Source of the DNA: Candidatus Latescibacterota bacterium
GTDB lineage: Bacteria; Latescibacterota; UBA2968; GCA-2709665
DNA length: 64,000 nt
Reading direction: 5' to 3'
Assembly: GCA_963667175.2 (NCBI GenBank)
Contig: CAXXXF010000015.1
Coordinates: 576,001 to 640,000, forward strand
Position numbers and translations under genes: made by a program
The notes under the pieces: generated by a model
The model's database searches: none
Seen by the model: only the letters and a program-made list of their open reading frames with translations
What the model was told of the DNA's origin: nothing
Shown here: piece by piece, positions 1 through 64,000 of the stretch
Layout: every line of letters starts with the position of its first letter
How positions within the stretch are numbered: the stretch's first letter is position 1

Positions 1-1296
1 GTCGCGCAATTGCCAGGCCACACCGATGGATGGGCCCCCCAGCGCGTAGCTACGGCCGTTCTGGTACGTATAGTTCCGGGATGGACTCAACGGCTCATTG
101 CCGCCATGAAGAAAATGTCCTGCGCCTCCCCTGGGTGTGCAGATCGCCTCGAAGCCTGTACACCGGAAGCCCTTCCCGCCCATCCAGGTGAGGCGGTGCA
201 CGACTGCCGGGTGGGCGAGCATCTTCCGGAACGGTTCACACCAGGGACGGGGCAATTCAAGCAGGCCGGTCAAGGTGGGCCGCCCGGTTCCGGCCAGGCT
301 TTTGGACCCCATGGCCAGATCCACGCTTTCAACCACGATGCGTTCCGTAAACCGGTCGATCGCCTCGTTCGCCAGCGCAAGGTCTTCCGGCGTCATCACG
401 TTTCTGAGGACGAGGTGACCGCACAGGTCCCAGAAATAGAACTCCTTTTCGTCGATGTTCGAATCCGGATTCCTGATGTAGATGGAGGGGTGGGACAGGT
501 CGGGTTCCGGGTCCACCCGGCAGGTCTCACCATCCGAACTGAGCGTTGGAGGCGGGTCGGTATCCCTGTATCCGGGTTTGTGCAGCATCACGCGTTGCTC
601 CGGCGTCAACTCCGCCATCCATTCAGGCTGCTCTTCCTTCCGAGTCTTCGGTCCTGTGCCGACGGACTGAACGGCTGCGTGTCCCGCGTATCTGTACATG
701 AGCAGTCGCTGCGGGCGCTCCTTCGTTCCGGAACGTACGCCCTGAAGCAGGGTTGCCGCGCACAGCAGCAGGTCGCCCGCCTCCAGTGCCGGCTGAACGG
801 TCAGTCCCAGGTCGTCCTTCCCGGTCAGCACGTCTTCAGGAGTTTCCACGTTGCTCTTATGGCTGCACGGGACCAGCGAAAACCCGCCGTCTCCCGCGCC
901 CACGTCGGACAGCGCCCAGATGGCGTGTATCCCCTGGCAGTGCCGGCGGCCGTTGAGGATGTAGTAGGCCCGCCCGGCATCCATCGGTTCATTGCCGCCA
1001 ATCAGGCCGCCGGAAGCCCCATCCGTTTCACCGATCTGCTCCGGTTCGCGGTCCAGCCGAAAACCGTATCCGATGAGCTGGTTCAGGTACCCCACCAGCA
1101 CCGGATGGACCATCAGGTCCCGGAACGGCTCCCTCTGCGGTGCGGGCCACCCCAGCATGCCCGTCGTGCGGCCCTCCCGGTGGAGTGCCTGATTGCACGC
1201 CTCGATCTCTCTGGGAGTCAAGACGCCTCGTAAGATCAGGTAGCCGGCGACATCGAAACAGTAGTTCTCCTCGTGGCTCATCTCCTTCCGGTCCAT
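1..1296 (-). CDS. Phytanoyl-CoA dioxygenase (PhyH) family protein with two tandem domains, running off the window start
   Basis: Not in the ORF track because there is no stop in the window. Manual translation gives MDRKEMSHEENYCFDVAGYLILRGVLT...PFRDLMVHPVLVGYL...DGGFSLVPCSHKSN...EFYFWDLCGHLVLRNVMT...HFLHGGNE...VAWQLRD. GGAGG RBS lies upstream of ATG 1296. Confidence 0.85.
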   Translation of the reverse strand, partial: MDRKEMSHEENYCFDVAGYLILRGVLTPREIEACNQALHREGRTTGMLGWPAPQREPFRDLMVHPVLVGYLNQLIGYGFRLDREPEQIGETDGASGGLIGGNEPMDAGRAYYILNGRRHCQGIHAIWALSDVGAGDGGFSLVPCSHKSNVETPEDVLTGKDDLGLTVQPALEAGDLLLCAATLLQGVRSGTKERPQRLLMYRYAGHAAVQSVGTGPKTRKEEQPEWMAELTPEQRVMLHKPGYRDTDPPPTLSSDGETCRVDPEPDLSHPSIYIRNPDSNIDEKEFYFWDLCGHLVLRNVMTPEDLALANEAIDRFTERIVVESVDLAMGSKSLAGTGRPTLTGLLELPRPWCEPFRKMLAHPAVVHRLTWMGGKGFRCTGFEAICTPRGGAGHFLHGGNEPLSPSRNYTYQNGRSYALGGPSIGVAWQLRD

Positions 1297-1650
1297 TTCC
1301 GACCTCCGATATGTTGTACATTCGCCAGAAACCATGATAATATGTAGTAGTCATGATACTTGTGAACATCTGGAGGTGTCAACAGAAAACGGGACGCGCC
1401 CCGCGTTCGCCTGTCGCTTGCGGACCACGCCGCAAAGTGTTACCTATGTAACCGAACGGCGAGAAGCAGCGATCAGCGGTCAGCTTGATTCAAGAGACGA
1501 AGATCAAATTCAAACTAACCTTTTCCCCAAATTCCCTGAAGAACGGGTAGACGTTAGACGGGAGACGGGAGAGGATAGCCCGCGCCCAGGGGAAGACGAT
1601 AGGGCTTGGCGAAAACTACCTGCAATAGGCGCGCGGACCTCTCCCCCCGG

Positions 1651-1683
1651 CCTGCCTGCGCCGAGTTCTGCTCGGCAGGCAGG
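1651..1683 (+). mobile_element. CCTGCCTG/CAGGCAGG mini-hairpin, 33 nt
   Basis: CCTGCCTG-CG-CCGAG-TTCTG-CTCGG-CAGGCAGG inside a CCTCTCCCCCCGG...GGGGGAGAGG repeat. Confidence 0.75.
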
Positions 1684-1942
1684 CTCCCTCTCCCGGGGGA
1701 GAGGGGGAGCAGAGCGAGGTGTCGTATCTTCGCCGAAATCGAAATTCAGCTCACACGGAGACACAAAGACACAAAGAAAACCAAAGGGCAAGACCCGAGA
1801 CACCGTTGAGGCGGGCAACCACCAGGGTTGCCACGACAAACGAAAATGCAGCGATCAGGAGTCGGTCTTCGGCCGTCAGCTTGAACCATAACAAACCCTT
1901 TGACGTCAGCGCCGGGAGGTAGGCGCAGACCTCTCCCCCCGG

Positions 1943-1975
1943 CCTGCCTGCGCCGAGTTCTGCTCGGCAGGCAGG
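1943..1975 (+). mobile_element. CCTGCCTG/CAGGCAGG mini-hairpin, 33 nt (identical to 1651-1683)
   Basis: Sits at the centre of the palindrome CCTCTCCCCCCGG...CCGGGGGGAGAGG (1930-1988). Confidence 0.75.
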
Positions 1976-2186
1976 CCGGGGGGAGAGGGGGTGAAAAGCG
2001 GAGACCGCGAAGGGATCACAGTTCCCCCTTCCCCCCGGGAAGGGGGAAAGGGGGTAGGTCGGTGGGACGGTGAGGGGTAAAGGCAGTTGTCAGTTAAATT
2101 CGGTTGGCGAAGGGTACACGTGATGTCATCGGTCGTTGTCTGCGTCGCGATGTGGATTAACCAGAAGGGACGCGTCGAGGGCAGGA

Positions 2187-2219
2187 CCTGCCTGCAGCGC
2201 AGTACGCTGCGCAGGCAGG
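2187..2219 (-). mobile_element. CCTGCCTG/CAGGCAGG mini-hairpin, 33 nt
   Basis: CCTGCCTG-CAGCG-CAGTA-CGCTG-CG-CAGGCAGG splits the REP-like GAGGGCAGGA|TGCCCTCGCTCCC with no duplication. Confidence 0.75.
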
Positions 2220-2315
2220 TGCCCTCGCTCCCAGGGAGACGTCTTCCTTCTTCCTTTTTCTTTCTTCGTTCTTCCTTCATCTTTTTCCTTCTTCCTTTTT
2301 TTGAAAGGAGTCGAC

Positions 2316-3278
2316 ATGACAGATCTAAAGGCCGCGGTTATCGGCTGCGGCGGGCACGCCCAGTCGCACCTGCAGATGATCGCGAACGAACCGAGGCTTC
2401 GGCTGGCGGGCATCGCGGAACTCGATGAGGAGCGGTTGCGCGGGAATCGGGCCGAATGGGCGCCTGAGCAGGCCTTTTCGGACTACCGCCAGATGCTCGA
2501 CGCGTGCAGTCCGGACGTGGTGTACGTGGTCACGAATCCCGGACACCTTCTGCCCATTGTTCTGGAATGCCTGAACAGGGGCATCCACACTTCGGTGGAG
2601 AAGTCTCCCGGAATGAACGTGGACGAGACCTCCCAGATGGCGCGGGCCGCCCGGCAGAGTACGGGCAAGGCCATCGTATCGTTCAACCGTCGATACTATC
2701 CTCACGTGCTGGCCGTCCGGCGGCGCATCCAGGCGGGCGGGGGCGCGGTACACGTCGCGGCCACGTACAACAAGCCGTTATCCCGGTTTAAGGACGCAAC
2801 GCCCGATCCGGTGATCTGCGACGCCATCCACCACGTGGACCTGATTCGCTGGTTGGCGGGTTCCGGCCCGGAAGAAGCAGCGATACCGGTGGAAGTGCGG
2901 GGAATGGTGCAGGACGGCGCGCGCCCCGTGTGCCATCGCCACAACGCCGTGGTGCGCTTCGACACGGGCGCGTTCGGCGTCCTGATGTGCCACTACGGCG
3001 TGGGCTATCGCATCCAGAGGGCGGAAGTACACGCGGAGGACCTGTCGGCCTATCTCGATCTGACTCGGGCGCCGCAGGTGGAGGGATATGAGCGGGGCGA
3101 GCCTTTTTTGGTGGAAGACGAGGAAATCGAGGCCGTGGGCGGCCCCGGCTTCAACGAGACCGCCCACTTCACCGATTGCATTCTGGAAGACCGCACGCCA
3201 TGGTCAACCCTGGACGACGCGGTGCAGACCATGCGCCTGTGCGAGGCCATCCGCGCAGGTCACGTGGGGACGTTGTGA
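2316..3278 (+). CDS. Gfo/Idh/MocA family oxidoreductase
   Basis: AAVIGCGGHA Rossmann motif, VEKSP, SFNRRY, DAIHHVD. AAGGAG RBS before ATG 2316. Confidence 0.9.
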   Translation: MTDLKAAVIGCGGHAQSHLQMIANEPRLRLAGIAELDEERLRGNRAEWAPEQAFSDYRQMLDACSPDVVYVVTNPGHLLPIVLECLNRGIHTSVEKSPGMNVDETSQMARAARQSTGKAIVSFNRRYYPHVLAVRRRIQAGGGAVHVAATYNKPLSRFKDATPDPVICDAIHHVDLIRWLAGSGPEEAAIPVEVRGMVQDGARPVCHRHNAVVRFDTGAFGVLMCHYGVGYRIQRAEVHAEDLSAYLDLTRAPQVEGYERGEPFLVEDEEIEAVGGPGFNETAHFTDCILEDRTPWSTLDDAVQTMRLCEAIRAGHVGTL

Positions 3279-3300
3279 TCGGAATTCCAGGACCTGAGGG

Positions 3301-5721
3301 CTACTCATAACGCAACGTGTCGACCGGATTTGCGAGCGCGGCCATCATCGACTGGGCGCCCACCGTGAGCAGCGCGATCCCGAGCGCCAGAATGCCGCAC
3401 AGAATGAAGACGACCGGCTCCGGATCGATCCGATAGGCGAAATTCTGAAGCCATTCGTTCATCACGTAGTAGGCAGCCGGCCACGCCAGCAGGTTGGCGA
3501 CGAGGACAAGCTTTATGAATTCACCGGAAAGCAGGAATGAAAGGGTAGCAACCGAACCTCCCAGCACCTTTCGGATACCGACTTCCCTGGTCCGCCGCGC
3601 AACGGCAAGAGACGTCAGCCCGAGAAGCCCCAGACAGGAGATCAGGATCGCGAACAGGAACGTATACCCGGTAATCCTGAACCACCGATCTTCATTCTGG
3701 TACTGGCGGGCGAGATTGTCTTCGAGGAAGGAATGAAGAAACGGGCTGTCGGGCGCAACCGCCTCCCACGTCTCCTTCAGAAACGCGATGCTACCTGCGA
3801 TGTCCTCAGGCTGGATACGGATCAGGACGAAGGGTCCCCACGACCGTGGCCCGGTGTGCAGCAACAACGGCTTGATTTCTCCGCGCAGGGAATCGAAATG
3901 GAAATCTTTTACAACGCCAATGACGGTCGGTTCGCCGAGTTGCTCCCACGCCTCCTGTTTCAGCGTTTTGCCGACCGGGTCCTTCCCCTCCCATCCGAGC
4001 ATTCCAGCCAGCTTCTCATTTACCAGCGCGTACAGTTTCAGGCCCGACGACGCTGGTGTGAGATTCCGACCAGCGATTAGCTGGATCTTCAGGGTCTCGA
4101 GATAGTCATGGTCAATTCGAACAATCCTTGCCTGGACACGCTCGCCGCTCTCCGATTCCAATCTGGTGGAATGGGTGCCGCTCGTAAACGCCCGGTCACT
4201 GATGGTTGCATTGAGTATCCGAGGAGATCCGGATATTTCCGCTTTGTACCGTTCGCTGACAGTGTCCGCATTCCTCACCATGGCGGGGACAACGACCACC
4301 TGTTCTGCACGGTACCCGAGATCTCTTTCTTTGACGAATCTGAGTTGTTGGAACATCATCGCGGCGCTGATCATCAGCGTGATGGTCAGGCCGTATTGCA
4401 CAACCACCAGCACCCTCGATCCCAGGTTTCGCCCCCCAATTCCTTTCTGCCCCTTGAGCACCTCCACCGGCTGGATCCGGAGCAGGACGGCGGCCGGATA
4501 ACTGCCCGCTACGAGTCCCGCGATGCCCACGATCCCCATGAGAGCCACCATCGTTCCCCAACTGTCCATATAGGGTATACTCAGATTCTTCCGCGCCAGA
4601 TCATTGAAGACAGGTAGAAACAACTCCGCCAGAGCGATTCCCATCGCCAGGGCAATCATGCTCAGAAACAATGCCTCGCCCAAAAACTGCTCTACAAGCT
4701 GCATCCTCTGGGCCCCGAGCACTTTTCGCATTCCCACTTCGCGGGCGCGTCCAACCAACCGGCCGGCGGTCAGCGTCATATAATTGATACATGCGATTGC
4801 CAGCACGAGAAGCGCAAGCCCGGACAGCACGTAGGAGTAGAACACGTTACCACGAGCTTCGTACGAATTCCTTCTGACCTCGGAATTTAGATAGACGTCG
4901 CGCAGCGGCTGGAGAGCCAGCAAAAACCCGTCGTCCGTTTTCCTCACGCGACCGTGCGTTTTGTAAACCTCGATTCTGTCTCCGAGGTGTTTCTCGGCGA
5001 ACGGCGGGAGCTCCGCTTCCAGGGCCTCTATATCCTGTCCTTCCACAAGTTGCACGTACATGGAGGCCTTCGCGTTCATCCAATCCGAATTCGTCCCATA
5101 GTTCTCGTGGTATCCAATGGGGACAAGTAAACTGAATTTCAGGCTGGAAGTCTCGGGAACGTCCCGCATCACACCCGTGACGCTAAACTCCTTGACTCCA
5201 ACCGACAGCGGCTTTCCCAGGGCTGCTGTGTATCCATCTTCCGGATTCCCGAAGAGCTTGAGGGCGACGGTCTCGCTCACCACCACGCCATCCGGCCGCC
5301 GCAGCGCGGTTGCGGCGTCTCCCGCGAGGAGTGGAAACGAGAATATCTCCAGAAACTGGGGGTCCACCAGACCGAAGGATTCGCGAAGGAAGATCTTCTG
5401 GTACGAGACCTGAGCCCTGGCACGCAGGAATCCGCTCGCGCGTTTGATCCCTGGAAATTCCTCCTCGAGCGCTGAGGCAAGAAAAGTCGGATGGAGGGTG
5501 GAATAGCCGATACTGCCATCGGGCCTGGTTTCGCGACCAATCACCCGAAAGATCCGGTCGGCATCCTCGTGGAAAGCATCGTGCCGCCATTCGTGCCGGA
5601 CGTACAGGAAGATCAGGATACAGCAGGCGAGGCCGATCGCCAGACCGAAGACGTTGATAAACGCGTAGAGCTTCTGGCGAAGCACGTTTCGCATGGCCAC
5701 GACGAAGTAGTTGCGGAACAT
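3301..5721 (-). CDS. ABC transporter permease, duplicated MacB_PCD+FtsX type (paralog 1)
   Basis: MFRNY..A.RN, GLAIG, RAREVGMRKVLGA, RRTREVGIRKVLG, C-terminal ANPVDTLRYE. Confidence 0.93.
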   Translation of the reverse strand: MFRNYFVVAMRNVLRQKLYAFINVFGLAIGLACCILIFLYVRHEWRHDAFHEDADRIFRVIGRETRPDGSIGYSTLHPTFLASALEEEFPGIKRASGFLRARAQVSYQKIFLRESFGLVDPQFLEIFSFPLLAGDAATALRRPDGVVVSETVALKLFGNPEDGYTAALGKPLSVGVKEFSVTGVMRDVPETSSLKFSLLVPIGYHENYGTNSDWMNAKASMYVQLVEGQDIEALEAELPPFAEKHLGDRIEVYKTHGRVRKTDDGFLLALQPLRDVYLNSEVRRNSYEARGNVFYSYVLSGLALLVLAIACINYMTLTAGRLVGRAREVGMRKVLGAQRMQLVEQFLGEALFLSMIALAMGIALAELFLPVFNDLARKNLSIPYMDSWGTMVALMGIVGIAGLVAGSYPAAVLLRIQPVEVLKGQKGIGGRNLGSRVLVVVQYGLTITLMISAAMMFQQLRFVKERDLGYRAEQVVVVPAMVRNADTVSERYKAEISGSPRILNATISDRAFTSGTHSTRLESESGERVQARIVRIDHDYLETLKIQLIAGRNLTPASSGLKLYALVNEKLAGMLGWEGKDPVGKTLKQEAWEQLGEPTVIGVVKDFHFDSLRGEIKPLLLHTGPRSWGPFVLIRIQPEDIAGSIAFLKETWEAVAPDSPFLHSFLEDNLARQYQNEDRWFRITGYTFLFAILISCLGLLGLTSLAVARRTREVGIRKVLGGSVATLSFLLSGEFIKLVLVANLLAWPAAYYVMNEWLQNFAYRIDPEPVVFILCGILALGIALLTVGAQSMMAALANPVDTLRYE

Positions 5722-5769
5722 TCTGAATCCTTAAAAGTGCGTAACCAGCACAATCTTCCCGTCGCACAT

Positions 5770-5985
5770 AGCGAGGCTTCGCGTCGTTCAGCCGAAACGA
5801 GATAGGTGGAAGTAAAGGCGCGAGCCCGCTTGAAGGTCGAATCACTCCCCCCTTGAGGGGGAGTCGCCTGCCTGCGTCCGCAGGACAGGCAGGCAGAAGC
5901 AGAGCCGGTGCTCTGAGCCTGTGGTCCCAATGCTTGTCGAAGGGTCAATGGATATTGACGCACCGGCGAAGGTGGTGGGGGGATT
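5770..5985 (+). repeat. ~220-bp dispersed repeat with CACTCCCCCCTTGAGGGGGAGT hairpin; inverted homolog at 11755-12030
   Basis: Alignable by eye with the reverse complement of 11755-12030. Carries a 27-nt CCTGCCTG hairpin at 5867-5893. Confidence 0.75.
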
Positions 5986-6058
5986 GCAACGCCTTGCCGT
6001 GAGCAAAAAGCACGGATAAACATGCGCGCGGTTTGCGTAGCAGTCTTACCGAAGGGAC

Positions 6059-6748
6059 CTAATTCGGCGCCTGTTCCTTGATGTTTTCCGACACCACGTG
6101 GCCGTCGAACAGGTGAACGACGCGGTGGGCAAACCCGGCATCGTGGGCCTTATGGGTGACCATGACGATGGTCGTCCCGTTCTTGTTCAGCTCCGTCAAC
6201 AGCCCCATCACTTCATTGCCGTTGGCGGAATCCAGGTTCCCCGTGGGCTCGTCGGCCAGAATGATCTTCGGATTCGAGATGACGGCCCGCGCCACGGCCA
6301 CGCGCTGCTGCTGGCCGCCCGACAACTGCTGCGGAAAGTGCTTCTCACGGTGCTTGATGCCCATATATTCCATCGACTCGTCCACGCGTTTTCTGCGTTC
6401 CTTCGACGGCATCTTCAGGTACAGCAGCGGCAGTTCGATGTTTTCGGCCACGGTCAGTTCGTCGATCAGATTGAAACTCTGGAACACGAAGCCGATGTTT
6501 TCCTTCCGGGCATCGGCTCTCTGCCGCTCCGTGTGTTTGGAGACCTCCACGTCATTCAGGTAGTATTCCCCATCGGTGGGATTGTCAAGCAGCCCCAGCA
6601 CGTTCAGGAGCGTGGACTTCCCGCAGCCCGACGGTCCCATCACGGCGACGAACTCGCCTTCGCTGATCTCGAGATTGACATTGCGCAGCGCGGTGGTTTC
6701 GACTTCTTCGGTCCTGTACACCTTCTGTAAATCCACAGTCTTGATCAT
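6059..6748 (-). CDS. ABC transporter ATP-binding protein (MacB/LolD type)
   Basis: GPSGCGKST Walker A, LSGGQQQR signature, ILADEPTGNLD, VTH. Confidence 0.96.
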   Translation of the reverse strand: MIKTVDLQKVYRTEEVETTALRNVNLEISEGEFVAVMGPSGCGKSTLLNVLGLLDNPTDGEYYLNDVEVSKHTERQRADARKENIGFVFQSFNLIDELTVAENIELPLLYLKMPSKERRKRVDESMEYMGIKHREKHFPQQLSGGQQQRVAVARAVISNPKIILADEPTGNLDSANGNEVMGLLTELNKNGTTIVMVTHKAHDAGFAHRVVHLFDGHVVSENIKEQAPN

Positions 6749-6767
6749 TTCGAGACTCCTTTCTGAA

Positions 6768-6973
6768 GTCAGCTTTCAGCAATCAGCAGTCAGCAGTTAG
6801 CCAAAAGCGGGTTCACGTCATTCCACAGAGTGGCCGCGAGTGTAGTCTTGATTTCGATGATTTCTCCCCTGATCCAATTGTCATCCGCTCGCTCTGGATG
6901 TCGCCGAGGCCAAGCGCCAAATGACATCGGTATACCATACGGGTTTAAGCTGACCGCTGATGGCTGACAGCTT
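6768..6973. repeat. Inverted arrays of 7-mer repeats flanking a ~145-bp spacer
   Basis: TCAGCTT-TCAGCAA-TCAGCAG-TCAGCAG at 6769-6801 and GCTGACC-GCTGATG-GCTGACA at 6949-6972. Confidence 0.7.
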
Positions 6974-8399
6974 ATTGCTGCAGTACCAGCTTATCGATTT
7001 CCTCATAGTTCTCATACGACGACGTTACGACGCGATCACCGGGCGAGAGGCCCTCGAGCACCTCGAAGTACTCGGGATTCTGGCGGCCGATGCGCACGGG
7101 GCGCCGCACGGCCAGGTCGCCCTCGACCACGAAGACCCAGTTCCCGCCCGTGGTCTGATAGAAGCCGCCGCGGGGCAACAACAACGCGACTTCCGGCGCG
7201 TCCAGTTCCAGCCGGATCTGTTCCGTCTGCCCGCGGCGGATGCTTCGCGGCGCCTCGCCGACAAAGTCCATATCCACCTCGAACTGCCCCTCCTTCACCT
7301 CCGGGAAGACCCGGCGGATCTTCAGCTCGAAGATCTCGTCGTCGATCTCAATCGTCCCCTTGAGTCCGGTCGTGATTCTCGTAATGTAGAACTCATCGAT
7401 GGCCGCGCGCATCTTGTACGCGTCCAGAACGTCGATCTGGCCGATGCTGGTCCCTTTCGCGATCAACTTGCCGATCTCTGCGTTGAGTTGCGACAACTGC
7501 CCGTCGATCGGCGCGCGGACCGTCAGGTTTCTCAATGGACGTCGCACGTCGTCCAGTTGAAGCTGAAGACTCCTGGCGCGCTTCTGGAGGGCGGCCAACT
7601 CGTTGACGCGATAGATCGAGTCGCGTCGCACGGTTTCCAGCATAAACACTTTGAGCTTCTGCGCGTGTTCGTATTTGTCCTTTGCCGACTCGAATTCGTC
7701 GCGGGAGGCGAGGTCATTTTCGAATAGCGCTTCCTGCCTGCGAAAGTCGCGCTCGGACTTCTGAAGGTCCAGTTCGATGTCCATCAGGGAACGCTTGCGC
7801 TGGATGTCCTGGATTTCCTGGCTCAACCGCGTGTTTTCCATCCTGTTGATCTGCTCGAACAACTGCGCTTCCTGGCTCAACACGGTCTGTTCCAGGGTCG
7901 GATTCGACATCCGCAGGATCGGCGTCCCCCGTTCGACCATGGCCCCGACTTCGAGGAAGATCTCTTCCACCTGACCGCCTTCCAGGGCATCCAGGTAGTG
8001 TGTCTGGATGGGCATGACCGTGCCGCGCTGCGGGATGAACTCCTGGAAGTAGCCGACGGTGACTTCGGAAATCGTGATCCGCTCAGCCTGCACGTTCAGC
8101 CTGGCGCTGTGATCGCCGAAGACGGCCATATAGACCACCAGACCTACGAAGCCCGCAATCGCTGCCGCGCTGATGATGCGCTTCGGCGTCCACAGCTTCT
8201 TCTTGATCTTGCGGTCCATGCCCTCGGTTGGCGTCTCCCGTACAGACGCGGAAGTACCGGGATTCACGAAACGGGGAATCGGTTTATCTCCGCCAACGGA
8301 GTCTGCCGGTTCTGAGGGTGTTTCCTGACTGGAAGTCGCGTCCGTCCGATTCAGCTTCAACCGACGTCCCTTTTCCTTCTTCGGTTTTTGCTCTTCCAT
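6972..8399 (-). CDS. Efflux periplasmic adaptor (membrane fusion protein, HlyD/MacA type)
   Basis: N-terminal TM helix, lipoyl-like GGQVEEI..G..V..G, long coiled coil, VRAPIDG, EVLEGLSPGDRVV. Alternative start at 8219. Confidence 0.92.
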   Translation of the reverse strand: MEEQKPKKEKGRRLKLNRTDATSSQETPSEPADSVGGDKPIPRFVNPGTSASVRETPTEGMDRKIKKKLWTPKRIISAAAIAGFVGLVVYMAVFGDHSARLNVQAERITISEVTVGYFQEFIPQRGTVMPIQTHYLDALEGGQVEEIFLEVGAMVERGTPILRMSNPTLEQTVLSQEAQLFEQINRMENTRLSQEIQDIQRKRSLMDIELDLQKSERDFRRQEALFENDLASRDEFESAKDKYEHAQKLKVFMLETVRRDSIYRVNELAALQKRARSLQLQLDDVRRPLRNLTVRAPIDGQLSQLNAEIGKLIAKGTSIGQIDVLDAYKMRAAIDEFYITRITTGLKGTIEIDDEIFELKIRRVFPEVKEGQFEVDMDFVGEAPRSIRRGQTEQIRLELDAPEVALLLPRGGFYQTTGGNWVFVVEGDLAVRRPVRIGRQNPEYFEVLEGLSPGDRVVTSSYENYEEIDKLVLQQ

Positions 8400-8461
8400 C
8401 GTCTCGCCTTAACGTACTAATGAAACGCCAGCCTCCAGCCTTCCCGGATTTCCGGCCGTCC

Positions 8462-9082
8462 CTATGAACTCCTCGTCATCCCCCGCCGTTCCACTTCCCG
8501 CCTCAATTCGTGACGCCCCCGGTACAGCCAGACTTTCAGGGTCCCCATCGGTACCTGCAGCTGCTCGACGATCTCATCATAAGACCGTTCCATAAGATAA
8601 TGCAGTGAGACCGCTTCGCGCTGACGTTCCGGCAGCGCCCGGATGCCTTCGATCACGATCCGCCGGCGCTCCTTTCGCGCCAGAACGGCGTCGGGACCTT
8701 CGTCGGGCGACGCGCGCCACCGCGCCTGGAGCGCAGGCTCGGCATCATTGACTTCGCTCAACCAGACCCTCCGCTTCTTCAAGGACCTCAGGTAGTTTGT
8801 ACACACATTCATGGCAATGCGCGTGAGCCACGTGGTGAAAGCGGCCTGCCCGCGAAATCCCGGAAGCCCCAGGAAGGCCTTGATGAAGACCAGTTGAACC
8901 AGGTCCTCGGCCTCATCCACGTTGCCCGCGCACCGGTGAACGAGCGCACGCACCCGGTCACGATGCCGCCTGAAGAGAACCTGATAGGCCCACTCATCGC
9001 CGGCAACGGCCCGGTCGATCAGCGCCGCATCGGACTCCGGCGAGCACTGTAGCGGCAGGAATTCGCTTTTCTTTTTTATCAC
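8462..9082 (-). CDS. ECF RNA polymerase sigma factor
   Basis: Region 2 AEDLVQLVFIKA..F.G.AAFTTWLTRIAMN; region 4 LPERQREAV..SYDEI...GTLKVWLYRGR. Confidence 0.92.
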   Translation of the reverse strand: MIKKKSEFLPLQCSPESDAALIDRAVAGDEWAYQVLFRRHRDRVRALVHRCAGNVDEAEDLVQLVFIKAFLGLPGFRGQAAFTTWLTRIAMNVCTNYLRSLKKRRVWLSEVNDAEPALQARWRASPDEGPDAVLARKERRRIVIEGIRALPERQREAVSLHYLMERSYDEIVEQLQVPMGTLKVWLYRGRHELRREVERRGMTRSS

Positions 9083-9144
9083 AAGCAGCCGGTCTCCGTC
9101 TTATGTCGTACGTATACAAGACACCCGCGTCTCGATTATACAGA

Positions 9145-9262
9145 AGCGACAACCGTGCCAACGAACTTTTCTATATAATTTTCAACTGTTTATACGAATA
9201 TGCTCACGAAAGCGGAATAAATAAGTGTTCGATTTCGATACACTGATGTCCGAAAATGGACA
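9145..9262 (-). promoter_or_regulatory. Sigma54 promoter module (-24/-12 site plus tandem palindromic activator boxes) upstream of the ECF sigma gene
   Basis: TGGCAC-GGTTG-TCGCT on minus strand (9145-9160); AT-rich IHF-like spacer; TGTTCGATTTCGATACA (9226-9242) and TGTCCGAAAATGGACA (9247-9262). Confidence 0.8.
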
Positions 9263-9289
9263 GTTCTGGCAGCGCCTGGACGGCACAGC

Positions 9290-11632
9290 TCACTCGGTCC
9301 GCAACGCATCCACAGGGTTTGCCCACGCCGCACGAATGGCCTGGACACTCACGGTCAGCAGCACGGCCAACAGCACGATCCCCCCGCCAAGCGCAAAGGT
9401 GGAAACTTGCGGGTCGATCCGGTACGCAAAATCCCGTAACCATTGTTCCGTTGCGTAGTAGGCGACGGGGAACGCGATGAGACTCGCGATGACCACGAGC
9501 TTTACGAAATCCCTGGACAACAGGGAGACAATCCCAAACACCCTGGCGCCCAGGACCTTCCGGATCCCGATCTCCCGGGTTCGGCGCGCGACGGCGAGGG
9601 CCGTAAGCCCGAACGCTCCGAGACAGGCGATAAAGACGGCGAGCAGCGTAGCATATCCGATAATACGGCTCCAACGTTCCTCGTTCCTGTATTGCGTGTC
9701 GAGATCATCGTCGAGAAACGAATAATGAAACTCGCGTCCCGGCGCGACCTCACGCCACTTCTCTTTCAGCAACGCCAGAGTCGCGGAGACGTTCGCAGCA
9801 CGAATCCTGACAAACACATGTCGAGATGAACGCGGATTGAAGGACAATACCAGGGGTCCGATCGGCTGGTGCAGCGAGCGAAAGTGAAAGTCGTTCACAA
9901 CCCCTATCACAGTGTAATCCCGGTTGATCCTGCGGAGCAACCTGCCCGCGACCGGTCTCTTCCATCCCAAACGGCGGGCCAGGGACTCGTTGATGAAAAT
10001 GGACCGCGATGAACCCGCCCGCCCGGAATCGAAATCGTTCCCTTCCAGGAGCGAGACGCCCATGGTCTCCAGGAAATCATCGCCGACGCTGATGTGTTCT
10101 ACATCGATCTTTTTTTCATCATGTTCGACGATTTCAGGGCTTCTCGCCCAATTGTTCAGCGTGTGACTGGTGGTCGTTACCCCCAGGATCATATGATGTT
10201 CTGACAACTCGTTTCGGTACACCTCGTGCGTTTGTGAATCCGGCCTCAGCGGATCAAATGCAAAGATTCTCACAAGATATTCACTATCAAATCCCAGCGG
10301 TTTCGTCCTCAGGTACTCCACTTGACGAACCATCATCAGCGCACTTACAACCAGGAATATAGAAAGGGCGAACTGCAATACCACAAGCGCCCTGCCGAAA
10401 CGGTTCGACCCTCCATGTCTGATGCGGCCCTTCAGAGCTGCGGCGGCCCGAGCGTCCGACAGCACGAAGGCCGGGTAGCCGCCCGCGGCCAGTCCGACGG
10501 TCACAGCCAGCCCGATAAGAAACGCCATGCCCGCGCCATCCGCCTGATGGTGCAGGGAGAGGTCCTTGACCACAACGCTATTGAAAACCGGCAGGAAGAT
10601 CTCCGCGACGCACACCCCGGCAACCAGCGCCAAAACGCTTAGTGCCATTGATTCTCCAAGGAATTGCGTCACCAGCTGTATTCGTGTCGCTCCCGCCACC
10701 TTTCGCATCGCCACCTCCCGGTCACGAGAGAATGACCGGCCCACTGCGAGGGTAATGAAGTTGACGCACGCAATCGTCAGGACAAGAAGAGCGATACCGA
10801 GAATGATATATGAAAACGCCGGATTCCCTGCTCCCACGGGTCCAGTCTTGTCCCGGTTGAGATGCATCTCCAACAGCGGCTGCAAACCCACTGACTCGTC
10901 CCACCGTTCTCCCCATCTTGTCTTTGGTAACTTCGAAAGCCAAAGTTCGACATCTGCTGGACGCACGTGATCCGGCAGAAATACAAACGTCTGGATTGGG
11001 CTAATGGCCCATGACGATCCTCTCGGATCGGGTTTGGCGGCAAGCGGCGAAAGAAAATCGAAACGGATGCTGGAGTTTCCGGGAATGGATTTCGCGATCC
11101 CGGTGACAACGAAATCCCGTGCCACCGGCGGTCGTCCCCAAAATTCGATCGTAAGTAATTTGCCGATAGGATCTTCGTCGCCAAAATATCTCCGCGAAGC
11201 AGCCTCGGTGACGACAAGAGAGTATGGATCTTCGAACACCGACTCAGGGTCTCCTTGTATCAGAGGAAAGGAGAACACCTTCAGAATCGCCGGGTCTGCA
11301 AACTGGAAACTTGCGTCTATAGCCCGATCCTGATACTTCGCAGACCCGCCCGAGCCAACCCTGACCGTCCGAACGTCCGGAAACGCCGCTTCCAGCGCGG
11401 GCCCCAGGGGGACGGGGGTCCAGTCGCTCGCGCCCGTACGATCAACGGTATAGGCTCGATAGAGTCGATCCGCGTTCTCATGGAATGCATCGTACGTCCA
11501 TTCGTGCCGAACGTACAGGAACGTCAGAATGCAGAACGCGATCCCGATCGATAGGCCCGCCACGTTGATCAGGGAGTAGACCGTGTGGCGCATGAGATTG
11601 CGATACGCCACGATCAGGTAATTTCGGAGCAT
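9290..11632 (-). CDS. ABC transporter permease (paralog 2)
   Basis: Same duplicated MacB_PCD/FtsX architecture; ends ANPVDALRTE. Confidence 0.93.
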   Translation of the reverse strand: MLRNYLIVAYRNLMRHTVYSLINVAGLSIGIAFCILTFLYVRHEWTYDAFHENADRLYRAYTVDRTGASDWTPVPLGPALEAAFPDVRTVRVGSGGSAKYQDRAIDASFQFADPAILKVFSFPLIQGDPESVFEDPYSLVVTEAASRRYFGDEDPIGKLLTIEFWGRPPVARDFVVTGIAKSIPGNSSIRFDFLSPLAAKPDPRGSSWAISPIQTFVFLPDHVRPADVELWLSKLPKTRWGERWDESVGLQPLLEMHLNRDKTGPVGAGNPAFSYIILGIALLVLTIACVNFITLAVGRSFSRDREVAMRKVAGATRIQLVTQFLGESMALSVLALVAGVCVAEIFLPVFNSVVVKDLSLHHQADGAGMAFLIGLAVTVGLAAGGYPAFVLSDARAAAALKGRIRHGGSNRFGRALVVLQFALSIFLVVSALMMVRQVEYLRTKPLGFDSEYLVRIFAFDPLRPDSQTHEVYRNELSEHHMILGVTTTSHTLNNWARSPEIVEHDEKKIDVEHISVGDDFLETMGVSLLEGNDFDSGRAGSSRSIFINESLARRLGWKRPVAGRLLRRINRDYTVIGVVNDFHFRSLHQPIGPLVLSFNPRSSRHVFVRIRAANVSATLALLKEKWREVAPGREFHYSFLDDDLDTQYRNEERWSRIIGYATLLAVFIACLGAFGLTALAVARRTREIGIRKVLGARVFGIVSLLSRDFVKLVVIASLIAFPVAYYATEQWLRDFAYRIDPQVSTFALGGGIVLLAVLLTVSVQAIRAAWANPVDALRTE

Positions 11633-11754
11633 GGAACCGCTACCTCTAAATTGGTTATCTCATGAGTTCTCGCTGTAAGCGTTCTACGATAGGACGTCCA
11701 CGCAAAATACAGTTATATTTGGTCGCGATGCTGGCATAAGGTACAGCGTTGACG

Positions 11755-12030
11755 TCCCCCCACCGCATCAGCCGTCGCCTGCCTGTGCGCTGCACGCAGA
11801 CAGGCCGGCCCTTCGACACCCCTTCGACAAGCTCAGGGTACTGGCTCAGGAATCGGCTCGGCTTCTGCCTGCCTGCCGCCTGCCTGCGCCGCTGCGCTTC
11901 CCGCGGCAGGCAGGCGCTCCGCTTGGATCAGGCAGGCGACTCCCCCTCAAGGGGGGAGTGATTAAACCGTTGCAAGGGCGTGCGCGTTCACTTGCGCCTA
12001 TTTGGTTGCGGCTGAGCATCGCGAAGCCGT
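11755..12030 (-). repeat. Dispersed repeat (homolog of 5770-5985) loaded with nested mini-hairpin insertions
   Basis: 27-nt CCTG hairpin at 11778-11804; nested CCTTCGACA..GCTCAGG units at ~11809-11850; nested 33+36-nt CCTG elements at 11868-11936. Confidence 0.78.
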
Positions 12031-12075
12031 GGCAGGTCGTACATGTGTAAGATACCTGCGTCTTCATCCTACAGA

Positions 12076-12193
12076 AGCGACAACCGTGCCAACGGGCATT
12101 TCTATATATTTTTCAACGATTTAGACCGACATTCTCACGAAAGCGGGACAAACAAGTGTCCGTTTTCGATACACTGATGTCCGAAAATGAACA
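12076..12193 (-). promoter_or_regulatory. Sigma54 promoter module (copy 2)
   Basis: TGGCACGGTTGTCGCT at 12076-12091; boxes TGTCCGTTTTCGATACA (12157-12173) and TGTCCGAAAATGAACA (12178-12193). Confidence 0.8.
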
Positions 12194-12220
12194 GTTCTGG
12201 CAGAGCCTGGACGGCACAGC

Positions 12221-14560
12221 TCACTCGGTCCGCAACGCATCCACAGGGTTTGCCCACGCCGCACGAATGGCCCGGACACTCACGGTCAGCAGCACGGCCA
12301 ACAGCACGATCCCCCCGCCGAGCGCAAAGGTGGAAACTTGCGGGTCGATCCGGTACGCAAAATCCCGTAACCATTGTTCCGTTGCGTAGTAGGCGACGGG
12401 GAACGCGATGAGACTCGCGATGAGCACGAGCTTTACGAAATCCCTGGATAACAAGGAGACAATCCCAAACACCCTGGCGCCCAGGACCTTCCGGATCCCG
12501 ATCTCCCGGGTTCGGCGCGCGACGGCGAGGGCCGTGAGTCCGAACGCACCCAGGCATGCGATGAATACCGCGAGCAGTGCGGACAATTGTAAGACCCGAT
12601 TCAGGCGATCCTCCGTCTTGTATTGCCCATTCACTTCGTCTTCAAGAAAGGAAGTTTGAAACTCAAGGCCCGGCGCGACCTCCCGCCACTTCTCCTTCAA
12701 AAACGCCAGTGTCGCCGGGATGTTTTCAGCGCGTATTCTGACAAAAAGCATGCCCCATCCCAGCGTTGCGAGCCTCAACACAGCCGGTCCGATCCTGTGG
12801 TGTAGAGAGCGAACGTGGAAGTCCTGGACAACCCCGATCACCGCAACGTCCCGTTCTTCCACTCGCAGCTTTCTTCCCACGACCGGCGTCTTCCAACCCA
12901 AACGCCGGACCAACTCCTCGTTCACCACTATTGAAGCCCGGGAATCGGTACTCCGTGGATCGAAATCCGCGCCCTCCAGGAGGGAAAAACCCATTGTTTT
13001 CAGAAATTCATCTCCGACGTCTAACAGCTCGACATCGAATTGTTCTCCTTGATACTCAACGTTTCCGATGTACCGCGTCCTGTTGCTCAGTGCATGCGTG
13101 GTGGTCGTTATCCCCATGACCGTATGGTACCGCATCAACTCGTTCCTGTATACGTCGACATGGCCTGAATCTCTCTGCCAGAGATTCCATATCGGGATGC
13201 GCAGTACATGCTCGCTATCGAAGCCCAGCGGTTTTGTCTTTAGATACTCGAGTTGACGGACCATCAGCAGCGCACTGACAACGACACAGGCGGAAATCGC
13301 CAACTGAATAACCACAAACGCCCTTGCGAACAGGCTGGTGGCTCCGAACCTGTGCCTTCCACCTAACACCACAACCGGTTGAAACCCGGACAGAACAAAG
13401 GCCGGATAGCCACCGGCCGCCAGCCCGACGGCCGCCGAGAGTCCGACGAGAAAGGCCAGCCCGGCGCCATCCGTCTGATCGCGAAGAGCGAGGTCCATCC
13501 CAACCAGGTTGTTGAATGCCGGCAGGAGGAGTTCTGCCAGAACGACCCCGGTAATCAGGGCCATCACGCTCAACAACATCGACTCTCCCAGGAACTGCTG
13601 AGTCAGCTGCGTCCGCGATGCGCCAGACACTCTACGCATCGCGACCTCCCGGTCGCGAGAGAATGACCGGCCCACGGCAAGGGTCATGAAATTCACGCAT
13701 GCAATTACCAGCACCATTAGTGACATTCCAATAAGGACATATGCATAGACCGGATCGCTCACAGGCTTCGGTCCCCGACCGCCGCGGTTGAAATGTACCT
13801 CCAGAAGGGGCTGAAGGCCGACCTTAGTTTCCGCATCTTCACCGAACCATGTCTCTACAAGTCCCGGAAACTGCTCCTCCAGATCGACCGGCCAGACGTG
13901 TTCCGAAAGAAGCACATAGGTCGCGATATTATAATGTCTCCAATTTCGGGGTTCGCCCCTGGCGGCAAACGGCGCCAGAAAGTCGAACCGGATGCTGGAG
14001 TTTTTTGGAATGGTCTTGGCAATCCCGGTGATAACCAAATCCCGGACCACCCGCCGTAGTCCCACCAAGTCTACCGAAAGGACCTTGCCAATGGGGTCTT
14101 CATCTCCGAAGTATTTCCGCGCCGCCGCGTCGGTGATCACAAGAGAGTACGGATCCTCCAGCACGGTCGCCGGATCTCCCTTTAATAGCGGAAAAGTGAA
14201 CACTTCGAGGATCGTCGGATCGGCAAAGTAGATACTTCGCCCTAAAGACCGGTCCCCCTCTTTCACAGATGAAGCGCCCCCGCCGATTCTTACGGCGCGG
14301 ATGTCCGGAAACGCTGCCTCTAGCGCGGGCCCCAGCGGATCCGGCGTCATGCCCGACTGTCCAAATCGCGTTTCAGTATATACGCGATATATCCGATCTG
14401 CCTTATCATGAAATGCGTCAAAAGACCATTCGTGCCGGACGTACAGGAACGTCAGAATGCAGAACGCGATCCCGATCGATAGGCCCGCCACGTTGATCAG
14501 GGAGTAGACTTTGTGGCGCATGAGATTGCGGTACGCCACGATCAGGTAATTTCGGAGCAT
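12221..14560 (-). CDS. ABC transporter permease (paralog 3)
   Basis: Same architecture; last ~100 codons nearly identical in DNA to paralog 2. Confidence 0.93.
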   Translation of the reverse strand: MLRNYLIVAYRNLMRHKVYSLINVAGLSIGIAFCILTFLYVRHEWSFDAFHDKADRIYRVYTETRFGQSGMTPDPLGPALEAAFPDIRAVRIGGGASSVKEGDRSLGRSIYFADPTILEVFTFPLLKGDPATVLEDPYSLVITDAAARKYFGDEDPIGKVLSVDLVGLRRVVRDLVITGIAKTIPKNSSIRFDFLAPFAARGEPRNWRHYNIATYVLLSEHVWPVDLEEQFPGLVETWFGEDAETKVGLQPLLEVHFNRGGRGPKPVSDPVYAYVLIGMSLMVLVIACVNFMTLAVGRSFSRDREVAMRRVSGASRTQLTQQFLGESMLLSVMALITGVVLAELLLPAFNNLVGMDLALRDQTDGAGLAFLVGLSAAVGLAAGGYPAFVLSGFQPVVVLGGRHRFGATSLFARAFVVIQLAISACVVVSALLMVRQLEYLKTKPLGFDSEHVLRIPIWNLWQRDSGHVDVYRNELMRYHTVMGITTTTHALSNRTRYIGNVEYQGEQFDVELLDVGDEFLKTMGFSLLEGADFDPRSTDSRASIVVNEELVRRLGWKTPVVGRKLRVEERDVAVIGVVQDFHVRSLHHRIGPAVLRLATLGWGMLFVRIRAENIPATLAFLKEKWREVAPGLEFQTSFLEDEVNGQYKTEDRLNRVLQLSALLAVFIACLGAFGLTALAVARRTREIGIRKVLGARVFGIVSLLSRDFVKLVLIASLIAFPVAYYATEQWLRDFAYRIDPQVSTFALGGGIVLLAVLLTVSVRAIRAAWANPVDALRTE

Positions 14561-14658
14561 GGAACCTGTGCCTTTAAAGGAGGGAGTCGCGAATCAGCCT
14601 TTTCGATCCGCGCACACCCGGCTGTCGGTGCGTTCAGGAAGTGTGTGTGAAGGTAGGG

Positions 14659-14721
14659 CCTGCCTGCAGCGCCTGTCTGCGTGCGTGCACGCACAAGCAG
14701 GCAGTTCGCTGCGCAGGCAGG
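14659..14721. mobile_element. Nested CCTG mini-hairpins: 30-nt element inside a 33-nt element
   Basis: Outer CCTGCCTGCAGCG|CAGTTCGCTGCGCAGGCAGG matches 2187-2219 with one mismatch. Inner CCTGTCTGCGTGCGTGCACGCACAAGCAGG at 14672-14701. Host is GGTAGGG|CAGACATTCCTGTCTGCCC. Confidence 0.78.
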
Positions 14722-14743
14722 CAGACATTCCTGTCTGCCCTTA

Positions 14744-14815
14744 GCAGCACGTTGAAAAAGCCCATCCGGGCTACGTCCCGCCCTTGCGATCGAAATACTG
14801 CGTTTCGCGTCCTCG
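14744..14815. mobile_element. Partial copy of the GTTGAAAAAG-terminated MITE (see 59267-59428)
   Basis: GCAGCACGTTGAAAAAGCCCATCCGGGCTACGTCCCGCCCTTGCGATCGAAATAC aligns to the reverse complement of the 59428 end. Confidence 0.6.
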
Positions 14816-14941
14816 AGTCGGTGGCTTTGGCTCCGAAGGTTGAACGCTTATGTGAATATCGCTCCTTCAAGGGTTCGACTACGCTGGAATGTGGATGGTC
14901 TCCTTGAAGAACGAAGACGCGAGTCTGAACGGCTTTGCGGT

Positions 14942-17305
14942 TTATTCATACCGCAGCGCCTCCACCGGGTTCGCGCGAGCCGCCCGGACTGTCCGGACGC
15001 TCACCGTCAGCAGCACGACCGCCAGCGTCAGCACACCACCCAAGACGAACGTCCAGACACCCTGATCGATCCGGTACGCGAAATCCCGCAGCCATCGTTC
15101 CATCACCCACCACGCGACCGGCCACGCGATTGCATTGGCCACCGCCACCAGCAGTACGAACTCACGCGACAGCAGACTCACGACGTCCGTCACACTGGCG
15201 CCCGATATCTTCCGAATGCCGATCTCCTTCGTTCGCCGCGTTACGGCAAACGCCGTCAATCCAAACGCCCCCAGACACGCAACGAAAACCGCGAGCAGCG
15301 TTCCGTAACCGATGATTCGATGCAATCGCTCTTCGGTTCGGTATTGGCGATCGATGCTCTCATCGAGGAAAAAATAGTGGAAACCGGAGGACTGTGTCAC
15401 GGCTTCCCATTGATCTTTCATATACGCCAGTGTGCCGGGGATATCGTCGGGACGAACTCGAACCACCAGTCGGCTGAATGGATATTCCGGATCGCATTTC
15501 AGGAGTGCGGGGCCAATCTTGTGATGGAGAGAACGAAAATGAAAATCGTTCACCACCCCGATCACCGTCATTTCGTCGAAAAATCTCAATGTCTTCCCAA
15601 TTGGCGACCTCGGTCCCAGCCGACTGGCCAGCGTTTCATTGATGATCACGGACGCAGCAGGGGCTGTGGCAAGGTCCCGCGAATAATTCCGCCCCTCGAT
15701 CAATTCGATTTGCAGCGTTGGGATAAAATCGAAATCGACATAGAACACCTCCACGCCCTTGACGTCTGTTCCATCATGCGCCACACCGCCGCGCGACTGT
15801 TGTCTGTTATCCATCAGGTGGAACATCCCGCTCACGCCGAGAATCGCGTGATGAGATAAGAGAGCGTCCCGAAAGGTTTCAATGCCTTCTTTCCCCTGGT
15901 CCCGGAGCTTGGCGGCCTGCCAGACGCCGATGAGGTGTTCGCTGTCAAAGCCGAGGGGTTTGTTCCGCAGATGGTCGAGCTGAACGGTCGCCACCAGGGC
16001 ACAGATGACCAATGCCGCGGACGTCGAGATCTGAAAGGCCAGGAGAAACCGGCTGATCTGTCCTGCGGCGACAATTCTCAGTCGGTTGTTGAGCACATGA
16101 ATCGGCACAAAACCGGACAGGACAAAAGCCGGGTAGCTGCCAGCAGACAACCCCACGATCAAGGCCAGGCCGATCAACGGGGCCACTGCCGATCTGTCCA
16201 GATCCGCAGCCAACGAAAGCTCCTGATCCATCAGGCTGTTGAACAACGGCATCAGCACTTCTGCCAGTACAACGCCAACCATCAATGCGACGAGGCTCAG
16301 GAGTATCGATTCCGATAGAAATCGCGCGATGACCTGAGGTCTGCGGGCGCCAGCCACTTTGCGTATGCCTACTTCTCGCGCCCGGACTGGCGACCTTCCC
16401 AGCGCAAGGGTCGTAAAATTCACACACGCGATCAACATTATCAGAACGCCGATGCACAGCAGGATGTAACTATACGCCCGGTCGGTCGCGGGTTCGGGCG
16501 CACGTATTTCAGGACTGAAATGCACGTCGGCCAACGGCTGCAGTTTCATCTCCTGCTTCTCACCCATAATGGGCCACGACCACTTAACGAAACGCGGAAA
16601 CAGGCCTTCCAATTCCGCAAAGTCGACCGGTTCGTTCAGCAACACGTAAACGCTGGTATTGTTTGTCATATTCCATGTATTGAGCGCCTCCTCGACGTTT
16701 TCAAAAGACTGCAGACAGTCAAACTGAATGCTGGACACCGCGGGAACATCCCTGAGAATGCCAGTGATTAGCGCCTCGTGCACCTCCGAATCTCTTGTAA
16801 AGGTTATCGATTTGCCCAGCGGATCTTCTTTACCGAAGATTCTCTGAGCGGTTTTTTCTGAAATAACCATGGCGTCCTTTCGGTCCAGCGCTGTTTCCGG
16901 GTCGCCTTTCAACATCGGAAACGTAAAGACTTCCCGGAAACCCGGATCGACGTATGCGATACGGGCCCGAAGCGAACGGTCTTCATACCGGAGTGTGCGA
17001 TTCCGGGTATGGATTCTTACGACCCGCTGCATTTGTTCGGGAAACGCTTTCGCCAGGGCCGGACCGAGAGGTCCCGGCGTCGTCGCCATGGCGACACTTC
17101 CTTCGCCCACTTCACCCTTGCTGTAAACACGATATATCCGATCTGCCTTTACATGAAATGCGTCAAAAGACCATTCGCGCCGGACGTACAGGAACGTTAG
17201 AATGCAGAACGCAATCCCTATTGAAAGTCCTGTCACGTTGATCAGGGAGTAGACCTTGTGGCGCATGAGATTGCGATATGCCACGATCAGGTAATTTCGA
17301 AGCAT
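14942..17305 (-). CDS. ABC transporter permease (paralog 4)
   Basis: Same architecture; N-terminus nearly identical to paralogs 2 and 3. Confidence 0.93.
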   Translation of the reverse strand: MLRNYLIVAYRNLMRHKVYSLINVTGLSIGIAFCILTFLYVRREWSFDAFHVKADRIYRVYSKGEVGEGSVAMATTPGPLGPALAKAFPEQMQRVVRIHTRNRTLRYEDRSLRARIAYVDPGFREVFTFPMLKGDPETALDRKDAMVISEKTAQRIFGKEDPLGKSITFTRDSEVHEALITGILRDVPAVSSIQFDCLQSFENVEEALNTWNMTNNTSVYVLLNEPVDFAELEGLFPRFVKWSWPIMGEKQEMKLQPLADVHFSPEIRAPEPATDRAYSYILLCIGVLIMLIACVNFTTLALGRSPVRAREVGIRKVAGARRPQVIARFLSESILLSLVALMVGVVLAEVLMPLFNSLMDQELSLAADLDRSAVAPLIGLALIVGLSAGSYPAFVLSGFVPIHVLNNRLRIVAAGQISRFLLAFQISTSAALVICALVATVQLDHLRNKPLGFDSEHLIGVWQAAKLRDQGKEGIETFRDALLSHHAILGVSGMFHLMDNRQQSRGGVAHDGTDVKGVEVFYVDFDFIPTLQIELIEGRNYSRDLATAPAASVIINETLASRLGPRSPIGKTLRFFDEMTVIGVVNDFHFRSLHHKIGPALLKCDPEYPFSRLVVRVRPDDIPGTLAYMKDQWEAVTQSSGFHYFFLDESIDRQYRTEERLHRIIGYGTLLAVFVACLGAFGLTAFAVTRRTKEIGIRKISGASVTDVVSLLSREFVLLVAVANAIAWPVAWWVMERWLRDFAYRIDQGVWTFVLGGVLTLAVVLLTVSVRTVRAARANPVEALRYE

Positions 17306-17368
17306 GGAATCCGGGCCTCTAAATCAGTGCGTCGCGACTCATCATTGCTGAATCTGGCCGATTGCTAA

Positions 17369-17485
17369 CGCGATTATTGTGCCAATGAATCAAGTTATTA
17401 ATTAACAAATGGTTGTGAAATATGACGGTCTCTGCGGCCAACCACAAGTGTTCGATTATGATACACTAATGTCCGAAAATGAACA
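17369..17485 (-). promoter_or_regulatory. Sigma54 promoter module (copy 3) with consensus IHF site
   Basis: TGGCAC-AATAA-TCGCG (17369-17384); AATCAAGTTATTA matches WATCAANNNNTTR (17388-17400); boxes at 17449-17465 and 17470-17485. Confidence 0.8.
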
Positions 17486-17773
17486 TTCTGTTGGGCGACT
17501 CACCGTCTCGGGGACGGATATCGGACAATTGGCCGAACGCGGGCGGGCGGTTCGAGAACCGCCCCTACGTGTATCGGAAAACCGTCAAATTGGTTTCGTC
17601 CTGTAGCCCGCTGTCATTGTATCCGTAGGGGCCTGCCTGCTGAAAGGAGCAAGGCAGGTAACTCACCGGCCCTATCTCCAGGACGGGTGGCGAATATTCC
17701 TGGAACAAATCGACTCGGAAAACGATCAAATCCTTGAAACCGATATTCTTACACCAAAAAGGGGGTGGTCATC

Positions 17774-17848
17774 GTGCCACAGATCAAACGACGAAGACGC
17801 CGCCCGAGGCTCATATTCGTCAAAGGTCAAAGGCGACCGAAGGGTTAA
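17774..17848 (+). CDS. Putative 24-aa Arg/Lys-rich small protein MPQIKRRRRRPRLIFVKGQRRPKG
   Basis: GGGGGTG SD-like motif before GTG, TAA stop, terminator immediately downstream. Confidence 0.45.
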   Translation: MPQIKRRRRRPRLIFVKGQRRPKG

Positions 17849-17860
17849 TTCGTCCCATAA

Positions 17861-17898
17861 AATCACCGGTCTCGTGGAGAGGCCGGTGATTCTTTTTT
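17861..17898 (+). terminator. Intrinsic terminator
   Basis: AATCACCGGTCTC-GTGGA-GAGGCCGGTGATT followed by CTTTTTT. Confidence 0.75.
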
Positions 17899-18040
17899 CA
17901 CAATCAAGTCTCTGCCGTCTGACTTCGGTGAGACGTGAGACGGTAGAAGAAATCCTTGCCCGATATGCTCTTCCTCAATGCCTCCGGCACGAAATTTAAC
18001 CCCACGGGGCAGGCGATCTCTCACGTCTCCCGTCTAACGT

Positions 18041-18619
18041 CTACCCCTTTACGTCTCCCCGCCCGTAGGTCTCTCCCCGCCTTCGGGTGTTTCCAGTTTC
18101 CCTTTGTGTCTTTGTGTCTCCGTGTGAGTCGAAGTTCTCTCCCATGTCACCGCTTTTCAGGATGGGCCCCAGGGTGCGGCCAAGCTCACCGCACAACATC
18201 CAGATGCCCATACCGCGGCCCAGGTTCGGGCCCGAGAGCAGCCCCGCCATCGCCGGTCCGACCGCGTGAAAGGCGGCCGAGGCAAATCCGGTGACCAGCA
18301 GCAGCGCGACCAGGGACCCATAGTTCGGCGCGACACCCAGCAGGCTCATGGCAATGCCCGTTATCGCGGGTCCCAGGATTACGAGGAACCGCAGATTCGA
18401 GCGGTCCGCCCGATGCCCGATGAACGGTTGAAACACGGACGGCGCCTGTCTCGCCAGCATCAACAGACTGGCCTCGGTCTTCGACAGGGAAAGCGTTTGA
18501 ATGAAGATGGGAAGCAGCGGCGCCAGGAATCCGCTGTACGTATCATGCACGGCGTGCCCGCCGGACAGAACGACCACGTCGGCGGTCCGGAACCGTTCCT
18601 CCTGACGCTTATCGGACAT
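18041..18619 (-). pseudogene. Truncated MFS transporter (fosmidomycin-resistance-like N-terminal half)
   Basis: GHAVHDTY..FLAPLLP, QPFIGHRADR, SAAFH, GRGMGIW..GELGRTLGP. Homology ends at ~18150, where the frame runs into the CACAAAGACACAAAG repeat. Confidence 0.75.
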
Positions 18620-18956
18620 TGGATGCTCACACGGAAAAAGCGGCCCGTACTGACCACTTTTCCAATCTCTTCAATTTATAAAGCAGCAATCCACATGGGT
18701 GGACAGGATGAAACCGAAAAGCGCGAGAAAACGAGAAGACGAAAAAGCGCGAGAAAACGAGGAACGGAAGTGAATCGATTCAGCATAGCAGGTGCGTCGT
18801 CACTCCGGCCATCCTGAAATCCAGACGTTTCGCTGGCCAGCCCGATTCCGGGTTCTTGAAGGTTCTCGTTACATTCACCGCTAACGTTATTGAAAATCAA
18901 CAATGAATCGGGATAAAGTCACAAGCTCAGTACCGGTTCCTACAGCCGCGTCATGG

Positions 18957-20330
18957 TCAGACGCGCACCCAATACAGCTGGTTGTCGATGGTCTCGCCCT
19001 CGTCCGCGTATCGGGATTCGCCCAGCGTGTAGATGAATGACGGACGGACGCCTGCCGGGATCGGGTTGGCGCCGTTCGGGCGTTCCAGGGAAGACATAAC
19101 CTGACCCTGTTCAGGGTCGAATGCGAGCACCTCGCGCGGCGTGAACGTCTCCCCGTAATCGGACGATTCGAGCCACACGATGCGTGAGAGTTCGTCATGC
19201 TCGCGCAGCCAGAAGGTTGGCAGTCCATAGACGCCGGGGGCCCAGTTCGCGTCTGGATGCCCCAGGGCAACGAGCTGGGCGAGAACGCAAAGGACGTCAT
19301 CGGACGTCATTACCGGCTTGAACGCGAGTATCCCCCAACCGGGCCATTGCGACGCCACGGCCTCACTCAACGGCAGTTCACGCCACCTCCCGGCGTCGGG
19401 CGTCTTCAAGAAGGCACGACAGGGCGTGGGTGTGTGGCGCACGTAGCCGACGTAGGGTCGGTCCTTCGAATCGACGGCCAGGCCGCAGTGGTCAATGCCT
19501 GGCTTGGGGTTGTTGCTCTCACCCTCCTCCAGCAGGTCGAGCGTGTCGGACGTCGCCGGACGCGGAACCGGCGTCCCGTCGTCCTTCTGCCAGGTACGGC
19601 CGAAGTCGAACGAGCGCATGTAGCCCACGGCCTGGTACAGACCGGATACGTCGCGTGAGTGCTCCCCCGCATTCGGCGTGCGACCCAGGAAAAAGGCCGT
19701 GCTCATGTGCATTGTCTGCCGATCCGGGCCCCAGGCCACGTCGTTGTTCATGCCGGTGTACCCGGTGAAACGCGGCTGCCGGGTCGCGATCAGGCCGCGG
19801 CTCTGCCACGGACCGTCAGAACGCCTTACCCACGTCTCCATGCCCTTGTGGCTGCCGTCGCGGACCATGAGGTGAAGCGTGTCGTCGGGGCCGCACAGGA
19901 GCACGGGATAGGTGTTTCGGCCAAAGGCCTCGACGGGGGTCCAGGCCGACGCATCGTGCGGCCGCAGCGATCGCTGGTACTGCAGCGGCGAGTTGTGTCC
20001 GCCCATGACCATATGCAGGTAGCCCTGGCTGTCAACCGCAAGGGTGGGACGGGAATGCTCGTCGACGCCCTCGGCCAGAACGGCGCCGGCGGTCCACCTG
20101 CCCGTTTCATGATCGAGCGTGCGCACCCGGGCGAAGTACCTCTGGTCGTTCGAGTCCTGCCACGCAATGTGGGTCCTGCCGCGGCAGGTAACGATCTTGT
20201 TCCCCGGGCCCTGGCTTGCGCGCTCGCCGGCGATCACGGACAGCAAGGCGTCGCCGCGGTTGCGATCTGCCGCGGCGAACGGGTCGCCCACGTCGCAGGT
20301 CCTGATACGTTCGAGCAACTCAGTCGCCAT
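18957..20330 (-). CDS. BNR/Asp-box repeat beta-propeller protein (BNR_4-like)
   Basis: DEHSRPTLAVDSQGYLH..GGHN, YMRSFDFGRTW, ESSDYGETF. Confidence 0.75.
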   Translation of the reverse strand: MATELLERIRTCDVGDPFAAADRNRGDALLSVIAGERASQGPGNKIVTCRGRTHIAWQDSNDQRYFARVRTLDHETGRWTAGAVLAEGVDEHSRPTLAVDSQGYLHMVMGGHNSPLQYQRSLRPHDASAWTPVEAFGRNTYPVLLCGPDDTLHLMVRDGSHKGMETWVRRSDGPWQSRGLIATRQPRFTGYTGMNNDVAWGPDRQTMHMSTAFFLGRTPNAGEHSRDVSGLYQAVGYMRSFDFGRTWQKDDGTPVPRPATSDTLDLLEEGESNNPKPGIDHCGLAVDSKDRPYVGYVRHTPTPCRAFLKTPDAGRWRELPLSEAVASQWPGWGILAFKPVMTSDDVLCVLAQLVALGHPDANWAPGVYGLPTFWLREHDELSRIVWLESSDYGETFTPREVLAFDPEQGQVMSSLERPNGANPIPAGVRPSFIYTLGESRYADEGETIDNQLYWVRV

Positions 20331-20499
20331 TGATCTCCTCCTTCGTCATTCATCGAGCGCCGGATGCCGTTTATGCGGCAAGCGCCCGGGATATCCCGGG
20401 CGCAAAAGAAAAGACTTGATAACTGAATGTAAGTCCATTCGCTATGGAAACTCAAGAAGGAGTCGCTGTCGCTTTGTGCGCGGGATTTCGAGCCTGCCG

Positions 20500-21222
20500 A
20501 CTTTGCACAGAATGACAACTTGGGCGATGAACATCCGCGAATCCCATCCGTTTCCCCTCGCCCAGCATGTCATCCTGAGGAGGCCGTCCTGCCTGGCTGC
20601 GTTTCATCGGCAGGCAGGCCGACGAAGGATCTACTGCGGCATCGCTTGATGCCCGAGCGTGTTCTGTCATTCGCGGGGAGCAGGATGGCGGCACGTCCGT
20701 CGCGGAAGGCCGGGCGCCTGCCTGCCGCGGGAAGCGAAGCGGCGCAGGCAGGCGGCAGGCAGGCGGACATTCCTGTCTGCCCACGTCAATGTCGTTCCTG
20801 TCGGGATCGACACAGATCGAGGATTCCGCCAGGCAACAAAGCCTCCGCGCAGATGGGCCGGTGAACGGGTCCGCTGCTCGTCAAGCCGAGGTGACGGGAG
20901 ATTCTTCGCTGCGCTCAGAATGACATCCTGGGCGATGAACATCCGCGAAACACATCCGTTACACCCTCGCCCAACATGTCATCCTGAGGAGGCCGGTATG
21001 CCTGCCAGAGAATCATCGGCAGGCAGGCTGACGAAGGATCTACTGCAGCATAGGTACACACCAGTGTGATTTGTACGTGTCAATACCTGTCAGGCGGCAC
21101 GTCCGTCGCGGAAGGCCGGGCGACCACGAGGGACGCCCCTACAAAGGCCATGGTGGAGGCGATGAGAAATCCGCTCTGAGGGTGGGGCCTGCCTGCGCCA
21201 AGCGGAGCGCCTGTCTGCCCTT
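20500..21222. repeat. Composite intergenic repeat, ~410-bp units
   Basis: GTCATCCTGAGGAGG..GACGAAGGATCT at 20569 and 20978, AGATTCTTCGCTGCGCTCAGAATGAC, and CCTG hairpins at 20588-20618 and 20717-20763. Confidence 0.8.
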
Positions 21223-21224
21223 TA

Positions 21225-23582
21225 TCACTCATACCGCAACGCATCGACAGGATTCGCCCGGGCAGCGCGGGCGACCTGAAGGCTCACGGCCAGGAGTACC
21301 ACGAGAAGCGTGAGCAGGCCTCCCAACAGAAAGGTCCCGATCCCCGGGTCCACGCGATACGCGAAATCCTGCAGCCAGCGCTCCGCCGCTACGTAAGCCA
21401 CAGGCGACGCGATCAGAGTCGCGATGCCGACGAGTATCACATATTCGCGGGTGAGTAGCGAGACGATACGCGACGTTGGCGCGCCCAGGACTTTTCGAAT
21501 CCCGATTTCCTTCGTTCGCCTGGCGACAGTGAGCGACGTCATCCCGAACGCTCCCAGGCAGGCAATGAATACGGCGAAGAACGTCGCGTAGCCGAGAATT
21601 CTTAGCCACCTGTTTTCCGCCCGGTATTGCCGGTCAATTAAGTCATCGATGAAGAGATAATCGAAGTCTTCGTCGGGCGCCATTTCTTTCCAATTCTCTT
21701 CCAGGAAACGAACGGTTCCTGCCCTGTCGTCCGGCCGAATGCGAAGCATCAGCATTTTTGGAGGAGAAGACCTTGGATGACGAAATAGAAGCATCACGGC
21801 AGGTCTTACGGGATGATGCAGTGAATGAAAGTGAAAATTCCGAACCACGCCTACGACTGTTAATCTCCGGCCACGGAGCCCCCCTATCCGTAACGTCTTT
21901 CCAAGAGGCAATTGCCATCCCAATCTCTCAACCAGAGCCTCGTTTACGAGCACGGACGTTCTTGCATCACCTTCTCTCTCAAAATCCCGCCCTGACTTCA
22001 ACTGTATGTGCAGTGTCTCCAACAAGCCCGGATCACATTGAAAAATCTCGACACCCTTCAGGGTCGTGCCTTTCCAAGCTACATCAATATAGCTCCGAAT
22101 CATGTTGCTGAAAACGTGACCTGTTCCCGTTGTCTTCAACACGGCATGGTATGACCGGGCTATCTCCTGATAGGTCTTGTAACCTGTTTCACCCAATTTA
22201 GGCACATTAAAGACGACCAGAACATGCTCTGGGTTAAATCCCAACGGTTTTGTTGCCATCATATTCAGTTGTCGGGCGACTAAGGTCGTACATGCAACCA
22301 ATAATATCGAAATGGCAACCTGAAATACCACGAGTACCCGTCTGACGTGGCCCATTCGGTCCAATCTCATCTGCCCTCTAAGCGCATCGACCGGCAGAAA
22401 TCCGGACATAAAGAAAGCCGGATAACCTCCTGAAACGATGCCGACAACCAGCAGAAGAAGAATCAGAAAACCGGGAGCGGCCGAATCCGCCAGATCGGAA
22501 AGTGAAAACTCCCTTTGGGCCAGACCGTTAAACCCTGACATGAATGACTCGGCCAGCGCCAGCCCAAGCGCGAGCGCAATCGACGTCAGCAGGACAGATT
22601 CAATCAAAAACTGCATCGCCAGTTGCGTTCGCAGACCGCCGGCGACCTTGCGCAATCCAATCTCACGTATACGGGAAGATGCCCTGCTCACGGAAAGATT
22701 GGTATAATTGACCGTTGCAACAACCAGCACAAGCATCGCTATTCCTGCCAAGATGTATGTATAGGCGGGATTGCCCGCGGGGCTTATTCCGACGCCCGCG
22801 CAATCGAAGTGAATGTCGCGCAGCGGCTGCAGTTTTAATTCCTTCCAAAATGGGCTCTTGGGCCATGTCGACACAAGATCTTTCAAACGTCTCTCGACTT
22901 CGGATGGACCGATATGGTCGGGCAACAATATGTACGTTGTTAACAATCTGTACTTCCATCTCGGATCATCGGCCGAGAGTTCAAGCCTGGAGAGAAGTCC
23001 GAAGCGAATGCTCGAATTCTTGGGCACTGACTCAATCAGCCCGGAAACCGTTAATTCCCGGACGCTGGCATCCGCGCCATCATCGGTCTTGATTGAAAGC
23101 GTTTCTCCCATCGGGTCTTCATCCGGAAAATACTTCTCGGCTATTTCCCTGGTGATGGCGACACTGTGCGGATCCTTAAGCGCCATTGAAGGATCGCCCT
23201 TCAGGAACGGAAAGGAAAAAACCTCAAAGATGTCGGGATCCACGAAATTGATCCTTTCCTCTATCGTCGTGTCGCGATGCTGAATGAAGCGGTATCGGGT
23301 ATTCATCCTCACGATTCGGACATCAGGAAGCACCTCCGCCAACGCCGTGGCCAGCGCGGAGGGAGCGCCGGACATGCTGGTTCCGTCATCGTCTTCCGCG
23401 TACACCCTGTAGATCCGATCGGCGTTTTCGTGAAACGCATCGTAGGTCCACTCGTGACGCACATAGAGGAACGCGAGCAGACAGAACGCAATCGCGATGC
23501 CCAGACCCACCACGTTGATCGCGGCATACAGCGGGTGCCGCAGCAGATTCCGATACGCGACCTTTAGATAATTCCTGAACAT
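21225..23582 (-). CDS. ABC transporter permease (paralog 5)
   Basis: MFRNYLKVAYRNLLRHP...ANPVDALRYE; both termini nearly identical to paralog 8. Confidence 0.92.
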   Translation of the reverse strand: MFRNYLKVAYRNLLRHPLYAAINVVGLGIAIAFCLLAFLYVRHEWTYDAFHENADRIYRVYAEDDDGTSMSGAPSALATALAEVLPDVRIVRMNTRYRFIQHRDTTIEERINFVDPDIFEVFSFPFLKGDPSMALKDPHSVAITREIAEKYFPDEDPMGETLSIKTDDGADASVRELTVSGLIESVPKNSSIRFGLLSRLELSADDPRWKYRLLTTYILLPDHIGPSEVERRLKDLVSTWPKSPFWKELKLQPLRDIHFDCAGVGISPAGNPAYTYILAGIAMLVLVVATVNYTNLSVSRASSRIREIGLRKVAGGLRTQLAMQFLIESVLLTSIALALGLALAESFMSGFNGLAQREFSLSDLADSAAPGFLILLLLVVGIVSGGYPAFFMSGFLPVDALRGQMRLDRMGHVRRVLVVFQVAISILLVACTTLVARQLNMMATKPLGFNPEHVLVVFNVPKLGETGYKTYQEIARSYHAVLKTTGTGHVFSNMIRSYIDVAWKGTTLKGVEIFQCDPGLLETLHIQLKSGRDFEREGDARTSVLVNEALVERLGWQLPLGKTLRIGGLRGRRLTVVGVVRNFHFHSLHHPVRPAVMLLFRHPRSSPPKMLMLRIRPDDRAGTVRFLEENWKEMAPDEDFDYLFIDDLIDRQYRAENRWLRILGYATFFAVFIACLGAFGMTSLTVARRTKEIGIRKVLGAPTSRIVSLLTREYVILVGIATLIASPVAYVAAERWLQDFAYRVDPGIGTFLLGGLLTLLVVLLAVSLQVARAARANPVDALRYE

Positions 23583-23669
23583 CGTCGAATTCTCGCGGAT
23601 TGATCCCTTCACATCAACCTGGCGCGGCTCTGCTGTGCCCGGCTGCGACCGAAGCTTTCAAGCCAACGA

Positions 23670-24037
23670 AGCCTCCGGGCATATGGGCCGGTGAAGGCGT
23701 CCGCTGCACGTCAAACCGAGGAGACGGGAGATTCTTCGCTTCGCTCAGAATGACATGTTTTGCACTCGACATCCGCGAAATGTTTCGTTCAGTCCTGTGC
23801 CAAACCTGTCATCCTGAGGAAGCCGCCCTGCCTGCCAGAGAATCATCGGCAGGCAGGCTGACGAAGGATCTACTGCGGCATCGCTTGAACCCCGACCGTC
23901 TTTTGTCATTCGCCGTGGCCTGGCAGGCGGCACGTTTGCGCCCACACTGTCAGGCTGAGGCGGCGCGTGTGTTGATGCGCCCGCCCAAACTGCCATGTTG
24001 ACGAATCCAATGCGAGGGCGGACATTCCTGTCTGCCG
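23670..24037. repeat. Composite intergenic repeat unit, same family as 20500-21222 and 26440-27950
   Basis: GCATATGGGCCGGTGAAGG, AGATTCTTCGCTTCGCTCAGAATGAC, GTCATCCTGAGG..GAAGGATCT, GGACATTCCTGTCTGCC. Confidence 0.8.
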
Positions 24038-24041
24038 ACCA

Positions 24042-26425
24042 TCACTCATACCGCAACGCGTCCACCGGATTCGCGCGGGCTGCTTTGAGCGTCTCATAGC
24101 TCACGGTCAGTAGCGCAATCCACAACGCTAACAAGCCCCCAAGGACAAACGTGGAGATGCCCGGATCAATCCGGTAGGCGAATTTCCCAGCCATCTCGTC
24201 ATCGCAAAGTAGGCGATCGGCCAGGCGACGAGATTGGCAACACCGACAAGCAGGACATATTCTTTTGACAAGAGCAAGACAATACTGGAAACAGATGCCC
24301 CCACCGCCTTCCGGATACCGATCTCCTTGGTACGTTGTTGCACACTTATGGACGCCAGGCCAAACAGACCAAGAGCTGCCACGACAATCGCCAGGACTGA
24401 GAAACTGCCGAATAGCATCCCCAGCCGAGCTTCCGTCCGGTACAGCCGGTCGAATGACGCATCCAGAAACGAGTATTCAAACGGCGTATTCGGTACGACT
24501 TCGCGCCATTCAGTTCTCAGAAAATCCAGCGTATCCCCAATATCCTCCGGTCGTATCCGGATGGAAATGTAGTCTCTTGTCCAACCTCCGCCCGTCATGA
24601 TCACAAGCGGTTCAATCTCATAATGGAGAGACTTGTAATGAAAGTCATTCACAACCCCCACGACGTCTCCCTGGAGTCCCGCTTTCATTTCAGCACCTTC
24701 TCCATAGACGTCCATTCCAATCCTTTTATTCTCACAGGTAGTCCACCCCAGATTCCTCATCGCCGCTTGATTCAGTATAAAGGCTCCCTTGCGATCGCTT
24801 GAAACGTCATCCGAAAATGCCCTTCCCTCCAATACTTCAATTCCAAACGTCTCGATGAACCCGTGATCCACGTACATCACATTCATCAGCACAGCATCTT
24901 TGTAGGCGCCTTCCGTGAAGGGGAAAAACAAATTTCCGGGCATCACTCCGCCTGGTACAGTCGAAGAGGCTGTTACATTCAGTACGGCGCTGTGTGCCGA
25001 CACCTTATTTCGGTAGCGCCGCTCCGGCGCGCCGCCGCCGTTCGGCATGACAACGATATGTTCCTTTCGAAATCCAAGACGCCTGTTTCGAATAAACTCT
25101 GCCTGGTCATAAACCAAACCGGTCCCGATGACCAGAATGACCGATATTGCAAATTGGACGATAATGAGCGTCTTTCGAATGGCAGATTGTTTCGATCCGG
25201 CGTCCATCACCCCTTTGAATACCAGCACCGGTTTAAGCGCAGAGAGAAAAAACGCGGGATAGCTTCCGGAGAACAAGCCAGAAAACAGTGCAATGCCGAT
25301 CAGAGCCAACAGAGTGTTTCGGCTTTTCAGGTAATCAACGACCAGGTCGCGTTCGACAAAGGCTTCAAATGACGGAAGCAGCATCTCCACCATTACACCG
25401 GCGATGACAATGGCAATGGAAGCCAGCAACGTCGATTCGCCCAAAAACTGACCGATCAACTCACCCCGGTTCGCGCCGACCACTTTCCGCATCCCAATCT
25501 CCTTTGAGCGGTACTCCGAGCGGGCGGTCGAAAGGTTCATGAAATTGATACACGCGAGCATTAATACAATAAACGCGATAACCAGAAAGAGATAGACATA
25601 CCGGATATCCCCGTTGGGACTGATTTCAAAATCCAAGTGTGAATGAAGGTGAATATCGGTCAATGGCTGCAGAAAGAGCTTCAATTGAACACCCGCAGCT
25701 TCCATATCTGCTCCGAGGTGCCTGTGGATGAAACCCGGCAACTTCGATTCGACCTCCTCGGCAGCCTGCGTGGCCTGCAAGAGCAGATAGGTATGGAAGT
25801 CTATGCTAAGCCAGCCCTTGCTGATGTCTAGCGATGCGAGAAAGTCGAACTGTAAATGCGATCTGTTTTTTGAGTTCCTCAACACACCCGAAATCTTATG
25901 GGTGTTGCCGCCCAACGAAAGCGTCCGCCCCATCGGATCTTCGTCGCCGAAATATTTCCGAGCCACTGCTTCCGTCAGGACAATGGAATTCGGCTCCTGG
26001 AGTGCGGTTTGAGGATCACCTTTGCTCAGGGGAAAATCGAACACCTGGAAGACGTTTGAATCGACGAACAGGACGCCTCTCTCGTAGAAATGACGCTGCT
26101 GATTTGCAACAAGCGTCTTTTCATCTTTACGGTGAAACCTGACCGCGTCTTCTACTGACGGGTATTCTTGAACGAGAGTTGAACCCATTGGGAATGATGT
26201 AACGGCGAACCGACCGGGCGCACCTTCCGAATGTATCTCTGTGGCGAGCCGGAAAATCCGATCCGCATTCCTGTGGTGCCGGTCATAGCTCAATTCATCT
26301 TGAACGTAAAGGAGTATGAGCAAGCAGCAGGCCATGCCGATTGCAAGACCGAGGATGTTTATCGCCGAAAACGTCTTGTTCCTCATCAGGTTGCGAATGG
26401 CGACTTTCAGGTAGTTTGCGACCAC
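24042..26425 (-). pseudogene. ABC transporter permease (paralog 6) with a 1-nt frameshift near 24183
   Basis: The ORF drifts after MTRWLG. The conserved tail FAYRIDPGISTFVLGG...ANPVDALRYE* continues in another frame to TGA at 24042-24044. Confidence 0.8.
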
Positions 26426-26439
26426 GTAGGGTCACCTCC

Positions 26440-27950
26440 AGCGTTTCTTTGACGCGGCTTCGCTCAGAACGAATGGGCGCCCGCCCAAACTGTCATGCTA
26501 AGAAATCCGTTGTGAGGGTGGGGCCTGCCTCGACGTCGCTCACAAAAACAGGCCGGCCGATCTCCAAACGTGTCATCCTGAGGAGGCCGCCCTGTCTGCC
26601 AGAGATTCATCGGCAGGCAGGCCGACGAAGGATCTACTGCAGCATCGCTCGATACCCGACCGTCTTTTTTCATTCGCCGCGGGCTGACAGGCGGCACGTT
26701 TGCGCCTACATGGCCAGGCGGCGCAAGCGCGTGTGATGATGCAACCGCCCAGACTGTCATGTTTAGAATCCGTAGTGAAGGCGGGGCGGACATTCCTGTC
26801 TGCCCACGGCAATGGCATTCTGTCGGCATGGACGCAGATTGACGAGGCCGCCAGGCCAACAATGCCTCCGCGCATATGGGCCGGTGAAGGCTTGCGCTGC
26901 ATGTCAACCCGAATAGACGGGAGATTCTTCGCTCCGCTCAGAATGACATGTCTTGCAATAACGCTTGCCGAGACGTCTCCGTCACACCCTCGCCCATCAT
27001 GTCATCCTGAGGAAGCCGTCCTGCCTGCTGGCGGTTCACCGGCAGGCTGGCTGACGAAGGATCTACTGCGGCATCGCTTGATACCCGAGCGTCTTCTGTC
27101 ATTCGCCGTGACGTGGAAGGCGGCACGTCTGCGCCTACACGGCCAGGCGGAGCAAACGCGTGTGATAATGCACCCGCCCAGACTGTCATGTTTAGAATTC
27201 CGATGTGAGGGTGGGGCAGACATTCCTGTCTGCCCAAGTCAATGTCATTCTGTCGGCATGGACGTAGACTGAGGAAACCGCCAATGAAACGAAGCGTCCG
27301 CGCATATGGGCCGGTGAAGGCTTGCGCTGCATGTCAACCCGAATAGACGGGAGATTCTTCGCTGCGCTCAGAATGACATGTCTTGCAATGGATATGAGCG
27401 AAATGTTTCGGTCATACGTTTGCCAGGTCCATCACCCGCTCGGCCTGTGCCCCTCCCTGAGCCTGCGGTTCCTGAGCCGTTCCCTGAGCCTGTCGAAGGG
27501 CCGGCGAAGGGATTGCGAACGGTTTATGGGCTGCCTGAATGCGGGCATTTCGAAAAGCTCAATGACCACTTTTTGATAGGCCACTTCGACAAGCTCAGCG
27601 CTGGCAGAACGGGCAATGACCACGTTTCGACAGGGGCTTTCGGCTCCGCTCAGAATGACTGTTTGACTGACCTCCGACTGCGAGACGTTTCCGTCATACG
27701 TTCGCCCAAGCATGTCATCCTGAGGAAGCCGCCTTGCCTGCCAGCGGTTCATCGGCAGGCTGGCTGACGAAGGATCTACTGCGGCATCGCTTGATACCCG
27801 AGCGTCTTCTGTCATTCGCCGTGACGTGGAAGGCGGCACGTCTGCGCCTGCACGGCCAGGCGGAGCAAACGCGTGTGATAATGCACCCGCCCAAACTATC
27901 ATGCTTAGAAATCCGGTGCGAGGGTGGGGCGGACATTCCTGTCTGCCCGC
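26440..27950. repeat. Tandem array of ~430-bp composite repeat units
   Basis: GTCATCCTGAGG at 26573, 27001 and 27714; CGCATATGGG at 26871 and 27301; GGGGCRGACATTCCTGTCTGCCC near 26783, 27213 and 27926. Confidence 0.85.
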
Positions 27951-29725
27951 TCTTACTCATACCGTAGCGCGTCGACAGGATTCGTGCACGCAGTTCTCCA
28001 AGCGCGATGACTCACAGTGGTCAACGCAATAAAAAACGCCAGAAAACCACCCATGACAAAAGGCCATACATCCAGATCAATGCGATAGGCAAAATTCCGT
28101 AACCACGCGTTCATTGCATAATATGCAACTGGCCATGCAATGAGATTTGCAAGTCCGACAAGCAGGACGAATTCTCTGGACATTAGCAGAACGACTGTGG
28201 AAACAGACGCGCCGAGGACCTTTCTGATGCCGATCTCCTTGACGCGCCGTTGCGCGCTGAATGAAGCCAGGCCAAACAGCCCAAGACTTGCGACAAGTAT
28301 GGCGAGGAGTGAGAACAGACCAAACAGCCTGCCAATCTGTTGTTCTTCACGATGCAGTTTCTCGTAATCATCGTCCAGGAAGAAATAATCGAACGGTGTA
28401 TTCGGCGCAATATCACCCCACTGCGCCTTTAGAAAACTGAGTGTACCAGCGATATCATCCGATCGAATCCTGATAACGAAATACTCAAACCACGTTTCCT
28501 GCGTCGTGATAATCAGAGGTTCGATTTCATGATGCAAAGACTGATAGTGAAAATCCTTCACAACGCCGACAACCTTTCCTCTGTATTCTACCTTTATTTC
28601 GTTGCCCTGTGGCCATATTTTCTCCAAATCCTTACCTACACACGAACTCCAACCGAATTTTCGCATGGCAGCTTCATTGAGGATAAGTTCGCCACGGTCA
28701 TCACGCGGATTTTTTTCCACAAAGCCTCTGCCTTCTACGAGTTCAAGCCCAAGTGTGGAGACGAATTCGTTGTCAACCACCAATTTGTTCATCCCAAAGC
28801 CATCCTCAGATCCGCCATCACGAGGAGATCGAAAAAGACCGGCGGGAAATGGTCGACCAGGCAGACTTGAAGTCGTCGAAGTGCTCAATACATCTGCATA
28901 CTCCGACAATCTCGATTTATATCGCTTTGACGCCTCAATGCCGGGATACGGCAATACTACGACCTGTTCCTTATTGAAACCCAGTTCCTTGTTTCTGATG
29001 TAATCCGACTGATCGTAAACAACAATCGTTCCGACAATTAGAATTACCGAAATGGCAAATTGAAACACGACAAGAGTTTTACGTGAACTGGATTTCTGCA
29101 ACCCAATCTTCACTGTGCTCTTGAAGACCTCTGCTGGCCGAAGAGCTGAGAGAATCAAGGCAGGATAAATCCCGGAGAGTAAGCCTGAAAACATCGCCAT
29201 CCCTATCAGGACAGACAGCACATCCAAACCTCCCGCGTATTCCAATTCCAACTCGCGGGAGATAAGGGCGTTAAACAAAGGAAGCGAGACCTCAACAATT
29301 ACAACAGCCAAGAATGACGAAAACAACGCCAACAAGATCGATTCGCCCATAAACTGGCGGAAAAGCTGTGAGCCGTCGGCGCCTACCACTCTTCGCATAC
29401 TCACTTCTTTTGACCGCGCCGTTGACCGTGCCGTTGACAGATTCGTAAAATTGATGCAAGCCAATACCAACACAATGAAGGCAATGATCAGGAAGAGATA
29501 AACATGGCGAATATCGCCGTTGGGACTCATTTCCCACTCCAAACTGGAATTCAAATGAATGTCAGCCAGGGGTTGCAGGAAGTACTTGATGTGTAAACCT
29601 GCAGCTTTGGCTCGTTTCCCTATGGGGAATGTACCTATCTTAGTTGAAATAGAAGAGGCTCCGATGTAAATTGGATACAGTAGTCCCGAGTAGAATACTG
29701 TATCCTCATACGAAAGGAGCCTGTA

Positions 29726-31042
29726 ATGAGCAAGGTATCATCGAAGTCTCGTGAAGTCAAGTTGAACACGGAAGGTGTTGTGAGTTCCAGGGCGGTCTCC
29801 GCAGGTATGCTGGAGGATGTTGACGTCCGTGTGGCCTTGATCCAGTCGCTGATCCCTCTGGGTCTGGCCGCCGTGGAAGAAATCTTGCAGAATGAGGTCG
29901 CCGCGTTGACGGGCAAGAGATACAGTCGTAAAGCAGACAAGGCCCCGAATCGCCGGTGGGGCGTGCAACGTGGATCGGTGTATCTATCGGACCAGAAAGT
30001 GCCCGTGGCGGTACCGAGGGTGCGCGACGTGGAAGCCAATGAGGAGGTGCCTCTACAGGCGTATCGCCGCTTGCAGCGCCCCAGAGACATGGACGAAGGG
30101 TTGCTGCTTCGCGTTCTGGGCGGCCTTGCCACGCGTTCTTACGCCAGTTGCGCAGAGGCGGTACCCGAGGCGTTTGGCTTGTCTTCGTCGACGGTCTCGA
30201 AGCGGTTCATAAAGACATCAGCGGCCAAGCTGAGGCAGTTTCAAGAACGGTCGCTTGCCGGCTATGACCTGGTGGGGCTGTTTATGGATGGCAAGACCTT
30301 TGCCGATCAGCAAATGATCATCGCCCTTGGCGTGACAATCGACGGGGACAAGGTCCCGCTGGGGTTCGTGCAGGCCGCCAGTGAAAATGAGCGCGTGTGC
30401 CGGCAGTTTGTCAATTCGCTCATCGATCGCGGACTGCAGTATCACCAGGGGCTGCTGTGCCTCATCGACGGCTCGAAGGGGTTGCGGACCGCGCTGACCA
30501 AGGCCCTATCCGGATACGTCGCCATTCAACGCTGCCAGCCTGCCTGCCGAGCATCCGGCGCAGGCAGGTGGCACAAACGGGAAAACGTGATCGCCTATCT
30601 GCCCAAATCACAGCAGGATGAGGTCAGAAAGGCCCTCCACGATGCGTACGACAAGGAGACCTACAACGAAGCCAAAGCCGCGCTACAGGCCCTCAAACCC
30701 TCCCTGGCGCTGAGGAACGCATCGGCACTGAACAGCCTCGAGGAAGGGCTCGAAGAAACCCTCACCCTCCATCGGCTGGGGCTCATGCCACAGCTCAAAC
30801 AATCGTTCCGCACCACCAACTGTATCGAATCCCTCAACGCCATGGTCGCTCAGCGCACACGAAATGTAAAACGATGGAACAACTCCGATCAGCGATATCG
30901 GTGGTTGGCAGCCGCGCTGTTAGACATCGAGCCACGACTGCGGAGAATCAAAGGATACCGCTTTCTTCCTATACTCAGACTTGCCCTACAAAAACACCTC
31001 AACCTCGATCACGACGCGCAAGAGGCTTTCGCCGCCGACTAA
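29726..31042 (+). CDS. IS256-family (Mutator-like DDE) transposase with a 10-aa in-frame insertion
   Basis: VPRVR, LFMDG, LIDGSKGL, QRCQ[PACRASGAGR]WHKRENV, RTTNCIESLN. Confidence 0.92.
   Translation: MSKVSSKSREVKLNTEGVVSSRAVSAGMLEDVDVRVALIQSLIPLGLAAVEEILQNEVAALTGKRYSRKADKAPNRRWGVQRGSVYLSDQKVPVAVPRVRDVEANEEVPLQAYRRLQRPRDMDEGLLLRVLGGLATRSYASCAEAVPEAFGLSSSTVSKRFIKTSAAKLRQFQERSLAGYDLVGLFMDGKTFADQQMIIALGVTIDGDKVPLGFVQAASENERVCRQFVNSLIDRGLQYHQGLLCLIDGSKGLRTALTKALSGYVAIQRCQPACRASGAGRWHKRENVIAYLPKSQQDEVRKALHDAYDKETYNEAKAALQALKPSLALRNASALNSLEEGLEETLTLHRLGLMPQLKQSFRTTNCIESLNAMVAQRTRNVKRWNNSDQRYRWLAAALLDIEPRLRRIKGYRFLPILRLALQKHLNLDHDAQEAFAAD
30539..30568 (-). mobile_element. CCTGCCTG/CAGGCAGG mini-hairpin, 30 nt, in frame inside the transposase
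   Basis: CAG|CCTGCCTG-CCG-AGCATC-CGG-CG-CAGGCAGG|TGG. Confidence 0.85.
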
Positions 31043-31894
31043 ACGCCTCTCCCGTTTCAACTAAAAATAGTACTTGCCCTTCCCTATGTGTCTCTCGGTG
31101 AAATCAGGTAACTTCGTTTCTAACTCGTCAGCTGCACGGGCGTCTTGCAAGAGCAGATAGGTATAATAATCGTGGGCAATCCATGCCTTACTCTTAATGG
31201 GCGATGCCAGAAAATCGAACGTCATATGGGTGTTGTGGGTGTGATCCTCCAAAATACCGGTTATCTTATACGCTTCACCCTCCATGGTAAGCGTCTGCCC
31301 TATCGGATCCCGGTCGCCGAAATATTTCCACGCCATCTCTTGTGTGAGAACAATGGAATAAGGCTCCAGCAGTGCAGTTTGAGGTTCTCCTTTGCCCAGT
31401 GGAAAATCAAAGACGTGGAAAACATTCGCGTCGGTAAACAAGACATTACTTTCGTAGAAATGATCCTGCTGGTTTCGAACAAGCGTCTTTTCATCGTCTT
31501 TCGAAAAACGGACTGCATCTATCACCTCCGCATAGTCTTCGACAAGTGCAGGTCCCGTTGAAAATGGCGTCATGGCAATATGACGCATGACCCCTGCGAC
31601 TTTTGCGGTAGTAGCAAGCCGATAAATGCGGTGTGCGTTTTCATGGTGTCTGTCATAGCTCAGTTCATCCTGAACGTAGAGGAGAATGAGCATGCAGCAG
31701 GCCATGCCGATTGCAAGGCCAAGAATATTGATGGCCGAAAACGTCTTGTTCCTCATCAGGTTGCGAATGGCGACTTTCAGATAGTTCGCGACCACGTAGG
31801 GTCACCTCCTGTGTCTTCTCTGGCGCGGCTTCGCTCGGAATGAATGGGCCTTCGCCCAAACCGGCATGTTGAGAAATCCAATGCGAGGGTGGGG

Positions 31895-31963
31895 CCTGCC
31901 TGCGCGAAGCGGAGCGCCTGCCTGCCGCGGCAAGCGAAGCGGCGCAGGCAGGCGGCAGGCAGG
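31895..31963. mobile_element. Nested 33+36-nt CCTG mini-hairpin composite
   Basis: Near-identical composite to the reverse complement of 11868-11936, but in a different host (GGTGGGG|CAGACATTCC). Deletion derivatives at 20717-20763, 21188-21219 and 34569-34626. Confidence 0.8.
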
Positions 31964-31986
31964 CAGACATTCCTGTCTGCCCTTTA

Positions 31987-34452
31987 TCACTCATACCGCA
32001 ACGCGTCGACAGGATTCGCCCGGGCAGCGCGGGCGACCTGGAGACTCACCGCCAGGAGTACGACGAGGAGCGTGAGCAGGCCTCCCAGCAGAAAGGTCCC
32101 GATCCCCGGGTCCACGCGATACGCGAAATCCTGCAGCCAGCGCTCTGCCGCGTAGTACGCTGCCGGCCATGAGGTCAGCGCGGCAATTCCGACCATGATC
32201 ACATATTCGCGGGTGAGCAGCGAAACGATACGTGTTGTCGGCGCGCCAAGGACTTTTCGGATCCCGATTTCCTTCGTGCGCCTGGCGACGGTGAGCGACG
32301 TCAGACCGAAAGCGCCCAGGCAGGCGATGAATACGGCGAAGAACGTCGCGTATCCTGCGATTCTGAACCACCGGCGTTCCTCCCGGTATTGACGGTCTAT
32401 ATCCTCATCCAGGAAATTATGGTGAAACGGAACATCCGGTACGACCTCATCCCACCTCTCTCTCAGGAAATCAAGGGTGTCAAAGACGTTCTCGGGGCGA
32501 ATCCGAATCATGAGCAGGTATCGGACGTCCCACGTAGGTCGGCCGGACAACGGCGTCGCCTTTAATTGCAACACCGCGGGTCCAATGGCGTGGTGAAGGG
32601 ACCGGAAATGATAATCGCTGACGACCCCTATCACCGTAAGTTCCTTTCTGTCGAGCCAAATCGTCTCGCCGATAGTCGTCTTCCATCCCAATTTCCGCGC
32701 CAGAGATTCGTTGACGATAACCGATGTCTTCGCGTCGCTGTCCCGTTCGAAGTTTCGACCCTCCATCAGGCCTATTCCCATGGTATCGAGAAATCGCAGA
32801 TCGCAGAATATCCTCTCAACGCCTTCCAGCGTCGTCCCCTTCCAGTTTATGCGCGTATTATTCCGCATCGAATTGCTGAGTCCGTGTGACGTTCTCGTCG
32901 TCTTCAAAACAGAATGGTATCTCCGGATCTCCTCCTCAAAGGCATCGGCCAGCTCCATTCGATCCGATATACCAAATAGGCGAACGACGACGACGTGGCT
33001 GGGCTCGAAACCAAGCGGTTTGGACTTCAATTTGCTCATTTGTATGGAAGCGATGGTCATGCATGTCACCAGTGCCGCGGAAATGGCGAGTTGGAATATC
33101 ACGAGCGCACGGCTGAAGAGACCCATTCGATCCACCTTGAACCGCCCTTTCAACGCATCGACCGGAAGAAATCCGGACATGCATAATGCAGGATAGCCGC
33201 CGGCGCCGATGCCTACCAGCAGCACCATCACGAGCAGAAACACAAGCGAGGTGGAATCTTTCAGGTCGGTCAGGGCAAATTCCCTGCTGATCAGACCGTT
33301 GAAACCCGGCAACAACAGTTCCGCCAGCGCCAATCCAAAGGCGAGCGAGATTAAAACCAACAGTGCCGATTCACCCAGAAATTGTCGCGCCAATTGCGTT
33401 CGAAGACCCCCGGACGCTTTTCGCAATCCAACTTCACGGGTACGGGAAAATGACCGGGCCACCGAAATGTTCGTATAATTGACAGCTGCCACGACCAGCA
33501 CGAGTATTGCAATGGCTCCCAGGTGGTGCGAATGGACAGGATTGCCAAAGGGGCGCGACCTCATGCGACGGTTATCAAAGTAAATGTCTCTAATGGGCTG
33601 CAACTTCAACCTGATCGAGAATCCGCTCCCGGAAGGTGGTATCGAAAATTCCTCAAGCCGACGCTCGATTTCCGGTGGGCGATGGTAGTCCGGGAGCAAC
33701 AGGTAAGTGTTAACATCGTTTGTTTTCCGTGCGTGTTTCTGATCATCCGGATTCAAGAGCGAGAGAAAGTCAAAACGAATGGTGGAGTTTTTGGGAATTG
33801 CCCTGATTACGCCGGTTACCGTCAATTCCCGAGTCGGGCGAGCGTCCGAGAATTCATCTCTGGACTCGGGCGTTGGGCCCGATCGTCGGAGGGACTTCAC
33901 GTTCAATCCCGATGATGCGCGTGTACGGGCAACCGGTATTTCGACGTCCTGGACTGAAATCGTCTTGCCGATCGGGTCGTCCCCCTGGAAGAGTCTTTCA
34001 GCAATCGTATCGGTAATGACCACATAGTTCGGATCCTCCAGCGCGGTGACCGGATCTCCTTTGATAAGAGGGAAGGAGAATACGTCCAGAATTGCCGGAT
34101 CTGCGAAGAGAAAAGATTCTTTGGTCGTCTGACCTCCATGGCGGACCAATCGCGATCCAGGATCCAATCGAACGGAACGGACCTCCGGAAGTGCTTCCGA
34201 CAACGCCGGCGCCAGAGTAAACGCCGTCCGATCCGTCAACATAACCGATTCACCGAACGATATTTCTCTGCCGACCCTGTAGATCCGATCCGCGTTCTCA
34301 TGAAACCCGTCGTAGGTCCACTCGTATCGCACATAGAGGAACGCCAAAACGCAGAACGCTATCGCGATGCCCAGGCTCACCACGTTGATCGCGGCATACA
34401 GCGGGTGTCGCAGCAGATTGCGATACGCGACCTTGAGATAATTCCAGAACAT
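31987..34452 (-). CDS. ABC transporter permease (paralog 8)
   Basis: AAGGAG RBS then MFWNYLKVAYRNLLRHP...ANPVDALRYE. Confidence 0.92.
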   Translation of the reverse strand: MFWNYLKVAYRNLLRHPLYAAINVVSLGIAIAFCVLAFLYVRYEWTYDGFHENADRIYRVGREISFGESVMLTDRTAFTLAPALSEALPEVRSVRLDPGSRLVRHGGQTTKESFLFADPAILDVFSFPLIKGDPVTALEDPNYVVITDTIAERLFQGDDPIGKTISVQDVEIPVARTRASSGLNVKSLRRSGPTPESRDEFSDARPTRELTVTGVIRAIPKNSTIRFDFLSLLNPDDQKHARKTNDVNTYLLLPDYHRPPEIERRLEEFSIPPSGSGFSIRLKLQPIRDIYFDNRRMRSRPFGNPVHSHHLGAIAILVLVVAAVNYTNISVARSFSRTREVGLRKASGGLRTQLARQFLGESALLVLISLAFGLALAELLLPGFNGLISREFALTDLKDSTSLVFLLVMVLLVGIGAGGYPALCMSGFLPVDALKGRFKVDRMGLFSRALVIFQLAISAALVTCMTIASIQMSKLKSKPLGFEPSHVVVVRLFGISDRMELADAFEEEIRRYHSVLKTTRTSHGLSNSMRNNTRINWKGTTLEGVERIFCDLRFLDTMGIGLMEGRNFERDSDAKTSVIVNESLARKLGWKTTIGETIWLDRKELTVIGVVSDYHFRSLHHAIGPAVLQLKATPLSGRPTWDVRYLLMIRIRPENVFDTLDFLRERWDEVVPDVPFHHNFLDEDIDRQYREERRWFRIAGYATFFAVFIACLGAFGLTSLTVARRTKEIGIRKVLGAPTTRIVSLLTREYVIMVGIAALTSWPAAYYAAERWLQDFAYRVDPGIGTFLLGGLLTLLVVLLAVSLQVARAARANPVDALRYE

Positions 34453-34798
34453 CGACTGACTCCTTATGGAAAGTACCATTCACTTCAATCTGCCAAGGCT
34501 GCGCTCAGTATGAATGGGCGCCCGACCGCCAAAACAGTCATGTTGGGAAATCCGATTTGAGGGTGGGGCCTGCCTGCGCCAAGCGGAGCGCCTGCCTGCC
34601 GCGGGAAGCGAAGCGGCGCAGGCAGGCGGACATTCCTGTCTGCCCACGTCCGTGTCGTTCTGTCAATTGAAGCAGATGGACGAGGCCGCCAGGCTGCTCC
34701 CCTCCCCGCGCCGGGGAGGGGCTGGGCTGGGGGAGGGGTCGCCGTGCCCGGGACGGGCGCATTGGGCCCACGACGATCATCGATTCGATGGTACACTG

Positions 34799-35019
34799 AG
34801 CAACAGCCGTGCCATGCGTTTTCGGCTCGATTTTACAGGTACTTAGCGATGCGGCGGCGAAGGAGCCTGCCTTGCAGATGTCCGAAAACGATACAGCAGT
34901 GTCCGAAAACGCACAGGGGCGGGGCGCCGGTCTTCGAACCGCTTGACAGGATAAGTCTCTGTGATCATTATGGTTGTGCGTTATTTCGGCTCAAGAGGCG
35001 TATTGGCACGAAAAATGCG
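34799..35019. promoter_or_regulatory. Divergent sigma54 promoters flanking one pair of activator boxes
   Basis: Minus-strand TGGCAC-GGCTG-TTGCT (34799-34814); boxes TGTCCGAAAACGATACA (34879-34895) and TGTCCGAAAACGCACA (34900-34915); plus-strand TGGCAC-GAAAA-ATGCG (35004-35019). Confidence 0.8.
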
Positions 35020-35129
35020 CCTCTTGTCAGGGAATGAAACATCTCCGGCATGATGGGCTGCCGATCCCGTCTCGTCTTCGGGACGCGGGTTTCGTCCGCA
35101 GATTCATGCTCGAACGCTCCGGGGCGCCG

Positions 35130-36506
35130 ATGAAATCACTCGATAACGTCCTCATCGTCGACGACGACCACGACGTGCTTCTGGCCGCGCAACTCTTTCT
35201 CAAGCAGCACGCCGGGCGCGTGGACACCGAAGCCGATCCCGAACGCATTCCCGAACTGCTGCAGAATGACTCCTACGACGTGATCCTGCTGGATATGAAC
35301 TTCGCCCAGGACGCCACGTCGGGCAGAGAAGGGTTCCACTGGCTGCGGCGCATTCTCGATATCGATCCTTCCGCCGTGGTCGTCCTCATCACGGCGTTCG
35401 GCGACGTCAATACCGCCGTGCAGGCCATCAGAGAGGGCGCCACGGACTTTGTCCTCAAACCCTGGCAGAACGAGAAACTGCTCGCCACGCTGTCCGCGGC
35501 GGCCAGACTCCGCCAATCGCGCCTCGACGTCGCCCGGCTCCGCTCGCGGCAGAAGCAACTCCACGCCGACCTGGACCGGCAGTTTCCCGGCATCGTGGCC
35601 GTCTCTCCGGTCATGCGCGACGTCTTCGAAACCATACGGAAGGTCTCCGCCACCGACGCCAACGTCCTCATCCTGGGCGACAACGGAACGGGAAAGGACG
35701 CGGTGGCGCGCGCCATTCATCGAAACTCCAGCCGCGCGGACCAGGTCTTCATCCACGTCGACCTCGGCGCCGTCCCCGAGACCCTCTTCGAAAGCGAGCT
35801 CTTCGGGCACAAAAAAGGCGCCTTTACAGACGCCAGGGAAGACCGTGCGGGGCGGTTTGAAACGGCGTCGGGCGGGACGCTCTTCCTGGATGAGATCGGC
35901 AACCTCTCGCTGACGCTTCAGGCGAAACTGCTCACCGTACTCGAAAAGCGCACGGTGTTCCGTCTGGGCGCCAACAAGCCCGTCCCCATCGACATCCGGC
36001 TCGTGTGCGCCACGAATACGCCCATCCACGAACTTGCCGCCCGGAACGATTTCCGCCAGGACCTGCTCTACCGCGTCAACACCGTTGAAATCAGGCTGCC
36101 GCCGCTCCGGAACCGCCGCGAGGACCTCCCGCTCCTCGTCGGCAGTTTCCTGGACAGGTATTGCAGGAAATACAAGAAGCCCCGTATCGGCCTGCATCCC
36201 CGCACCCTCGAAAAACTCAAAGGATACGCCTGGCCCGGAAACGTCCGCGAACTCCAGCACGCCATCGAACGCGCGGTCATCATGAACGAGAACGGCACGC
36301 TGCAACCGGCGGACTTCCCCCTCACCTCGTCTGAATCCGTTCAGGGAGACCACATTCACTGCGAAGACTTCAATCTCGAACGCATCGAGAAAACCGCCAT
36401 CCGCAAAGCCATCGAGAAGCACGAGGGCAACATCAGCCACACGGCCCGGGAACTGGGCATCACGCGCAGCGCCCTCTACCGAAGGCTGGAAAAACATGGT
36501 CTATAG
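35130..36506 (+). CDS. Sigma54-dependent response regulator (receiver, AAA+, Fis HTH)
   Basis: VLIVDDD..LLDMNF, GDNGTGKD, ESELFGHKKGAFTDA, LFLDEIG, WPGNVREL, GITRSALYRRL. Confidence 0.95.
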   Translation: MKSLDNVLIVDDDHDVLLAAQLFLKQHAGRVDTEADPERIPELLQNDSYDVILLDMNFAQDATSGREGFHWLRRILDIDPSAVVVLITAFGDVNTAVQAIREGATDFVLKPWQNEKLLATLSAAARLRQSRLDVARLRSRQKQLHADLDRQFPGIVAVSPVMRDVFETIRKVSATDANVLILGDNGTGKDAVARAIHRNSSRADQVFIHVDLGAVPETLFESELFGHKKGAFTDAREDRAGRFETASGGTLFLDEIGNLSLTLQAKLLTVLEKRTVFRLGANKPVPIDIRLVCATNTPIHELAARNDFRQDLLYRVNTVEIRLPPLRNRREDLPLLVGSFLDRYCRKYKKPRIGLHPRTLEKLKGYAWPGNVRELQHAIERAVIMNENGTLQPADFPLTSSESVQGDHIHCEDFNLERIEKTAIRKAIEKHEGNISHTARELGITRSALYRRLEKHGL

Positions 36507-37839
36507 ACACTTTCGGACGCTGTGCGTCGTGCGGGTGGCGTTCCTGTGCGCCACCATCTGCGCCCTTGTGTTCGTGCTCTTTCAGACGTCCTACTACACC
36601 ACCGTCTTCATTCTCGCCGGCATTGTACTCTATCAGGCCTGGGCCCTCATCCACTTCGTGGAGCGCGCGAACCGGGACCTCACCCGCTTTCTGCAGGCCA
36701 TCCGGTACGAAGACTTCTCCCAATCCTTCAGCGGCCGGGGACTCGGGTCCGCATTCGATGACCTGAAAGAGGCGTTCAACGAGGTGCTGAACGCCTTTCG
36801 GAAGACACGCGCGGAAAAAGAGGAGAACTTCCAATACCTGCAGACGGTGGTCCAGCACGTTGGCGTGGGCCTGGTGTGTTACGACGTCGGCGGACGCATC
36901 GAACTCATGAACACCGCCGCCCGGCGCCTGCTTCGCAGACCCCACGTCCACAACGTGCGCGAGCTGCGGACGGTGAGCGAGTCCCTTTCCGACACCCTTC
37001 TCGCCCTGCGGCCGGGCGACAGGACCCTGGTTAAAGTCCAGGACGAAGACGAACTCCTTCAGATTGTCATCCACGCCACCGAAATCCGAATGCGCGGCGA
37101 GTCGTTCATCCTCGCCTCCGTGCAGGACATCCAGAGCGAACTCGAAGAACAGGAAATGGAAGCGTGGCAGAAGCTCATCCGGGTGCTCATCCACGAAATC
37201 ATGAACTCCATCACCCCCATTTCGTCGCTGGCCTCCACCGTGCGCGGTCACTTTCCCGAATCGGACCGCCCGCAGTCGCTCGACCCCCACGTCGTGACCG
37301 ACGTGCACGCGGCGCTGGAGACCATTCAGTCCCGGAGCGAAGGCCTGCAGCAGTTCGTCGATACCTACCGCCAACTTACGCGGGTCCCCCGTCCCGACTT
37401 TCAGATCTGCCCGGTCGGCGAACTCTTCGCCCGCGTTGTAAACCTGATGCGACCGGAATGTGAAAAGGAGCGCATCGGACTCCGCACGCGGGTCGAACCC
37501 GAGACCCTGGAAGTCACGGCCGACCCCCACCTGGTGGAGCAGGTCCTCATCAATCTGGTGCGGAACGCGCTGCAGGCCCTCGCCGGACGCGATCAGGCCC
37601 GCGTCGAACTCGCCGCGGGCCTGGACCGAAGAGGCCGGGTCCTCATCCGCGTGCGGGACAATGGACCCGGCATCCTCGAAGACGTGCAGGAACGTATTTT
37701 CATCCCGTTCTTCACCACCAGACAGGAGGGTTCGGGCATCGGTCTGTCGCTCTGCCGGCAGATCATGCGCCAGCACCGCGGCGCCATCAGCGTTCAGTCC
37801 ACGCCCGACGAAGAAACCGTATTCACCCTCCGGTTCTGA
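36496..37839 (+). CDS. Sensor histidine kinase (NtrY-like, PAS)
   Basis: Two N-terminal TM helices, HEIMNSITP H-box, NLVRNA, DNGPG, FIPFFTT, GSGIGL. Confidence 0.93.
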   Translation: MVYRHFRTLCVVRVAFLCATICALVFVLFQTSYYTTVFILAGIVLYQAWALIHFVERANRDLTRFLQAIRYEDFSQSFSGRGLGSAFDDLKEAFNEVLNAFRKTRAEKEENFQYLQTVVQHVGVGLVCYDVGGRIELMNTAARRLLRRPHVHNVRELRTVSESLSDTLLALRPGDRTLVKVQDEDELLQIVIHATEIRMRGESFILASVQDIQSELEEQEMEAWQKLIRVLIHEIMNSITPISSLASTVRGHFPESDRPQSLDPHVVTDVHAALETIQSRSEGLQQFVDTYRQLTRVPRPDFQICPVGELFARVVNLMRPECEKERIGLRTRVEPETLEVTADPHLVEQVLINLVRNALQALAGRDQARVELAAGLDRRGRVLIRVRDNGPGILEDVQERIFIPFFTTRQEGSGIGLSLCRQIMRQHRGAISVQSTPDEETVFTLRF

Positions 37840-37855
37840 TCGCAGAAGTCAACGC

Positions 37856-39394
37856 CTACCCCCATTCCGCCAGGATGGCCTTCGCGGCGTTGTGCCCCGG
37901 CGCCCCGGTCACTTCGCCGCCGGGGTGCGTGCCCGCGCCGCACAGATAGAGGTTCTCGATCGGCGTCGCATAATGCGACCATCCGCCAAGGGGCCGTTGC
38001 GCGAGGAACTGGTCCGGCACGATATCCAGATGCCGTATATTTCCGTCCGTAAGGCCCACCCGCTCCTCCAGGTCGCGCGGCGTGAACAGCGACCAGTCCA
38101 CCAGGATGTCCCGGAGGTTCGGGGCGTAGATCGACAGCGTATCGATCAGGCGTTCGCCCACCTCTTCCCGCCGCTCATCCCACGTGCCGGCTCGCGGGCG
38201 AACCGGCGCATACAGGGCCCAGACGGACATCACGTGGTGGCCGTCCGGCGCCATCGTGTCGTCATAGACGGATGGGATCTGTACTTCGATCACCGGTTCC
38301 CTGGCGGGGTCTCCTCGGCGCGCGTCGTCCCAGGCGCGCGCGAAATAGTCGATGGACGGGCAGATCTTGATCTCCGCAAACCAGCGGGGATCGTAACCCG
38401 ATTCGCCCCTCGCGAAGTCCGGCAGGCCGGAAAGCGCGGCGTGGAACTTCAGGTAGGCCGCCCGGGTCTTCAGGCGATTCGCCCTCGCAAGAAATCCCGC
38501 ATCCAGCGCATCGGGCGGCAGCAGCTTCAGGAACGTGCGCTTCGGGTCGGCGTTCGAAACCACGATCCTGCTGCGGATCTCCGTGCCGTCGGCAAGCGCC
38601 GCGCCGCACGCGCTTCCATTCGACAACAGAATCCGCTTGACTTCGGCGCCCGTCTGCAAGACCGCCCCACGCGCCCTCGCCGCCCTCGCAAGGGCGTTGG
38701 CGATGCCGCCCATCCCGCCCTTGACGATCCCCACGTTCTCCGACCGCCCGAACACGCCGCATTTGATGTACGTGTAAACCCACGCGCTACCCGGCGCCGC
38801 CGGATCGCCCGCGTCCTGCGCCTGGATGAACGCGCCCCGGGCCGCGTCGGACTCGAAGAAATCGGTCACCAGGTCGGTCATGCTCGTCGTGAGCAGGCGG
38901 TCCAGAAGCGCTTCGTCGTCCGTTCCGCGCACGCGCGCGGCAATCTCGCTGATTGTAGGCGGCGGCGTCAGGAAGTACGGGTAGACGATGCCCGCCGCAC
39001 GTTTCCAGAAAGAGAGCCACTCGGGATAGGCTTCCGCGTCCTTTTGCGAAAAACGCGCGAGTTCCTCCTGGCTGCGTTCCACGTCGTCCCAGAGCCGGAG
39101 GGCGGCGCCGTCCGGGAAGGGTTGGAACCTGGACGGGTCCAGATGATAGACGTCGAATCCGTGCTCCCGCAGGCCCAGCTCGTCGATCACCCGGTCCTGC
39201 AACAGGTGGCAGATGTACGAGCACGACGAAAACCGGTACCCCGGAAAGAGCTCCTCGGTCGCACAGGCGCCGCCCAGGATGTCCCTGCGTTCCAGCAGCA
39301 GTACGTCCAATCCGGCCTCCGCCAGGTAGGCCGCCGCAACCAGCCCGTTGTGTCCGCCACCCAGGATCAGCGTATCGCAATCAACCGTGGCCAT
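37856..39394 (-). CDS. Phytoene dehydrogenase-like FAD-dependent oxidoreductase
   Basis: GGGHNGLVAAAYLA, GGACATEE, YLCGAGTHPGGEVTGAPGHNAA. Confidence 0.9.
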   Translation of the reverse strand: MATVDCDTLILGGGHNGLVAAAYLAEAGLDVLLLERRDILGGACATEELFPGYRFSSCSYICHLLQDRVIDELGLREHGFDVYHLDPSRFQPFPDGAALRLWDDVERSQEELARFSQKDAEAYPEWLSFWKRAAGIVYPYFLTPPPTISEIAARVRGTDDEALLDRLLTTSMTDLVTDFFESDAARGAFIQAQDAGDPAAPGSAWVYTYIKCGVFGRSENVGIVKGGMGGIANALARAARARGAVLQTGAEVKRILLSNGSACGAALADGTEIRSRIVVSNADPKRTFLKLLPPDALDAGFLARANRLKTRAAYLKFHAALSGLPDFARGESGYDPRWFAEIKICPSIDYFARAWDDARRGDPAREPVIEVQIPSVYDDTMAPDGHHVMSVWALYAPVRPRAGTWDERREEVGERLIDTLSIYAPNLRDILVDWSLFTPRDLEERVGLTDGNIRHLDIVPDQFLAQRPLGGWSHYATPIENLYLCGAGTHPGGEVTGAPGHNAAKAILAEWG

Positions 39395-39427
39395 TGTAAT
39401 CTCTCCATACAGTACTTGCCGATTCCA

Positions 39428-39748
39428 CTACCGAAGCCCCCAGCCATTCTTCATCAACCAGTCGCGGACCTGCTGACGGCAATCCCCCTGCAGTTCAATC
39501 GTATTCTCCCGGAACGTCCCTCCCGTTCCGCACGCTTGCCGCAGGGACCGCGCCAGGTCCTTCATATCTCCCTTCGCCAGCACCAGGCCGCCGGCCAGCG
39601 TTACGACCTTGCCCCGCTTCCGTTTCTCCAGCGAAATCCGAATCCGCTGCTCCTCCGGCGCACGGGAGACCAGCACTTCCACGTCAACGTCAGGCACGTC
39701 GTCGGAAACAAACGCCCAACCCTCTCCTGAAGTTCGCTTAACCGCCAT
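39428..39748 (-). CDS. yciH: Translation initiation factor SUI1/YciH
   Basis: RGKVVT, L..ACGTGGT, IELQGD. Confidence 0.85.
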   Translation of the reverse strand: MAVKRTSGEGWAFVSDDVPDVDVEVLVSRAPEEQRIRISLEKRKRGKVVTLAGGLVLAKGDMKDLARSLRQACGTGGTFRENTIELQGDCRQQVRDWLMKNGWGLR

Positions 39749-39804
39749 ATTTCTCCCCTAAAGACAGCCGGGTAACAGAACCATGCGTTTTTCTGATGGT
39801 CACT

Positions 39805-41013
39805 TCAGTTCACGGCTTTCTTTTCCCCGTCTCCAAAATCGGGCACGGCCGTTAACGCGCCACCGTTCATCGCGGACTGGTGCGCGATCAGCCCCGGAAC
39901 CAGGTACCGCGCCGCCTGCCAAACGCTGTTCGGCGGCGTTTCGCCCGTCACACACGCAGTCACGAAATCGTGTACCAGAAACTGGTGGGCGCCCTTGTGC
40001 CCGTTGCTCAGGCCGATAAATTCTCTCGGCAGGAGATGGACAGGATGCACTCGCGACACGCCCTGGTGCGTGCCGTCGTCCCCCGTCACCGCGCCCATCG
40101 GGTCGTCGGCAGGGCCGGCCGGCACGCCCTCGCAGGACAATTCCGCGGTCAGGTCCACGCAGGTCTTCCGGTCCTTGTTGATCCACACCTGACCGCCCAC
40201 CTGCTCCTCGTAACCGGCGTCCGTTCCATACAGACTCATCCCGACCGTGCCGGGATGTCCGATCCGGCGGAACTCGTTGAAGCGCGCCACGCTCCCGTCC
40301 GACATCCTGCACAACATGGTTTCGTTGCTGAACGGGTTCTTCCAGACATTGTCCTCGCGCGCATACAGATTGTCTTCATGGCGATCGACGAAGCCCATGC
40401 CGCTCACGCGCGTGGCATGCGCTCCTGTAACCGAAACGATCATACTTGTCGAATGCGTCGGATAAAACATAGGGGGCGACCCGAAATACCGCTTCCACTC
40501 TTCGCCGTGGCGCCACTGGGACACCGCGTACAGTCCGTGGGAGTAATCGTGGCAATACTCCGCCTCCCCGTACACGATATGGCCGAAGTCTCCCTTCCGA
40601 AAGCGGTCGCGGCAGTAGATCGTACACGGGTAATAGTAACTCGTCTCCCCGATCATATACGTCAACCCCGTCTCCTCCACGGCCTTGACGAGATCGGATA
40701 TTTCCTCCAGGCTGACGGCTGACGGCACCGCGGAATACACGTGCTTGCCGCTGCGCAGCGCCTGTACCGCCTGCGGCCCATGCAGGTGATGCTGGGTGAT
40801 GATCGCGATCGCGTCCACGTCGGATTCACACAGCGCATCAAGCGACAGATAGGTGTCCGGCACGTCGAAGCGCGCCGATTTCTCGGCCAGTTTCCTCGCG
40901 TCCAGATCCGACAGCACCAGGTGGTCCACGTCCGGATGCGCTTTGAAGAGCGGGATGAACGAATTTGCAAACGCTCCGGTTCCGCAGATCCCTAGACGGA
41001 TACCCATCTTCAC
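39805..41013 (-). CDS. Gfo/Idh/MocA family oxidoreductase
   Basis: LGICGTGAF, GKHVYSAVP, YMIGETSYY, YPTHS. Confidence 0.88.
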   Translation of the reverse strand: MKMGIRLGICGTGAFANSFIPLFKAHPDVDHLVLSDLDARKLAEKSARFDVPDTYLSLDALCESDVDAIAIITQHHLHGPQAVQALRSGKHVYSAVPSAVSLEEISDLVKAVEETGLTYMIGETSYYYPCTIYCRDRFRKGDFGHIVYGEAEYCHDYSHGLYAVSQWRHGEEWKRYFGSPPMFYPTHSTSMIVSVTGAHATRVSGMGFVDRHEDNLYAREDNVWKNPFSNETMLCRMSDGSVARFNEFRRIGHPGTVGMSLYGTDAGYEEQVGGQVWINKDRKTCVDLTAELSCEGVPAGPADDPMGAVTGDDGTHQGVSRVHPVHLLPREFIGLSNGHKGAHQFLVHDFVTACVTGETPPNSVWQAARYLVPGLIAHQSAMNGGALTAVPDFGDGEKKAVN

Positions 41014-41229
41014 CTCGCAAAAAAACCTGACTCACACGAAGGCACAAAGACTCAAAGGAAACCATCGAAACGCGGGCAACCACAAGGGTTGCCCCTACAG
41101 ATACAAAAAGGAAACGTGCGGACGAAGTTTCCGCGCTATAAGGTACAACGTCAATTTAGTTTCGAACATCGCCAGGTGCTATCCAGCGGACGGTCGTGGA
41201 GTGCGGGGTTTTTCCGTGCTATTCCGTCT

Positions 41230-41410
41230 GGCAACATCGCTCGGGATGGGCTGGTCAGGTGACAGGGCGCCCAACCTCCATCTGCGCCACTGAGGTGGTT
41301 CACGGAAAAACCGGCCCCGCGGCGTTTGAGCGGCCTGCCTGCGCCTGCCTGGCCGGCAGGCAGGCGCCGTTCTTTTTGGTCCTTTTTCTTGGGCGTACAA
41401 GAAAAAGGAC
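41230..41410. repeat. Intergenic repeat ending in a GTCCTTTTTCTTG..CAAGAAAAAGGAC hairpin, with a 31-nt CCTG hairpin at 41334-41364
   Basis: Perfect inverted repeat at 41378-41410; CCTGCCTG-CG-CC..GG-CAGGCAGG. Confidence 0.6.
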
Positions 41411-41684
41411 TTAAATAAATAAAAATAATAGGTTTATTCGAAATTTATCGACGTTTCCGTTGAGATACGTACCATTCGCCATTACCGTCTCTACCCTGTC
41501 ATCAACGTTAAACGATAAGAAATACCCGAATAGCGTAATGCGCAAGCCAGAAAACCTTTCGCCCGGTAAGCCGGTCAGCTGAATCGGCCGCCAATGCGGA
41601 AGCAGGGCTTCGCTGTGGCGCACCTGTTGATTCTTGAACACCGGACCCGCATTTCGTAAATTGTCCCTATCGAAAGGAGGCGCT

Positions 41685-44009
41685 ATGGATCTCTCGAAGT
41701 TTCAGGACGACGCCATCGAAACCGAATGGCTGCTCGCGGAATCGGAGCAGGTTGGACCCGTCAGTCTCCCCCTGGACGTCGGCGACTGGGGTCTGGCCAA
41801 CGAAATCCGCGCCGATATCTTCCTCACCGAGGGGGTGGACGACCAGATCTACTGCACCCTCACCTCGGGACATCGCACCGAAGGCATGAGCGAGGACGAC
41901 GGCTATTGGTTCAACGCCATCGTTTCCCCTCGCGGCGGCAACGTCTGGCGGGGCTGGCGGGAATTCCGTTTCCCCGCCGAGTGTTTCTACACCCGGGGCA
42001 TCCCGTCCTCAGGGTGGGGCGACATGTCCTCGGGCGATATCCGTCTGCCGTCCGGAAGCCGCGTCCGGAATATCCGCCTGGTCCGGCGCCGTATCGTAAC
42101 GGGCCCGCGAATGACGGATGATGCCCTCGTCGCCGCGGTCGATCCGAGCTTCCCGGGACTCGAATCCGCGGCTCGGGCTGCGACGAAGAAAGCCCGGCTT
42201 GCGGCAATCGCGGCGCACTTCCGGTCCAGCACCTTCGACCGGAGGCACACGACGCCCGGCCCCGGAACCGACGCAAACATTGAAGAGGCGGACCGGATCC
42301 TGGCCGGTTACATCATGGACCACCATTGGCCCGACGGCGTGGACTGGGACGCCAACCCCTACGGATATATCGAATGGTCCATCATCATCCACGCTTTCTA
42401 CTACTTCAAATCGCTTGAACAGGCATGGGCAACAACCCTCGACCCGAAATACGCAAAGGGAATCGAATCCATCCTGCGCGACTGGCTGCGCAAAACACCC
42501 GTGCCCTTCGGCGTCCGCGCGGGCGGCCTGGCCTGGGGACATTCGCTGATCGTCAGCATGCGGTCGTTCAATACGCTCGTCGATGCCTTCACGGTGCTGT
42601 GCGACTGTCCCGAAACCGAAGACCGGACGATCCTGGACCTGCTCAAATCCATCTACGAACACGCCGTCTACCTTTTGAAATTCGAGTCCTTCCCGCCCTC
42701 CAACAAAACCATATCGGAAGGCAGGTCCCTGCTCGCGACCGCCTGCTCCTTCCCGGAATTCAACGTATCCGAATCCTGGTACGAGGCCGCCAGCCGGCGG
42801 CTTCTGGACGATATGAACATCCAGGTGATGCCGGACGGCGCATCATACGAACTCACCCCGGGCTATCAGATCTCGATCGCCTCCTGGTTCCTCGACGCTT
42901 ATAACGTGGCTGGAAAGTTCGACCGGCAGCTCGATCCCGAACTGGAAGCCGGCATCCGGCGCATGTACGACTGGTGCGTCTCCATCAACCGGCCCGACTT
43001 CACCTTCCCATCCGTCTCCGACGCCGGCAGCCTGGATGGAAAGTTCGGCGACGCGCTCGCCCGTCCGGGCGGCATTCTCAACGACGAACACGCCACCTGG
43101 ATCGGTAGCGAGGGCGAAGAAGGCAACCCGCCGGAGTACGCCTCCATCGCACACCCGGACTCCGGTTACTTCGTCATGCGCAGCGGCTGGGATCGGGACG
43201 CCCGCTACATGCTGTTCGAAGGAGGGCCATACGGTCGTTTTCACCAGCACGAAGATATGCTTTCGTTCGATCTGTACTCCCACGGCCTGCCCTTTATCGT
43301 AGACCCGGGAATCACCTCGTACTACCCGAACCCGTGGACGTCGTTCTACCGGACAACCGAAGCGCACAACACGGTGCTCGTGGACGGCTGCGGGCAGAAC
43401 CGCCGGGCCCAGTCCATCGCCGAATGGGTGGAATCCGCCCGGGAACGGACGGTGTGGCGCTCCGACGACCGCTGCGACGTGGCCATGGCGACGTACGACG
43501 CGGGTTATGCCGGGCTGGACGCGGCCGTCGCCCATCGCCGGGTTGTCATGTTCGTCAAGCCCGATTACTTCCTGATCTTCGACGAACTCGCGGGCGAAGG
43601 CCGCCATACGTACGAGGCGCTCTTCCACTTCATGCCCTACCGCGTGCTGATCGACCCCGACACCGGCGCCGCCCGGACGGGGCGCATGCATCCGCCGAAC
43701 CTGGAAGTGGTGCCCCTCGTCAAAATGACCCCGCGCCTGGTCTGCGGCAGCAACGATCCGGTCCAGGGCTGGCTCGCCATCAGCGAGCAGGACGTTCCAG
43801 CGCCGGTCGTCATCTACAAAAAAAGGGCGACACTGCCCTTACGGACCGGGTACGCTCTCGTGCCCTTTACCGAAGGCGTCAGCGCGCGCCTCACGCCACG
43901 GATAACGCGTCGCGGCGACACCTGGAACGTGCGCATCGCGCGGCCGGACGGGACGATCGATCGGATCAACATGGACTGGCCCGACAGCAATGGTCCTGTG
44001 CTTGTGTAA
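41685..44009 (+). CDS. Heparinase II/III family polysaccharide lyase
   Basis: QVMPDGASYELTPGY, DSGYFVMRSGW, HQHEDMLSF, VDPG, TEAHNTVLVDG. AAGGAGG RBS. Confidence 0.88.
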   Translation: MDLSKFQDDAIETEWLLAESEQVGPVSLPLDVGDWGLANEIRADIFLTEGVDDQIYCTLTSGHRTEGMSEDDGYWFNAIVSPRGGNVWRGWREFRFPAECFYTRGIPSSGWGDMSSGDIRLPSGSRVRNIRLVRRRIVTGPRMTDDALVAAVDPSFPGLESAARAATKKARLAAIAAHFRSSTFDRRHTTPGPGTDANIEEADRILAGYIMDHHWPDGVDWDANPYGYIEWSIIIHAFYYFKSLEQAWATTLDPKYAKGIESILRDWLRKTPVPFGVRAGGLAWGHSLIVSMRSFNTLVDAFTVLCDCPETEDRTILDLLKSIYEHAVYLLKFESFPPSNKTISEGRSLLATACSFPEFNVSESWYEAASRRLLDDMNIQVMPDGASYELTPGYQISIASWFLDAYNVAGKFDRQLDPELEAGIRRMYDWCVSINRPDFTFPSVSDAGSLDGKFGDALARPGGILNDEHATWIGSEGEEGNPPEYASIAHPDSGYFVMRSGWDRDARYMLFEGGPYGRFHQHEDMLSFDLYSHGLPFIVDPGITSYYPNPWTSFYRTTEAHNTVLVDGCGQNRRAQSIAEWVESARERTVWRSDDRCDVAMATYDAGYAGLDAAVAHRRVVMFVKPDYFLIFDELAGEGRHTYEALFHFMPYRVLIDPDTGAARTGRMHPPNLEVVPLVKMTPRLVCGSNDPVQGWLAISEQDVPAPVVIYKKRATLPLRTGYALVPFTEGVSARLTPRITRRGDTWNVRIARPDGTIDRINMDWPDSNGPVLV

Positions 44010-44053
44010 GCTCCCCAACCCACAGAGCATCAAGACCCCGAGTAAGGAGGTTG

Positions 44054-44236
44054 ATGGTGAAAATGCCAGAATACACCTTCTGGCAGGACGGTCCGATGTA
44101 TGTCGGATATCTTGATGAGTATCCCGACTATCGGACACAGGGCGAGACTACGGATGAATTGAAGGGGAATTTGATCGACATCTACAATGAACTGACAGGC
44201 GGCGCCATTCCATGCGTGCGGGGGCTTGCCGGCTGA
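44054..44236 (+). CDS. HicB-family antitoxin, short, no adjacent HicA
   Basis: YTFWQDGPMYVGYLDEYPDYRTQGETTDELKGNL; AAGGAGG RBS; forms the tail of track ORF 43334..44236. Confidence 0.75.
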   Translation: MVKMPEYTFWQDGPMYVGYLDEYPDYRTQGETTDELKGNLIDIYNELTGGAIPCVRGLAG

Positions 44237-44270
44237 ACGAATCTCGTAACTCCCTCTTTTGGAGAAACCA

Positions 44271-45947
44271 ATGCAGCCCAACTATGACGTTGACATGAGC
44301 CTGGACGTAAAGGTCCCCATGCGCGATGGAGTAAATCTCTCGGCGGACGTTTACCTGCCGCGTACACGCGGGAGATTCCCCACTGTCCTCATGCGTACTC
44401 CCTATAGCAATAACGCCGATCCGATGGTCGAAAAGGCCAGGCGGCTCGCGAACGACGGATACGCCTGCGTCCTGCAGGATTGCCGCGGGCGCTGGGACTC
44501 CGAAGGCGCCTATTATGCGTTCCGGGAAGGAGAAGACGGGTACGATACCCAGGAGTGGATCGGGGCCCGGGAATGGTGCGACGGCAACGTCGGCATGGCC
44601 GGAAGTTCCTACGGCGGGACGGTGCAGTGGCGCAGCGCGCCGTACCGGAGCCGCTATCTGAAATGCATCGCACCCAGGGTGATCTGCACCGATTATTACA
44701 CGGGTCTCGTCCACCCCGGCGGCGCCTTCCAGCTCAACGTGCTGCTGACCTGGGGCATGCGTACCAACGCCCGCACCGGCCAGACCATCGAGTTTCACAA
44801 CTGGACCGAAGCCTTCCGGGCGCTACCGCTCGAGAAAATGGACGAACACGCAGGCCGCAATCTGGCCTTCTGGAAAGACTGGGTCGAACACGACGCGTAC
44901 GACGACTACTGGGAGGAATTCAACGACGAAACCCGGTGGCGCGACATTGCAGCCCCCGCGTTCAATATGGGCGGCTGGTACGACCTCTATGCCGCGCAGA
45001 CGTTCAGCAACTACAACGGGCTTCGCCTGAACGGCGGGTCGGAAGAGGCAAGGAAGAGCAAACTCATTGTCGGTCCGTGGCCGCATGCGCTCAGCGCGTC
45101 GCCGAAGACAGGCGACGTCGATTTCGGGGCGCCTTCCATGGTCGATCTCGAAAGCCTGGAACAGCGCTGGTTCGACTATTGGCTCAAGGGCATCGACAAC
45201 GGCATTGCGGACGAACCGCCGTTGCGGCTGTTCATCATGGGCGTCAACCGGTGGCGCGACGAATTCGAGTGGCCCCTCGCGCGGACCCAATGGCAAAAGT
45301 GGCGCCTGCATTCCGCCGGGCAGGCCAACACGTTGCTTGGCGACGGCTGCCTGTCAGTCGAATCGCCGGCGCAGGAATCCCCGGACCGCTTCACGTACGA
45401 TCCCCGCTACCCGGTACCGACCATGGGCGGCAACAACTGCTGCTCTCCACATATCGTGCCATGGGGGCCGCAGGACCAGCGGCCGGTGGAAATGCGGAGC
45501 GACGTGCTCTGCTATACCAGCGACCCTATGCAAGCTGACCTGGAGGTCACGGGACCCGTTAAAGCGGTCGTTTACGCCGCCACAGACTGTACGGACACGG
45601 ACTGGACCGCCAAGCTGGTGGACGTGTCGCCATCCGGGTACGCAATGAACCTCTGCGACGGCATCCTGAGAGCCCGCTTCCGGGAAAGCCTTACAGACCC
45701 GACTCTGCTAGAACCCGGCAACGTCTACGCCTATGAGATCGACCTGGGCGTCACCGGAAACGTCTTCAGGAAAGGCCACCGCATCCGCCTCGAGGTCTCG
45801 TCGTCGAACTTCCCGCGGTTCGACCGGAATCTCAACACGGGCGGTTCCCTCGGCAGCGAGACCGGGATGCGCCAGGCCCATCAAACCGTCCATCACTCCC
45901 GACAATATCCATCCCATATTGTCCTGCCGGTAATCCCCGCAACGTAG
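44271..45947 (+). CDS. CocE/NonD family serine hydrolase
   Basis: VPMRDGVNLSADVY, RTPY, GSSYGG, GWYD, GPWPH, SSSNFPRFDRNLN. Confidence 0.93.
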   Translation: MQPNYDVDMSLDVKVPMRDGVNLSADVYLPRTRGRFPTVLMRTPYSNNADPMVEKARRLANDGYACVLQDCRGRWDSEGAYYAFREGEDGYDTQEWIGAREWCDGNVGMAGSSYGGTVQWRSAPYRSRYLKCIAPRVICTDYYTGLVHPGGAFQLNVLLTWGMRTNARTGQTIEFHNWTEAFRALPLEKMDEHAGRNLAFWKDWVEHDAYDDYWEEFNDETRWRDIAAPAFNMGGWYDLYAAQTFSNYNGLRLNGGSEEARKSKLIVGPWPHALSASPKTGDVDFGAPSMVDLESLEQRWFDYWLKGIDNGIADEPPLRLFIMGVNRWRDEFEWPLARTQWQKWRLHSAGQANTLLGDGCLSVESPAQESPDRFTYDPRYPVPTMGGNNCCSPHIVPWGPQDQRPVEMRSDVLCYTSDPMQADLEVTGPVKAVVYAATDCTDTDWTAKLVDVSPSGYAMNLCDGILRARFRESLTDPTLLEPGNVYAYEIDLGVTGNVFRKGHRIRLEVSSSNFPRFDRNLNTGGSLGSETGMRQAHQTVHHSRQYPSHIVLPVIPAT

Positions 45948-46020
45948 CGTTAAAGACCCACCGAGACGCCTGCGAGGTGCTGCCGGCCCGACCCGTTCCG
46001 AACGAAGAGGACTTCCGGAC

Positions 46021-47409
46021 ATGCCCGAACCCCATCTGGTCATTGCCATCCCGGACAAGAGCTTCGGTTTCGTTCCCGGCCAGCGGGTCTCCATCGACGT
46101 CCACGTGATCGGGCTCGATAAGCAGACGGTCCGCGTCCGGTTCGCGGTCAACGATCCCCTGGGCGCGACGCGGTTTTCATTTCGGGAAGTGGAACGGGAC
46201 CTCGACGGTGGGCACACGGTACTCCCGTTCGAATGCGACCTCGAATCCGACTTTCCGCCTGGCGCCTATCTCGTCACCGCGCATGTCCTTTCCAGTGCAC
46301 AGAATTTCAGAGCCATCGCCACCGAGTCCTTCGAGGTGGTCGCGCCCGGGCGCCGCCTGCCCGACGGCTTTCCGGTTGCGCCGCGAGACCGCATCATCGA
46401 TGCGAGCTACGTGTTCGACTCGACAGGTCCGGAAACACTGGCGAGGGCTTTCCAGACGGCGCATACGGCGTGTGAAGCGTGCCGCAATCCGGACGGCGGA
46501 TGGGGCCGGAGCCCGGATGCGGAAAAACCCGCGTACCGCTCGCCGGCGAATGTCACCCTGGGTTATCTGTACGGTTACGAGGCACTCGGCGACGAGCAAT
46601 ATGGAAAGCTCGCTCTGGGCGGCCTGGACTATCTCCTTTCGGAGCAGGAAGAGAACGGCGCCTTCCGATGGTGGTACAAAGCTGTCCCCGGCGGCGTGAT
46701 GAACCAGCGCGACAACTTCTATGACACGGGCTGGGCCGGGCTGGCGCTCGCCGAGGGATTTCGCGTTACGGGCGAGGCGAAATACCTCGATGCCGTTCGA
46801 AGGGCCGCTGACTGGACGATGACCTGCCCGTTTACGGGAAACAACAACTACGATGCATTCGCCCTCTGGTTTCTCTCCCTGCTGTATGACGTTACAGGAG
46901 AAGAAAAATACCTGGACACGGCCGTCTGGCGGACAAATGGCGGTGTTTTCTTCGCGCAGCTTCCCAGGGGCGGATGGCCGGGTCATAACTTCCATATCGG
47001 CTATCAATCCATTACCGCCAACGGCCTTGCGTCCCTGTTCGACGTGCTCCCCCGGGACCATCCGTTCTCCGATCCGCTCAGGGATCGCCTCTGCGCGGCC
47101 CTCAATTTCGCCACATTCCTGCAGACGGAGACGGGGGACTATTGCATGGGTTGGGAATATGACCGTGACTTCCGTCTCGACGGCGCGGGACGGCCCGCGG
47201 GAAACACGGTACCCGCCCGGGCCGAGCTCGTTCGCGCCTTTTACAAGACCCGCGCCCGCCTGGATGTGCCGGTCAATATCCTCAACGGGCTCTGCCGTTC
47301 CACCATCGCCAGAATCGAATCCCTTGAGGATCGCTCCGAAGACGGCCGGACCGAGCACACCTGCCTGATGGATATCGGCACGCTCCTCAAATGGCGCCAC
47401 AACAAATGA
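46021..47409 (+). CDS. Hypothetical protein: N-terminal beta-sandwich plus alpha/alpha-barrel (six-hairpin glycosidase-like)
   Basis: Repeated 'Y..TG(D/E)..YL..A' helical-hairpin motifs; NPDGGW and QEENGAF motifs. Confidence 0.6.
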   Translation: MPEPHLVIAIPDKSFGFVPGQRVSIDVHVIGLDKQTVRVRFAVNDPLGATRFSFREVERDLDGGHTVLPFECDLESDFPPGAYLVTAHVLSSAQNFRAIATESFEVVAPGRRLPDGFPVAPRDRIIDASYVFDSTGPETLARAFQTAHTACEACRNPDGGWGRSPDAEKPAYRSPANVTLGYLYGYEALGDEQYGKLALGGLDYLLSEQEENGAFRWWYKAVPGGVMNQRDNFYDTGWAGLALAEGFRVTGEAKYLDAVRRAADWTMTCPFTGNNNYDAFALWFLSLLYDVTGEEKYLDTAVWRTNGGVFFAQLPRGGWPGHNFHIGYQSITANGLASLFDVLPRDHPFSDPLRDRLCAALNFATFLQTETGDYCMGWEYDRDFRLDGAGRPAGNTVPARAELVRAFYKTRARLDVPVNILNGLCRSTIARIESLEDRSEDGRTEHTCLMDIGTLLKWRHNK

Positions 47410-47483
47410 GGCACGGCTCGCGCCGTGCCTTGAATTTCTCCGATTGGACCCGTGAGCCCGTGCTCCCAACAGCCCGGTCGGCG

Positions 47484-48371
47484 TCACCTCGGCGCCACTT
47501 CAATCTCGAACAGCTTCGGCCATCGCTTCCCGGTCACGAACAGGCGCTTCCCTCCCGGATCGTAGGCGATTCCGTTCAGCGCGGCATCCGCGCCGAGCCG
47601 TTCCCGCCCTGCCATTAATCCGGTCAGATCGATCCAGCCCAACACCCGGCCGGACTCAGGGTCGATTCTGGCGATCAAATCCGATTCCCAGACGTTCGCA
47701 TAGACCTCGCCGTCAACGTATTCCAGTTCATTCAGGCGGGTCACGGGTCCCCTATCGTCCCGCACCTCCACCCGCCCGACCTCCTGAAACGTCTCCGGAT
47801 CCCTGAAAGACAGCGTGGGCGTTCCATCGCTGACGATCAGCCGCCGGCCGTCGTGCGTAATTCCCCACCCCTCGGTGGTATAGGTGAATGACCGAATGCG
47901 TTCGAATGTTTCCTTGTTGTAGACAAATCCGGTCCTCGCCACCCAGGTCAGCTGAATGACGTGGTTTCCGAAGATCGTAATCCCTTCGCCGAAATAGCGG
48001 GATTCCATCGGCTGGAACCGGATGACACGGCCTGTTTCCAGCACGACCTTGCGCAAGGAGGACCGCCCGTAGAGCCCGGTTCCCTCGAACAGGAAGCCGT
48101 TCTCATAGACGAGACCCTGGGTAAACGCGCCGGGATCGTGAGGGTAGGTATGTCTTACGCGGAACGTGTATTGTCGCGGCTTCCCGATCGAATCCTGATG
48201 GGAAGAAACGACCCTGTGTCCGGATGCGGCGTGGAGGGCGCTCGAATCCGCCCCCCGCACTTCCACCACGGCGGACGCGACGAAAACAAACAGAATAATT
48301 CCATGCAAATGGAAAATGCCTGGAAATCGGGAATGCGAGTGCTGTGTTTTGCTTCGAGACTGCGAGGTCAT
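47484..48371 (-). CDS. Glutaminyl-peptide cyclotransferase
   Basis: PHDPGAFTQGL, EGTGLYG, FGEGIT, EGWG, LNELE, LNGIAYD, TGKRWP. Start uncertain. Confidence 0.92.
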   Translation of the reverse strand: MTSQSRSKTQHSHSRFPGIFHLHGIILFVFVASAVVEVRGADSSALHAASGHRVVSSHQDSIGKPRQYTFRVRHTYPHDPGAFTQGLVYENGFLFEGTGLYGRSSLRKVVLETGRVIRFQPMESRYFGEGITIFGNHVIQLTWVARTGFVYNKETFERIRSFTYTTEGWGITHDGRRLIVSDGTPTLSFRDPETFQEVGRVEVRDDRGPVTRLNELEYVDGEVYANVWESDLIARIDPESGRVLGWIDLTGLMAGRERLGADAALNGIAYDPGGKRLFVTGKRWPKLFEIEVAPR

Positions 48372-48395
48372 TTCTATCTGTGTTTTTCTTGATTT

Positions 48396-48842
48396 TCATT
48401 TTTTACTTTGCTGCGATGCCGAGGGATCGCCCTCGATCCACTCTTCGCCGTCCGTCCACACTTCCTTCTTCCAGATCGGCACGGTTTCCTTCAATCGGTC
48501 AATCGCGTAGTGACAGGCTTCCAGAGCGGCTTTGCGGTGCGGCGCCGAGATCGCAATCAACACGCTGGTCTCGCCAATTTCCAATCGCCCAACCCGATGC
48601 AGCATCCCCACCCGGTCCACCTCCCACTTCTCTTTCACCTCGCCGCCGATTTCCGCCATCTTCATTTCGGCCATCTCCCTGTAGGCGTCGTAAACCAGGT
48701 ATCTGGTCCGCCGGCCCTGCGACTGGTTCCGCACCACCCCGGCGAAGGTCGCCACCGCGCCGTCCGATTCTCTCAACACGGTATCGTGCAGCGCGTCGGG
48801 CTGTATGGCCTCTCCCTGAATGCGATACAGATCAGCGGACAT
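48396..48842 (-). CDS. moaE: Molybdopterin synthase catalytic subunit
   Basis: GAVATFAGVVR, HRVGRL.IGE, SAPHR, IDRLKETVPIWKKE; GGAGG RBS. Confidence 0.93.
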   Translation of the reverse strand: MSADLYRIQGEAIQPDALHDTVLRESDGAVATFAGVVRNQSQGRRTRYLVYDAYREMAEMKMAEIGGEVKEKWEVDRVGMLHRVGRLEIGETSVLIAISAPHRKAALEACHYAIDRLKETVPIWKKEVWTDGEEWIEGDPSASQQSKK

Positions 48843-49134
48843 GGGACCTTCCTCCCCGCGATTCGCCTGTCGCAACGCCGCCCGCGGCCGCTCCCCCGCT
48901 TACCGGCGGGATGAGCGCCGCCTCATCCCCGTCTTGGAGCGGCTGCGACCGGTCCACGTACGCCTGGTTAACCGACACCATCAGACTGGCTTCCATCTCC
49001 GTAAAGCGGGGGTGATCCGCCGCCAGCCGCGCCAGCAGATCGGACACACTTGCGCCATCGGACATGGTAATCGACGTCTGGCTTTTTCCGACAAGGTCTC
49101 TGCACGACGCGAAAAACAAGACTTTAATCTCCAT
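48832..49134 (-). CDS. moaD: Molybdopterin synthase sulfur carrier with a 19-aa extension after Gly-Gly
   Basis: IKVLFFAS.RD..G, SVNQAY, L.DGDEAALIPPVSGG, then AAAGGVATGESRGGRSHVR. Confidence 0.88.
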   Translation of the reverse strand: MEIKVLFFASCRDLVGKSQTSITMSDGASVSDLLARLAADHPRFTEMEASLMVSVNQAYVDRSQPLQDGDEAALIPPVSGGAAAGGVATGESRGGRSHVR

Positions 49135-49184
49135 CGGCCGTCCTCTGACCCGCACCGCTGGAAGCATACGACAAGATCGATCCG

Positions 49185-50198
49185 TTAACGCACCCGGCTC
49201 AGCCTGTCATTTTCCGTCACCCCGGGCCTTCGCCCCCGCTTGGCCACGGGCCGGGAATCGACTGCCTTGATATCGCACGTAAAGTCGATGGGGGACGCGC
49301 CGCTGATCGCGCTGCCCACGCCGAACCCGTCCACCGCGGATCCTGCCGCAACGAACTCCCGGATGCGTTCCGGCGTCATTCCGCCGCTTACGTAGATCTT
49401 CACGTCCGGATGCCCGGCGCGGTCCAGCCTGCTTCGAACCCGACTCACGAGACCGGGGGTCACGCCGCCCAGTTCGGAGGGTGTATCCAGGCGCACGCCC
49501 AGCAGCCGTTCTCCCATGGCTCCGGCCAACCGAACGCTTTCCTCCGCTTCATCCTTGAAGGTATCCACCAGCACAATCCGATGGATCGACCCGGGCATGT
49601 GCCGGTCGAAGGCTTGTGCCGCCGTCAATGTGTCTCCCATGATCAACATCAGGGCATGCGGCATCGTACCCGTTGCTTCCTGACCTGCCAGCCGCGCCCC
49701 CGCGGGAGTGGCGCAACCCGAGCAGCCTCCAACCAGAGCCGAATATTCCATCACATCCGAAATCGCAGGATGGACGTGCCTCGCGCCGAAGCTGATCACG
49801 GGAATGCCCGCCGCCGCGGCCACGCATGCCCGGGCCGCCGTTGCCCACCCGCTCTTCTGCGCGAGCGTACCGAGATAGGCGGTCTCATAGATGCCGAAGC
49901 TGCTGTACCGCGCCTGAATCCGAAGCACGACTTCCTTGCGGAACATCGGCTGACCCTCGCCCAGCGCCCAAACGGACGCGTTATCGGGCCACGCCGCTTC
50001 GAGGTTTTCCAGGACCTCGGTCATGCCGCAAAGGATACCGTCCCCGGTCGGAAACACCTCCATCGTCACAACGGGATCGATCGCTTCCCGCGCCAGAACC
50101 TCGCGGGTATTCAGAAAGTAGAGATCGGACCGATCTTCGTCGAAAAACGCCCTCTTCGGCAGCATGGGTTCGTCCCGTGAGGACTCAGCAGTCGTCAT
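49185..50198 (-). CDS. pncB: Nicotinate phosphoribosyltransferase
   Basis: DLYF, FGARHVHP, GTMPHAL, VLVDTF, VRLDTP, VSGG, FGVGSAI, AKRG. Confidence 0.88.
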   Translation of the reverse strand: MTTAESSRDEPMLPKRAFFDEDRSDLYFLNTREVLAREAIDPVVTMEVFPTGDGILCGMTEVLENLEAAWPDNASVWALGEGQPMFRKEVVLRIQARYSSFGIYETAYLGTLAQKSGWATAARACVAAAAGIPVISFGARHVHPAISDVMEYSALVGGCSGCATPAGARLAGQEATGTMPHALMLIMGDTLTAAQAFDRHMPGSIHRIVLVDTFKDEAEESVRLAGAMGERLLGVRLDTPSELGGVTPGLVSRVRSRLDRAGHPDVKIYVSGGMTPERIREFVAAGSAVDGFGVGSAISGASPIDFTCDIKAVDSRPVAKRGRRPGVTENDRLSRVR

Positions 50199-50227
50199 TC
50201 CGGCACAAGCGGCGCCGCGCGGCACGC

Positions 50228-51058
50228 TCAGTTTTTCCCGGCTTTCAGCCGCTCCTGCATCGCTTCCACGTATGAGAGCGGGACGTCCACACTGCCGATC
50301 ATCGGATCCCCTCTGCCGTCGCCGTGGCAGTCCGAACCCCCCGTACACAAGAGGTCGTTCTCCGCTGCAATCCTGGAATAACGGGCGACGTGCGACGCAT
50401 CATGCTTGGTGTGGCGCACCTCGATGCCATCGAGTCCGTCGGACACCATGCCCGCAATCAGGTCGTCTCTTCGGTACAGTCCGGGGTGCGCAAGACAGGC
50501 CAGCCCGCCCGCAGCCCTGATGACCTGGATAGCACTGAACGGCGACTGCGAATACTTGCCTGCATACGCCGGTTTCGAGTACCCCAGGTACCTGTGAAAC
50601 GCTTCGTCGACCGAAGAGACCATGCCTTCTTCCACCATCACGTCGGCGATATGCGGACGTCCGATCGCGCCGGGCCCCGCCCTGGTCAGGACCTTTTCCA
50701 GGGGCACCCGGAGCCCCATACGGTTCAACTTCCCCACCATCCGTTCCGCACGTTGCAACCTCGCCTGTCGAAACGTGTCAAGCCATGCGATCAGGTCCGG
50801 ATGACCGGCGTCGATGAAATATCCCAGGATATGCACGTCGGTATTTCCGATCCTGGCACTCAACTCAGTTCCCGGCACGACCTCGACACCCAGCCGCGCG
50901 CCTTCCTCCTGCGCCGCTGCAACACCCTCTGTCGAGTCGTGATCCGTCAGGCTGATCACGCTGAGTCCGGCGGCCGCGGCCCGGCGCGCAACGTCTCGTG
51001 GCGTGAATGTCCCGTCGGAGCACGTCGAGTGCAGATGCAGGTCGATGCGCCCCGTCAT
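50228..51058 (-). CDS. PHP domain metal-dependent phosphoesterase (TrpH/YciV-like)
   Basis: DLHLHSTCSDG, TDHD, HILGY, GRPHIA, LAHP, GGSDCHG. Confidence 0.92.
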   Translation of the reverse strand: MTGRIDLHLHSTCSDGTFTPRDVARRAAAAGLSVISLTDHDSTEGVAAAQEEGARLGVEVVPGTELSARIGNTDVHILGYFIDAGHPDLIAWLDTFRQARLQRAERMVGKLNRMGLRVPLEKVLTRAGPGAIGRPHIADVMVEEGMVSSVDEAFHRYLGYSKPAYAGKYSQSPFSAIQVIRAAGGLACLAHPGLYRRDDLIAGMVSDGLDGIEVRHTKHDASHVARYSRIAAENDLLCTGGSDCHGDGRGDPMIGSVDVPLSYVEAMQERLKAGKN

Positions 51059-51627
51059 GGTCCGGCCTTCGGATTGCCCGCTGGCGCCGGGTCCAAATAG
51101 ATCAACCCGCGCCGCTGGCGGCTGCCCTCACGCTTCAAGGCGACGAGTTGGCTTCGTAGAAGATTCCGTTTGATTGCGCTGAAATGGTCCGTCACCAGAA
51201 CGCCGTTCAGATGATCGACCTCGTGCTGAACCGCACGGGCGGAAATATCCGTCATCTCTACGCAGACGACGTTGCCGTTTCGATCACGGGCATCGACACG
51301 GACCTGCGCCCGGCGGGTTACGTCTCCGACCACCCCCGGCAGGCTCAGGCATCCCTCTTCACCCTCGACCTCGACCTCGCCCTGACTCAATTCGGGATTG
51401 ATCAACACCGCCGGTTCGGCTTCCGGATCGGTGGGGCTCACGTCCAGCACCACCACGCGCAGGCTTACGCCAACCTGGGGCGCCGCGAGCCCGATACCCT
51501 CCGCCGCGTACATCGTCTCGAACATATCGTCCACGAGGATCCGGATCTCTTCCGTAACGGCTTCAACCGGCTGCGCTTTCTTTCTCAGCGTTGGGCATCC
51601 GAATTTCTTGATCTCTAGCAGCGCCAC
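51055..51627 (-). CDS. def: Peptide deformylase
   Basis: GIGLAAPQVG, EGCLS, QHEVDHLNG. Confidence 0.96.
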   Translation of the reverse strand: MALLEIKKFGCPTLRKKAQPVEAVTEEIRILVDDMFETMYAAEGIGLAAPQVGVSLRVVVLDVSPTDPEAEPAVLINPELSQGEVEVEGEEGCLSLPGVVGDVTRRAQVRVDARDRNGNVVCVEMTDISARAVQHEVDHLNGVLVTDHFSAIKRNLLRSQLVALKREGSRQRRGLIYLDPAPAGNPKAGP

Positions 51628-51659
51628 TGTTCAGGTTCCGTATTGTTGAGCGTCGGCGC

Positions 51660-52538
51660 TCAATTGCGCCGTATGGTCAGCAGGGTTTCGTTCAGACTCC
51701 CGGTTCGGTATCCCTGCATATCGACGGTGACGTACCGATATCCGATTTCCTTCAAGCGCGCGACAACCCGGTCGACGAGTCCCTCCTCGAAGAATCGTCC
51801 GATTTCCTCGGCCGGAACTTCAATGCGGGCGACGTCGTCATGGTGCCTCACCCGGACGAGGCTGAATCCCAGCGTCTTGAGAAAAGCCTCGGCCCGGTCG
51901 ACCATCGAAAGGGCTTCCTCGGTCACGGGCGTCCCATAGGAAATGCGGGATGACAGGCACGCCGATGCGGGATGGTCCCAGGTGGGCAGGCCCCACGTTC
52001 TGGACAACAACCGGATTTCCTCTTTCGTCATGCCCACCTCGACCATCGGCGCCCGCACCCCCCGGTCCCTGGCCGCCTTCATACCCGGCCTGAAGTCACC
52101 CACGTCGTCCGCGATGGCCCCGTAGATCAGAAATCGATAGCGTCCCCCATGTTTTTCGAGGACGCCATCCAATTCGTCCGCCAGCGCCGTCTTGCAGTGG
52201 TAGCATCGGTCGGACTCGTTCTTCACGTAGTCGGGATTCTCCATTTCCCGTGTATGCACCACTTCCATCGCGATGCCGATCCTGGCCGCGAGAGACCGCG
52301 CGTTCTCGAGTTCACCCGTCGCATAGCTGGCCGAAACCGCGGTCACCGCCAGCGCGTTCGATCCCAGCACCCTGTGTGCCGCCGCGGCGAGAAACGTGCT
52401 GTCCACGCCGCCCGAAAACGCCACGACCACACTCCCCAACCCCCCGAGAAGGTCTTCCAGCCGCCGCAATTTTTCTTCGGCCTGCAGAATCCCTGCCCGC
52501 GTGTCCACTATCGTCTGGCGTTCAACAGGAGACGTCAC
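51660..52538 (-). CDS. larE: ATP-dependent sulfur transferase, LarE-like (PP-loop)
   Basis: AFSGGVDS, RCYHCK, DFRPG, SACLSSRI.YG, VRVRHH, GYRTGSLN. Confidence 0.88.
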   Translation of the reverse strand: MTSPVERQTIVDTRAGILQAEEKLRRLEDLLGGLGSVVVAFSGGVDSTFLAAAAHRVLGSNALAVTAVSASYATGELENARSLAARIGIAMEVVHTREMENPDYVKNESDRCYHCKTALADELDGVLEKHGGRYRFLIYGAIADDVGDFRPGMKAARDRGVRAPMVEVGMTKEEIRLLSRTWGLPTWDHPASACLSSRISYGTPVTEEALSMVDRAEAFLKTLGFSLVRVRHHDDVARIEVPAEEIGRFFEEGLVDRVVARLKEIGYRYVTVDMQGYRTGSLNETLLTIRRN

Positions 52539-53992
52539 TTGCGATCCTCCACTGCGCCAGGCATCACGACCGCATCGACCATCCCGTGCAAAACTTTCTT
52601 ATCCGGCGGACAAACCGTGGCCTGCACACCGGACAACACGGGCTGACCGTCCTGAATGAAGTAGTATGGCTGAATGCGCACCCGCCCTTTGAGGCGCATG
52701 ATGCGGTCCGTCTCGAAATCATAGTACCTCACCGGGAAACGGGAACCCGTGTGGAACTCCTGCAAAACGTGTGGCGACCTGTGAAAATCGGCAAGCGCGG
52801 ACTCGATCGTCGTCCGCCAGTCCGCCTCTGACATATCGTGGCCGACCGATACACCCCGGCTGCCCCAGGCCCGGTCCGAGAACCCTGACGGTTTGATCAC
52901 GAAATGGCGCTGTTTCTGCTTCAGGCTGCCGAGGGCGCGCCAATCTCCGAACGCCTGGCCGTCCACGTTCAATCGCGGTATTACGCCGTACGGCGGCACG
53001 GGACGCGGGTCCAGAATCCAGGTCTTCGGAAAGGTCCGCATCAGGAACGCCACGCCCTCTTCTCCCAGTTCGCGAATCCAGAACGATTGCAACATGGGAT
53101 GGTGAAAGAGAGCCATTAACATCTTTTCTTCCAGCTGGGCCTTCAGCGGCGGCGTTGCTTTTACCGTTCCCTTGCGAATGGCATAGAGAATCAGATCCAT
53201 CTTCGGAATGTTTTTCAGATCGAACAATTCAAAGAAACGATAGAGCACATCGATCTGCCGCCTTCCTCCCGTGCCGTTCACGAACAGTCCGGCTTCGCTG
53301 AAAAACACCTCCTCAGGGCGCGCCACGTAGGTTTCCAGACCCGCACGATTCAGGGACTCGCCCAGCCAGGTCATTTCAGGACGGTAGCCCGAAGATTCCT
53401 CCGAAACCACAACGCCGAGAACCGGCTCTTCCAACCCGGCAATCGACCGCACCATCCCCATGAATCCGTTCAGCATTCCGTCGGCGCCACCCACAATGTC
53501 GAATCCGAATCGGCCGTACCGTTCCGCCAGGCTGGCCGTAAACCCGATGCCGCCCGGTATCGAATCCAGTTCGGATGCGATCGTTCCGTTGGGGGTCGGG
53601 ATCAAATCCGGTCGGATCACCAGGGGCAGATGCTGTTTGAATCGGTTCATCCGGCCGTATCCGATTACGGTTTCCGGCTTTCCCTGGTCCAGGTATGCCG
53701 ATACCCATGCGGGCTGAACGTTGCGGACGCTCTGAGAATACAGTAGGTTGCAGGCTCGGTAAAATTCGTACAGATGGACGCCCAGGCATTTCAGATGATC
53801 AATCACCCGCGGTGGCATCCAGAACGGCTCGGGTGACACCCGCCACGGGCTGTTCGAATTCGGATGCACCGTGCGCTGCACGTCCGTATAAAGGCCGCCG
53901 GAGGGCGTCATGCTGTCAATATGAAGGCTGCGCGCCTTCGCGTCCGTCAATTCAACCGGTTCTTGCTGCGCACAGATTCCCATGCCTCGCAC
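52535..53992 (-). CDS. Hypothetical ATP-grasp-like ligase (glutathionylspermidine synthase / circularly permuted type)
   Basis: IRPDL, ELDSIPGGIG, VLYRFFE, EEK, VIKPSG..AWGSRGV..G, VLQEF. Confidence 0.6.
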   Translation of the reverse strand: MRGMGICAQQEPVELTDAKARSLHIDSMTPSGGLYTDVQRTVHPNSNSPWRVSPEPFWMPPRVIDHLKCLGVHLYEFYRACNLLYSQSVRNVQPAWVSAYLDQGKPETVIGYGRMNRFKQHLPLVIRPDLIPTPNGTIASELDSIPGGIGFTASLAERYGRFGFDIVGGADGMLNGFMGMVRSIAGLEEPVLGVVVSEESSGYRPEMTWLGESLNRAGLETYVARPEEVFFSEAGLFVNGTGGRRQIDVLYRFFELFDLKNIPKMDLILYAIRKGTVKATPPLKAQLEEKMLMALFHHPMLQSFWIRELGEEGVAFLMRTFPKTWILDPRPVPPYGVIPRLNVDGQAFGDWRALGSLKQKQRHFVIKPSGFSDRAWGSRGVSVGHDMSEADWRTTIESALADFHRSPHVLQEFHTGSRFPVRYYDFETDRIMRLKGRVRIQPYYFIQDGQPVLSGVQATVCPPDKKVLHGMVDAVVMPGAVEDRK

Positions 53993-54052
53993 CTGACCTG
54001 TTTCGGTAAAGAAGCAGCCCGCCTAACAGTGCCCTCTTCCAAAAGCGAATGC

Positions 54053-54529
54053 TCACGAACCGCGTCCCTCACTCCGTCCCTGACGTCGTTTCGGCCTCCT
54101 GACTCTTTTCCACACCACGGTGGACCCGCCGATCTGCAGTCGCCGCCAGGGTTTGCCGGTGTCGCCGGGCTCACCGCTCTGCTTGCCGGGCTCCGAACCG
54201 GCGTCCTGGCGGTTTCGGGCCCGGGGACGCGGTATCGCGGATTCCTCAGCCGACAGGAGTGCCGGAACGGACGACAGCGTGTCCGAAACGGAAAGCCCCT
54301 GGCCATCCGATTCATCCTGAAGATTCAGGCGCGCGGCAGCGGCCTCGTATACCGCCTTCGCCGCCTCAACGCGAGCTTCGAGCAGGCCGAGCGTGCGTCT
54401 GAGTTCATCAACCTGAGAGGCGGAGGCCTCAATTTCGCGTCGGGCGTGCTCAAGCACCTGCTCGTAGACGTCGTTCCGTTCATCCGTTGATTCTTCCATC
54501 ATCTCCACCAATGTGCTTATTGTGGCCAA
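54053..54529 (-). CDS. Hypothetical protein with N-terminal coiled coil and basic tail
   Basis: Heptad-rich EHARREIEASASQVDELRRTLGLLEARVEAA; AAGGAG-like RBS; co-oriented with neighbours. Confidence 0.6.
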   Translation of the reverse strand: MATISTLVEMMEESTDERNDVYEQVLEHARREIEASASQVDELRRTLGLLEARVEAAKAVYEAAAARLNLQDESDGQGLSVSDTLSSVPALLSAEESAIPRPRARNRQDAGSEPGKQSGEPGDTGKPWRRLQIGGSTVVWKRVRRPKRRQGRSEGRGS

Positions 54530-54558
54530 ATTAACGGTTATCTTCCTTCAAATTGAGG

Positions 54559-56481
54559 TCAATGCCCGTTCCCTTCGACAAGCGCCAACTTCAACCTCTG
54601 TCTGTATCGATCGGGATCCTTGAGAATCCGCACGGCCTCCTGAAACTGTTCATCGCCGCTCAGCCGCGCCAGAATACGCCCTTTCTTGCCCCAGACCCGG
54701 TTTCCCAGTTCCCTCCCGATCTCCAGCCTGATAAACGGTTCGGCCTTTTCGAACTCCGCCTCCCGCTCCGTTTCAACGACGTTTCGCAGGACGTCCAGTG
54801 CCTGGTCCGCCTTCGCCTCGAGTCCTGCCGCCGTCAGTGCGCGACTCAGACTCTCCAGTTCGTTTCCTGACGGCGTACGGTATCGCTTGAAGTTTCCGAT
54901 CTTTGACGTATCCGCGAGGAACGCCCGGAACGCGGCGATTTCGGCATCTCCCACCTCAAATTCCTCCGGACGCTCGGGAAACGCGTTCCGCGCGGCGTAT
55001 TCAACCGCGAAATCGAAAAAGAGGCCGGATCGGTACATTTCGAGAATCAACCGCGGCCTGCGCTTTGGCTTCACAACCACGTCGGGGGTAATTCCGCCGC
55101 CGCCGTAAACCGTGCGTCCACCAGCGGTTTTAAAGGCCCTGGCCGAGTCCGGGGCATCGGAAGCGAGGCCTTCCTCTCTCAACGCCTTCCCCAGCATCTG
55201 CCCCAGTTCCATCTCGAAAAGCTGCTCCGCCTGCTTCGAGGATTCCAGGTCAAACTGCTCGAAAAGCCGTGTGATCGCGTCCTCCCGCGTCTCTTCCCCG
55301 GCAATCGTCGCGACCGTCTGGTACAGCGGCACCTGCACGTCCCCAACGTTCAAGGCAAGGTTGCCCAGCCTGCCGAATCGTCTGTTTTTGTGGATGCTGC
55401 GCCCGCTGGGGGTGTAGTAAAGCGCCGTTGTCCACTTCAGTGCCTTGTCGTCGCCAACTTGCTGGAAGGATTGCACCGATCCCTTTCCAAAGGTCGGCAC
55501 GCCCAGAATCAACCCGCGGTCCGAGTCCTGAATGGCGCCGGCGACGATCTCCGAAGCGCTGGCGCTGTGCGCGTTGACCAGTACCACAAGTGGGATATCC
55601 CTGACCCGGGAACTCTCCCTGGTACGATATTCCTTATTCTGGGATTCCACGCGACCCCGGGTGGTGACGACCAGCAGATCGGGTCCAAGAAACACGTCGG
55701 CGACGGCGACGGCCTGTGTCAGCAGTCCGCCCGGATTTCCCCGCAGATCCAGTATAATGCCCTCCACGTTCTTCGCTTTCAATTCGTCAACTGCGGCCGC
55801 CAATTCATCGGGCGTGGTTTCCGAGAACCGGCTGTTGATCAAGCCGGACATGGCGATATAACCGATGCCTTCTTCTATTCCTGCAATGCTCGCCACGCTC
55901 TTTACGCGAATGCGCGCCCGGATTATCTCCTGGTCGAACGGCGCCGGCCGACCCGTCCGGTCGATTGTAATCACAACCCGATTGCCCGGCGTCCCCCGCA
56001 GCACGTCCACGACTTCCTCCAGCTTCCTGTTGAGCGTGGGGTCGCCATCCACCGCGACGATCCGATCGCCGACCACGAGTCCGGACGTGTCCGCGGGCGT
56101 ACCCTCGATCACACTCAGAACGACGGGCGCCTCGACACCTTTCCTCTTCATGGTGCTGATCGTGATGCCCAGGCCGCCGAATTTCCCCTGGGTATCGATC
56201 ATAAGGTCTTCGAAGGTGCGCCGATTGAGGAATTGGGTATACGGGTCCAGTTCATCCAGCATGCCTTCGATGGCCGAGGTCGTGAGCGAGTCGGATGCCA
56301 GGGGTTTAAAGTAGCTCGTGGTCAGCAATTTCAGCGTTTCGGCGTATTCGTCTATACTCCGACCGACCGTGGCGTACGCGTCTTCCCCGTTGACGAGACG
56401 CGAGTCCAGGAACACGCAGGTTGCCAGAATGACGACAAGCGACGCCCCAACCCATATTCGTCTGCGATTCCGTCCGATCAT
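54559..56481 (-). CDS. S41 family C-terminal processing protease (PDZ)
   Basis: LDPYT, GKFGGLGI, LDLRGNPGGLL, SASASEIVAGAIQD, TFGKGSVQ, YYTPSGRSI, GGGGITPD. Confidence 0.93.
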   Translation of the reverse strand: MIGRNRRRIWVGASLVVILATCVFLDSRLVNGEDAYATVGRSIDEYAETLKLLTTSYFKPLASDSLTTSAIEGMLDELDPYTQFLNRRTFEDLMIDTQGKFGGLGITISTMKRKGVEAPVVLSVIEGTPADTSGLVVGDRIVAVDGDPTLNRKLEEVVDVLRGTPGNRVVITIDRTGRPAPFDQEIIRARIRVKSVASIAGIEEGIGYIAMSGLINSRFSETTPDELAAAVDELKAKNVEGIILDLRGNPGGLLTQAVAVADVFLGPDLLVVTTRGRVESQNKEYRTRESSRVRDIPLVVLVNAHSASASEIVAGAIQDSDRGLILGVPTFGKGSVQSFQQVGDDKALKWTTALYYTPSGRSIHKNRRFGRLGNLALNVGDVQVPLYQTVATIAGEETREDAITRLFEQFDLESSKQAEQLFEMELGQMLGKALREEGLASDAPDSARAFKTAGGRTVYGGGGITPDVVVKPKRRPRLILEMYRSGLFFDFAVEYAARNAFPERPEEFEVGDAEIAAFRAFLADTSKIGNFKRYRTPSGNELESLSRALTAAGLEAKADQALDVLRNVVETEREAEFEKAEPFIRLEIGRELGNRVWGKKGRILARLSGDEQFQEAVRILKDPDRYRQRLKLALVEGNGH

Positions 56482-56576
56482 ATTCCGCCTCCGCTTTGTC
56501 CGGTCCCGATACTCTGCGGCGCCGTCGGAAGCGCTCCGCCCCGGTAAGCCGTCGTCCTCTGCCCCCGTGCGCCCGA

Positions 56577-57212
56577 TCATGCGCCTGGGCGATCCACGTC
56601 GTCCATCCGTTTGTGTGTCTCGTTGTAAATCAGGAATGACTGATCCTCGACGGACAGCCGGCCGTCAATCCGAAAAACGCGCTCGGGTTCCTCCTGCCAG
56701 GTCCTGAGATACCCGCCTCGTACCCGTTCAAAAAAAGCATCGCCGGCCGCTTCAAGCCTGTCGGCATCTGCCGACGTGGACCGCCGTCTGGCGGTTTCGA
56801 GATCCATATCGATCCAAACGGTCAGATCCGGCCTGAGCCCCCCTGTGGCCACCTCCTGCGCCGCCTGAATGCGGTCCAGATCCAACCCGCGCCCGTAGCC
56901 CTGATAGACGATCGTCGAATCAGCATAGCGGTCTGAAACAACCACTTTGCCCTGCAACAATGCGGGCCGGATCAGCATATTGACGTGCTGGGCCCGATCC
57001 GCCGAGAATAACAGCATCTCGGCGGAGGGGTCCACCTCCGCACGCCGCGCGAGCAAGAGACTGCGAACCCTTCGGCCCAGCCCGGTTCCCCCCGGCTCCA
57101 GGGTGAACACCACGTCGCGGCCCTCCCCGCGAAGCCTCTCGACCAGCCGCTCTGCCTGTGTGGTCTTCCCGCACCCGTCGATACCTTCAAACGTAATAAA
57201 CAGTCCGGCCAC
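56577..57212 (-). CDS. tmk: Thymidylate kinase
   Basis: FITFEGIDGCGKTTQ, EPGGT, DRAQH, SDRY; GTG start with GGAGG. Confidence 0.95.
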   Translation of the reverse strand: MAGLFITFEGIDGCGKTTQAERLVERLRGEGRDVVFTLEPGGTGLGRRVRSLLLARRAEVDPSAEMLLFSADRAQHVNMLIRPALLQGKVVVSDRYADSTIVYQGYGRGLDLDRIQAAQEVATGGLRPDLTVWIDMDLETARRRSTSADADRLEAAGDAFFERVRGGYLRTWQEEPERVFRIDGRLSVEDQSFLIYNETHKRMDDVDRPGA

Positions 57213-57239
57213 GCCGAACGAACCTCCCGTGCCACCTAT

Positions 57240-57296
57240 CAGCCCGTTGATAAAGTCCATCCGGGCTGCCTGCCTGTGCGTTCGCACGCAGACAGG
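57240..57296. mobile_element. MITE end fragment carrying a 28-nt CCTG hairpin (57269-57296)
   Basis: CAGCCCGTTGATAAAGTCCATCCGG matches the reverse complement of the 59428 end, followed by CCTGCCTG-TGCG-TT-CGCA-CG-CAGACAGG. Confidence 0.65.
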
Positions 57297-57314
57297 CGCT
57301 GCAGGCAAGCGCCG

Positions 57315-58223
57315 TTATCCGAGCAACTGCGTCAGGATCGCCTTTTGGACGTGCATCCTGTTTTCCGCCTGATCCACCGCCACGCATCTGGGACTTGCCA
57401 TCACTTCGGCCGTCAATTCGTACCCTTTGTGCGCGGGAAGGCAATGCATGACCAGCGCTCCGGTCTTTTCCAGGAGGTCCATCGTTATCCGATACGGAGC
57501 AAATGCCTCAACGCGCCGTTTCTTTTCCGCTTCATATGCGGGATCTTCGAAAAACTCCATGTCGATCCATGTATCCGTATAGAGAAAGTCGGCCTCGGCC
57601 GCCGCCGCCGCCAGGTCGAGGGTTTCCTGAAAGAGACCGGTCGTCCGTGCCTGATTGGTAAGGTCTTCGTCTTCGGAGGGTTTGTTTACCTCCGGCGTCA
57701 CGGTCGTGATCCTCACTCCGGCCCTGGTACATCCGGCAATCAGAGAATTGCACACATTGTTCCGAATGCCCACGTAAACCACGTGAGCGCCCTCGAGTTT
57801 TCCCAGGATTTCTCGGACCGTCATCAGATCGCCAAGCGCCTGACAGGGATGGTACCGGTTACAGCACCCGTTAATCACTGGCACCTCGGCCCCGGCGGCA
57901 AGTTTCTTCAGGTCGCGATGGTTCAACATCCTCGCCATAATGACGTCAGAGTACCGGGAAAGCACCTGGGCCTCGTCTCCAAGGTCCGCCAGCTGGAAAT
58001 TGGTGGCGCGCCAGTCCAGATTCATCGCATACCCGCCCAATTGGTTCATGCCCGTCTCAAACGAACACCGGGTACGCGTCGACGGCTTCTGAAACAGCAT
58101 CGCCAGCGTCCGCCCCTGCAGTGCGCCCGAAAATCGTCTCGGGTCTGCCTTCATCAACAGACCCGCTTCTACCGTTTCCAGGATATCCGCTTCCGACCAC
58201 GTCTTGAGCGTAATCAAATCCAT
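57315..58223 (-). CDS. argF: Ornithine carbamoyltransferase
   Basis: FQKPSTRTR, HPCQ, NNVCNSL, YTDTW, MHCLPA, QAENR. Confidence 0.88.
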   Translation of the reverse strand: MDLITLKTWSEADILETVEAGLLMKADPRRFSGALQGRTLAMLFQKPSTRTRCSFETGMNQLGGYAMNLDWRATNFQLADLGDEAQVLSRYSDVIMARMLNHRDLKKLAAGAEVPVINGCCNRYHPCQALGDLMTVREILGKLEGAHVVYVGIRNNVCNSLIAGCTRAGVRITTVTPEVNKPSEDEDLTNQARTTGLFQETLDLAAAAAEADFLYTDTWIDMEFFEDPAYEAEKKRRVEAFAPYRITMDLLEKTGALVMHCLPAHKGYELTAEVMASPRCVAVDQAENRMHVQKAILTQLLG

Positions 58224-58305
58224 GGGCGAAACACGCTCCCACTCGACCGTTCGCGCGATCGATGGCCGACCGCCGACCGTTTCAGTTCAATCCGATCGCC
58301 GGAAA

Positions 58306-59265
58306 TCATTGCAAATGCTTCCTTACTTCGTCCAGCAACGTCCGTTTCGCCTCGTCTATGCGCTTTTCAATCCTGCAGCCCGAGGCCCGCGTGTGCCCGC
58401 CTCCGCCAAACGCCGCCGCGACGCGGTTCACATCGACTGCGCCGCGAGAACGAAGGCTGACGCGGAACCGTCCCGGGGCCTCTTCCTTGAAAAACAACGC
58501 CGCCTGAATCCCGTCGATCGCCATCGCGTGGTCTACCACAGGATCCGGATCGCCGCCCTTGCGGTACGTTTCGTGGTCCACAACGAGTGTGCTCACTCGA
58601 GCGTCGAAATGAAGTTCCAGGGTACTTAAGGCGGCCGCCAGCGTCACCATGGTCTGGTAACTCTCCCGGGCAAACAGCGCATCGGCGATCGCCTCCGGGT
58701 TGGCGCCGAATTCCGCCAGTTCGCCGCAGACCTTTAACGCCCGTTCCGGATGGGAAACCCTGAAAAGCTTGGTATCGAACGCGATTCCCGTGTAAATCTG
58801 GGTGGCGACCGCCGGATTGATTGCCGTTCCGGCAGCCCGAAGCAGTCCATAGACCAGTTCGCTGGCGGAACTAGCCGAACGGTCCACGATGCGGACGTCG
58901 CCCTCCGGCTTGCGGAAAGCGTGATGATCGATGATCATCGTGCGTGCGTCCTCACGGAGAAGGCGCCCCACGTCGCCCACTCGTTGCGGGTCCAGCGTTG
59001 GCGTGTCCACCAATACCGCCCGGCCAAACGCCGGCGGATCCACAAGCGACCTGTACAGTTCAATATGGTTAAATCCCGGCAGAAAAGCAAATTTCGGATT
59101 CAACGTCTCATCGCTGACGACGAGTCGGCACGCCCGCTCTTTCTGGACGAGCATTTCCCTCAACGCCAGCAGGCATCCAATCCCATCCCCGTCTGCATTG
59201 ACGTGGGTTGAGACCAGATACGGTTCGTCGGGGTCGAAAAAGGACAACGCCGCGGTATAGTCCAT
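58306..59265 (-). CDS. nrnA: DHH/DHHA1 phosphoesterase (nanoRNase)
   Basis: THVNADGD, IIDHH, VSLRS, FGGGGH..ASG. Confidence 0.88.
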   Translation of the reverse strand: MDYTAALSFFDPDEPYLVSTHVNADGDGIGCLLALREMLVQKERACRLVVSDETLNPKFAFLPGFNHIELYRSLVDPPAFGRAVLVDTPTLDPQRVGDVGRLLREDARTMIIDHHAFRKPEGDVRIVDRSASSASELVYGLLRAAGTAINPAVATQIYTGIAFDTKLFRVSHPERALKVCGELAEFGANPEAIADALFARESYQTMVTLAAALSTLELHFDARVSTLVVDHETYRKGGDPDPVVDHAMAIDGIQAALFFKEEAPGRFRVSLRSRGAVDVNRVAAAFGGGGHTRASGCRIEKRIDEAKRTLLDEVRKHLQ

Positions 59266-59266
59266 A

Positions 59267-59428
59267 GCAGTCCGTTGAAAAAGTCGCTCTGCAGGCGAGG
59301 CCGAGTCATTGTGGCCGAAGACAAGGCGCGCGACCGACGCGAATCCCTGGATTCGGGGAGGGAGCGCAACGCCGTATTTCGGTCACAAGGGCCGGACGCA
59401 GACCGGATGGACTTTATCAACGGGCTGC
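59267..59428. mobile_element. MITE, 162 bp, with 19-bp imperfect terminal inverted repeats
   Basis: GCAGTCCGTTGAAAAAGTC ... GACTTTATCAACGGGCTGC, flanked by CATA on both sides; partial copies at 14744, 57240 and 62266. Confidence 0.78.
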
Positions 59429-59454
59429 CATAGTCCGGCTTCGAAACCGTCCCT

Positions 59455-60294
59455 TCAGTGTTCTGTTCCGGAAACAGGTTGACTGACTTCGTCCGTCGAG
59501 CCGCGCGTTCGATGCCGCGCGGCCCCACGCTCTTCGATTTTCCGCAATACGAAATGGACCCGATCCGACCCCTCGTCGGGCGCGCGGAAGCCGAATCCGC
59601 CGTAAGCCGCTTCCAGGGAAAACGGAGACTGCTCCAGCGCGGCCTGCATATCCGGCAGTGCGTATATCCGCTGACGATGCACCTCTTCCACGGCTTCGTC
59701 GGTCCGCTCGAACCGGATCTTGAAGCGGTTGAACTGAATCCCGTTCCTGTAAAAGCTCTCGCGGACGTACCTGAACCCGTCTCCGCGGTCTCTATCGGTC
59801 AACTTGCGAAAGTACCTCAGCGAGTTCGCTTCGGTGCAAACGTCGAATATAAAAAGACCGTGCGGCAGCAGAATGGCGTGGACTTCCTTCAATGCCCGGA
59901 CGACGTCATCGAGCGTCATCAGATAATTCATGCTGTCGTACAGACACAGTGCAGCCTCGTATCTCGGCAGCCCGGTCAGGTCAAGCAGGTTTCTGTGGAA
60001 GAACTCCACGCTGTGCCCGGACCTTCGCGTCTTGTCTTCCGCCACGTCCAGCATTTCCCGGCAACTGTCCGCCCCGGAGGCGAGAAAGGCCCGTTTTCGC
60101 AATTCCAACGCCATACTGCCAGTGCCGCATGCGAGATCCAGCACCCGTGACGGCGTGGCGTTGTGTCGCGCGAAGACCGCTTCTATATAGTCCGCCCACT
60201 GCACATAGTCCACGTGCCGCATCACGTAGTCATAGATCTCCGAAAGCCGGGTGTACGGTTGGACGGTAGACGGATTTTTCTTTCGTCCGAGCAT
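59455..60294 (-). CDS. Class I SAM-dependent methyltransferase
   Basis: VLDLACGTG, CLYDSMNY, GLFIFD. Confidence 0.9.
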   Translation of the reverse strand: MLGRKKNPSTVQPYTRLSEIYDYVMRHVDYVQWADYIEAVFARHNATPSRVLDLACGTGSMALELRKRAFLASGADSCREMLDVAEDKTRRSGHSVEFFHRNLLDLTGLPRYEAALCLYDSMNYLMTLDDVVRALKEVHAILLPHGLFIFDVCTEANSLRYFRKLTDRDRGDGFRYVRESFYRNGIQFNRFKIRFERTDEAVEEVHRQRIYALPDMQAALEQSPFSLEAAYGGFGFRAPDEGSDRVHFVLRKIEERGAARHRTRGSTDEVSQPVSGTEH

Positions 60295-60300
60295 AAATCC

Positions 60301-60329
60301 AATATAAACAGGACACAGGGAAAGGGCAA
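60301..60329 (-). promoter_or_regulatory. Putative sigma70 promoter for a leaderless methyltransferase mRNA
   Basis: TTGCCC-N17-TATATT, 6 nt upstream of ATG 60294; no SD sequence. Confidence 0.5.
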
Positions 60330-60370
60330 ACGCCAAGCCCGCGCACCTTCGGCTTCCGGTCTGCGCGCAC

Positions 60371-60521
60371 AAAAAACCAGCCCCGGGGGCTGGACTCCTT
60401 CGACCTATTCATCAGGAAGCGGCTACGCCCTGGAGCCGCTCCAGGAACACACGATCAGCGAAGCCATCGCGGCGAGACGGGATGAATCGCCGCCCGAATA
60501 GAGAGGTGATTTTGGGGCAGG
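60371..60521. ncRNA. Candidate structured RNA (6S-like rod or attenuator) ending in a minus-strand terminator
   Basis: Nested pairings GCCCC/GGGGC, CTATTC/GAATAG and GCGGC/GCCGC enclose two hairpins; minus-strand CCAGCCC-CCG-GGGCTGG-TTTTTT. Confidence 0.4.
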
Positions 60522-60794
60522 CTAAAAGTCAGTCGCTTCACGGGATTCGTCGCGCAGCACCTGGTAATACGATCTGGCATCCGCACGGGAGACGTTTCCC
60601 GCGGGCAACTCCAGAATTTCCAGTTCCAGGTACCGATCCAGAAACGAGATGCTCACGCGTCTGCCTGGCCGGACGGCCTGTCCCGGCTTCGCCCGCCGTC
60701 CGTCAAGCGTCACGATTCCGTTCTCGCAGGCGCGTTTTGCCTCGGACCGCCGCCGCGTCAAACAACATCGTTTCAGGTATAGATCCAGCCGCAT
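60522..60794 (-). CDS. S4-domain RNA-binding protein (YabO/Hsp15-like)
   Basis: MRLDLYLK...RRRSEAKRAC..G.V.LDGRRAKP. Confidence 0.88.
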   Translation of the reverse strand: MRLDLYLKRCCLTRRRSEAKRACENGIVTLDGRRAKPGQAVRPGRRVSISFLDRYLELEILELPAGNVSRADARSYYQVLRDESREATDF

Positions 60795-60899
60795 GTTGAA
60801 TTGAACGCCCGTTGTCGACTCTGTTTCGGGAATTTCGCGCTACCGGATCCGTCCAGGGACAACAGACCGGCGGCGGTGGAACCGGGACGCGCCGTGAAC

Positions 60900-62204
60900 T
60901 CACTCCTGCGGCCGGCTACCGTACCCCAGATCGTAGGGACGAACTTCCACGTAGAGACGCGCCCGTGTTTCCGCGATTACCTCGTCAAACCGCTCTTGCA
61001 GGCGTACCTGTTGGATGATTCCCTCTATGGCTTCCTGGTCGTCGTTCACCTTTACGACATGCCATCCGTACTCCGTCTGTACCGGGGCGCTCACTTCGCC
61101 CATGCGCATGGTTTTCACGACGGCCGAGAATTCTGACGGTAAATTTTCCGTCGTGAACGGTCCGGGAAGCCGCCCGCCCTTCTTGGCGGTCTCCTCGTGC
61201 ACGGAATGTTTTCTGGCCAATTCCGCGAAGTCAGCCCCAGCCTGAACCTTCTTTGCCAGTTCGAGCGCCTTGTCGTAGGCCTTCTTCACGTCCCGCGTCG
61301 AGGGTTGCAGCGGGATGAGTATGTGCCGCGCCCTTACCTGGTCGCCGGCCGCCGCCTCAACCTTGATGACGTGGTAACCGAACTTCGTCTTGACCGGCGC
61401 GCTGACCTCCCCGGGCCGCAGCGCAAAGGCAGCCTCCTCGAACGCCGGAACCATCCGTCCTCGCGGGAAATATCCCAGGTCGCCGCCATCCTCCCTGCTG
61501 CCGACGTCGCTGGAAACCTGCCGGGCCAGCGTTGCGAAGTCTTCACCCTTTTTCAAGCGGTCGATGATCTCGTTCGCCTGCGCTCTGACTTCCGCGTCGC
61601 GATCGTCGGAGGCTTCGATCGCCAGCAGAATATGACTGATACTCAACAACGGTGGCAGTTCGTCCTTATATCGGGCCTTATAGTCCTGAACGTCCTTGAA
61701 TGACACTTCGACCTGTTCGCTCAGGCGCGTGTACATCTGGTGGCGCAGGAAATCCTTTCGCGTCTTCTGACGATACTGGTCACGCAGATCCCGTTCCGTC
61801 ACACCCCCTTCGGCAAGCTGGCCTGCAAACGCCTCTTCGCCATGTTCCGCCTTGAGTTCCCGAATCTGGGACCGAACCGCGCGTTCGATGACCTCCTCGT
61901 CTACCTCGATGCTGTCCTCTTCCGCCCTGGCCAGCAGCAGTTTTTCCTGGATCATGTTCTCCAGGATAACCTCGAACAATTCGCTCACCCTGTCCGGCGT
62001 GAGATCCTCCCTGCTCATCCCCTGCTGCATGGCAACCAGCGCCATGTTCGACATCACGTCGGAGCGCAGGACGATCTGATCGTCCACTACCGCCACAATC
62101 TGGTCGAGTAGCTGCGGCTTTGCCGAGGCGCTCGCGGCGAACATCGTCGCCAGAGCCGCCGCCAGGATGACACGCACGCGCCTTGAACAAGCTGTTGTCA
62201 TCAT
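60900..62204 (-). CDS. surA: SurA-like periplasmic peptidyl-prolyl isomerase
   Basis: Signal peptide, DQIVAVVDDQIVL.SD, two parvulin domains (SHILL, F..LA...S.D..S...GGDLG, KTKFGYHVI). Confidence 0.88.
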   Translation of the reverse strand: MMTTACSRRVRVILAAALATMFAASASAKPQLLDQIVAVVDDQIVLRSDVMSNMALVAMQQGMSREDLTPDRVSELFEVILENMIQEKLLLARAEEDSIEVDEEVIERAVRSQIRELKAEHGEEAFAGQLAEGGVTERDLRDQYRQKTRKDFLRHQMYTRLSEQVEVSFKDVQDYKARYKDELPPLLSISHILLAIEASDDRDAEVRAQANEIIDRLKKGEDFATLARQVSSDVGSREDGGDLGYFPRGRMVPAFEEAAFALRPGEVSAPVKTKFGYHVIKVEAAAGDQVRARHILIPLQPSTRDVKKAYDKALELAKKVQAGADFAELARKHSVHEETAKKGGRLPGPFTTENLPSEFSAVVKTMRMGEVSAPVQTEYGWHVVKVNDDQEAIEGIIQQVRLQERFDEVIAETRARLYVEVRPYDLGYGSRPQE

Positions 62205-62265
62205 GCCTTTTCTCCGAATGTCGGACAGATGCCCACCGCCGTGCACGGAATGCGCTGCAATGATC

Positions 62266-62334
62266 CGGTCGCGCGCCTTGTCTTCGGCCACAATGACTCG
62301 GCCTCGCCTGCAGAGCGACTTTATAAACGGACTG
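62266..62334 (-). mobile_element. Half copy of the 59267 MITE
   Basis: CGGTCGCGCGCCTTGTCTTCGGCCACAATGACTCGGCCTCGCCTGCAGAGCGACTTT is the reverse complement of ~59280-59336. Confidence 0.75.
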
Positions 62335-62418
62335 TTAGCTGACGGCCCGCGCATCGTATGGTTCCAAATGAACCGCCCAGGAAAAAGACTGCCGGAAGTC
62401 GGCCGGGAATATATGCGC

Positions 62419-64000
62419 TCAAACGAGGCTATGCAACACCATTTTGGCATTTGCAAGGCGTTCGCCGGGGCTCTGGCCATCCAACTCGGCCTCGATAAGC
62501 ACCTGTTCGCCCAGGGAAAAATGCAGCGGGACAGGCGCAGCCGCCACCCAGTCCTCCACCTGCTTCCGCGTCAGCGTGCGGTCCTTCGGAAACGCGACCG
62601 CCAACATCCGACCCGTCCTTACCGTGCGCGCGCGAAGCTGCCGCGCCAGCAGCCGCACGGTTATTTTGTCAAGCAGCGCCGCAACGGGCGCCGGCAACCG
62701 GCCGAACCGGTCCGTCATCTCCTCTTCCAGCGCCAGGACCTCCACCGTCTGCAGGCACTCGCCCAGCCGCTGGTAAAACTGCATCTTCAGATCTTCATCA
62801 GAAATATACGCTTCCGGAATATAGGCGGAGACGGCCACCTGCACCTCCGGCTCGGCCGCAGGTTCGGCCTCATTGCCGTGAACCTGAGCGATGGCTTCAT
62901 CCAGCAGCCGGCAGTAGAGTTCGAATCCTACCGCCGCGATATGCCCGTGCTGCTGCGCCCCCAGCAGATTGCCCGTCCCACGGATCTCCATGTCCCGCAT
63001 TGAAATGTTGAAGCCGGAACCCAGATCCGCGAATTCCTCGATGGCGCGCAGACGACGGACCGCGGGCTTTTTCAGTGATTTCCACGAAGGAATCAGAAGA
63101 TACGCATACGCCTGCCGCGCGGAACGTCCCACGCGGCCGCGAAGCTGGTAGAGTTGTGCGAGTCCCATCCGGTCGGCGCGGTTCACAATCAGCGTATTCA
63201 CACTCGGAATATCCAGCCCCGACTCGATAATCATCGTGGAAACCAGACAGTCGTACCGGCCTTCGAGAAAATCCATCATCACCTTTTCAAGTTGTCTTTC
63301 CGGCATCTGACCATGGGCGACCCCAAAACGCACCTGCGGGACGAGCCGCTCGAGGAAATTTACAATGGCGGGCATCGACTGCACCCTGTTGTGGACAAAA
63401 TACACCTGCCCGTCCCGGTCTATCTCCCGCAGGATGGCCTCCGCAACCCTCTCTTCGTCAAACGGGAGGACTTCGGTCGTAATCGGCAGGCGGTCTTTCG
63501 GAGGCGTACGGATAATCGACATATCCCGGGCCCCCATCAGGGACATATGGAGCGTCCTGGGAATCGGAGTCGCCGTCAGCGTCAGGACGTCCACCTGCCG
63601 CCGTATCTGCTTCAGCCGCTCCTTATGGCGAACGCCGAACCTGTGCTCTTCGTCTATCACGAGCAATCCCAGATCCCTGAACCGAACGTCCTGCGACAAC
63701 AGGCGGTGTGTGCCCACCGCAACGTCCACCCGTCCGGCCGTCAGGCCTTCGAGAGCCGTCCGCTGCTCTCGTGGCGTTCGAAACCGGCTCAACACGTCGA
63801 CGGTAACGGGCAAGCCGTCCATTCGTTCCAGGAACGTCCGGAAATGCTGCTGCGCCAGAATGGTGGTTGGCGCCAGCACCGCAACCTGCTTTCCATCGGC
63901 CACGGCCTTGAATGCGGCGCGTACCGCCACTTCGGTCTTCCCGTATCCAACGTCGCCGCACACCAGGCGGTCCATCGGCGCCGACTGTTCCATGTCCTTT
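62419..64000 (-). CDS. mfd: Transcription-repair coupling factor, C-terminal part (start lies beyond the window)
   Basis: MDRLVCGDVGYGKTEVA, DEEHRFGV, TATPIPRTL, QLRGRVGR, DMEIRGTGNLLG, TRCF domain. Confidence 0.97.
   Translation of the reverse strand, partial: KDMEQSAPMDRLVCGDVGYGKTEVAVRAAFKAVADGKQVAVLAPTTILAQQHFRTFLERMDGLPVTVDVLSRFRTPREQRTALEGLTAGRVDVAVGTHRLLSQDVRFRDLGLLVIDEEHRFGVRHKERLKQIRRQVDVLTLTATPIPRTLHMSLMGARDMSIIRTPPKDRLPITTEVLPFDEERVAEAILREIDRDGQVYFVHNRVQSMPAIVNFLERLVPQVRFGVAHGQMPERQLEKVMMDFLEGRYDCLVSTMIIESGLDIPSVNTLIVNRADRMGLAQLYQLRGRVGRSARQAYAYLLIPSWKSLKKPAVRRLRAIEEFADLGSGFNISMRDMEIRGTGNLLGAQQHGHIAAVGFELYCRLLDEAIAQVHGNEAEPAAEPEVQVAVSAYIPEAYISDEDLKMQFYQRLGECLQTVEVLALEEEMTDRFGRLPAPVAALLDKITVRLLARQLRARTVRTGRMLAVAFPKDRTLTRKQVEDWVAAAPVPLHFSLGEQVLIEAELDGQSPGERLANAKMVLHSLV

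What the first reader, a model, noticed from the sequence alone, without database searches (positions are those of the whole stretch)
1651..57296. Family of 27-36 nt bulged-hairpin mini-elements (CCTGCCTG...CAGGCAGG) that insert precisely without target duplication
Seen: about 20 copies, including 1651, 1943, 2187, 5867, 11778, 11868/11879, 14659/14672, 17632, 20588, 20717, 23827, 30539, 31895/31917, 34569/34591, 41334 and 57269. Most share an 8-bp terminal stem, an unpaired CG on one arm that gives orientation, and an inner stem-loop whose sequence varies while pairing is kept (CCGAG/CTCGG, CAGCG/CGCTG, TCC/GGA, CCGC/GCGG, TGCG/CGCA, CCG/CGG). Empty and filled alleles of one host both occur (GGTGGGG|CAGACATTCC empty at ~27211, filled at 31895), and the 2187 copy has unambiguous junctions with no TSD. 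Many lengths are multiples of 3 (27, 30, 33, 36), but 28 and 31 also occur. Established: HUH/Y1 enzymes (IS200/IS605 TnpA, REP-associated TnpA) recognise imperfect ssDNA hairpins, and IS200/IS605 insertion leaves no TSD. Inference: a very small non-autonomous mobile hairpin mobilised in trans; no candidate enzyme is in this window.
Basis: partly seen in the sequence, partly recalled or inferred. Interest (0 to 1): 0.9.

Follow-up and report, generated by a model that had tools for sequence, protein, structure and literature searches.

The report
Tiny mobile DNA hairpins in Latescibacterota
This uncultured sponge-associated bacterium carries about 200 copies of a 27-40 base DNA hairpin that has jumped precisely, leaving no duplicated target, into other repeats and a few genes; it resembles known bacterial REP elements but lacks their usual hallmarks.

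Summary
CCTGYCTG-N8-25-CAGRCAGG occurs 15 times in the window (0 in 100 shuffles). It occurs 207 times in the 5.52-Mb genome, against 0 for the reversed control.

Most copies share an 8-bp terminal stem, a 2-nt CG bulge and a covarying inner stem. Mobility is well supported:
- 135 of 207 copies have a paralogous site that lacks exactly the hairpin.
- Orthologous sites are empty in 4 of 5 relatives at window 57269 and in 4 of 4 for an in-frame insertion in a DNA methylase gene.
- Different subfamilies occupy the same target, and hairpins sit nested inside hairpins.

No target duplication is seen. The junction is G^C in 74 of 97 distinct contexts, mostly CG^C. Much of the copy number is hitch-hiking in larger repeats, with roughly 92 host-site/hairpin combinations.

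The family is confined to one Latescibacterota order and is very patchy there. It fails REP membership: no GTAG head and no flanking RAYT. A RAYT elsewhere in the genome co-occurs with hairpin-rich genomes (6 of 9 rich, 0 of 32 poor), but it has its own cognate REP. The enzyme therefore remains inferred.

Verdict: an orphan REP-like variant, not a new category.

The parts
1651..1683 (+). 33-nt hairpin, subfamily F2 (CCTGCCTG-CG-CCGAG-TTCTG-CTCGG-CAGGCAGG), inside the loop of a larger C-rich palindrome
1943..1975 (+). 33-nt hairpin F2, identical to 1651, in host CCTCTCCCCCCGG^CCGGGGGGAGAGG
   Evidence: empty paralogue of this host type
2187..2219 (-). 33-nt hairpin F3 inserted in the loop of a REP-ii hairpin (GAGGGCAGGA^TGCCCTC); unambiguous A^T junction, no duplication
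5867..5893 (+). 27-nt hairpin (CG-TCC-GCA-GGA core) in host GAGGGGGAGTCG^CAGAAGC
   Evidence: 20 empty paralogues
11778..11804 (-). 27-nt F1-like hairpin in host CATCAGCCGTCG^CCGGCCCTTCGAC
   Evidence: 26 empty paralogues
11868..11936 (-). outer F5 hairpin split by a nested insertion
11879..11914 (+). 36-nt F4 hairpin nested inside the F5 hairpin at CCG^CGC
14659..14721 (-). outer F3 hairpin in host GGTAGGG^CAGACATTCC, split by a nested insertion
14672..14701 (+). 30-nt F1 hairpin nested in F3 (one mismatch in the 3' octamer)
17632..17658 (.). degenerate remnant (5' octamer only, 3' arm decayed)
20588..20618 (.). 31-nt type (10-bp stem, 11-nt loop, no CG bulge) in host GTCATCCTGAGGAGGCCG..CGACGAAGGATC
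20717..20752 (-). 36-nt F4 hairpin inside a decayed F5 host
21188..21220 (+). 5' part of an F5 hairpin joined directly to the host's CCTGTCTGCCC (internal deletion)
23827..23857 (.). 31-nt type; orthologous copies in G009, G012, G007 differ inside while the flanks match
26591..26621 (.). 31-nt type, paralogue of 23827
27020..27050 (.). 31-nt type with one mismatch in the 3' octamer
27205..27235 (.). EMPTY target site GAGGGTGGGG^CAGACATTCCTGTCTGCCC (the host that is filled at 14659 and 31895)
30539..30568 (-). 30-nt hairpin inserted in frame in a Mutator-family transposase gene (ORF 29726-31042 stays open)
   Evidence: 6 empty paralogues, best 100% over 60 nt
31895..31963 (+). outer F5 hairpin in host GAGGGTGGGG^CAGACATTCC, split by a nested insertion
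31917..31952 (-). 36-nt F4 hairpin nested in F5 at GCG^CGG
34569..34629 (+). outer F5 hairpin with its 3' octamer deleted
34591..34626 (-). 36-nt F4 hairpin nested in F5
41334..41364 (+). 31-nt composite copy in host GAGCGG^CGCCGTTC; the orthologous site is empty in G007 and holds a 33-nt F2 in G011
57269..57296 (-). 28-nt F1 hairpin with the 3' half of an F3 hairpin to its right; site empty in G012, G007, G013, G011 and filled (F3 carrying F1) in G009

Best explanation
The elements are a lineage-specific family of REP-like, non-autonomous mini-elements. Each is a single 27-40-nt imperfect hairpin: an 8-bp terminal stem CCTGYCTG/CAGRCAGG, usually a 2-nt CG bulge after the 5' arm, and a variable inner stem-loop. 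The single hairpin is itself the unit that is gained and lost. It integrates without target duplication, most often at CG^C and often at the apex of another small palindrome. Targets include other repeat families, other members of its own family and occasionally linker regions of genes. Copy number then grows further because the host repeats that carry it also multiply. By inference, movement goes through single-stranded DNA and a trans-acting Y1/HUH transposase of the RAYT kind encoded elsewhere in the genome. The best candidate is the RAYT at contig C3:192505-193107. Shown: family, structure, covariation, precise gain and loss, target preference, lineage restriction. Inferred: the ssDNA route, the enzyme class and the specific enzyme.
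For: Non-random family:
- 15 matches in the window against 0 expected.
- 207 in the genome against 0 for the reversed control.

Structure, from 34 distinct oriented 33-mers (105 copies):
- The terminal 8 pairs are kept in 33-34 of 34.
- The inner 5 pairs are paired in 141 of 170 cells, against 108.6 +/- 4.2 for shuffled partners (maximum 122 in 1000) and 40-79 for slid partners.
- Pair 12-24 shows compensatory types: C-G 19, A-T 9, G-C 3, G-T 2, T-G 1.

Gain and loss of exactly one hairpin:
- 135 of 207 copies have an ungapped empty paralogue.
- A host repeat that is empty in G000 is filled in 4 G009 copies, and an IS21-like gene with 98.5-99.5% identical flanks differs by a 27-nt hairpin.
- Window site 57269 is empty in 4 of 5 relatives.
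- A methylase gene at C17 carries a 33-nt in-frame insertion that is missing from 4 of 4 orthologues.
- A Mutator transposase copy in the window has 6 empty paralogues.

Independent hits on one target:
- The host GGTGGGG^CAGACATTCC is empty at 27211, holds F5 carrying F4 at 31895 and holds F3 carrying F1 at 14659.
- Several host sites carry 2-5 hairpin types.

Target: -1 G in 81 of 97, -2 C in 61 of 97, +1 C in 87 of 97.

Dynamics typical of mobile DNA:
- 0 to 222 copies among 15 genomes of one genus.
- The F2 subfamily was found in only 30 stretches of 185,579 species genomes, 26 of them titled Latescibacterota.

Enzyme lead:
- The C3 protein passes the NCBIfam REP_Tyr_transpos cut-off (100.8 against 80 bits) and matches the TnpA-REP structure 4er8.
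- Orthologues of 77% identity or more occur in 6 of 9 hairpin-rich genomes, including one of another genus, and in 0 of 32 genomes with 21 copies or fewer.
- The loop of its cognate REP-ii is a recurrent hairpin target: at least 6 filled against about 30 empty copies.
Against: - No RAYT is flanked by inverted copies of this family. The C3 RAYT is flanked by REP-ii (CGAGGGCA-GGA-TGCCCTCG). The C7 pair carries GTAGGGGCAGGTTTSAAACCTGCCCCTAC. The C12 gene carries GTAGCGCAAACTG-type REPs.
- The two hairpins around the C7:62893-63492 gene are in direct orientation, inside copies of one larger repeat.
- Three hairpin-rich genomes lack the C3-type RAYT: G015 (226 copies, one contig), G006 (136) and G024 (94).
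- Hairpin orientation shows no bias relative to GC skew (31/63 against 23/55, p = 0.74), unlike IS200/IS605. The test is blurred by passive carriage in host repeats.
- A single hairpin with cuts at its very base does not match the known geometry of IS608-type ends. This point rests on established knowledge, not on a test here.
- The inner segment folded alone beats mononucleotide shuffles in only 8 of 82 distinct sequences.
- Subfamily F5 has two mismatched inner pairs.
- The co-occurrence count uses related genomes, and the cut-offs were chosen after seeing the data.
Confidence: 0.6

Rival explanations
1. The hairpins are mobile, but an enzyme other than a Y1/HUH transposase moves them. Possibilities are an unrecognised nuclease or recombinase acting on cruciform or hairpin DNA, or reverse transcription of a hairpin RNA followed by integration.
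For: No RAYT is flanked by this family. G015 has 226 copies of the same subfamilies and no C3-type RAYT. There is no strand bias. The scan for genes bracketed by hairpins (32 hairpin pairs examined) found no candidate enzyme apart from a RAYT-like gene with a mutated HUH motif. A group II intron reverse transcriptase-like ORF exists in the genome (named from its sequence by recall, not tested).
Against: Precise, duplication-free insertion next to a short fixed motif, together with dependence on an imperfect hairpin, are the hallmarks of HUH chemistry (established knowledge of IS200/IS605 and TnpA-REP). No alternative enzyme was identified. The RAYT co-occurrence (6 of 9 against 0 of 32) would then be coincidence.
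Confidence: 0.2
2. The hairpin is not independently mobile. It spreads only as a passenger of larger interspersed repeats and by gene conversion between their copies, and 'empty' sites are precise deletions of an unstable palindrome.
For: Many copies share long flanks: flank clusters of 57, 15, 10 and so on. 26 copies of one F1 variant sit in one host site. Inside the window the tandem permease genes repeat the same composite spacers. Orthologous hairpins differ inside while 15+15 flanking bases are identical, as conversion would give.
Against: About 45 host-site groups are unique. The insertions into a single-copy methylase gene and into the intergenic site at 57269 are derived states, with 4 relatives empty in each case. 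There are no direct repeats at the ends that could drive precise deletion. One host site carries up to 5 unrelated hairpin types.
Confidence: 0.1
3. The hairpins are selected functional motifs, for example RNA stabilisers, terminators or protein-binding sites, kept by selection rather than spread by transposition.
For: At least 157 of 207 are intergenic by a crude gene call. Identical 33-mers are shared between genera. Inner stems covary.
Against: Counts range from 0 to 222 within one genus, so they cannot be essential. There is no Rfam match in the window. Copies lie in both orientations and nested in one another. Some lie inside transposase and methylase genes. A host function could still have been added later and is not excluded.
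Confidence: 0.05

Closest known systems
REP / BIME elements with RAYT (TnpA-REP) transposases (Nunvar 2010, PMC2817692, passages read; Di Nocera 2013, PMC3733652, abstract and passages read)
   Same: Both are 20-40-nt imperfect palindromes, present in hundreds of copies and mostly extragenic. Both are combined with other motifs into mosaic repeats, are sometimes inserted in palindromes and in genes, and vary strongly in copy number between relatives. RAYT genes are present in the genome.
   Different: There is no GT(A/G)G or CGTC head. No RAYT is flanked by two inverted copies. The RAYTs here each have another cognate REP. Members nest inside one another.
REPINs (Bertels and Rainey 2011, PMC3116915, abstract and passages read)
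   Same: Both are proposed non-autonomous passengers of a single-copy RAYT, with within-genome families and population dynamics.
   Different: In REPINs the replicative unit is an inverted REP doublet, and singlets are seen as dead remnants. Here the unit gained and lost is one hairpin.
Small dispersed repeats SDR4-6 of Nostoc and relatives (Elhai et al. 2008, Genome Research; recalled only: the paper is not held and was seen only as a citation listings)
   Same: As recalled, these are 21-27-nt elements, some hairpin-forming. They are found at positions unique among paralogues, nested in each other, and have no known enzyme.
   Different: The sequence and the phylum are unrelated, and the elements here are somewhat longer.
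IS200/IS605 family and its palindrome-associated derivatives (PATEs)
   Same: Both insert without target duplication next to a short motif and depend on imperfect hairpins recognised as single strands.
   Different: Those elements have two different subterminal hairpins with cleavage sites at a distance, and a strong lagging-strand bias. Here a single hairpin is cut at its base and no bias is seen.
Integron attC sites
   Same: Both have conserved terminal pairing, a variable interior and extrahelical bases that give polarity to a folded single strand.
   Different: There are no RYYYAAC/GTTRRRY core sites and no cassette arrays next to an integrase. The elements here are far shorter, dispersed and nested.

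Membership tests
REP (repetitive extragenic palindrome) | Short (about 20-40 nt) imperfect palindrome, high copy number, mainly extragenic | tested here: met
   207 copies of 24-41 nt. 157 are intergenic, 8 overlap a gene edge and 42 lie inside crude ORF calls; most of those 42 are within 150 nt of over-extended 5' ends.
REP (repetitive extragenic palindrome) | GT(A/G)G (or CGTC) head at one end | tested here: not met
   Elements start with CCTG and end with CAGG. The flanking consensus is CG^ and ^C. Other repeats in the same genome do carry GTAG.
REP (repetitive extragenic palindrome) | A cognate RAYT gene flanked by two copies in inverted orientation (REPtron) | tested here: not met
   The C3 RAYT is flanked by REP-ii. 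The C7 genes carry a GTAG-REP. The two hairpins around C7:62893-63492 are in direct orientation inside a larger repeat. None of 32 hairpin pairs examined brackets another transposase candidate.
REPIN | Inverted doublet is the replicative unit | tested here: not met
   The indel unit is exactly one hairpin in 135 of 207 paralogue comparisons and in the orthologue comparisons.
IS200/IS605-type (PATE) element | Insertion without target duplication, 3' of a fixed short motif | tested here: met
   No duplication at unambiguous junctions. G at -1 in 81 of 97 contexts and C at -2 in 61 of 97.
IS200/IS605-type (PATE) element | Orientation bias with respect to replication (lagging-strand template) | tested here: not met
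   31/63 against 23/55 by sign of local GC skew, p = 0.74. The proxy is crude and is confounded by passive carriage.
IS200/IS605-type (PATE) element | Two distinct subterminal hairpins (left and right ends) | tested here: not met
   Each element is one hairpin whose stem ends are the element ends.
MITE | Terminal inverted repeats plus target-site duplication, derived from a DDE insertion sequence | tested here: not met
   No duplication. The element is 27-40 nt long.
Integron attC | R''/R' core sites and arrays of cassettes beside an integrase | tested here: not met
   The termini are CCTGYCTG/CAGRCAGG. Copies are dispersed over all contigs and nested. An integrase was not searched for.
RAYT (for the candidate enzyme at C3:192505-193107) | Y1/HUH fold with RAYT-specific motifs; passes the curated family cut-off | tested here: met
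   NCBIfam REP_Tyr_transpos 100.8 bits against a cut-off of 80. Pfam Y1_Tnp 38 bits against 23. PDB 4er8 TnpA-REP, E = 9.8e-6. HVH and Y-x-x-x-NP motifs are visible in the translation.
RAYT (for the candidate enzyme at C3:192505-193107) | Acts on the CCTGYCTG hairpins | not testable with these tools
   Only co-occurrence is available (6 of 9 rich, 0 of 32 poor genomes), plus insertion of hairpins in its cognate REP-ii loops.

The most novel reading that the evidence does not exclude
A single hairpin of about 30 nt is a complete transposition substrate. Its unpaired CG bulge acts as a built-in guide that pairs with the self-complementary CG of the target (CG^C), as the guide tetranucleotides of IS608 pair with their cleavage sites. 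A RAYT that has a different cognate REP, or an unknown enzyme, can then cut it out at the base of the stem and paste it into the loops of other hairpins. That would make it the smallest self-targeting DNA transposon known, and direct evidence that RAYT-type enzymes move REP singlets.
Probability: 0.2. Interest if true: 0.8.

Novelty: new variant of a known kind. Interest (0 to 1): 0.55.

Why it matters
How REP-like hairpins spread remains unsettled. RAYT-mediated transposition has been inferred from association and from in vitro cleavage, and the favoured mobile unit is a doublet (PMC3116915). This family gives unusually clean natural evidence for four things:
- gain and loss of single hairpins at base-pair resolution;
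- a short target motif;
- nesting of members within members;
- repeated hits on the same target.

It comes from an uncultured sponge-associated phylum and has no GTAG head and no flanking transposase. With the candidate RAYT it offers a compact set of substrates (a 28-36-nt hairpin and a CG^C target) for a biochemical test of singlet mobility. It also warns annotators: these insertions add 9-11 residues to proteins and break short-read assemblies.

Tried and rejected
Population polymorphism. The look-up of sequencing runs returned 19 runs, kept only as Logan contigs. The best holders (word shares 0.44, 0.39, 0.32, 0.25) were sponge metagenomes and one coded organism. Read laying of X1, X2, X19 and X3 on window 1-20000 gave short, low-depth contigs that stop at the repeats (for example at 5869 and 2282), plus many joints between repeat copies. 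No usable evidence for or against filled and empty alleles within a population came out of it.

Large-scale orthologue comparison of G000 with G009. Of 38 G000 hairpins tested, 18 had no anchors, 10 were 'other', 3 were absent with diverged flanks and 7 were scored 'filled'. By eye, 3 of those 7 are alignment artefacts and 1 (C15:460988) is a chance match inside a conserved gene. Of 68 G009 hairpins tested, 43 had no anchors, 8 were 'other', 6 were absent with diverged flanks, 4 were too long, 5 were filled and 2 were precisely empty. Both empty cases hit the same G000 repeat copy, so they may be paralogous. Intergenic DNA is too diverged and too repetitive for a global count, so I relied on hand-checked sites. 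The first flank-mapping attempt mostly hit paralogous repeats.

Inner stem by folding alone. Mean energy was -3.13 against -2.54 kcal/mol for shuffles, and only 8 of 82 sequences were significant. This was replaced by the column-wise covariation count. I did not build an Infernal model or use the count of structure pairs; the covariation numbers come from my own script.

Intragenic copies. The crude gene caller (4014 genes, 81.6% coding; it mis-called at least the SurA-like gene at 60900-62480) put 42 hairpins inside ORFs. Most were start-codon over-extensions. The apparent insertion in a 1171-aa ORF at C3:182318 proved to lie in an intergenic repeat block and was dropped. Accepted as intragenic:
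- the Mutator transposase, two copies;
- a DDE_Tnp_1_4 transposase;
- the IS21-like gene of G009 (the family name is read from the translation by recall);
- the methylase at C17.
Not resolved: C14:261101 and the two copies in C4:188390-190099.

Enzyme search. The C7 RAYT-like pair and the C12 gene were rejected as cognate enzymes because each carries its own GTAG-REP. The 1220-aa DUF1156 methylase with an internal Y1 domain was set aside as a defence-island protein that was not found in G000. No search for Y2, TnpB, integrase or other nuclease families was made.

Rfam gave 0 matches in the window. Literature searches found nothing on such repeats in Latescibacteria: 'Latescibacteria' + 'repetitive extragenic palindromic' gave 1 unrelated paper, and 'RAYT' + 'sponge symbiont' gave 9 papers, none on this by their titles and abstract starts. 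These searches cover only the held library. Supplementary files were not opened, and the REP tables in the supplements of PMC3733652 and PMC2817692 could list similar motifs.

Full report
1. What is there.

The pattern CCTGYCTG-N8-25-CAGRCAGG matches 15 times in the 64-kb window. No match occurred in any of 100 dinucleotide-preserving shuffles.
- outer hairpins at 11868, 14659, 31895 and 34569, each split by a nested inner hairpin;
- a one-mismatch inner copy at 14672;
- near-copies at 21188 and 27020;
- a decayed remnant at 17632.

That makes about 22 copies in all. The window is G000:C15:576001-640000 in a genome of 5.52 Mb, 18 contigs and about 59% G+C. Genome-wide there are 207 strict matches and 82 distinct sequences, against 0 for the reversed control pattern. 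Record titles of close relatives name Candidatus Latescibacterota MAGs. Some sponge bins labelled Gemmatimonadota carry the same genes at 84-85% protein identity. The best run holders were sponge metagenomes (contigs at 99% identity or more were laid).

2. Anatomy.

I orient each element so that the two unpaired bases follow the 5' octamer. Most copies then read 8-bp stem, CG, inner stem, loop, inner stem, 8-bp stem. By this rule 172 of 207 can be oriented (94 plus, 78 minus) and 35 cannot. The recurrent subfamilies are:

| Subfamily | Sequence (oriented) | Length |
|---|---|---|
| F1 | CCTGTCTG-CG-TGCG-AA or GACA-CGCA-CAGGCAGG | 28 or 30 nt |
| F2 | CG-CCGAG-N5-CTCGG core | 33 nt |
| F3 | CG-CAGCG or CAGTG-N5-CGCTG core | 33 nt |
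| F4 | CG-CCGC-N10-GCGG core | 36 nt |
| F5 | CG-CCAAG-N5-CGCGG core | 33 nt |
| 40-nt form | inner part again begins CCTGCCTG | 40 nt |
| 31-nt type | 10-bp stem, no bulge | 31 nt |

In 34 distinct oriented 33-mers (105 copies, from G000 plus fetched relatives) the five inner pairs are paired in 141 of 170 cells. Shuffled partners give 108.6 +/- 4.2 (maximum 122 of 1000) and slid partners give 40-79. Compensatory pair types are present. F5 is the exception, with two mismatched pairs. Folding the inner part alone is a weak test (8 of 82 significant). Multiples of three dominate lengths equally in intergenic DNA and in ORF calls (108 of 157 against 34 of 42), so this is architecture, not frame selection. 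Rfam has no match in the window.

3. Is it mobile? Four kinds of evidence say yes.

(a) Paralogous empty sites. For 135 of 207 copies, the two flanks lie directly adjacent elsewhere in the genome. The alignments are ungapped, with at least 12 nt on each side and at least 85% identity. Examples were aligned.

(b) Orthologous empty sites with polarity.
- At window 57269 the relatives G012, G007, G013 and G011 read GGGTGG|CGCCG. G009 has an F3 hairpin carrying a nested F1 exactly there. G000 keeps the F1 and half of the F3.
- A 33-nt hairpin lies in frame in a type I-like DNA methylase gene at C17 and is missing from all four orthologues found.
- At window 41334 the site is empty in G007, holds a 33-nt F2 in G011 and holds a 31-nt copy in G000.

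(c) Insertions in multi-copy genes.
- The copy at 30539 adds 30 nt to a Mutator-family transposase whose ORF stays open. Six other copies of that sequence lack it, the best being 100% identical over 60 nt.
- An IS21-like gene (family named from its translation by recall) is 98.5-99.5% identical between G000 and G009 apart from a 27-nt hairpin in G009.

(d) Nesting and re-use of targets.
- F4 lies inside F5, F1 inside F3, F2 or F3 inside F1, and the 30/40-nt form inside F2 or F5, each at a fixed point.
- The host GAGGGTGGGG^CAGACATTCC is empty at 27211 but holds different hairpins at 14659 and 31895.
- Some host sites carry up to five hairpin types.

4. Junctions and targets.

Where the junction is unambiguous there is no duplicated target. 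Examples are GAGGGCAGGA^TGCCCTC and GGATGGA^CAGGATGG, where only the right side repeats CAGG. Across 97 distinct oriented flank contexts:
- position -1 is G in 81;
- position -2 is C in 61;
- position +1 is C in 87;
- G^C accounts for 74, and CG^C is the commonest form.

A minority follow GGA^. Reading the hosts, many targets sit at or near the apex of small palindromes. I did not quantify this.

5. How much is transposition and how much is hitch-hiking?

Flank clustering shows large groups (57, 15, 10 and so on) and about 60 singletons on each side. Grouping by 10+10-nt host site gives 72 groups, 45 of them unique, and 92 host-site/hairpin-type combinations (single-linkage, so approximate). 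Roughly half of the 207 copies are therefore explained by amplification of larger mosaic repeats that already carried a hairpin. One example is the 26 copies of one F1 variant in one host. This resembles the mosaic BIME organisation described for REPs (PMC2817692). In the window, the spacers between eight tandem MacB/FtsX-type permease genes repeat the same composites.

6. Location.

By a crude gene call, 157 of 207 are intergenic and 8 touch an ORF edge. Of the 42 'inside' calls, most are start-codon over-extensions, and one case checked was intergenic. Verified intragenic copies are few and lie in transposase genes or in a low-complexity linker of a methylase.

7. Distribution.
- Within the genus, counts run 207, 222, 136, 91, 84, 64, 21, 19, 15, 6, 3, 3, 2, 1 and 0.
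- Other genera of the family reach 226 and 131. One genome of the sister family has 94, of which only 10 per strand have the CG form.
- In a 168-genome sample of the phylum, no genome outside this order exceeds 7.
- The F2 consensus occurs in 30 stretches among 185,579 species genomes. Of these, 26 are titled Latescibacterota, 2 come from the mislabelled sponge bins, 1 is from an unnamed MAG and 1 is a short contig of a Chlorobiota-labelled bin.
- G015, of another genus, holds the same subfamilies, some as identical 33-mers.
- Orthologous hairpins can differ at 3-5 internal positions while 30 flanking bases are identical. That fits replacement at hot targets or gene conversion.

8. The enzyme question.

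PF01797 finds three genes in G000, none of them in the window.

- The C7 pair. These are 199 aa; one has the HUH motif changed to P-L-H. They are below the NCBIfam RAYT cut-off (54.3 against 80 bits). They carry, inside the ORF and just upstream, a classic GTAG-headed REP, GTAGGGGCAGGTTTSAAACCTGCCCCTAC, which has 25 copies. The two CCTGYCTG hairpins around one of these genes are in direct orientation within a larger repeat.
- The C12 gene. It is 256 aa and has GTAGCGCAAACTG-type REPs.
- The C3 gene. It is 201 aa and is a bona fide RAYT. In five genomes it is flanked, in inverted orientation, by REP-ii, CGAGGGCA-GGA/GGGA-TGCCCTCG.
  - REP-ii has about 30 plain copies in G000 and at least 6 with a CCTGYCTG hairpin in its loop.
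  - In G009 the REP-ii just after the RAYT stop codon carries one.
  - One arm of REP-ii (CCTGCCCTCG) matches the hairpin's 5' end plus bulge (CCTGCCTGCG) at 8 of 10 positions, by my own reading.
  - Orthologues of this RAYT at 77% identity or more occur in G000, G009, G007, G011, G013 and G016. That is 6 of the 9 genomes with 64 or more hairpins, and none of the 32 genomes with 21 or fewer.
  - G015, G006 and G024 are exceptions.

The genomes are related and the thresholds were chosen after seeing the data, so this is a lead, not a test. Hairpin orientation shows no bias relative to GC skew.

9. Mechanism.

Shown: precise, duplication-free gain of single imperfect hairpins next to a short motif, preferentially in other hairpins. 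Inferred from the established behaviour of IS200/IS605 TnpA and TnpA-REP: excision and integration of a folded single strand by a Y1/HUH enzyme acting in trans. Speculative: the conserved unpaired CG may help select the CG of the target.

My odds are as follows.

| Claim | Odds |
|---|---|
| The element is mobile | about 0.9 |
| A Y1/HUH enzyme moves it | about 0.55-0.6 |
| That enzyme is the C3-type RAYT | about 0.35 |

10. Comparison and novelty.

The family works like REP/BIME elements and, as far as I recall, like the very small dispersed repeats of cyanobacteria. It is not a member of REP as defined (no GTAG or CGTC head, no REPtron). It is not a REPIN (singlet unit), a MITE (no duplication) or an attC site.

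Noticed in passing
G000 contig C7:59771, 60187, 63139, 63555 (loci L002, L003); 25 sites genome-wide: There is a separate, classic GTAG-headed REP, GTAGGGGCAGGTTTSAAACCTGCCCCTAC. One copy lies inside the ORF of each C7 RAYT-like gene, where it encodes ..VGAGLKPAPT.., and another lies about 60 nt upstream of the start. One of the two genes has its HUH motif changed to P-L-H.
   Followed up: partly
L081:5352-9014 (G007); also G009:C1:4547685, G011:C2:164031 and 169777, G016:C1:3072108: A protein of about 1220 aa starts with DUF1156 and a weak D12 methyltransferase match, and carries a Y1_Tnp domain inside it (residues 309-384, 44-47% identical to the C3 RAYT). It sits in a defence-like island with an SNF2/NOV_C helicase and an AAA_15 ATPase, about 10 kb from the free-standing RAYT. 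It was not found in G000.
   Followed up: partly
window 3301-34479: This is a tandem array of eight MacB_PCD/FtsX-type permease paralogues (about 765-830 aa, one truncated at 27953-29554). It is interrupted by a Mutator-family transposase, and repeat-rich spacers separate the copies.
   Followed up: partly
window 20560-20650, 23800-23890, 26560-26650, 27000-27060: The host repeat GTCATCCTGAGGAGGCCG..CGACGAAGGATCTAC has a short form in relatives, with CCAGG in place of the 31-nt hairpin (G007, G013, G011). Its origin and role are unknown.
   Followed up: partly
G000 C15:575469 against G009:C1:3564807; window 23827 against G009:C1:3588703: Orthologous hairpins differ at 3-5 internal positions although the terminal octamers and 15+15 flanking bases are identical. 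The interior turns over faster than its surroundings.
   Followed up: partly
G000 contig C12:166122-166890: A third RAYT-like gene (256 aa, N-terminal YRRNLPH motif) is followed by two GTAGC(A/G)CAAACTGT-type REPs.
   Followed up: no
window 27211-27235, 14722-14740, 31964-31982 and about 20 sites genome-wide: Another small repeated hairpin, GGGCAGACATTCCTGTCTGCCC, has a 5' arm that is a recurrent insertion target of the CCTGYCTG hairpins.
   Followed up: partly
window 1-20000, runs X1, X2, X3, X19: Public short-read assemblies of sponge metagenomes break exactly at the hairpin and repeat blocks (for example contig ends at 5869 and 2282). Such elements are likely under-represented in short-read MAGs of this lineage.
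   Followed up: no

Follow-up and report, generated by a model that had tools for sequence, protein, structure and literature searches.

The interrupted permease gene and its insertion sequence

The DNA analyzed here (below, the window) is a stretch of 64,000 nucleotides from contig C15 of a Candidatus Latescibacterota genome of 18 contigs and 5.52 Mb. The assembly is a metagenome-assembled genome (MAG), 95% complete, whose closest named relatives are Candidatus Latescibacterota MAGs, and the window stretch is also present in sponge-metagenome runs. Within the window, a gene encoding an FtsX/MacB-like ABC permease is split by an insertion sequence (IS) of the IS256 family, the transposase open reading frame (ORF) of which is itself split by a short palindrome. 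The features are as follows.

27953 to 29554, minus strand: 3' (C-terminal) part of the FtsX/MacB-like ABC permease gene (ORF list; rejoins the 5' part after in silico removal of the IS)
29616 to 29624, unstranded: left copy of the target-site duplication, 9 bp (TTCCCTATG), identical to 31080 to 31088
29625 to 31079, plus strand: IS256-family IS, 1,455 bp (1,425 bp without the hairpin), from end-to-end alignment of eight full-length genomic copies
29625 to 29649, plus strand: left inverted repeat (GGGAATGTACC...TTAGTTGAAA), matched against the reverse-complemented right end
29726 to 31042, plus strand: transposase ORF, 438 amino acids (428 in the sibling copies), from the ORF list, Pfam and comparison with the siblings
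30527 to 30538, plus strand: Q-R-C-Q codons, first half of the split CxxH motif, read directly (Q268, R269 and C270 invariant in 18 sequences)
30539 to 30568, plus strand: 30-nt REP-like palindrome, translated as PACRASGAGR, absent from five siblings, copy C and all relatives
30569 to 30589, plus strand: W-H-K-R-E-N-V codons, rest of the split motif, where the alpha-helical insertion domain starts, invariant in the alignment
30604, plus strand: sole substitution relative to the five siblings, synonymous (CCC/CCA), 36 nt 3' of the hairpin (alignment column 1062)
31055 to 31079, plus strand: right inverted repeat, from comparison of the IS ends
31080 to 31088, unstranded: right copy of the target-site duplication, a perfect match to the left copy
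31080 to 31795, minus strand: 5' (N-terminal) part of the permease gene (ORF list and in silico removal of the IS)

Deletion of the IS together with one copy of the duplication restores an open permease frame of 794 codons, and since the 30 nt lie inside the IS ORF, the three-level nest of permease, IS256 element and hairpin proposed in a preliminary description of this DNA is borne out. That description also credited the IS with intact inverted repeats and a perfect 9-bp duplication; the duplication is indeed perfect, but the inverted repeats are imperfect and recognizable only, with matches at 27 of the first 40 positions. The encoded protein matches PF00872 (Transposase_mut; E = 1e-36, residues 48 to 401, Pfam), and the element combines the features by which IS256 membership is recognized, namely, a Mutator/IS256-type transposase with a C/DxxH motif that follows the second catalytic Asp, imperfect inverted repeats, a 9-bp duplication and a single ORF. 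Target duplications at the other IS copies are 8 to 9 bp long; members of the IS256 family generate duplications of 8 to 9 bp, measure about 1.3 to 1.5 kb and contain a single ORF.

A 976-nt contig of run X1 joins position 29615 directly to position 31080, differing from the window at 0 letters on one side and at 1 on the other, and a more diverged contig of run X6 has the same 29615/31080 joint, the X1 and X6 joints sharing 9 letters. Since the X1 contig lacks the IS, an uninterrupted permease allele exists in a near-identical population. The landing of the IS in the permease gene is recent or polymorphic, in keeping with the earlier suggestion of an apparently recent insertion: the X1 contig still shows the empty permease site.

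A hairpin in the C-Q-W-H motif

The translation of the ORF at 29726 to 31042 reads ...IQRCQ-PACRASGAGR-WHKRENV..., with the insert placed exactly between codons CAG (30536 to 30538) and TGG (30569 to 30571), in phase 0. That a 30-nt hairpin lies in frame within the C-x-x-H motif and contributes 10 extra residues, as described previously, can thus be read directly from the ORF. The palindrome, CCTGCCTGC-CGAGCATCCGGC-GCAGGCAGG (30539 to 30568; middle part of 12 nt), is the only palindrome match in the window, for which 100 shuffles gave an expectation of 0. As single-stranded DNA, the 30 nt fold with -10.7 kcal/mol (z = -3.3; none of 200 shuffles folds as well), and the flanks add 5 further stem pairs (TGCCA/TGGCA) to the hairpin.

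Copies with an empty site

The genome contains eight full-length copies of the IS. Five siblings of the window copy are mutually identical, lack exactly these 30 nt and otherwise differ from the window copy at one base in 1,425: at position 30604, where the window copy and the more distant copies B and C have C, the five siblings have A. Copy C (C16:146898), 5.4% diverged, has an empty site as well. The same holds for relatives' copies that are readable across the site, at 7 of 7 loci (G002 twice, G013, G014, G016, G029 and G035). An apparent hairpin-containing IS fragment in G016 was rejected upon inspection: it represents an empty site, the flank of which resembles the 3' half of the hairpin.

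Beyond these genomes, 30 of 32 loci in GTDB genomes of several phyla encode an uninterrupted [Q/E]RC-x-WHKRENV, the motif of the other two being unmatched by the search pattern. The 10 residues are absent from all 17 aligned homologs, throughout which Q268, R269 and C270 on one side and W282, H283, K284, R285, E286, N287, V288 and I289 on the other are invariant. Among 127 proteins collected from a large protein search and its clusters, CxxH is contiguous in 125, the exceptions being the window protein itself (P0124) and one homolog (P0002), and the filled junction occurs in 1 of the 168 genomes of the phylum, twice, both times in the genome studied here. A 10-amino-acid loop routinely carried at this position by close IS256 homologs, which the preliminary description named as the observation that would speak against an insertion, was therefore not found in these sets outside P0124 and P0002.

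Judged from these alignments, the 30 nt are a derived insertion from a dispersed hairpin family. The difference in presence or absence of the hairpin among near-identical copies is, by the same comparison, recent, since the siblings are only one base in 1,425 away from the window copy.

Contigs of runs X1 and X2 show the IS without the 30 nt, although these may be collapsed siblings, and in X5 and X6 the contigs break near 30538/30568, which is ambiguous. No IS contig with the hairpin was found among the Logan contigs of four runs, a silence that says little, as contigs drop rare variants.

Copies that carry the hairpin

Aligning the other IS copies, the check suggested in the preliminary description, confirmed that the 30 nt are missing from the five siblings and from copy C, but also revealed them in copy B and, as residues, in P0002. 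Copy B (C15:115393-116888), 4.8% diverged from the window copy and flanked by its own 8-bp duplication, has the same 30 nt at exactly the same place. It is decayed, containing a 1-nt frameshift as well as hairpins of 20 and 19 nt that share the stem and occupy two sites left empty in every other copy. P0002, an intact protein of 438 amino acids encoded on a 5,443-nt contig of another metagenome assembly, likewise reads QRCQ-PACRASGAGR-WHK, on a background in which B-like residues are combined with C-like ones. From these sequences, the insert behaves as an allele common to several diverged IS copies and no one-off hit.

Hairpin-free proteins are found on both sides of the divergence, with P0001, P0122, P0123 and P0125 being similar to the lineage of the window copy (A-like) and P0003, P0004, P0126 and P0127 being B/C-like. 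Several of the protein variants are mosaic; P0122, for instance, changes from A-like to C-like at about residue 257. A maximum-likelihood tree rooted with relatives has the topology (A,(B,C)), with 76% support for B plus C.

The hairpin family

The 30-mer belongs to a family of 320 copies in this genome when up to 1 mismatch per arm is allowed and of 173 copies with a perfect stem. Its members share the 9-bp stem CCTGCCTGC/GCAGGCAGG around a variable loop, and their lengths cluster at 19, 20, 28, 30 to 33, 37 and 40 nt. For 131 of the 320 (41%), a paralogous empty site is present elsewhere in the genome, these members being located inside other repeats. As their main host, a MITE about 190 nt long offers three hairpin sites, of which six filled/empty combinations were found among 58 copies. 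The hairpin itself lacks the terminal inverted repeats plus target duplication that define a MITE: at 18 of 18 polarised sites, filled and empty versions differ by the hairpin alone, without duplicated bases. Of these 18 distinct sites, 11 have a G^C junction and 16 a left G or a right C.

The exact 30-mer accounts for 3 of the 320 members in this genome and is also found in five other genomes of three genera (G009, G011, G015, G016 and G019). No sequence target could be derived for it, as the sequences around it are unrelated and have nothing in common among 9 further distinct sites, or 10 if the one on contig C4 of G000 is included, and the G^C junction is too weak to define one.

Long open frames contain fewer members than random placement would give (65 of the 320 members, compared with 1,229 of 2,000 random 30-nt intervals), as judged by a frame open for at least 80 codons on both sides, which is a proxy for genic location and no gene annotation. 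Among the members that do lie in frame, one of 21 nt is located in hsdR, between the HSDR_N and SWI2_SNF2 domains, and one of 33 nt is located in an hsdM/S fusion, within the N6_Mtase match. Perfect-stem members are present in 16 of 22 genomes of the taxonomic family and are unevenly distributed (173, 129, 121, 110 and 71 copies, followed by at most 31), while 9 of the 168 genomes in the phylum, and 0 of the 31 in the sister family, contain the 19-nt unit.

Candidate mobilizing enzymes

Three Y1_Tnp matches were found in the genome, two on contig C7 and one on contig C3. The C7 genes carry and adjoin GTAGGGGCAGGTTT palindromes, the C3 gene is surrounded by 8 CGAGGGCA...TGCCCTCG units, and a pair of CCTGCCTGC-type hairpins lies within 1.5 kb of only one of the three genes. 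The Y1 genes thus go with two other repeat families, whereas a RAYT gene of a REP system is flanked by the same repeat. Neither a GTAG nor a CGTC tag was found: the unit starts with CCTG and ends with CAGG, and the flanks of the 18 polarised sites contain neither tetranucleotide. Close orthologs of the C3-type gene are encoded in 4 of the 5 hairpin-richest genomes (which are kin and not independent), but also in the hairpin-poor genomes G007 and G013, and not in G015, so that the co-occurrence of Y1 genes with hairpin-rich genomes, as seen in these sequences, is suggestive but imperfect. By analogy, the lack of a duplication, the clean empty sites, the structure-related targets and the patchy spread would fit the single-strand "peel and paste" mechanism of REP/RAYT systems; this type is only partly matched, because a GTAG/CGTC tag is missing and the Y1 genes are tied to two other repeat families.

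Predicted effect on the transposase

The insert adds 10 residues at the strand-to-helix junction that bears the catalytic-site Cys and His. In the structure of the IS256-family ISCth4 transposase, as described in PMC7780238, the alpha-helical insertion domain begins, next to the DDE site, with CxxH (C262/H265), and for Hermes, the same source describes a contact of the motif His with the scissile phosphate. HMMER aligns the QRC....H of chain 6xg8_A to the window protein, with a 10-residue gap opposite the insert, although the relationship is distant (E = 8e-5). In an AlphaFold2 model of the sibling protein, strand 265-269 is directly followed by helix 271-280, with pLDDT values of 94 to 95; in the model with the insert, residues 274 to 286 fall below 50, and of the helix only the last turn is retained. 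For residues 271 to 290, pLDDT is 94/95 in the sibling but 42/54 once the insert is present, the same 17 homologs having been used for both forms and the readout being model confidence, no measurement.

The invariance of the motif, its place in the active site of solved relatives, the lost model confidence and the burst of five hairpin-free copies all point to damage, and the insert probably weakens or abolishes catalysis by the window copy's own protein.

Alternatively, and independently of how the hairpin arrived, the 10-residue loop might be tolerated and the 438-amino-acid protein might be an active transposase. Intact 438-codon frames exist in two backgrounds (2 of the 3 hairpin-bearing sequences are intact), and the insert is without a stop codon in all six frames. 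Pairwise dN/dS is about 0.2, with 15 synonymous versus 5 nonsynonymous codon changes on the branch to B, which points to purifying selection there. Genes that seem to function despite an in-frame REP have been described (PMC3733652), and hsdR and hsdM/S are such cases here. Moreover, the duplication flanking the window copy is fresh, and its site, empty in X1, is polymorphic, so the hairpin-bearing element itself may have transposed. On the other hand, intact siblings are present in the same cell, and their transposase could still move the hairpin-bearing copy in trans. Considering also that the motif, part of the active site in solved relatives, is split in only 2 of 127 homologs (P0124 and P0002), that model confidence is lost locally, and that the hairpin-bearing forms are single copy each while the hairpin-free form is present in five copies, we regard tolerance of the loop as doubtful.

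Origin of the hairpin in the window copy

The preliminary description favored a hairpin that jumped in after the IS had landed. This could not be upheld in view of the same 30-mer at the same site in copy B and the same 10 residues in P0002; under every route considered, the time order of IS landing and hairpin arrival cannot be read from the data. The explanation that, taken as a whole, best accounts for the observations, and to which we assign a probability of about 50%, is that a REP-like copy entered the IS lineage once, is now a shared allele, was gained by the window copy through copying and probably weakened its enzyme. The single entry would have taken place in the IS lineage of this sponge-associated Latescibacterota group, and the allele is now present in the lineage A window copy, the decayed lineage B copy and the intact B/C-like homolog, with most copies being without it. 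The window copy, one of six near-identical recent copies, would most likely have received the hairpin by short-patch gene conversion or recombination, a fresh transposition into it being less likely than copying.

The copying step, from another hairpin-bearing copy of the IS, is in our estimate an even bet. A gain within lineage A is suggested by the four hairpin-free A-type proteins (P0001, P0122, P0123 and P0125), compared with one that has the insert, and recombination among copies is suggested by the mosaic variants, together with the lone substitution at 36 nt from the hairpin; the chance of a single difference falling within 40 nt on either side of the hairpin is about 80/1,425, or 6%. 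Nor can two independent hits be explained by a sequence target, since the other flanks of the exact 30-mer are unrelated. Copy B was ruled out as the sole gene-conversion donor, because the window copy is A-type, not B-type, at markers located 3 nt upstream and 34 nt downstream of the hairpin. At columns 993 and 1060, the window copy has C and copy B has T, so that a tract donated by B would have to end within 2 to 3 nt on the left and before column 1060 on the right and could not account for the C at 30604. Conversion would be compatible with a P0002-like donor, but none is present in this 95%-complete assembly. From the tree, one gain followed by losses is also conceivable, the support for B plus C being only 76%. 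A further point against conversion is that 7 of the 18 distinct polarised sites hold at least 2 hairpin variants, indicating that repeated use of a site is a general trait of the hairpin family.

That trait is also what makes it conceivable that a free hairpin transposed de novo into the window copy after it had landed and hit the position used in copy B independently, its preferred target being the tip of the small palindrome TGCCA-G-TGGCA. The empty site is indeed such a palindrome, with the insert at its apex lengthening the stem, and family members are found at the apex of other hairpins as well, in the loop of 6 of 36 CGAGGGCA...TGCCCTCG repeats and at the sites tgtctgcg^cgcagaca and cgtgtccg^cacgcaga; REPs in small palindromes have been described for Thermomicrobium roseum (PMC3733652). 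In addition, the hairpin is flanked on either side by A-type markers in the window copy and by B-type markers in B. However, the same loop variant, represented by 3 of 320 members, would have had to strike the same phosphodiester twice, even though other copies of the exact 30-mer have no common flank, and the linked substitution 36 nt away would go unexplained. We therefore consider this route unlikely.

Instead of having been gained recently, the hairpin might predate the split between A and B and have been lost by precise excision, both from copy C and from the siblings' ancestor, where the loss would have re-armed the enzyme and set off the five-copy burst, making the hairpin a reversible off-switch. 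It is found within each lineage's own flanking markers, the window copy retains the ancestral C at 30604 while the derived A is common to the five mutually identical, hairpin-free siblings, and empty sites are without target duplication or footprint, as precise excision predicts. The MITE, too, shows all four filled/empty combinations at two of its hairpin sites (15, 9, 6 and 4 copies, with the middle site filled). On the (A,(B,C)) tree, on the other hand, at least 2 precise losses would be needed, and more if the hairpin-free P0122, P0123 and P0125 are counted. The 30 nt also show 0 differences between A and B, where a dS of 0.128 predicts about 3.8, an argument weakened by the conservation of the exact 30-mer across genera. 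Finally, purifying selection on the hairpin-carrying branches would require a tolerated insert, in which case the motive for a switch is gone. Taken together, this makes an old allele with repeated excision quite improbable.

More speculative still is a combined model in which the hairpin acts as a transferable, precisely reversible off-switch of the IS, spreading between copies by homology and re-arming the transposase upon its loss, with bursts as the outcome, and in which the hairpins at large form a nano-element able to propagate itself, with a 19-nt minimal unit, a preference for other mobile DNA and duplication-free insertion at the tips of hairpins; we give this model very little credence. 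Lastly, although a MAG with eight near-identical IS copies, and with no hairpin-bearing IS contig in the four runs, might invite an assembly or polishing artifact in which the 30 nt were copied into the window consensus from copy B reads, this is hardly credible, given the A-type rather than B-type markers 3 nt upstream and 34 nt downstream, the same insert in the independent assembly encoding P0002 and the small weight of silence in contigs.

Significance and comparison with known systems

Intragenic short palindromic repeats are known, but the mechanism and direction of their movement are rarely caught. Here, the same 30-mer at the same codon boundary in three diverged IS copies forms, together with many empty copies, the near-isogenic set of six and the polymorphic landing site, a natural series with which transposition, gene conversion and precise excision could be told apart and the effect of the loop on an IS256-type enzyme could be tested. 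With its 19-nt minimal unit, 41% of its members nested, no tag and no cognate RAYT found, the hairpin family is a good candidate for learning how tag-less REP-like repeats spread. What is new is the catalytic CxxH of a transposase as the host site, one insert common to diverged IS copies and a tag-less family of one stem with many loops. No report of a REP within a transposase catalytic motif turned up in literature searches on the IS256 CxxH motif, in-frame Rickettsia palindromic elements (RPEs) and REPIN/RAYT systems, while Additional file 3 of PMC3733652, on REP-carrying ORFs, may include transposase genes.

The closest likeness is to REP/REPIN systems, known from GTAG- and CGTC-tagged superfamilies and served by RAYT transposases of the Y1 HUH type, which share with the hairpins a short (19 to 58 nt) GC-rich palindrome in hundreds of dispersed, mostly extragenic copies, the lack of a target duplication, a patchy distribution among related genomes, occasional in-frame genic copies and the use of small palindromes. 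Both in-frame REPs and the insertion of REPs into small palindromes are described in PMC3733652, where a GTAG/CGTC tetranucleotide tag at one end serves as a REP criterion. In contrast, the CCTGCCTGC hairpins have no such tag, a minimal unit of 19 nt and a single 9-bp stem with many loops; 131 of the 320 copies reside inside other repeats that are also found empty, and the Y1 genes are flanked by other REP families.

Among the RPEs, RPE-1 is about 100 to 150 nt long. The insert described here measures 30 nt, its host gene is itself mobile, and it splits a catalytic motif rather than a surface linker. RPEs nevertheless resemble it in being palindromic repeats located in frame in protein-coding genes, where they add residues and keep the frame open (PMC3733652).

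The ISCth4 TnpA protein (PDB 6XG8/6XGW/6XGX; PMC7780238) belongs to the same Pfam family, and its QRC..H aligns with that of the window protein; it is, however, distant (E = 8e-5) and without the insert, the 10 residues facing a gap. As in other nested mobile elements, such as an IS or a MITE within an IS, one selfish element interrupts another, and decayed copies gain more insertions, as illustrated by the three hairpins of copy B. IS elements that target REPs, the reverse nesting, are cited in PMC3733652, and the usual direction is that of an IS into a REP, whereas here a REP-like unit is located in a transposase ORF, in frame, and is common to diverged copies of the IS.

Hairpins within coding sequences

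The IS that interrupts the permease gene has a decayed sister copy outside the window, at G000:C15:115393-116888 (G000 being the genome that contains the window, with contigs numbered by C), in which three hairpins with the same stem, of 30, 20, and 19 nt, were found; the latter two inserts have a joint length of 39 nt, and the copy also carries a 1-nt frameshift. Two copies of a related IS in another Latescibacterota genome (loci L062 and L063; OZ244960.1) contain a different, 34-nt insert, which forms a hairpin of its own (AACGTGTC...GACACGTT) and is located in the transposase gene at another site than the 30-mer (locus positions about 2600 to 2650 in both). This insert is absent from L060 and L061, the copies closest to these two.

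In-frame family hairpins were also observed in a type I restriction gene, hsdR (21 nt), and in an hsdM/S fusion gene (33 nt), at G000:C14:321321-324560 and C17:83913-86504, respectively. A third exact copy of the 30-mer lies in frame, in the opposite orientation (translated as PACAGCSAGR), in a 583-codon open frame (G000:C4:188348-190096) that it shares with a 54-nt double hairpin and for which a Pfam search returned no match.

Hairpin sites in a dispersed MITE

Three fixed hairpin sites are present in a MITE (length about 190 nt, terminal repeats TAACAGYCCGTTGAAAAAGTC) that occurs genome-wide in G000 and has one copy in the window:

about 59250-59450, MITE copy (G000:C15:635317-635417 taken as an empty reference)

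The fill patterns of 58 copies were 000 (22 copies), 010 (15), 011 (9), 110 (6), 111 (4), and 100 (2).

Y1 genes and further palindromes

Two RAYT-like Y1 paralogues (G000:C7:59528-60130 and C7:62896-63498) each contain an in-frame, perfect GTAG-tagged palindrome, GTAGGGGCAGGTTT-N-AAACCTGCCCCTAC, translated as VGAGLKPAPT, and each is preceded by another copy of this palindrome about 56 nt upstream; G000 holds 25 such GTAGGGGCAGGTTT-N-AAACCTGCCCCTAC palindromes in total. The third family of repeats (CGAGGGCA-loop-TGCCCTCG) numbers 36 copies; 8 of them, at G000:C3:192276-193933, ring the Y1 gene on C3, and in six of the 36 the loop contains a CCTGCCTGC hairpin (one at window positions 2177-2240). 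In four relatives, Y1-transposase-like segments lie within open frames of 1203 to 1441 codons:

G011:C2:164031-164609, Y1-transposase-like segment
G007:C1:1912806-1913378, Y1-transposase-like segment
G016:C1:3070599-3072680, Y1-transposase-like segments (two)
G009:C1:4547679-4548260, Y1-transposase-like segment

Identity of the relatives' segments to the C3 Y1 gene was 43 to 46%, except that one of the two G016 segments reached 75%.

Permease locus

In contigs from metagenome runs X1 and X6 the permease lacks the IS (joint at window positions 29615/31080), so related populations are polymorphic for this insertion. Family hairpins are also present in the short spaces that separate the tandem permease genes (window positions 27736-27760, 31916-31960, and 34590-34627), where they resemble classical intergenic REPs.
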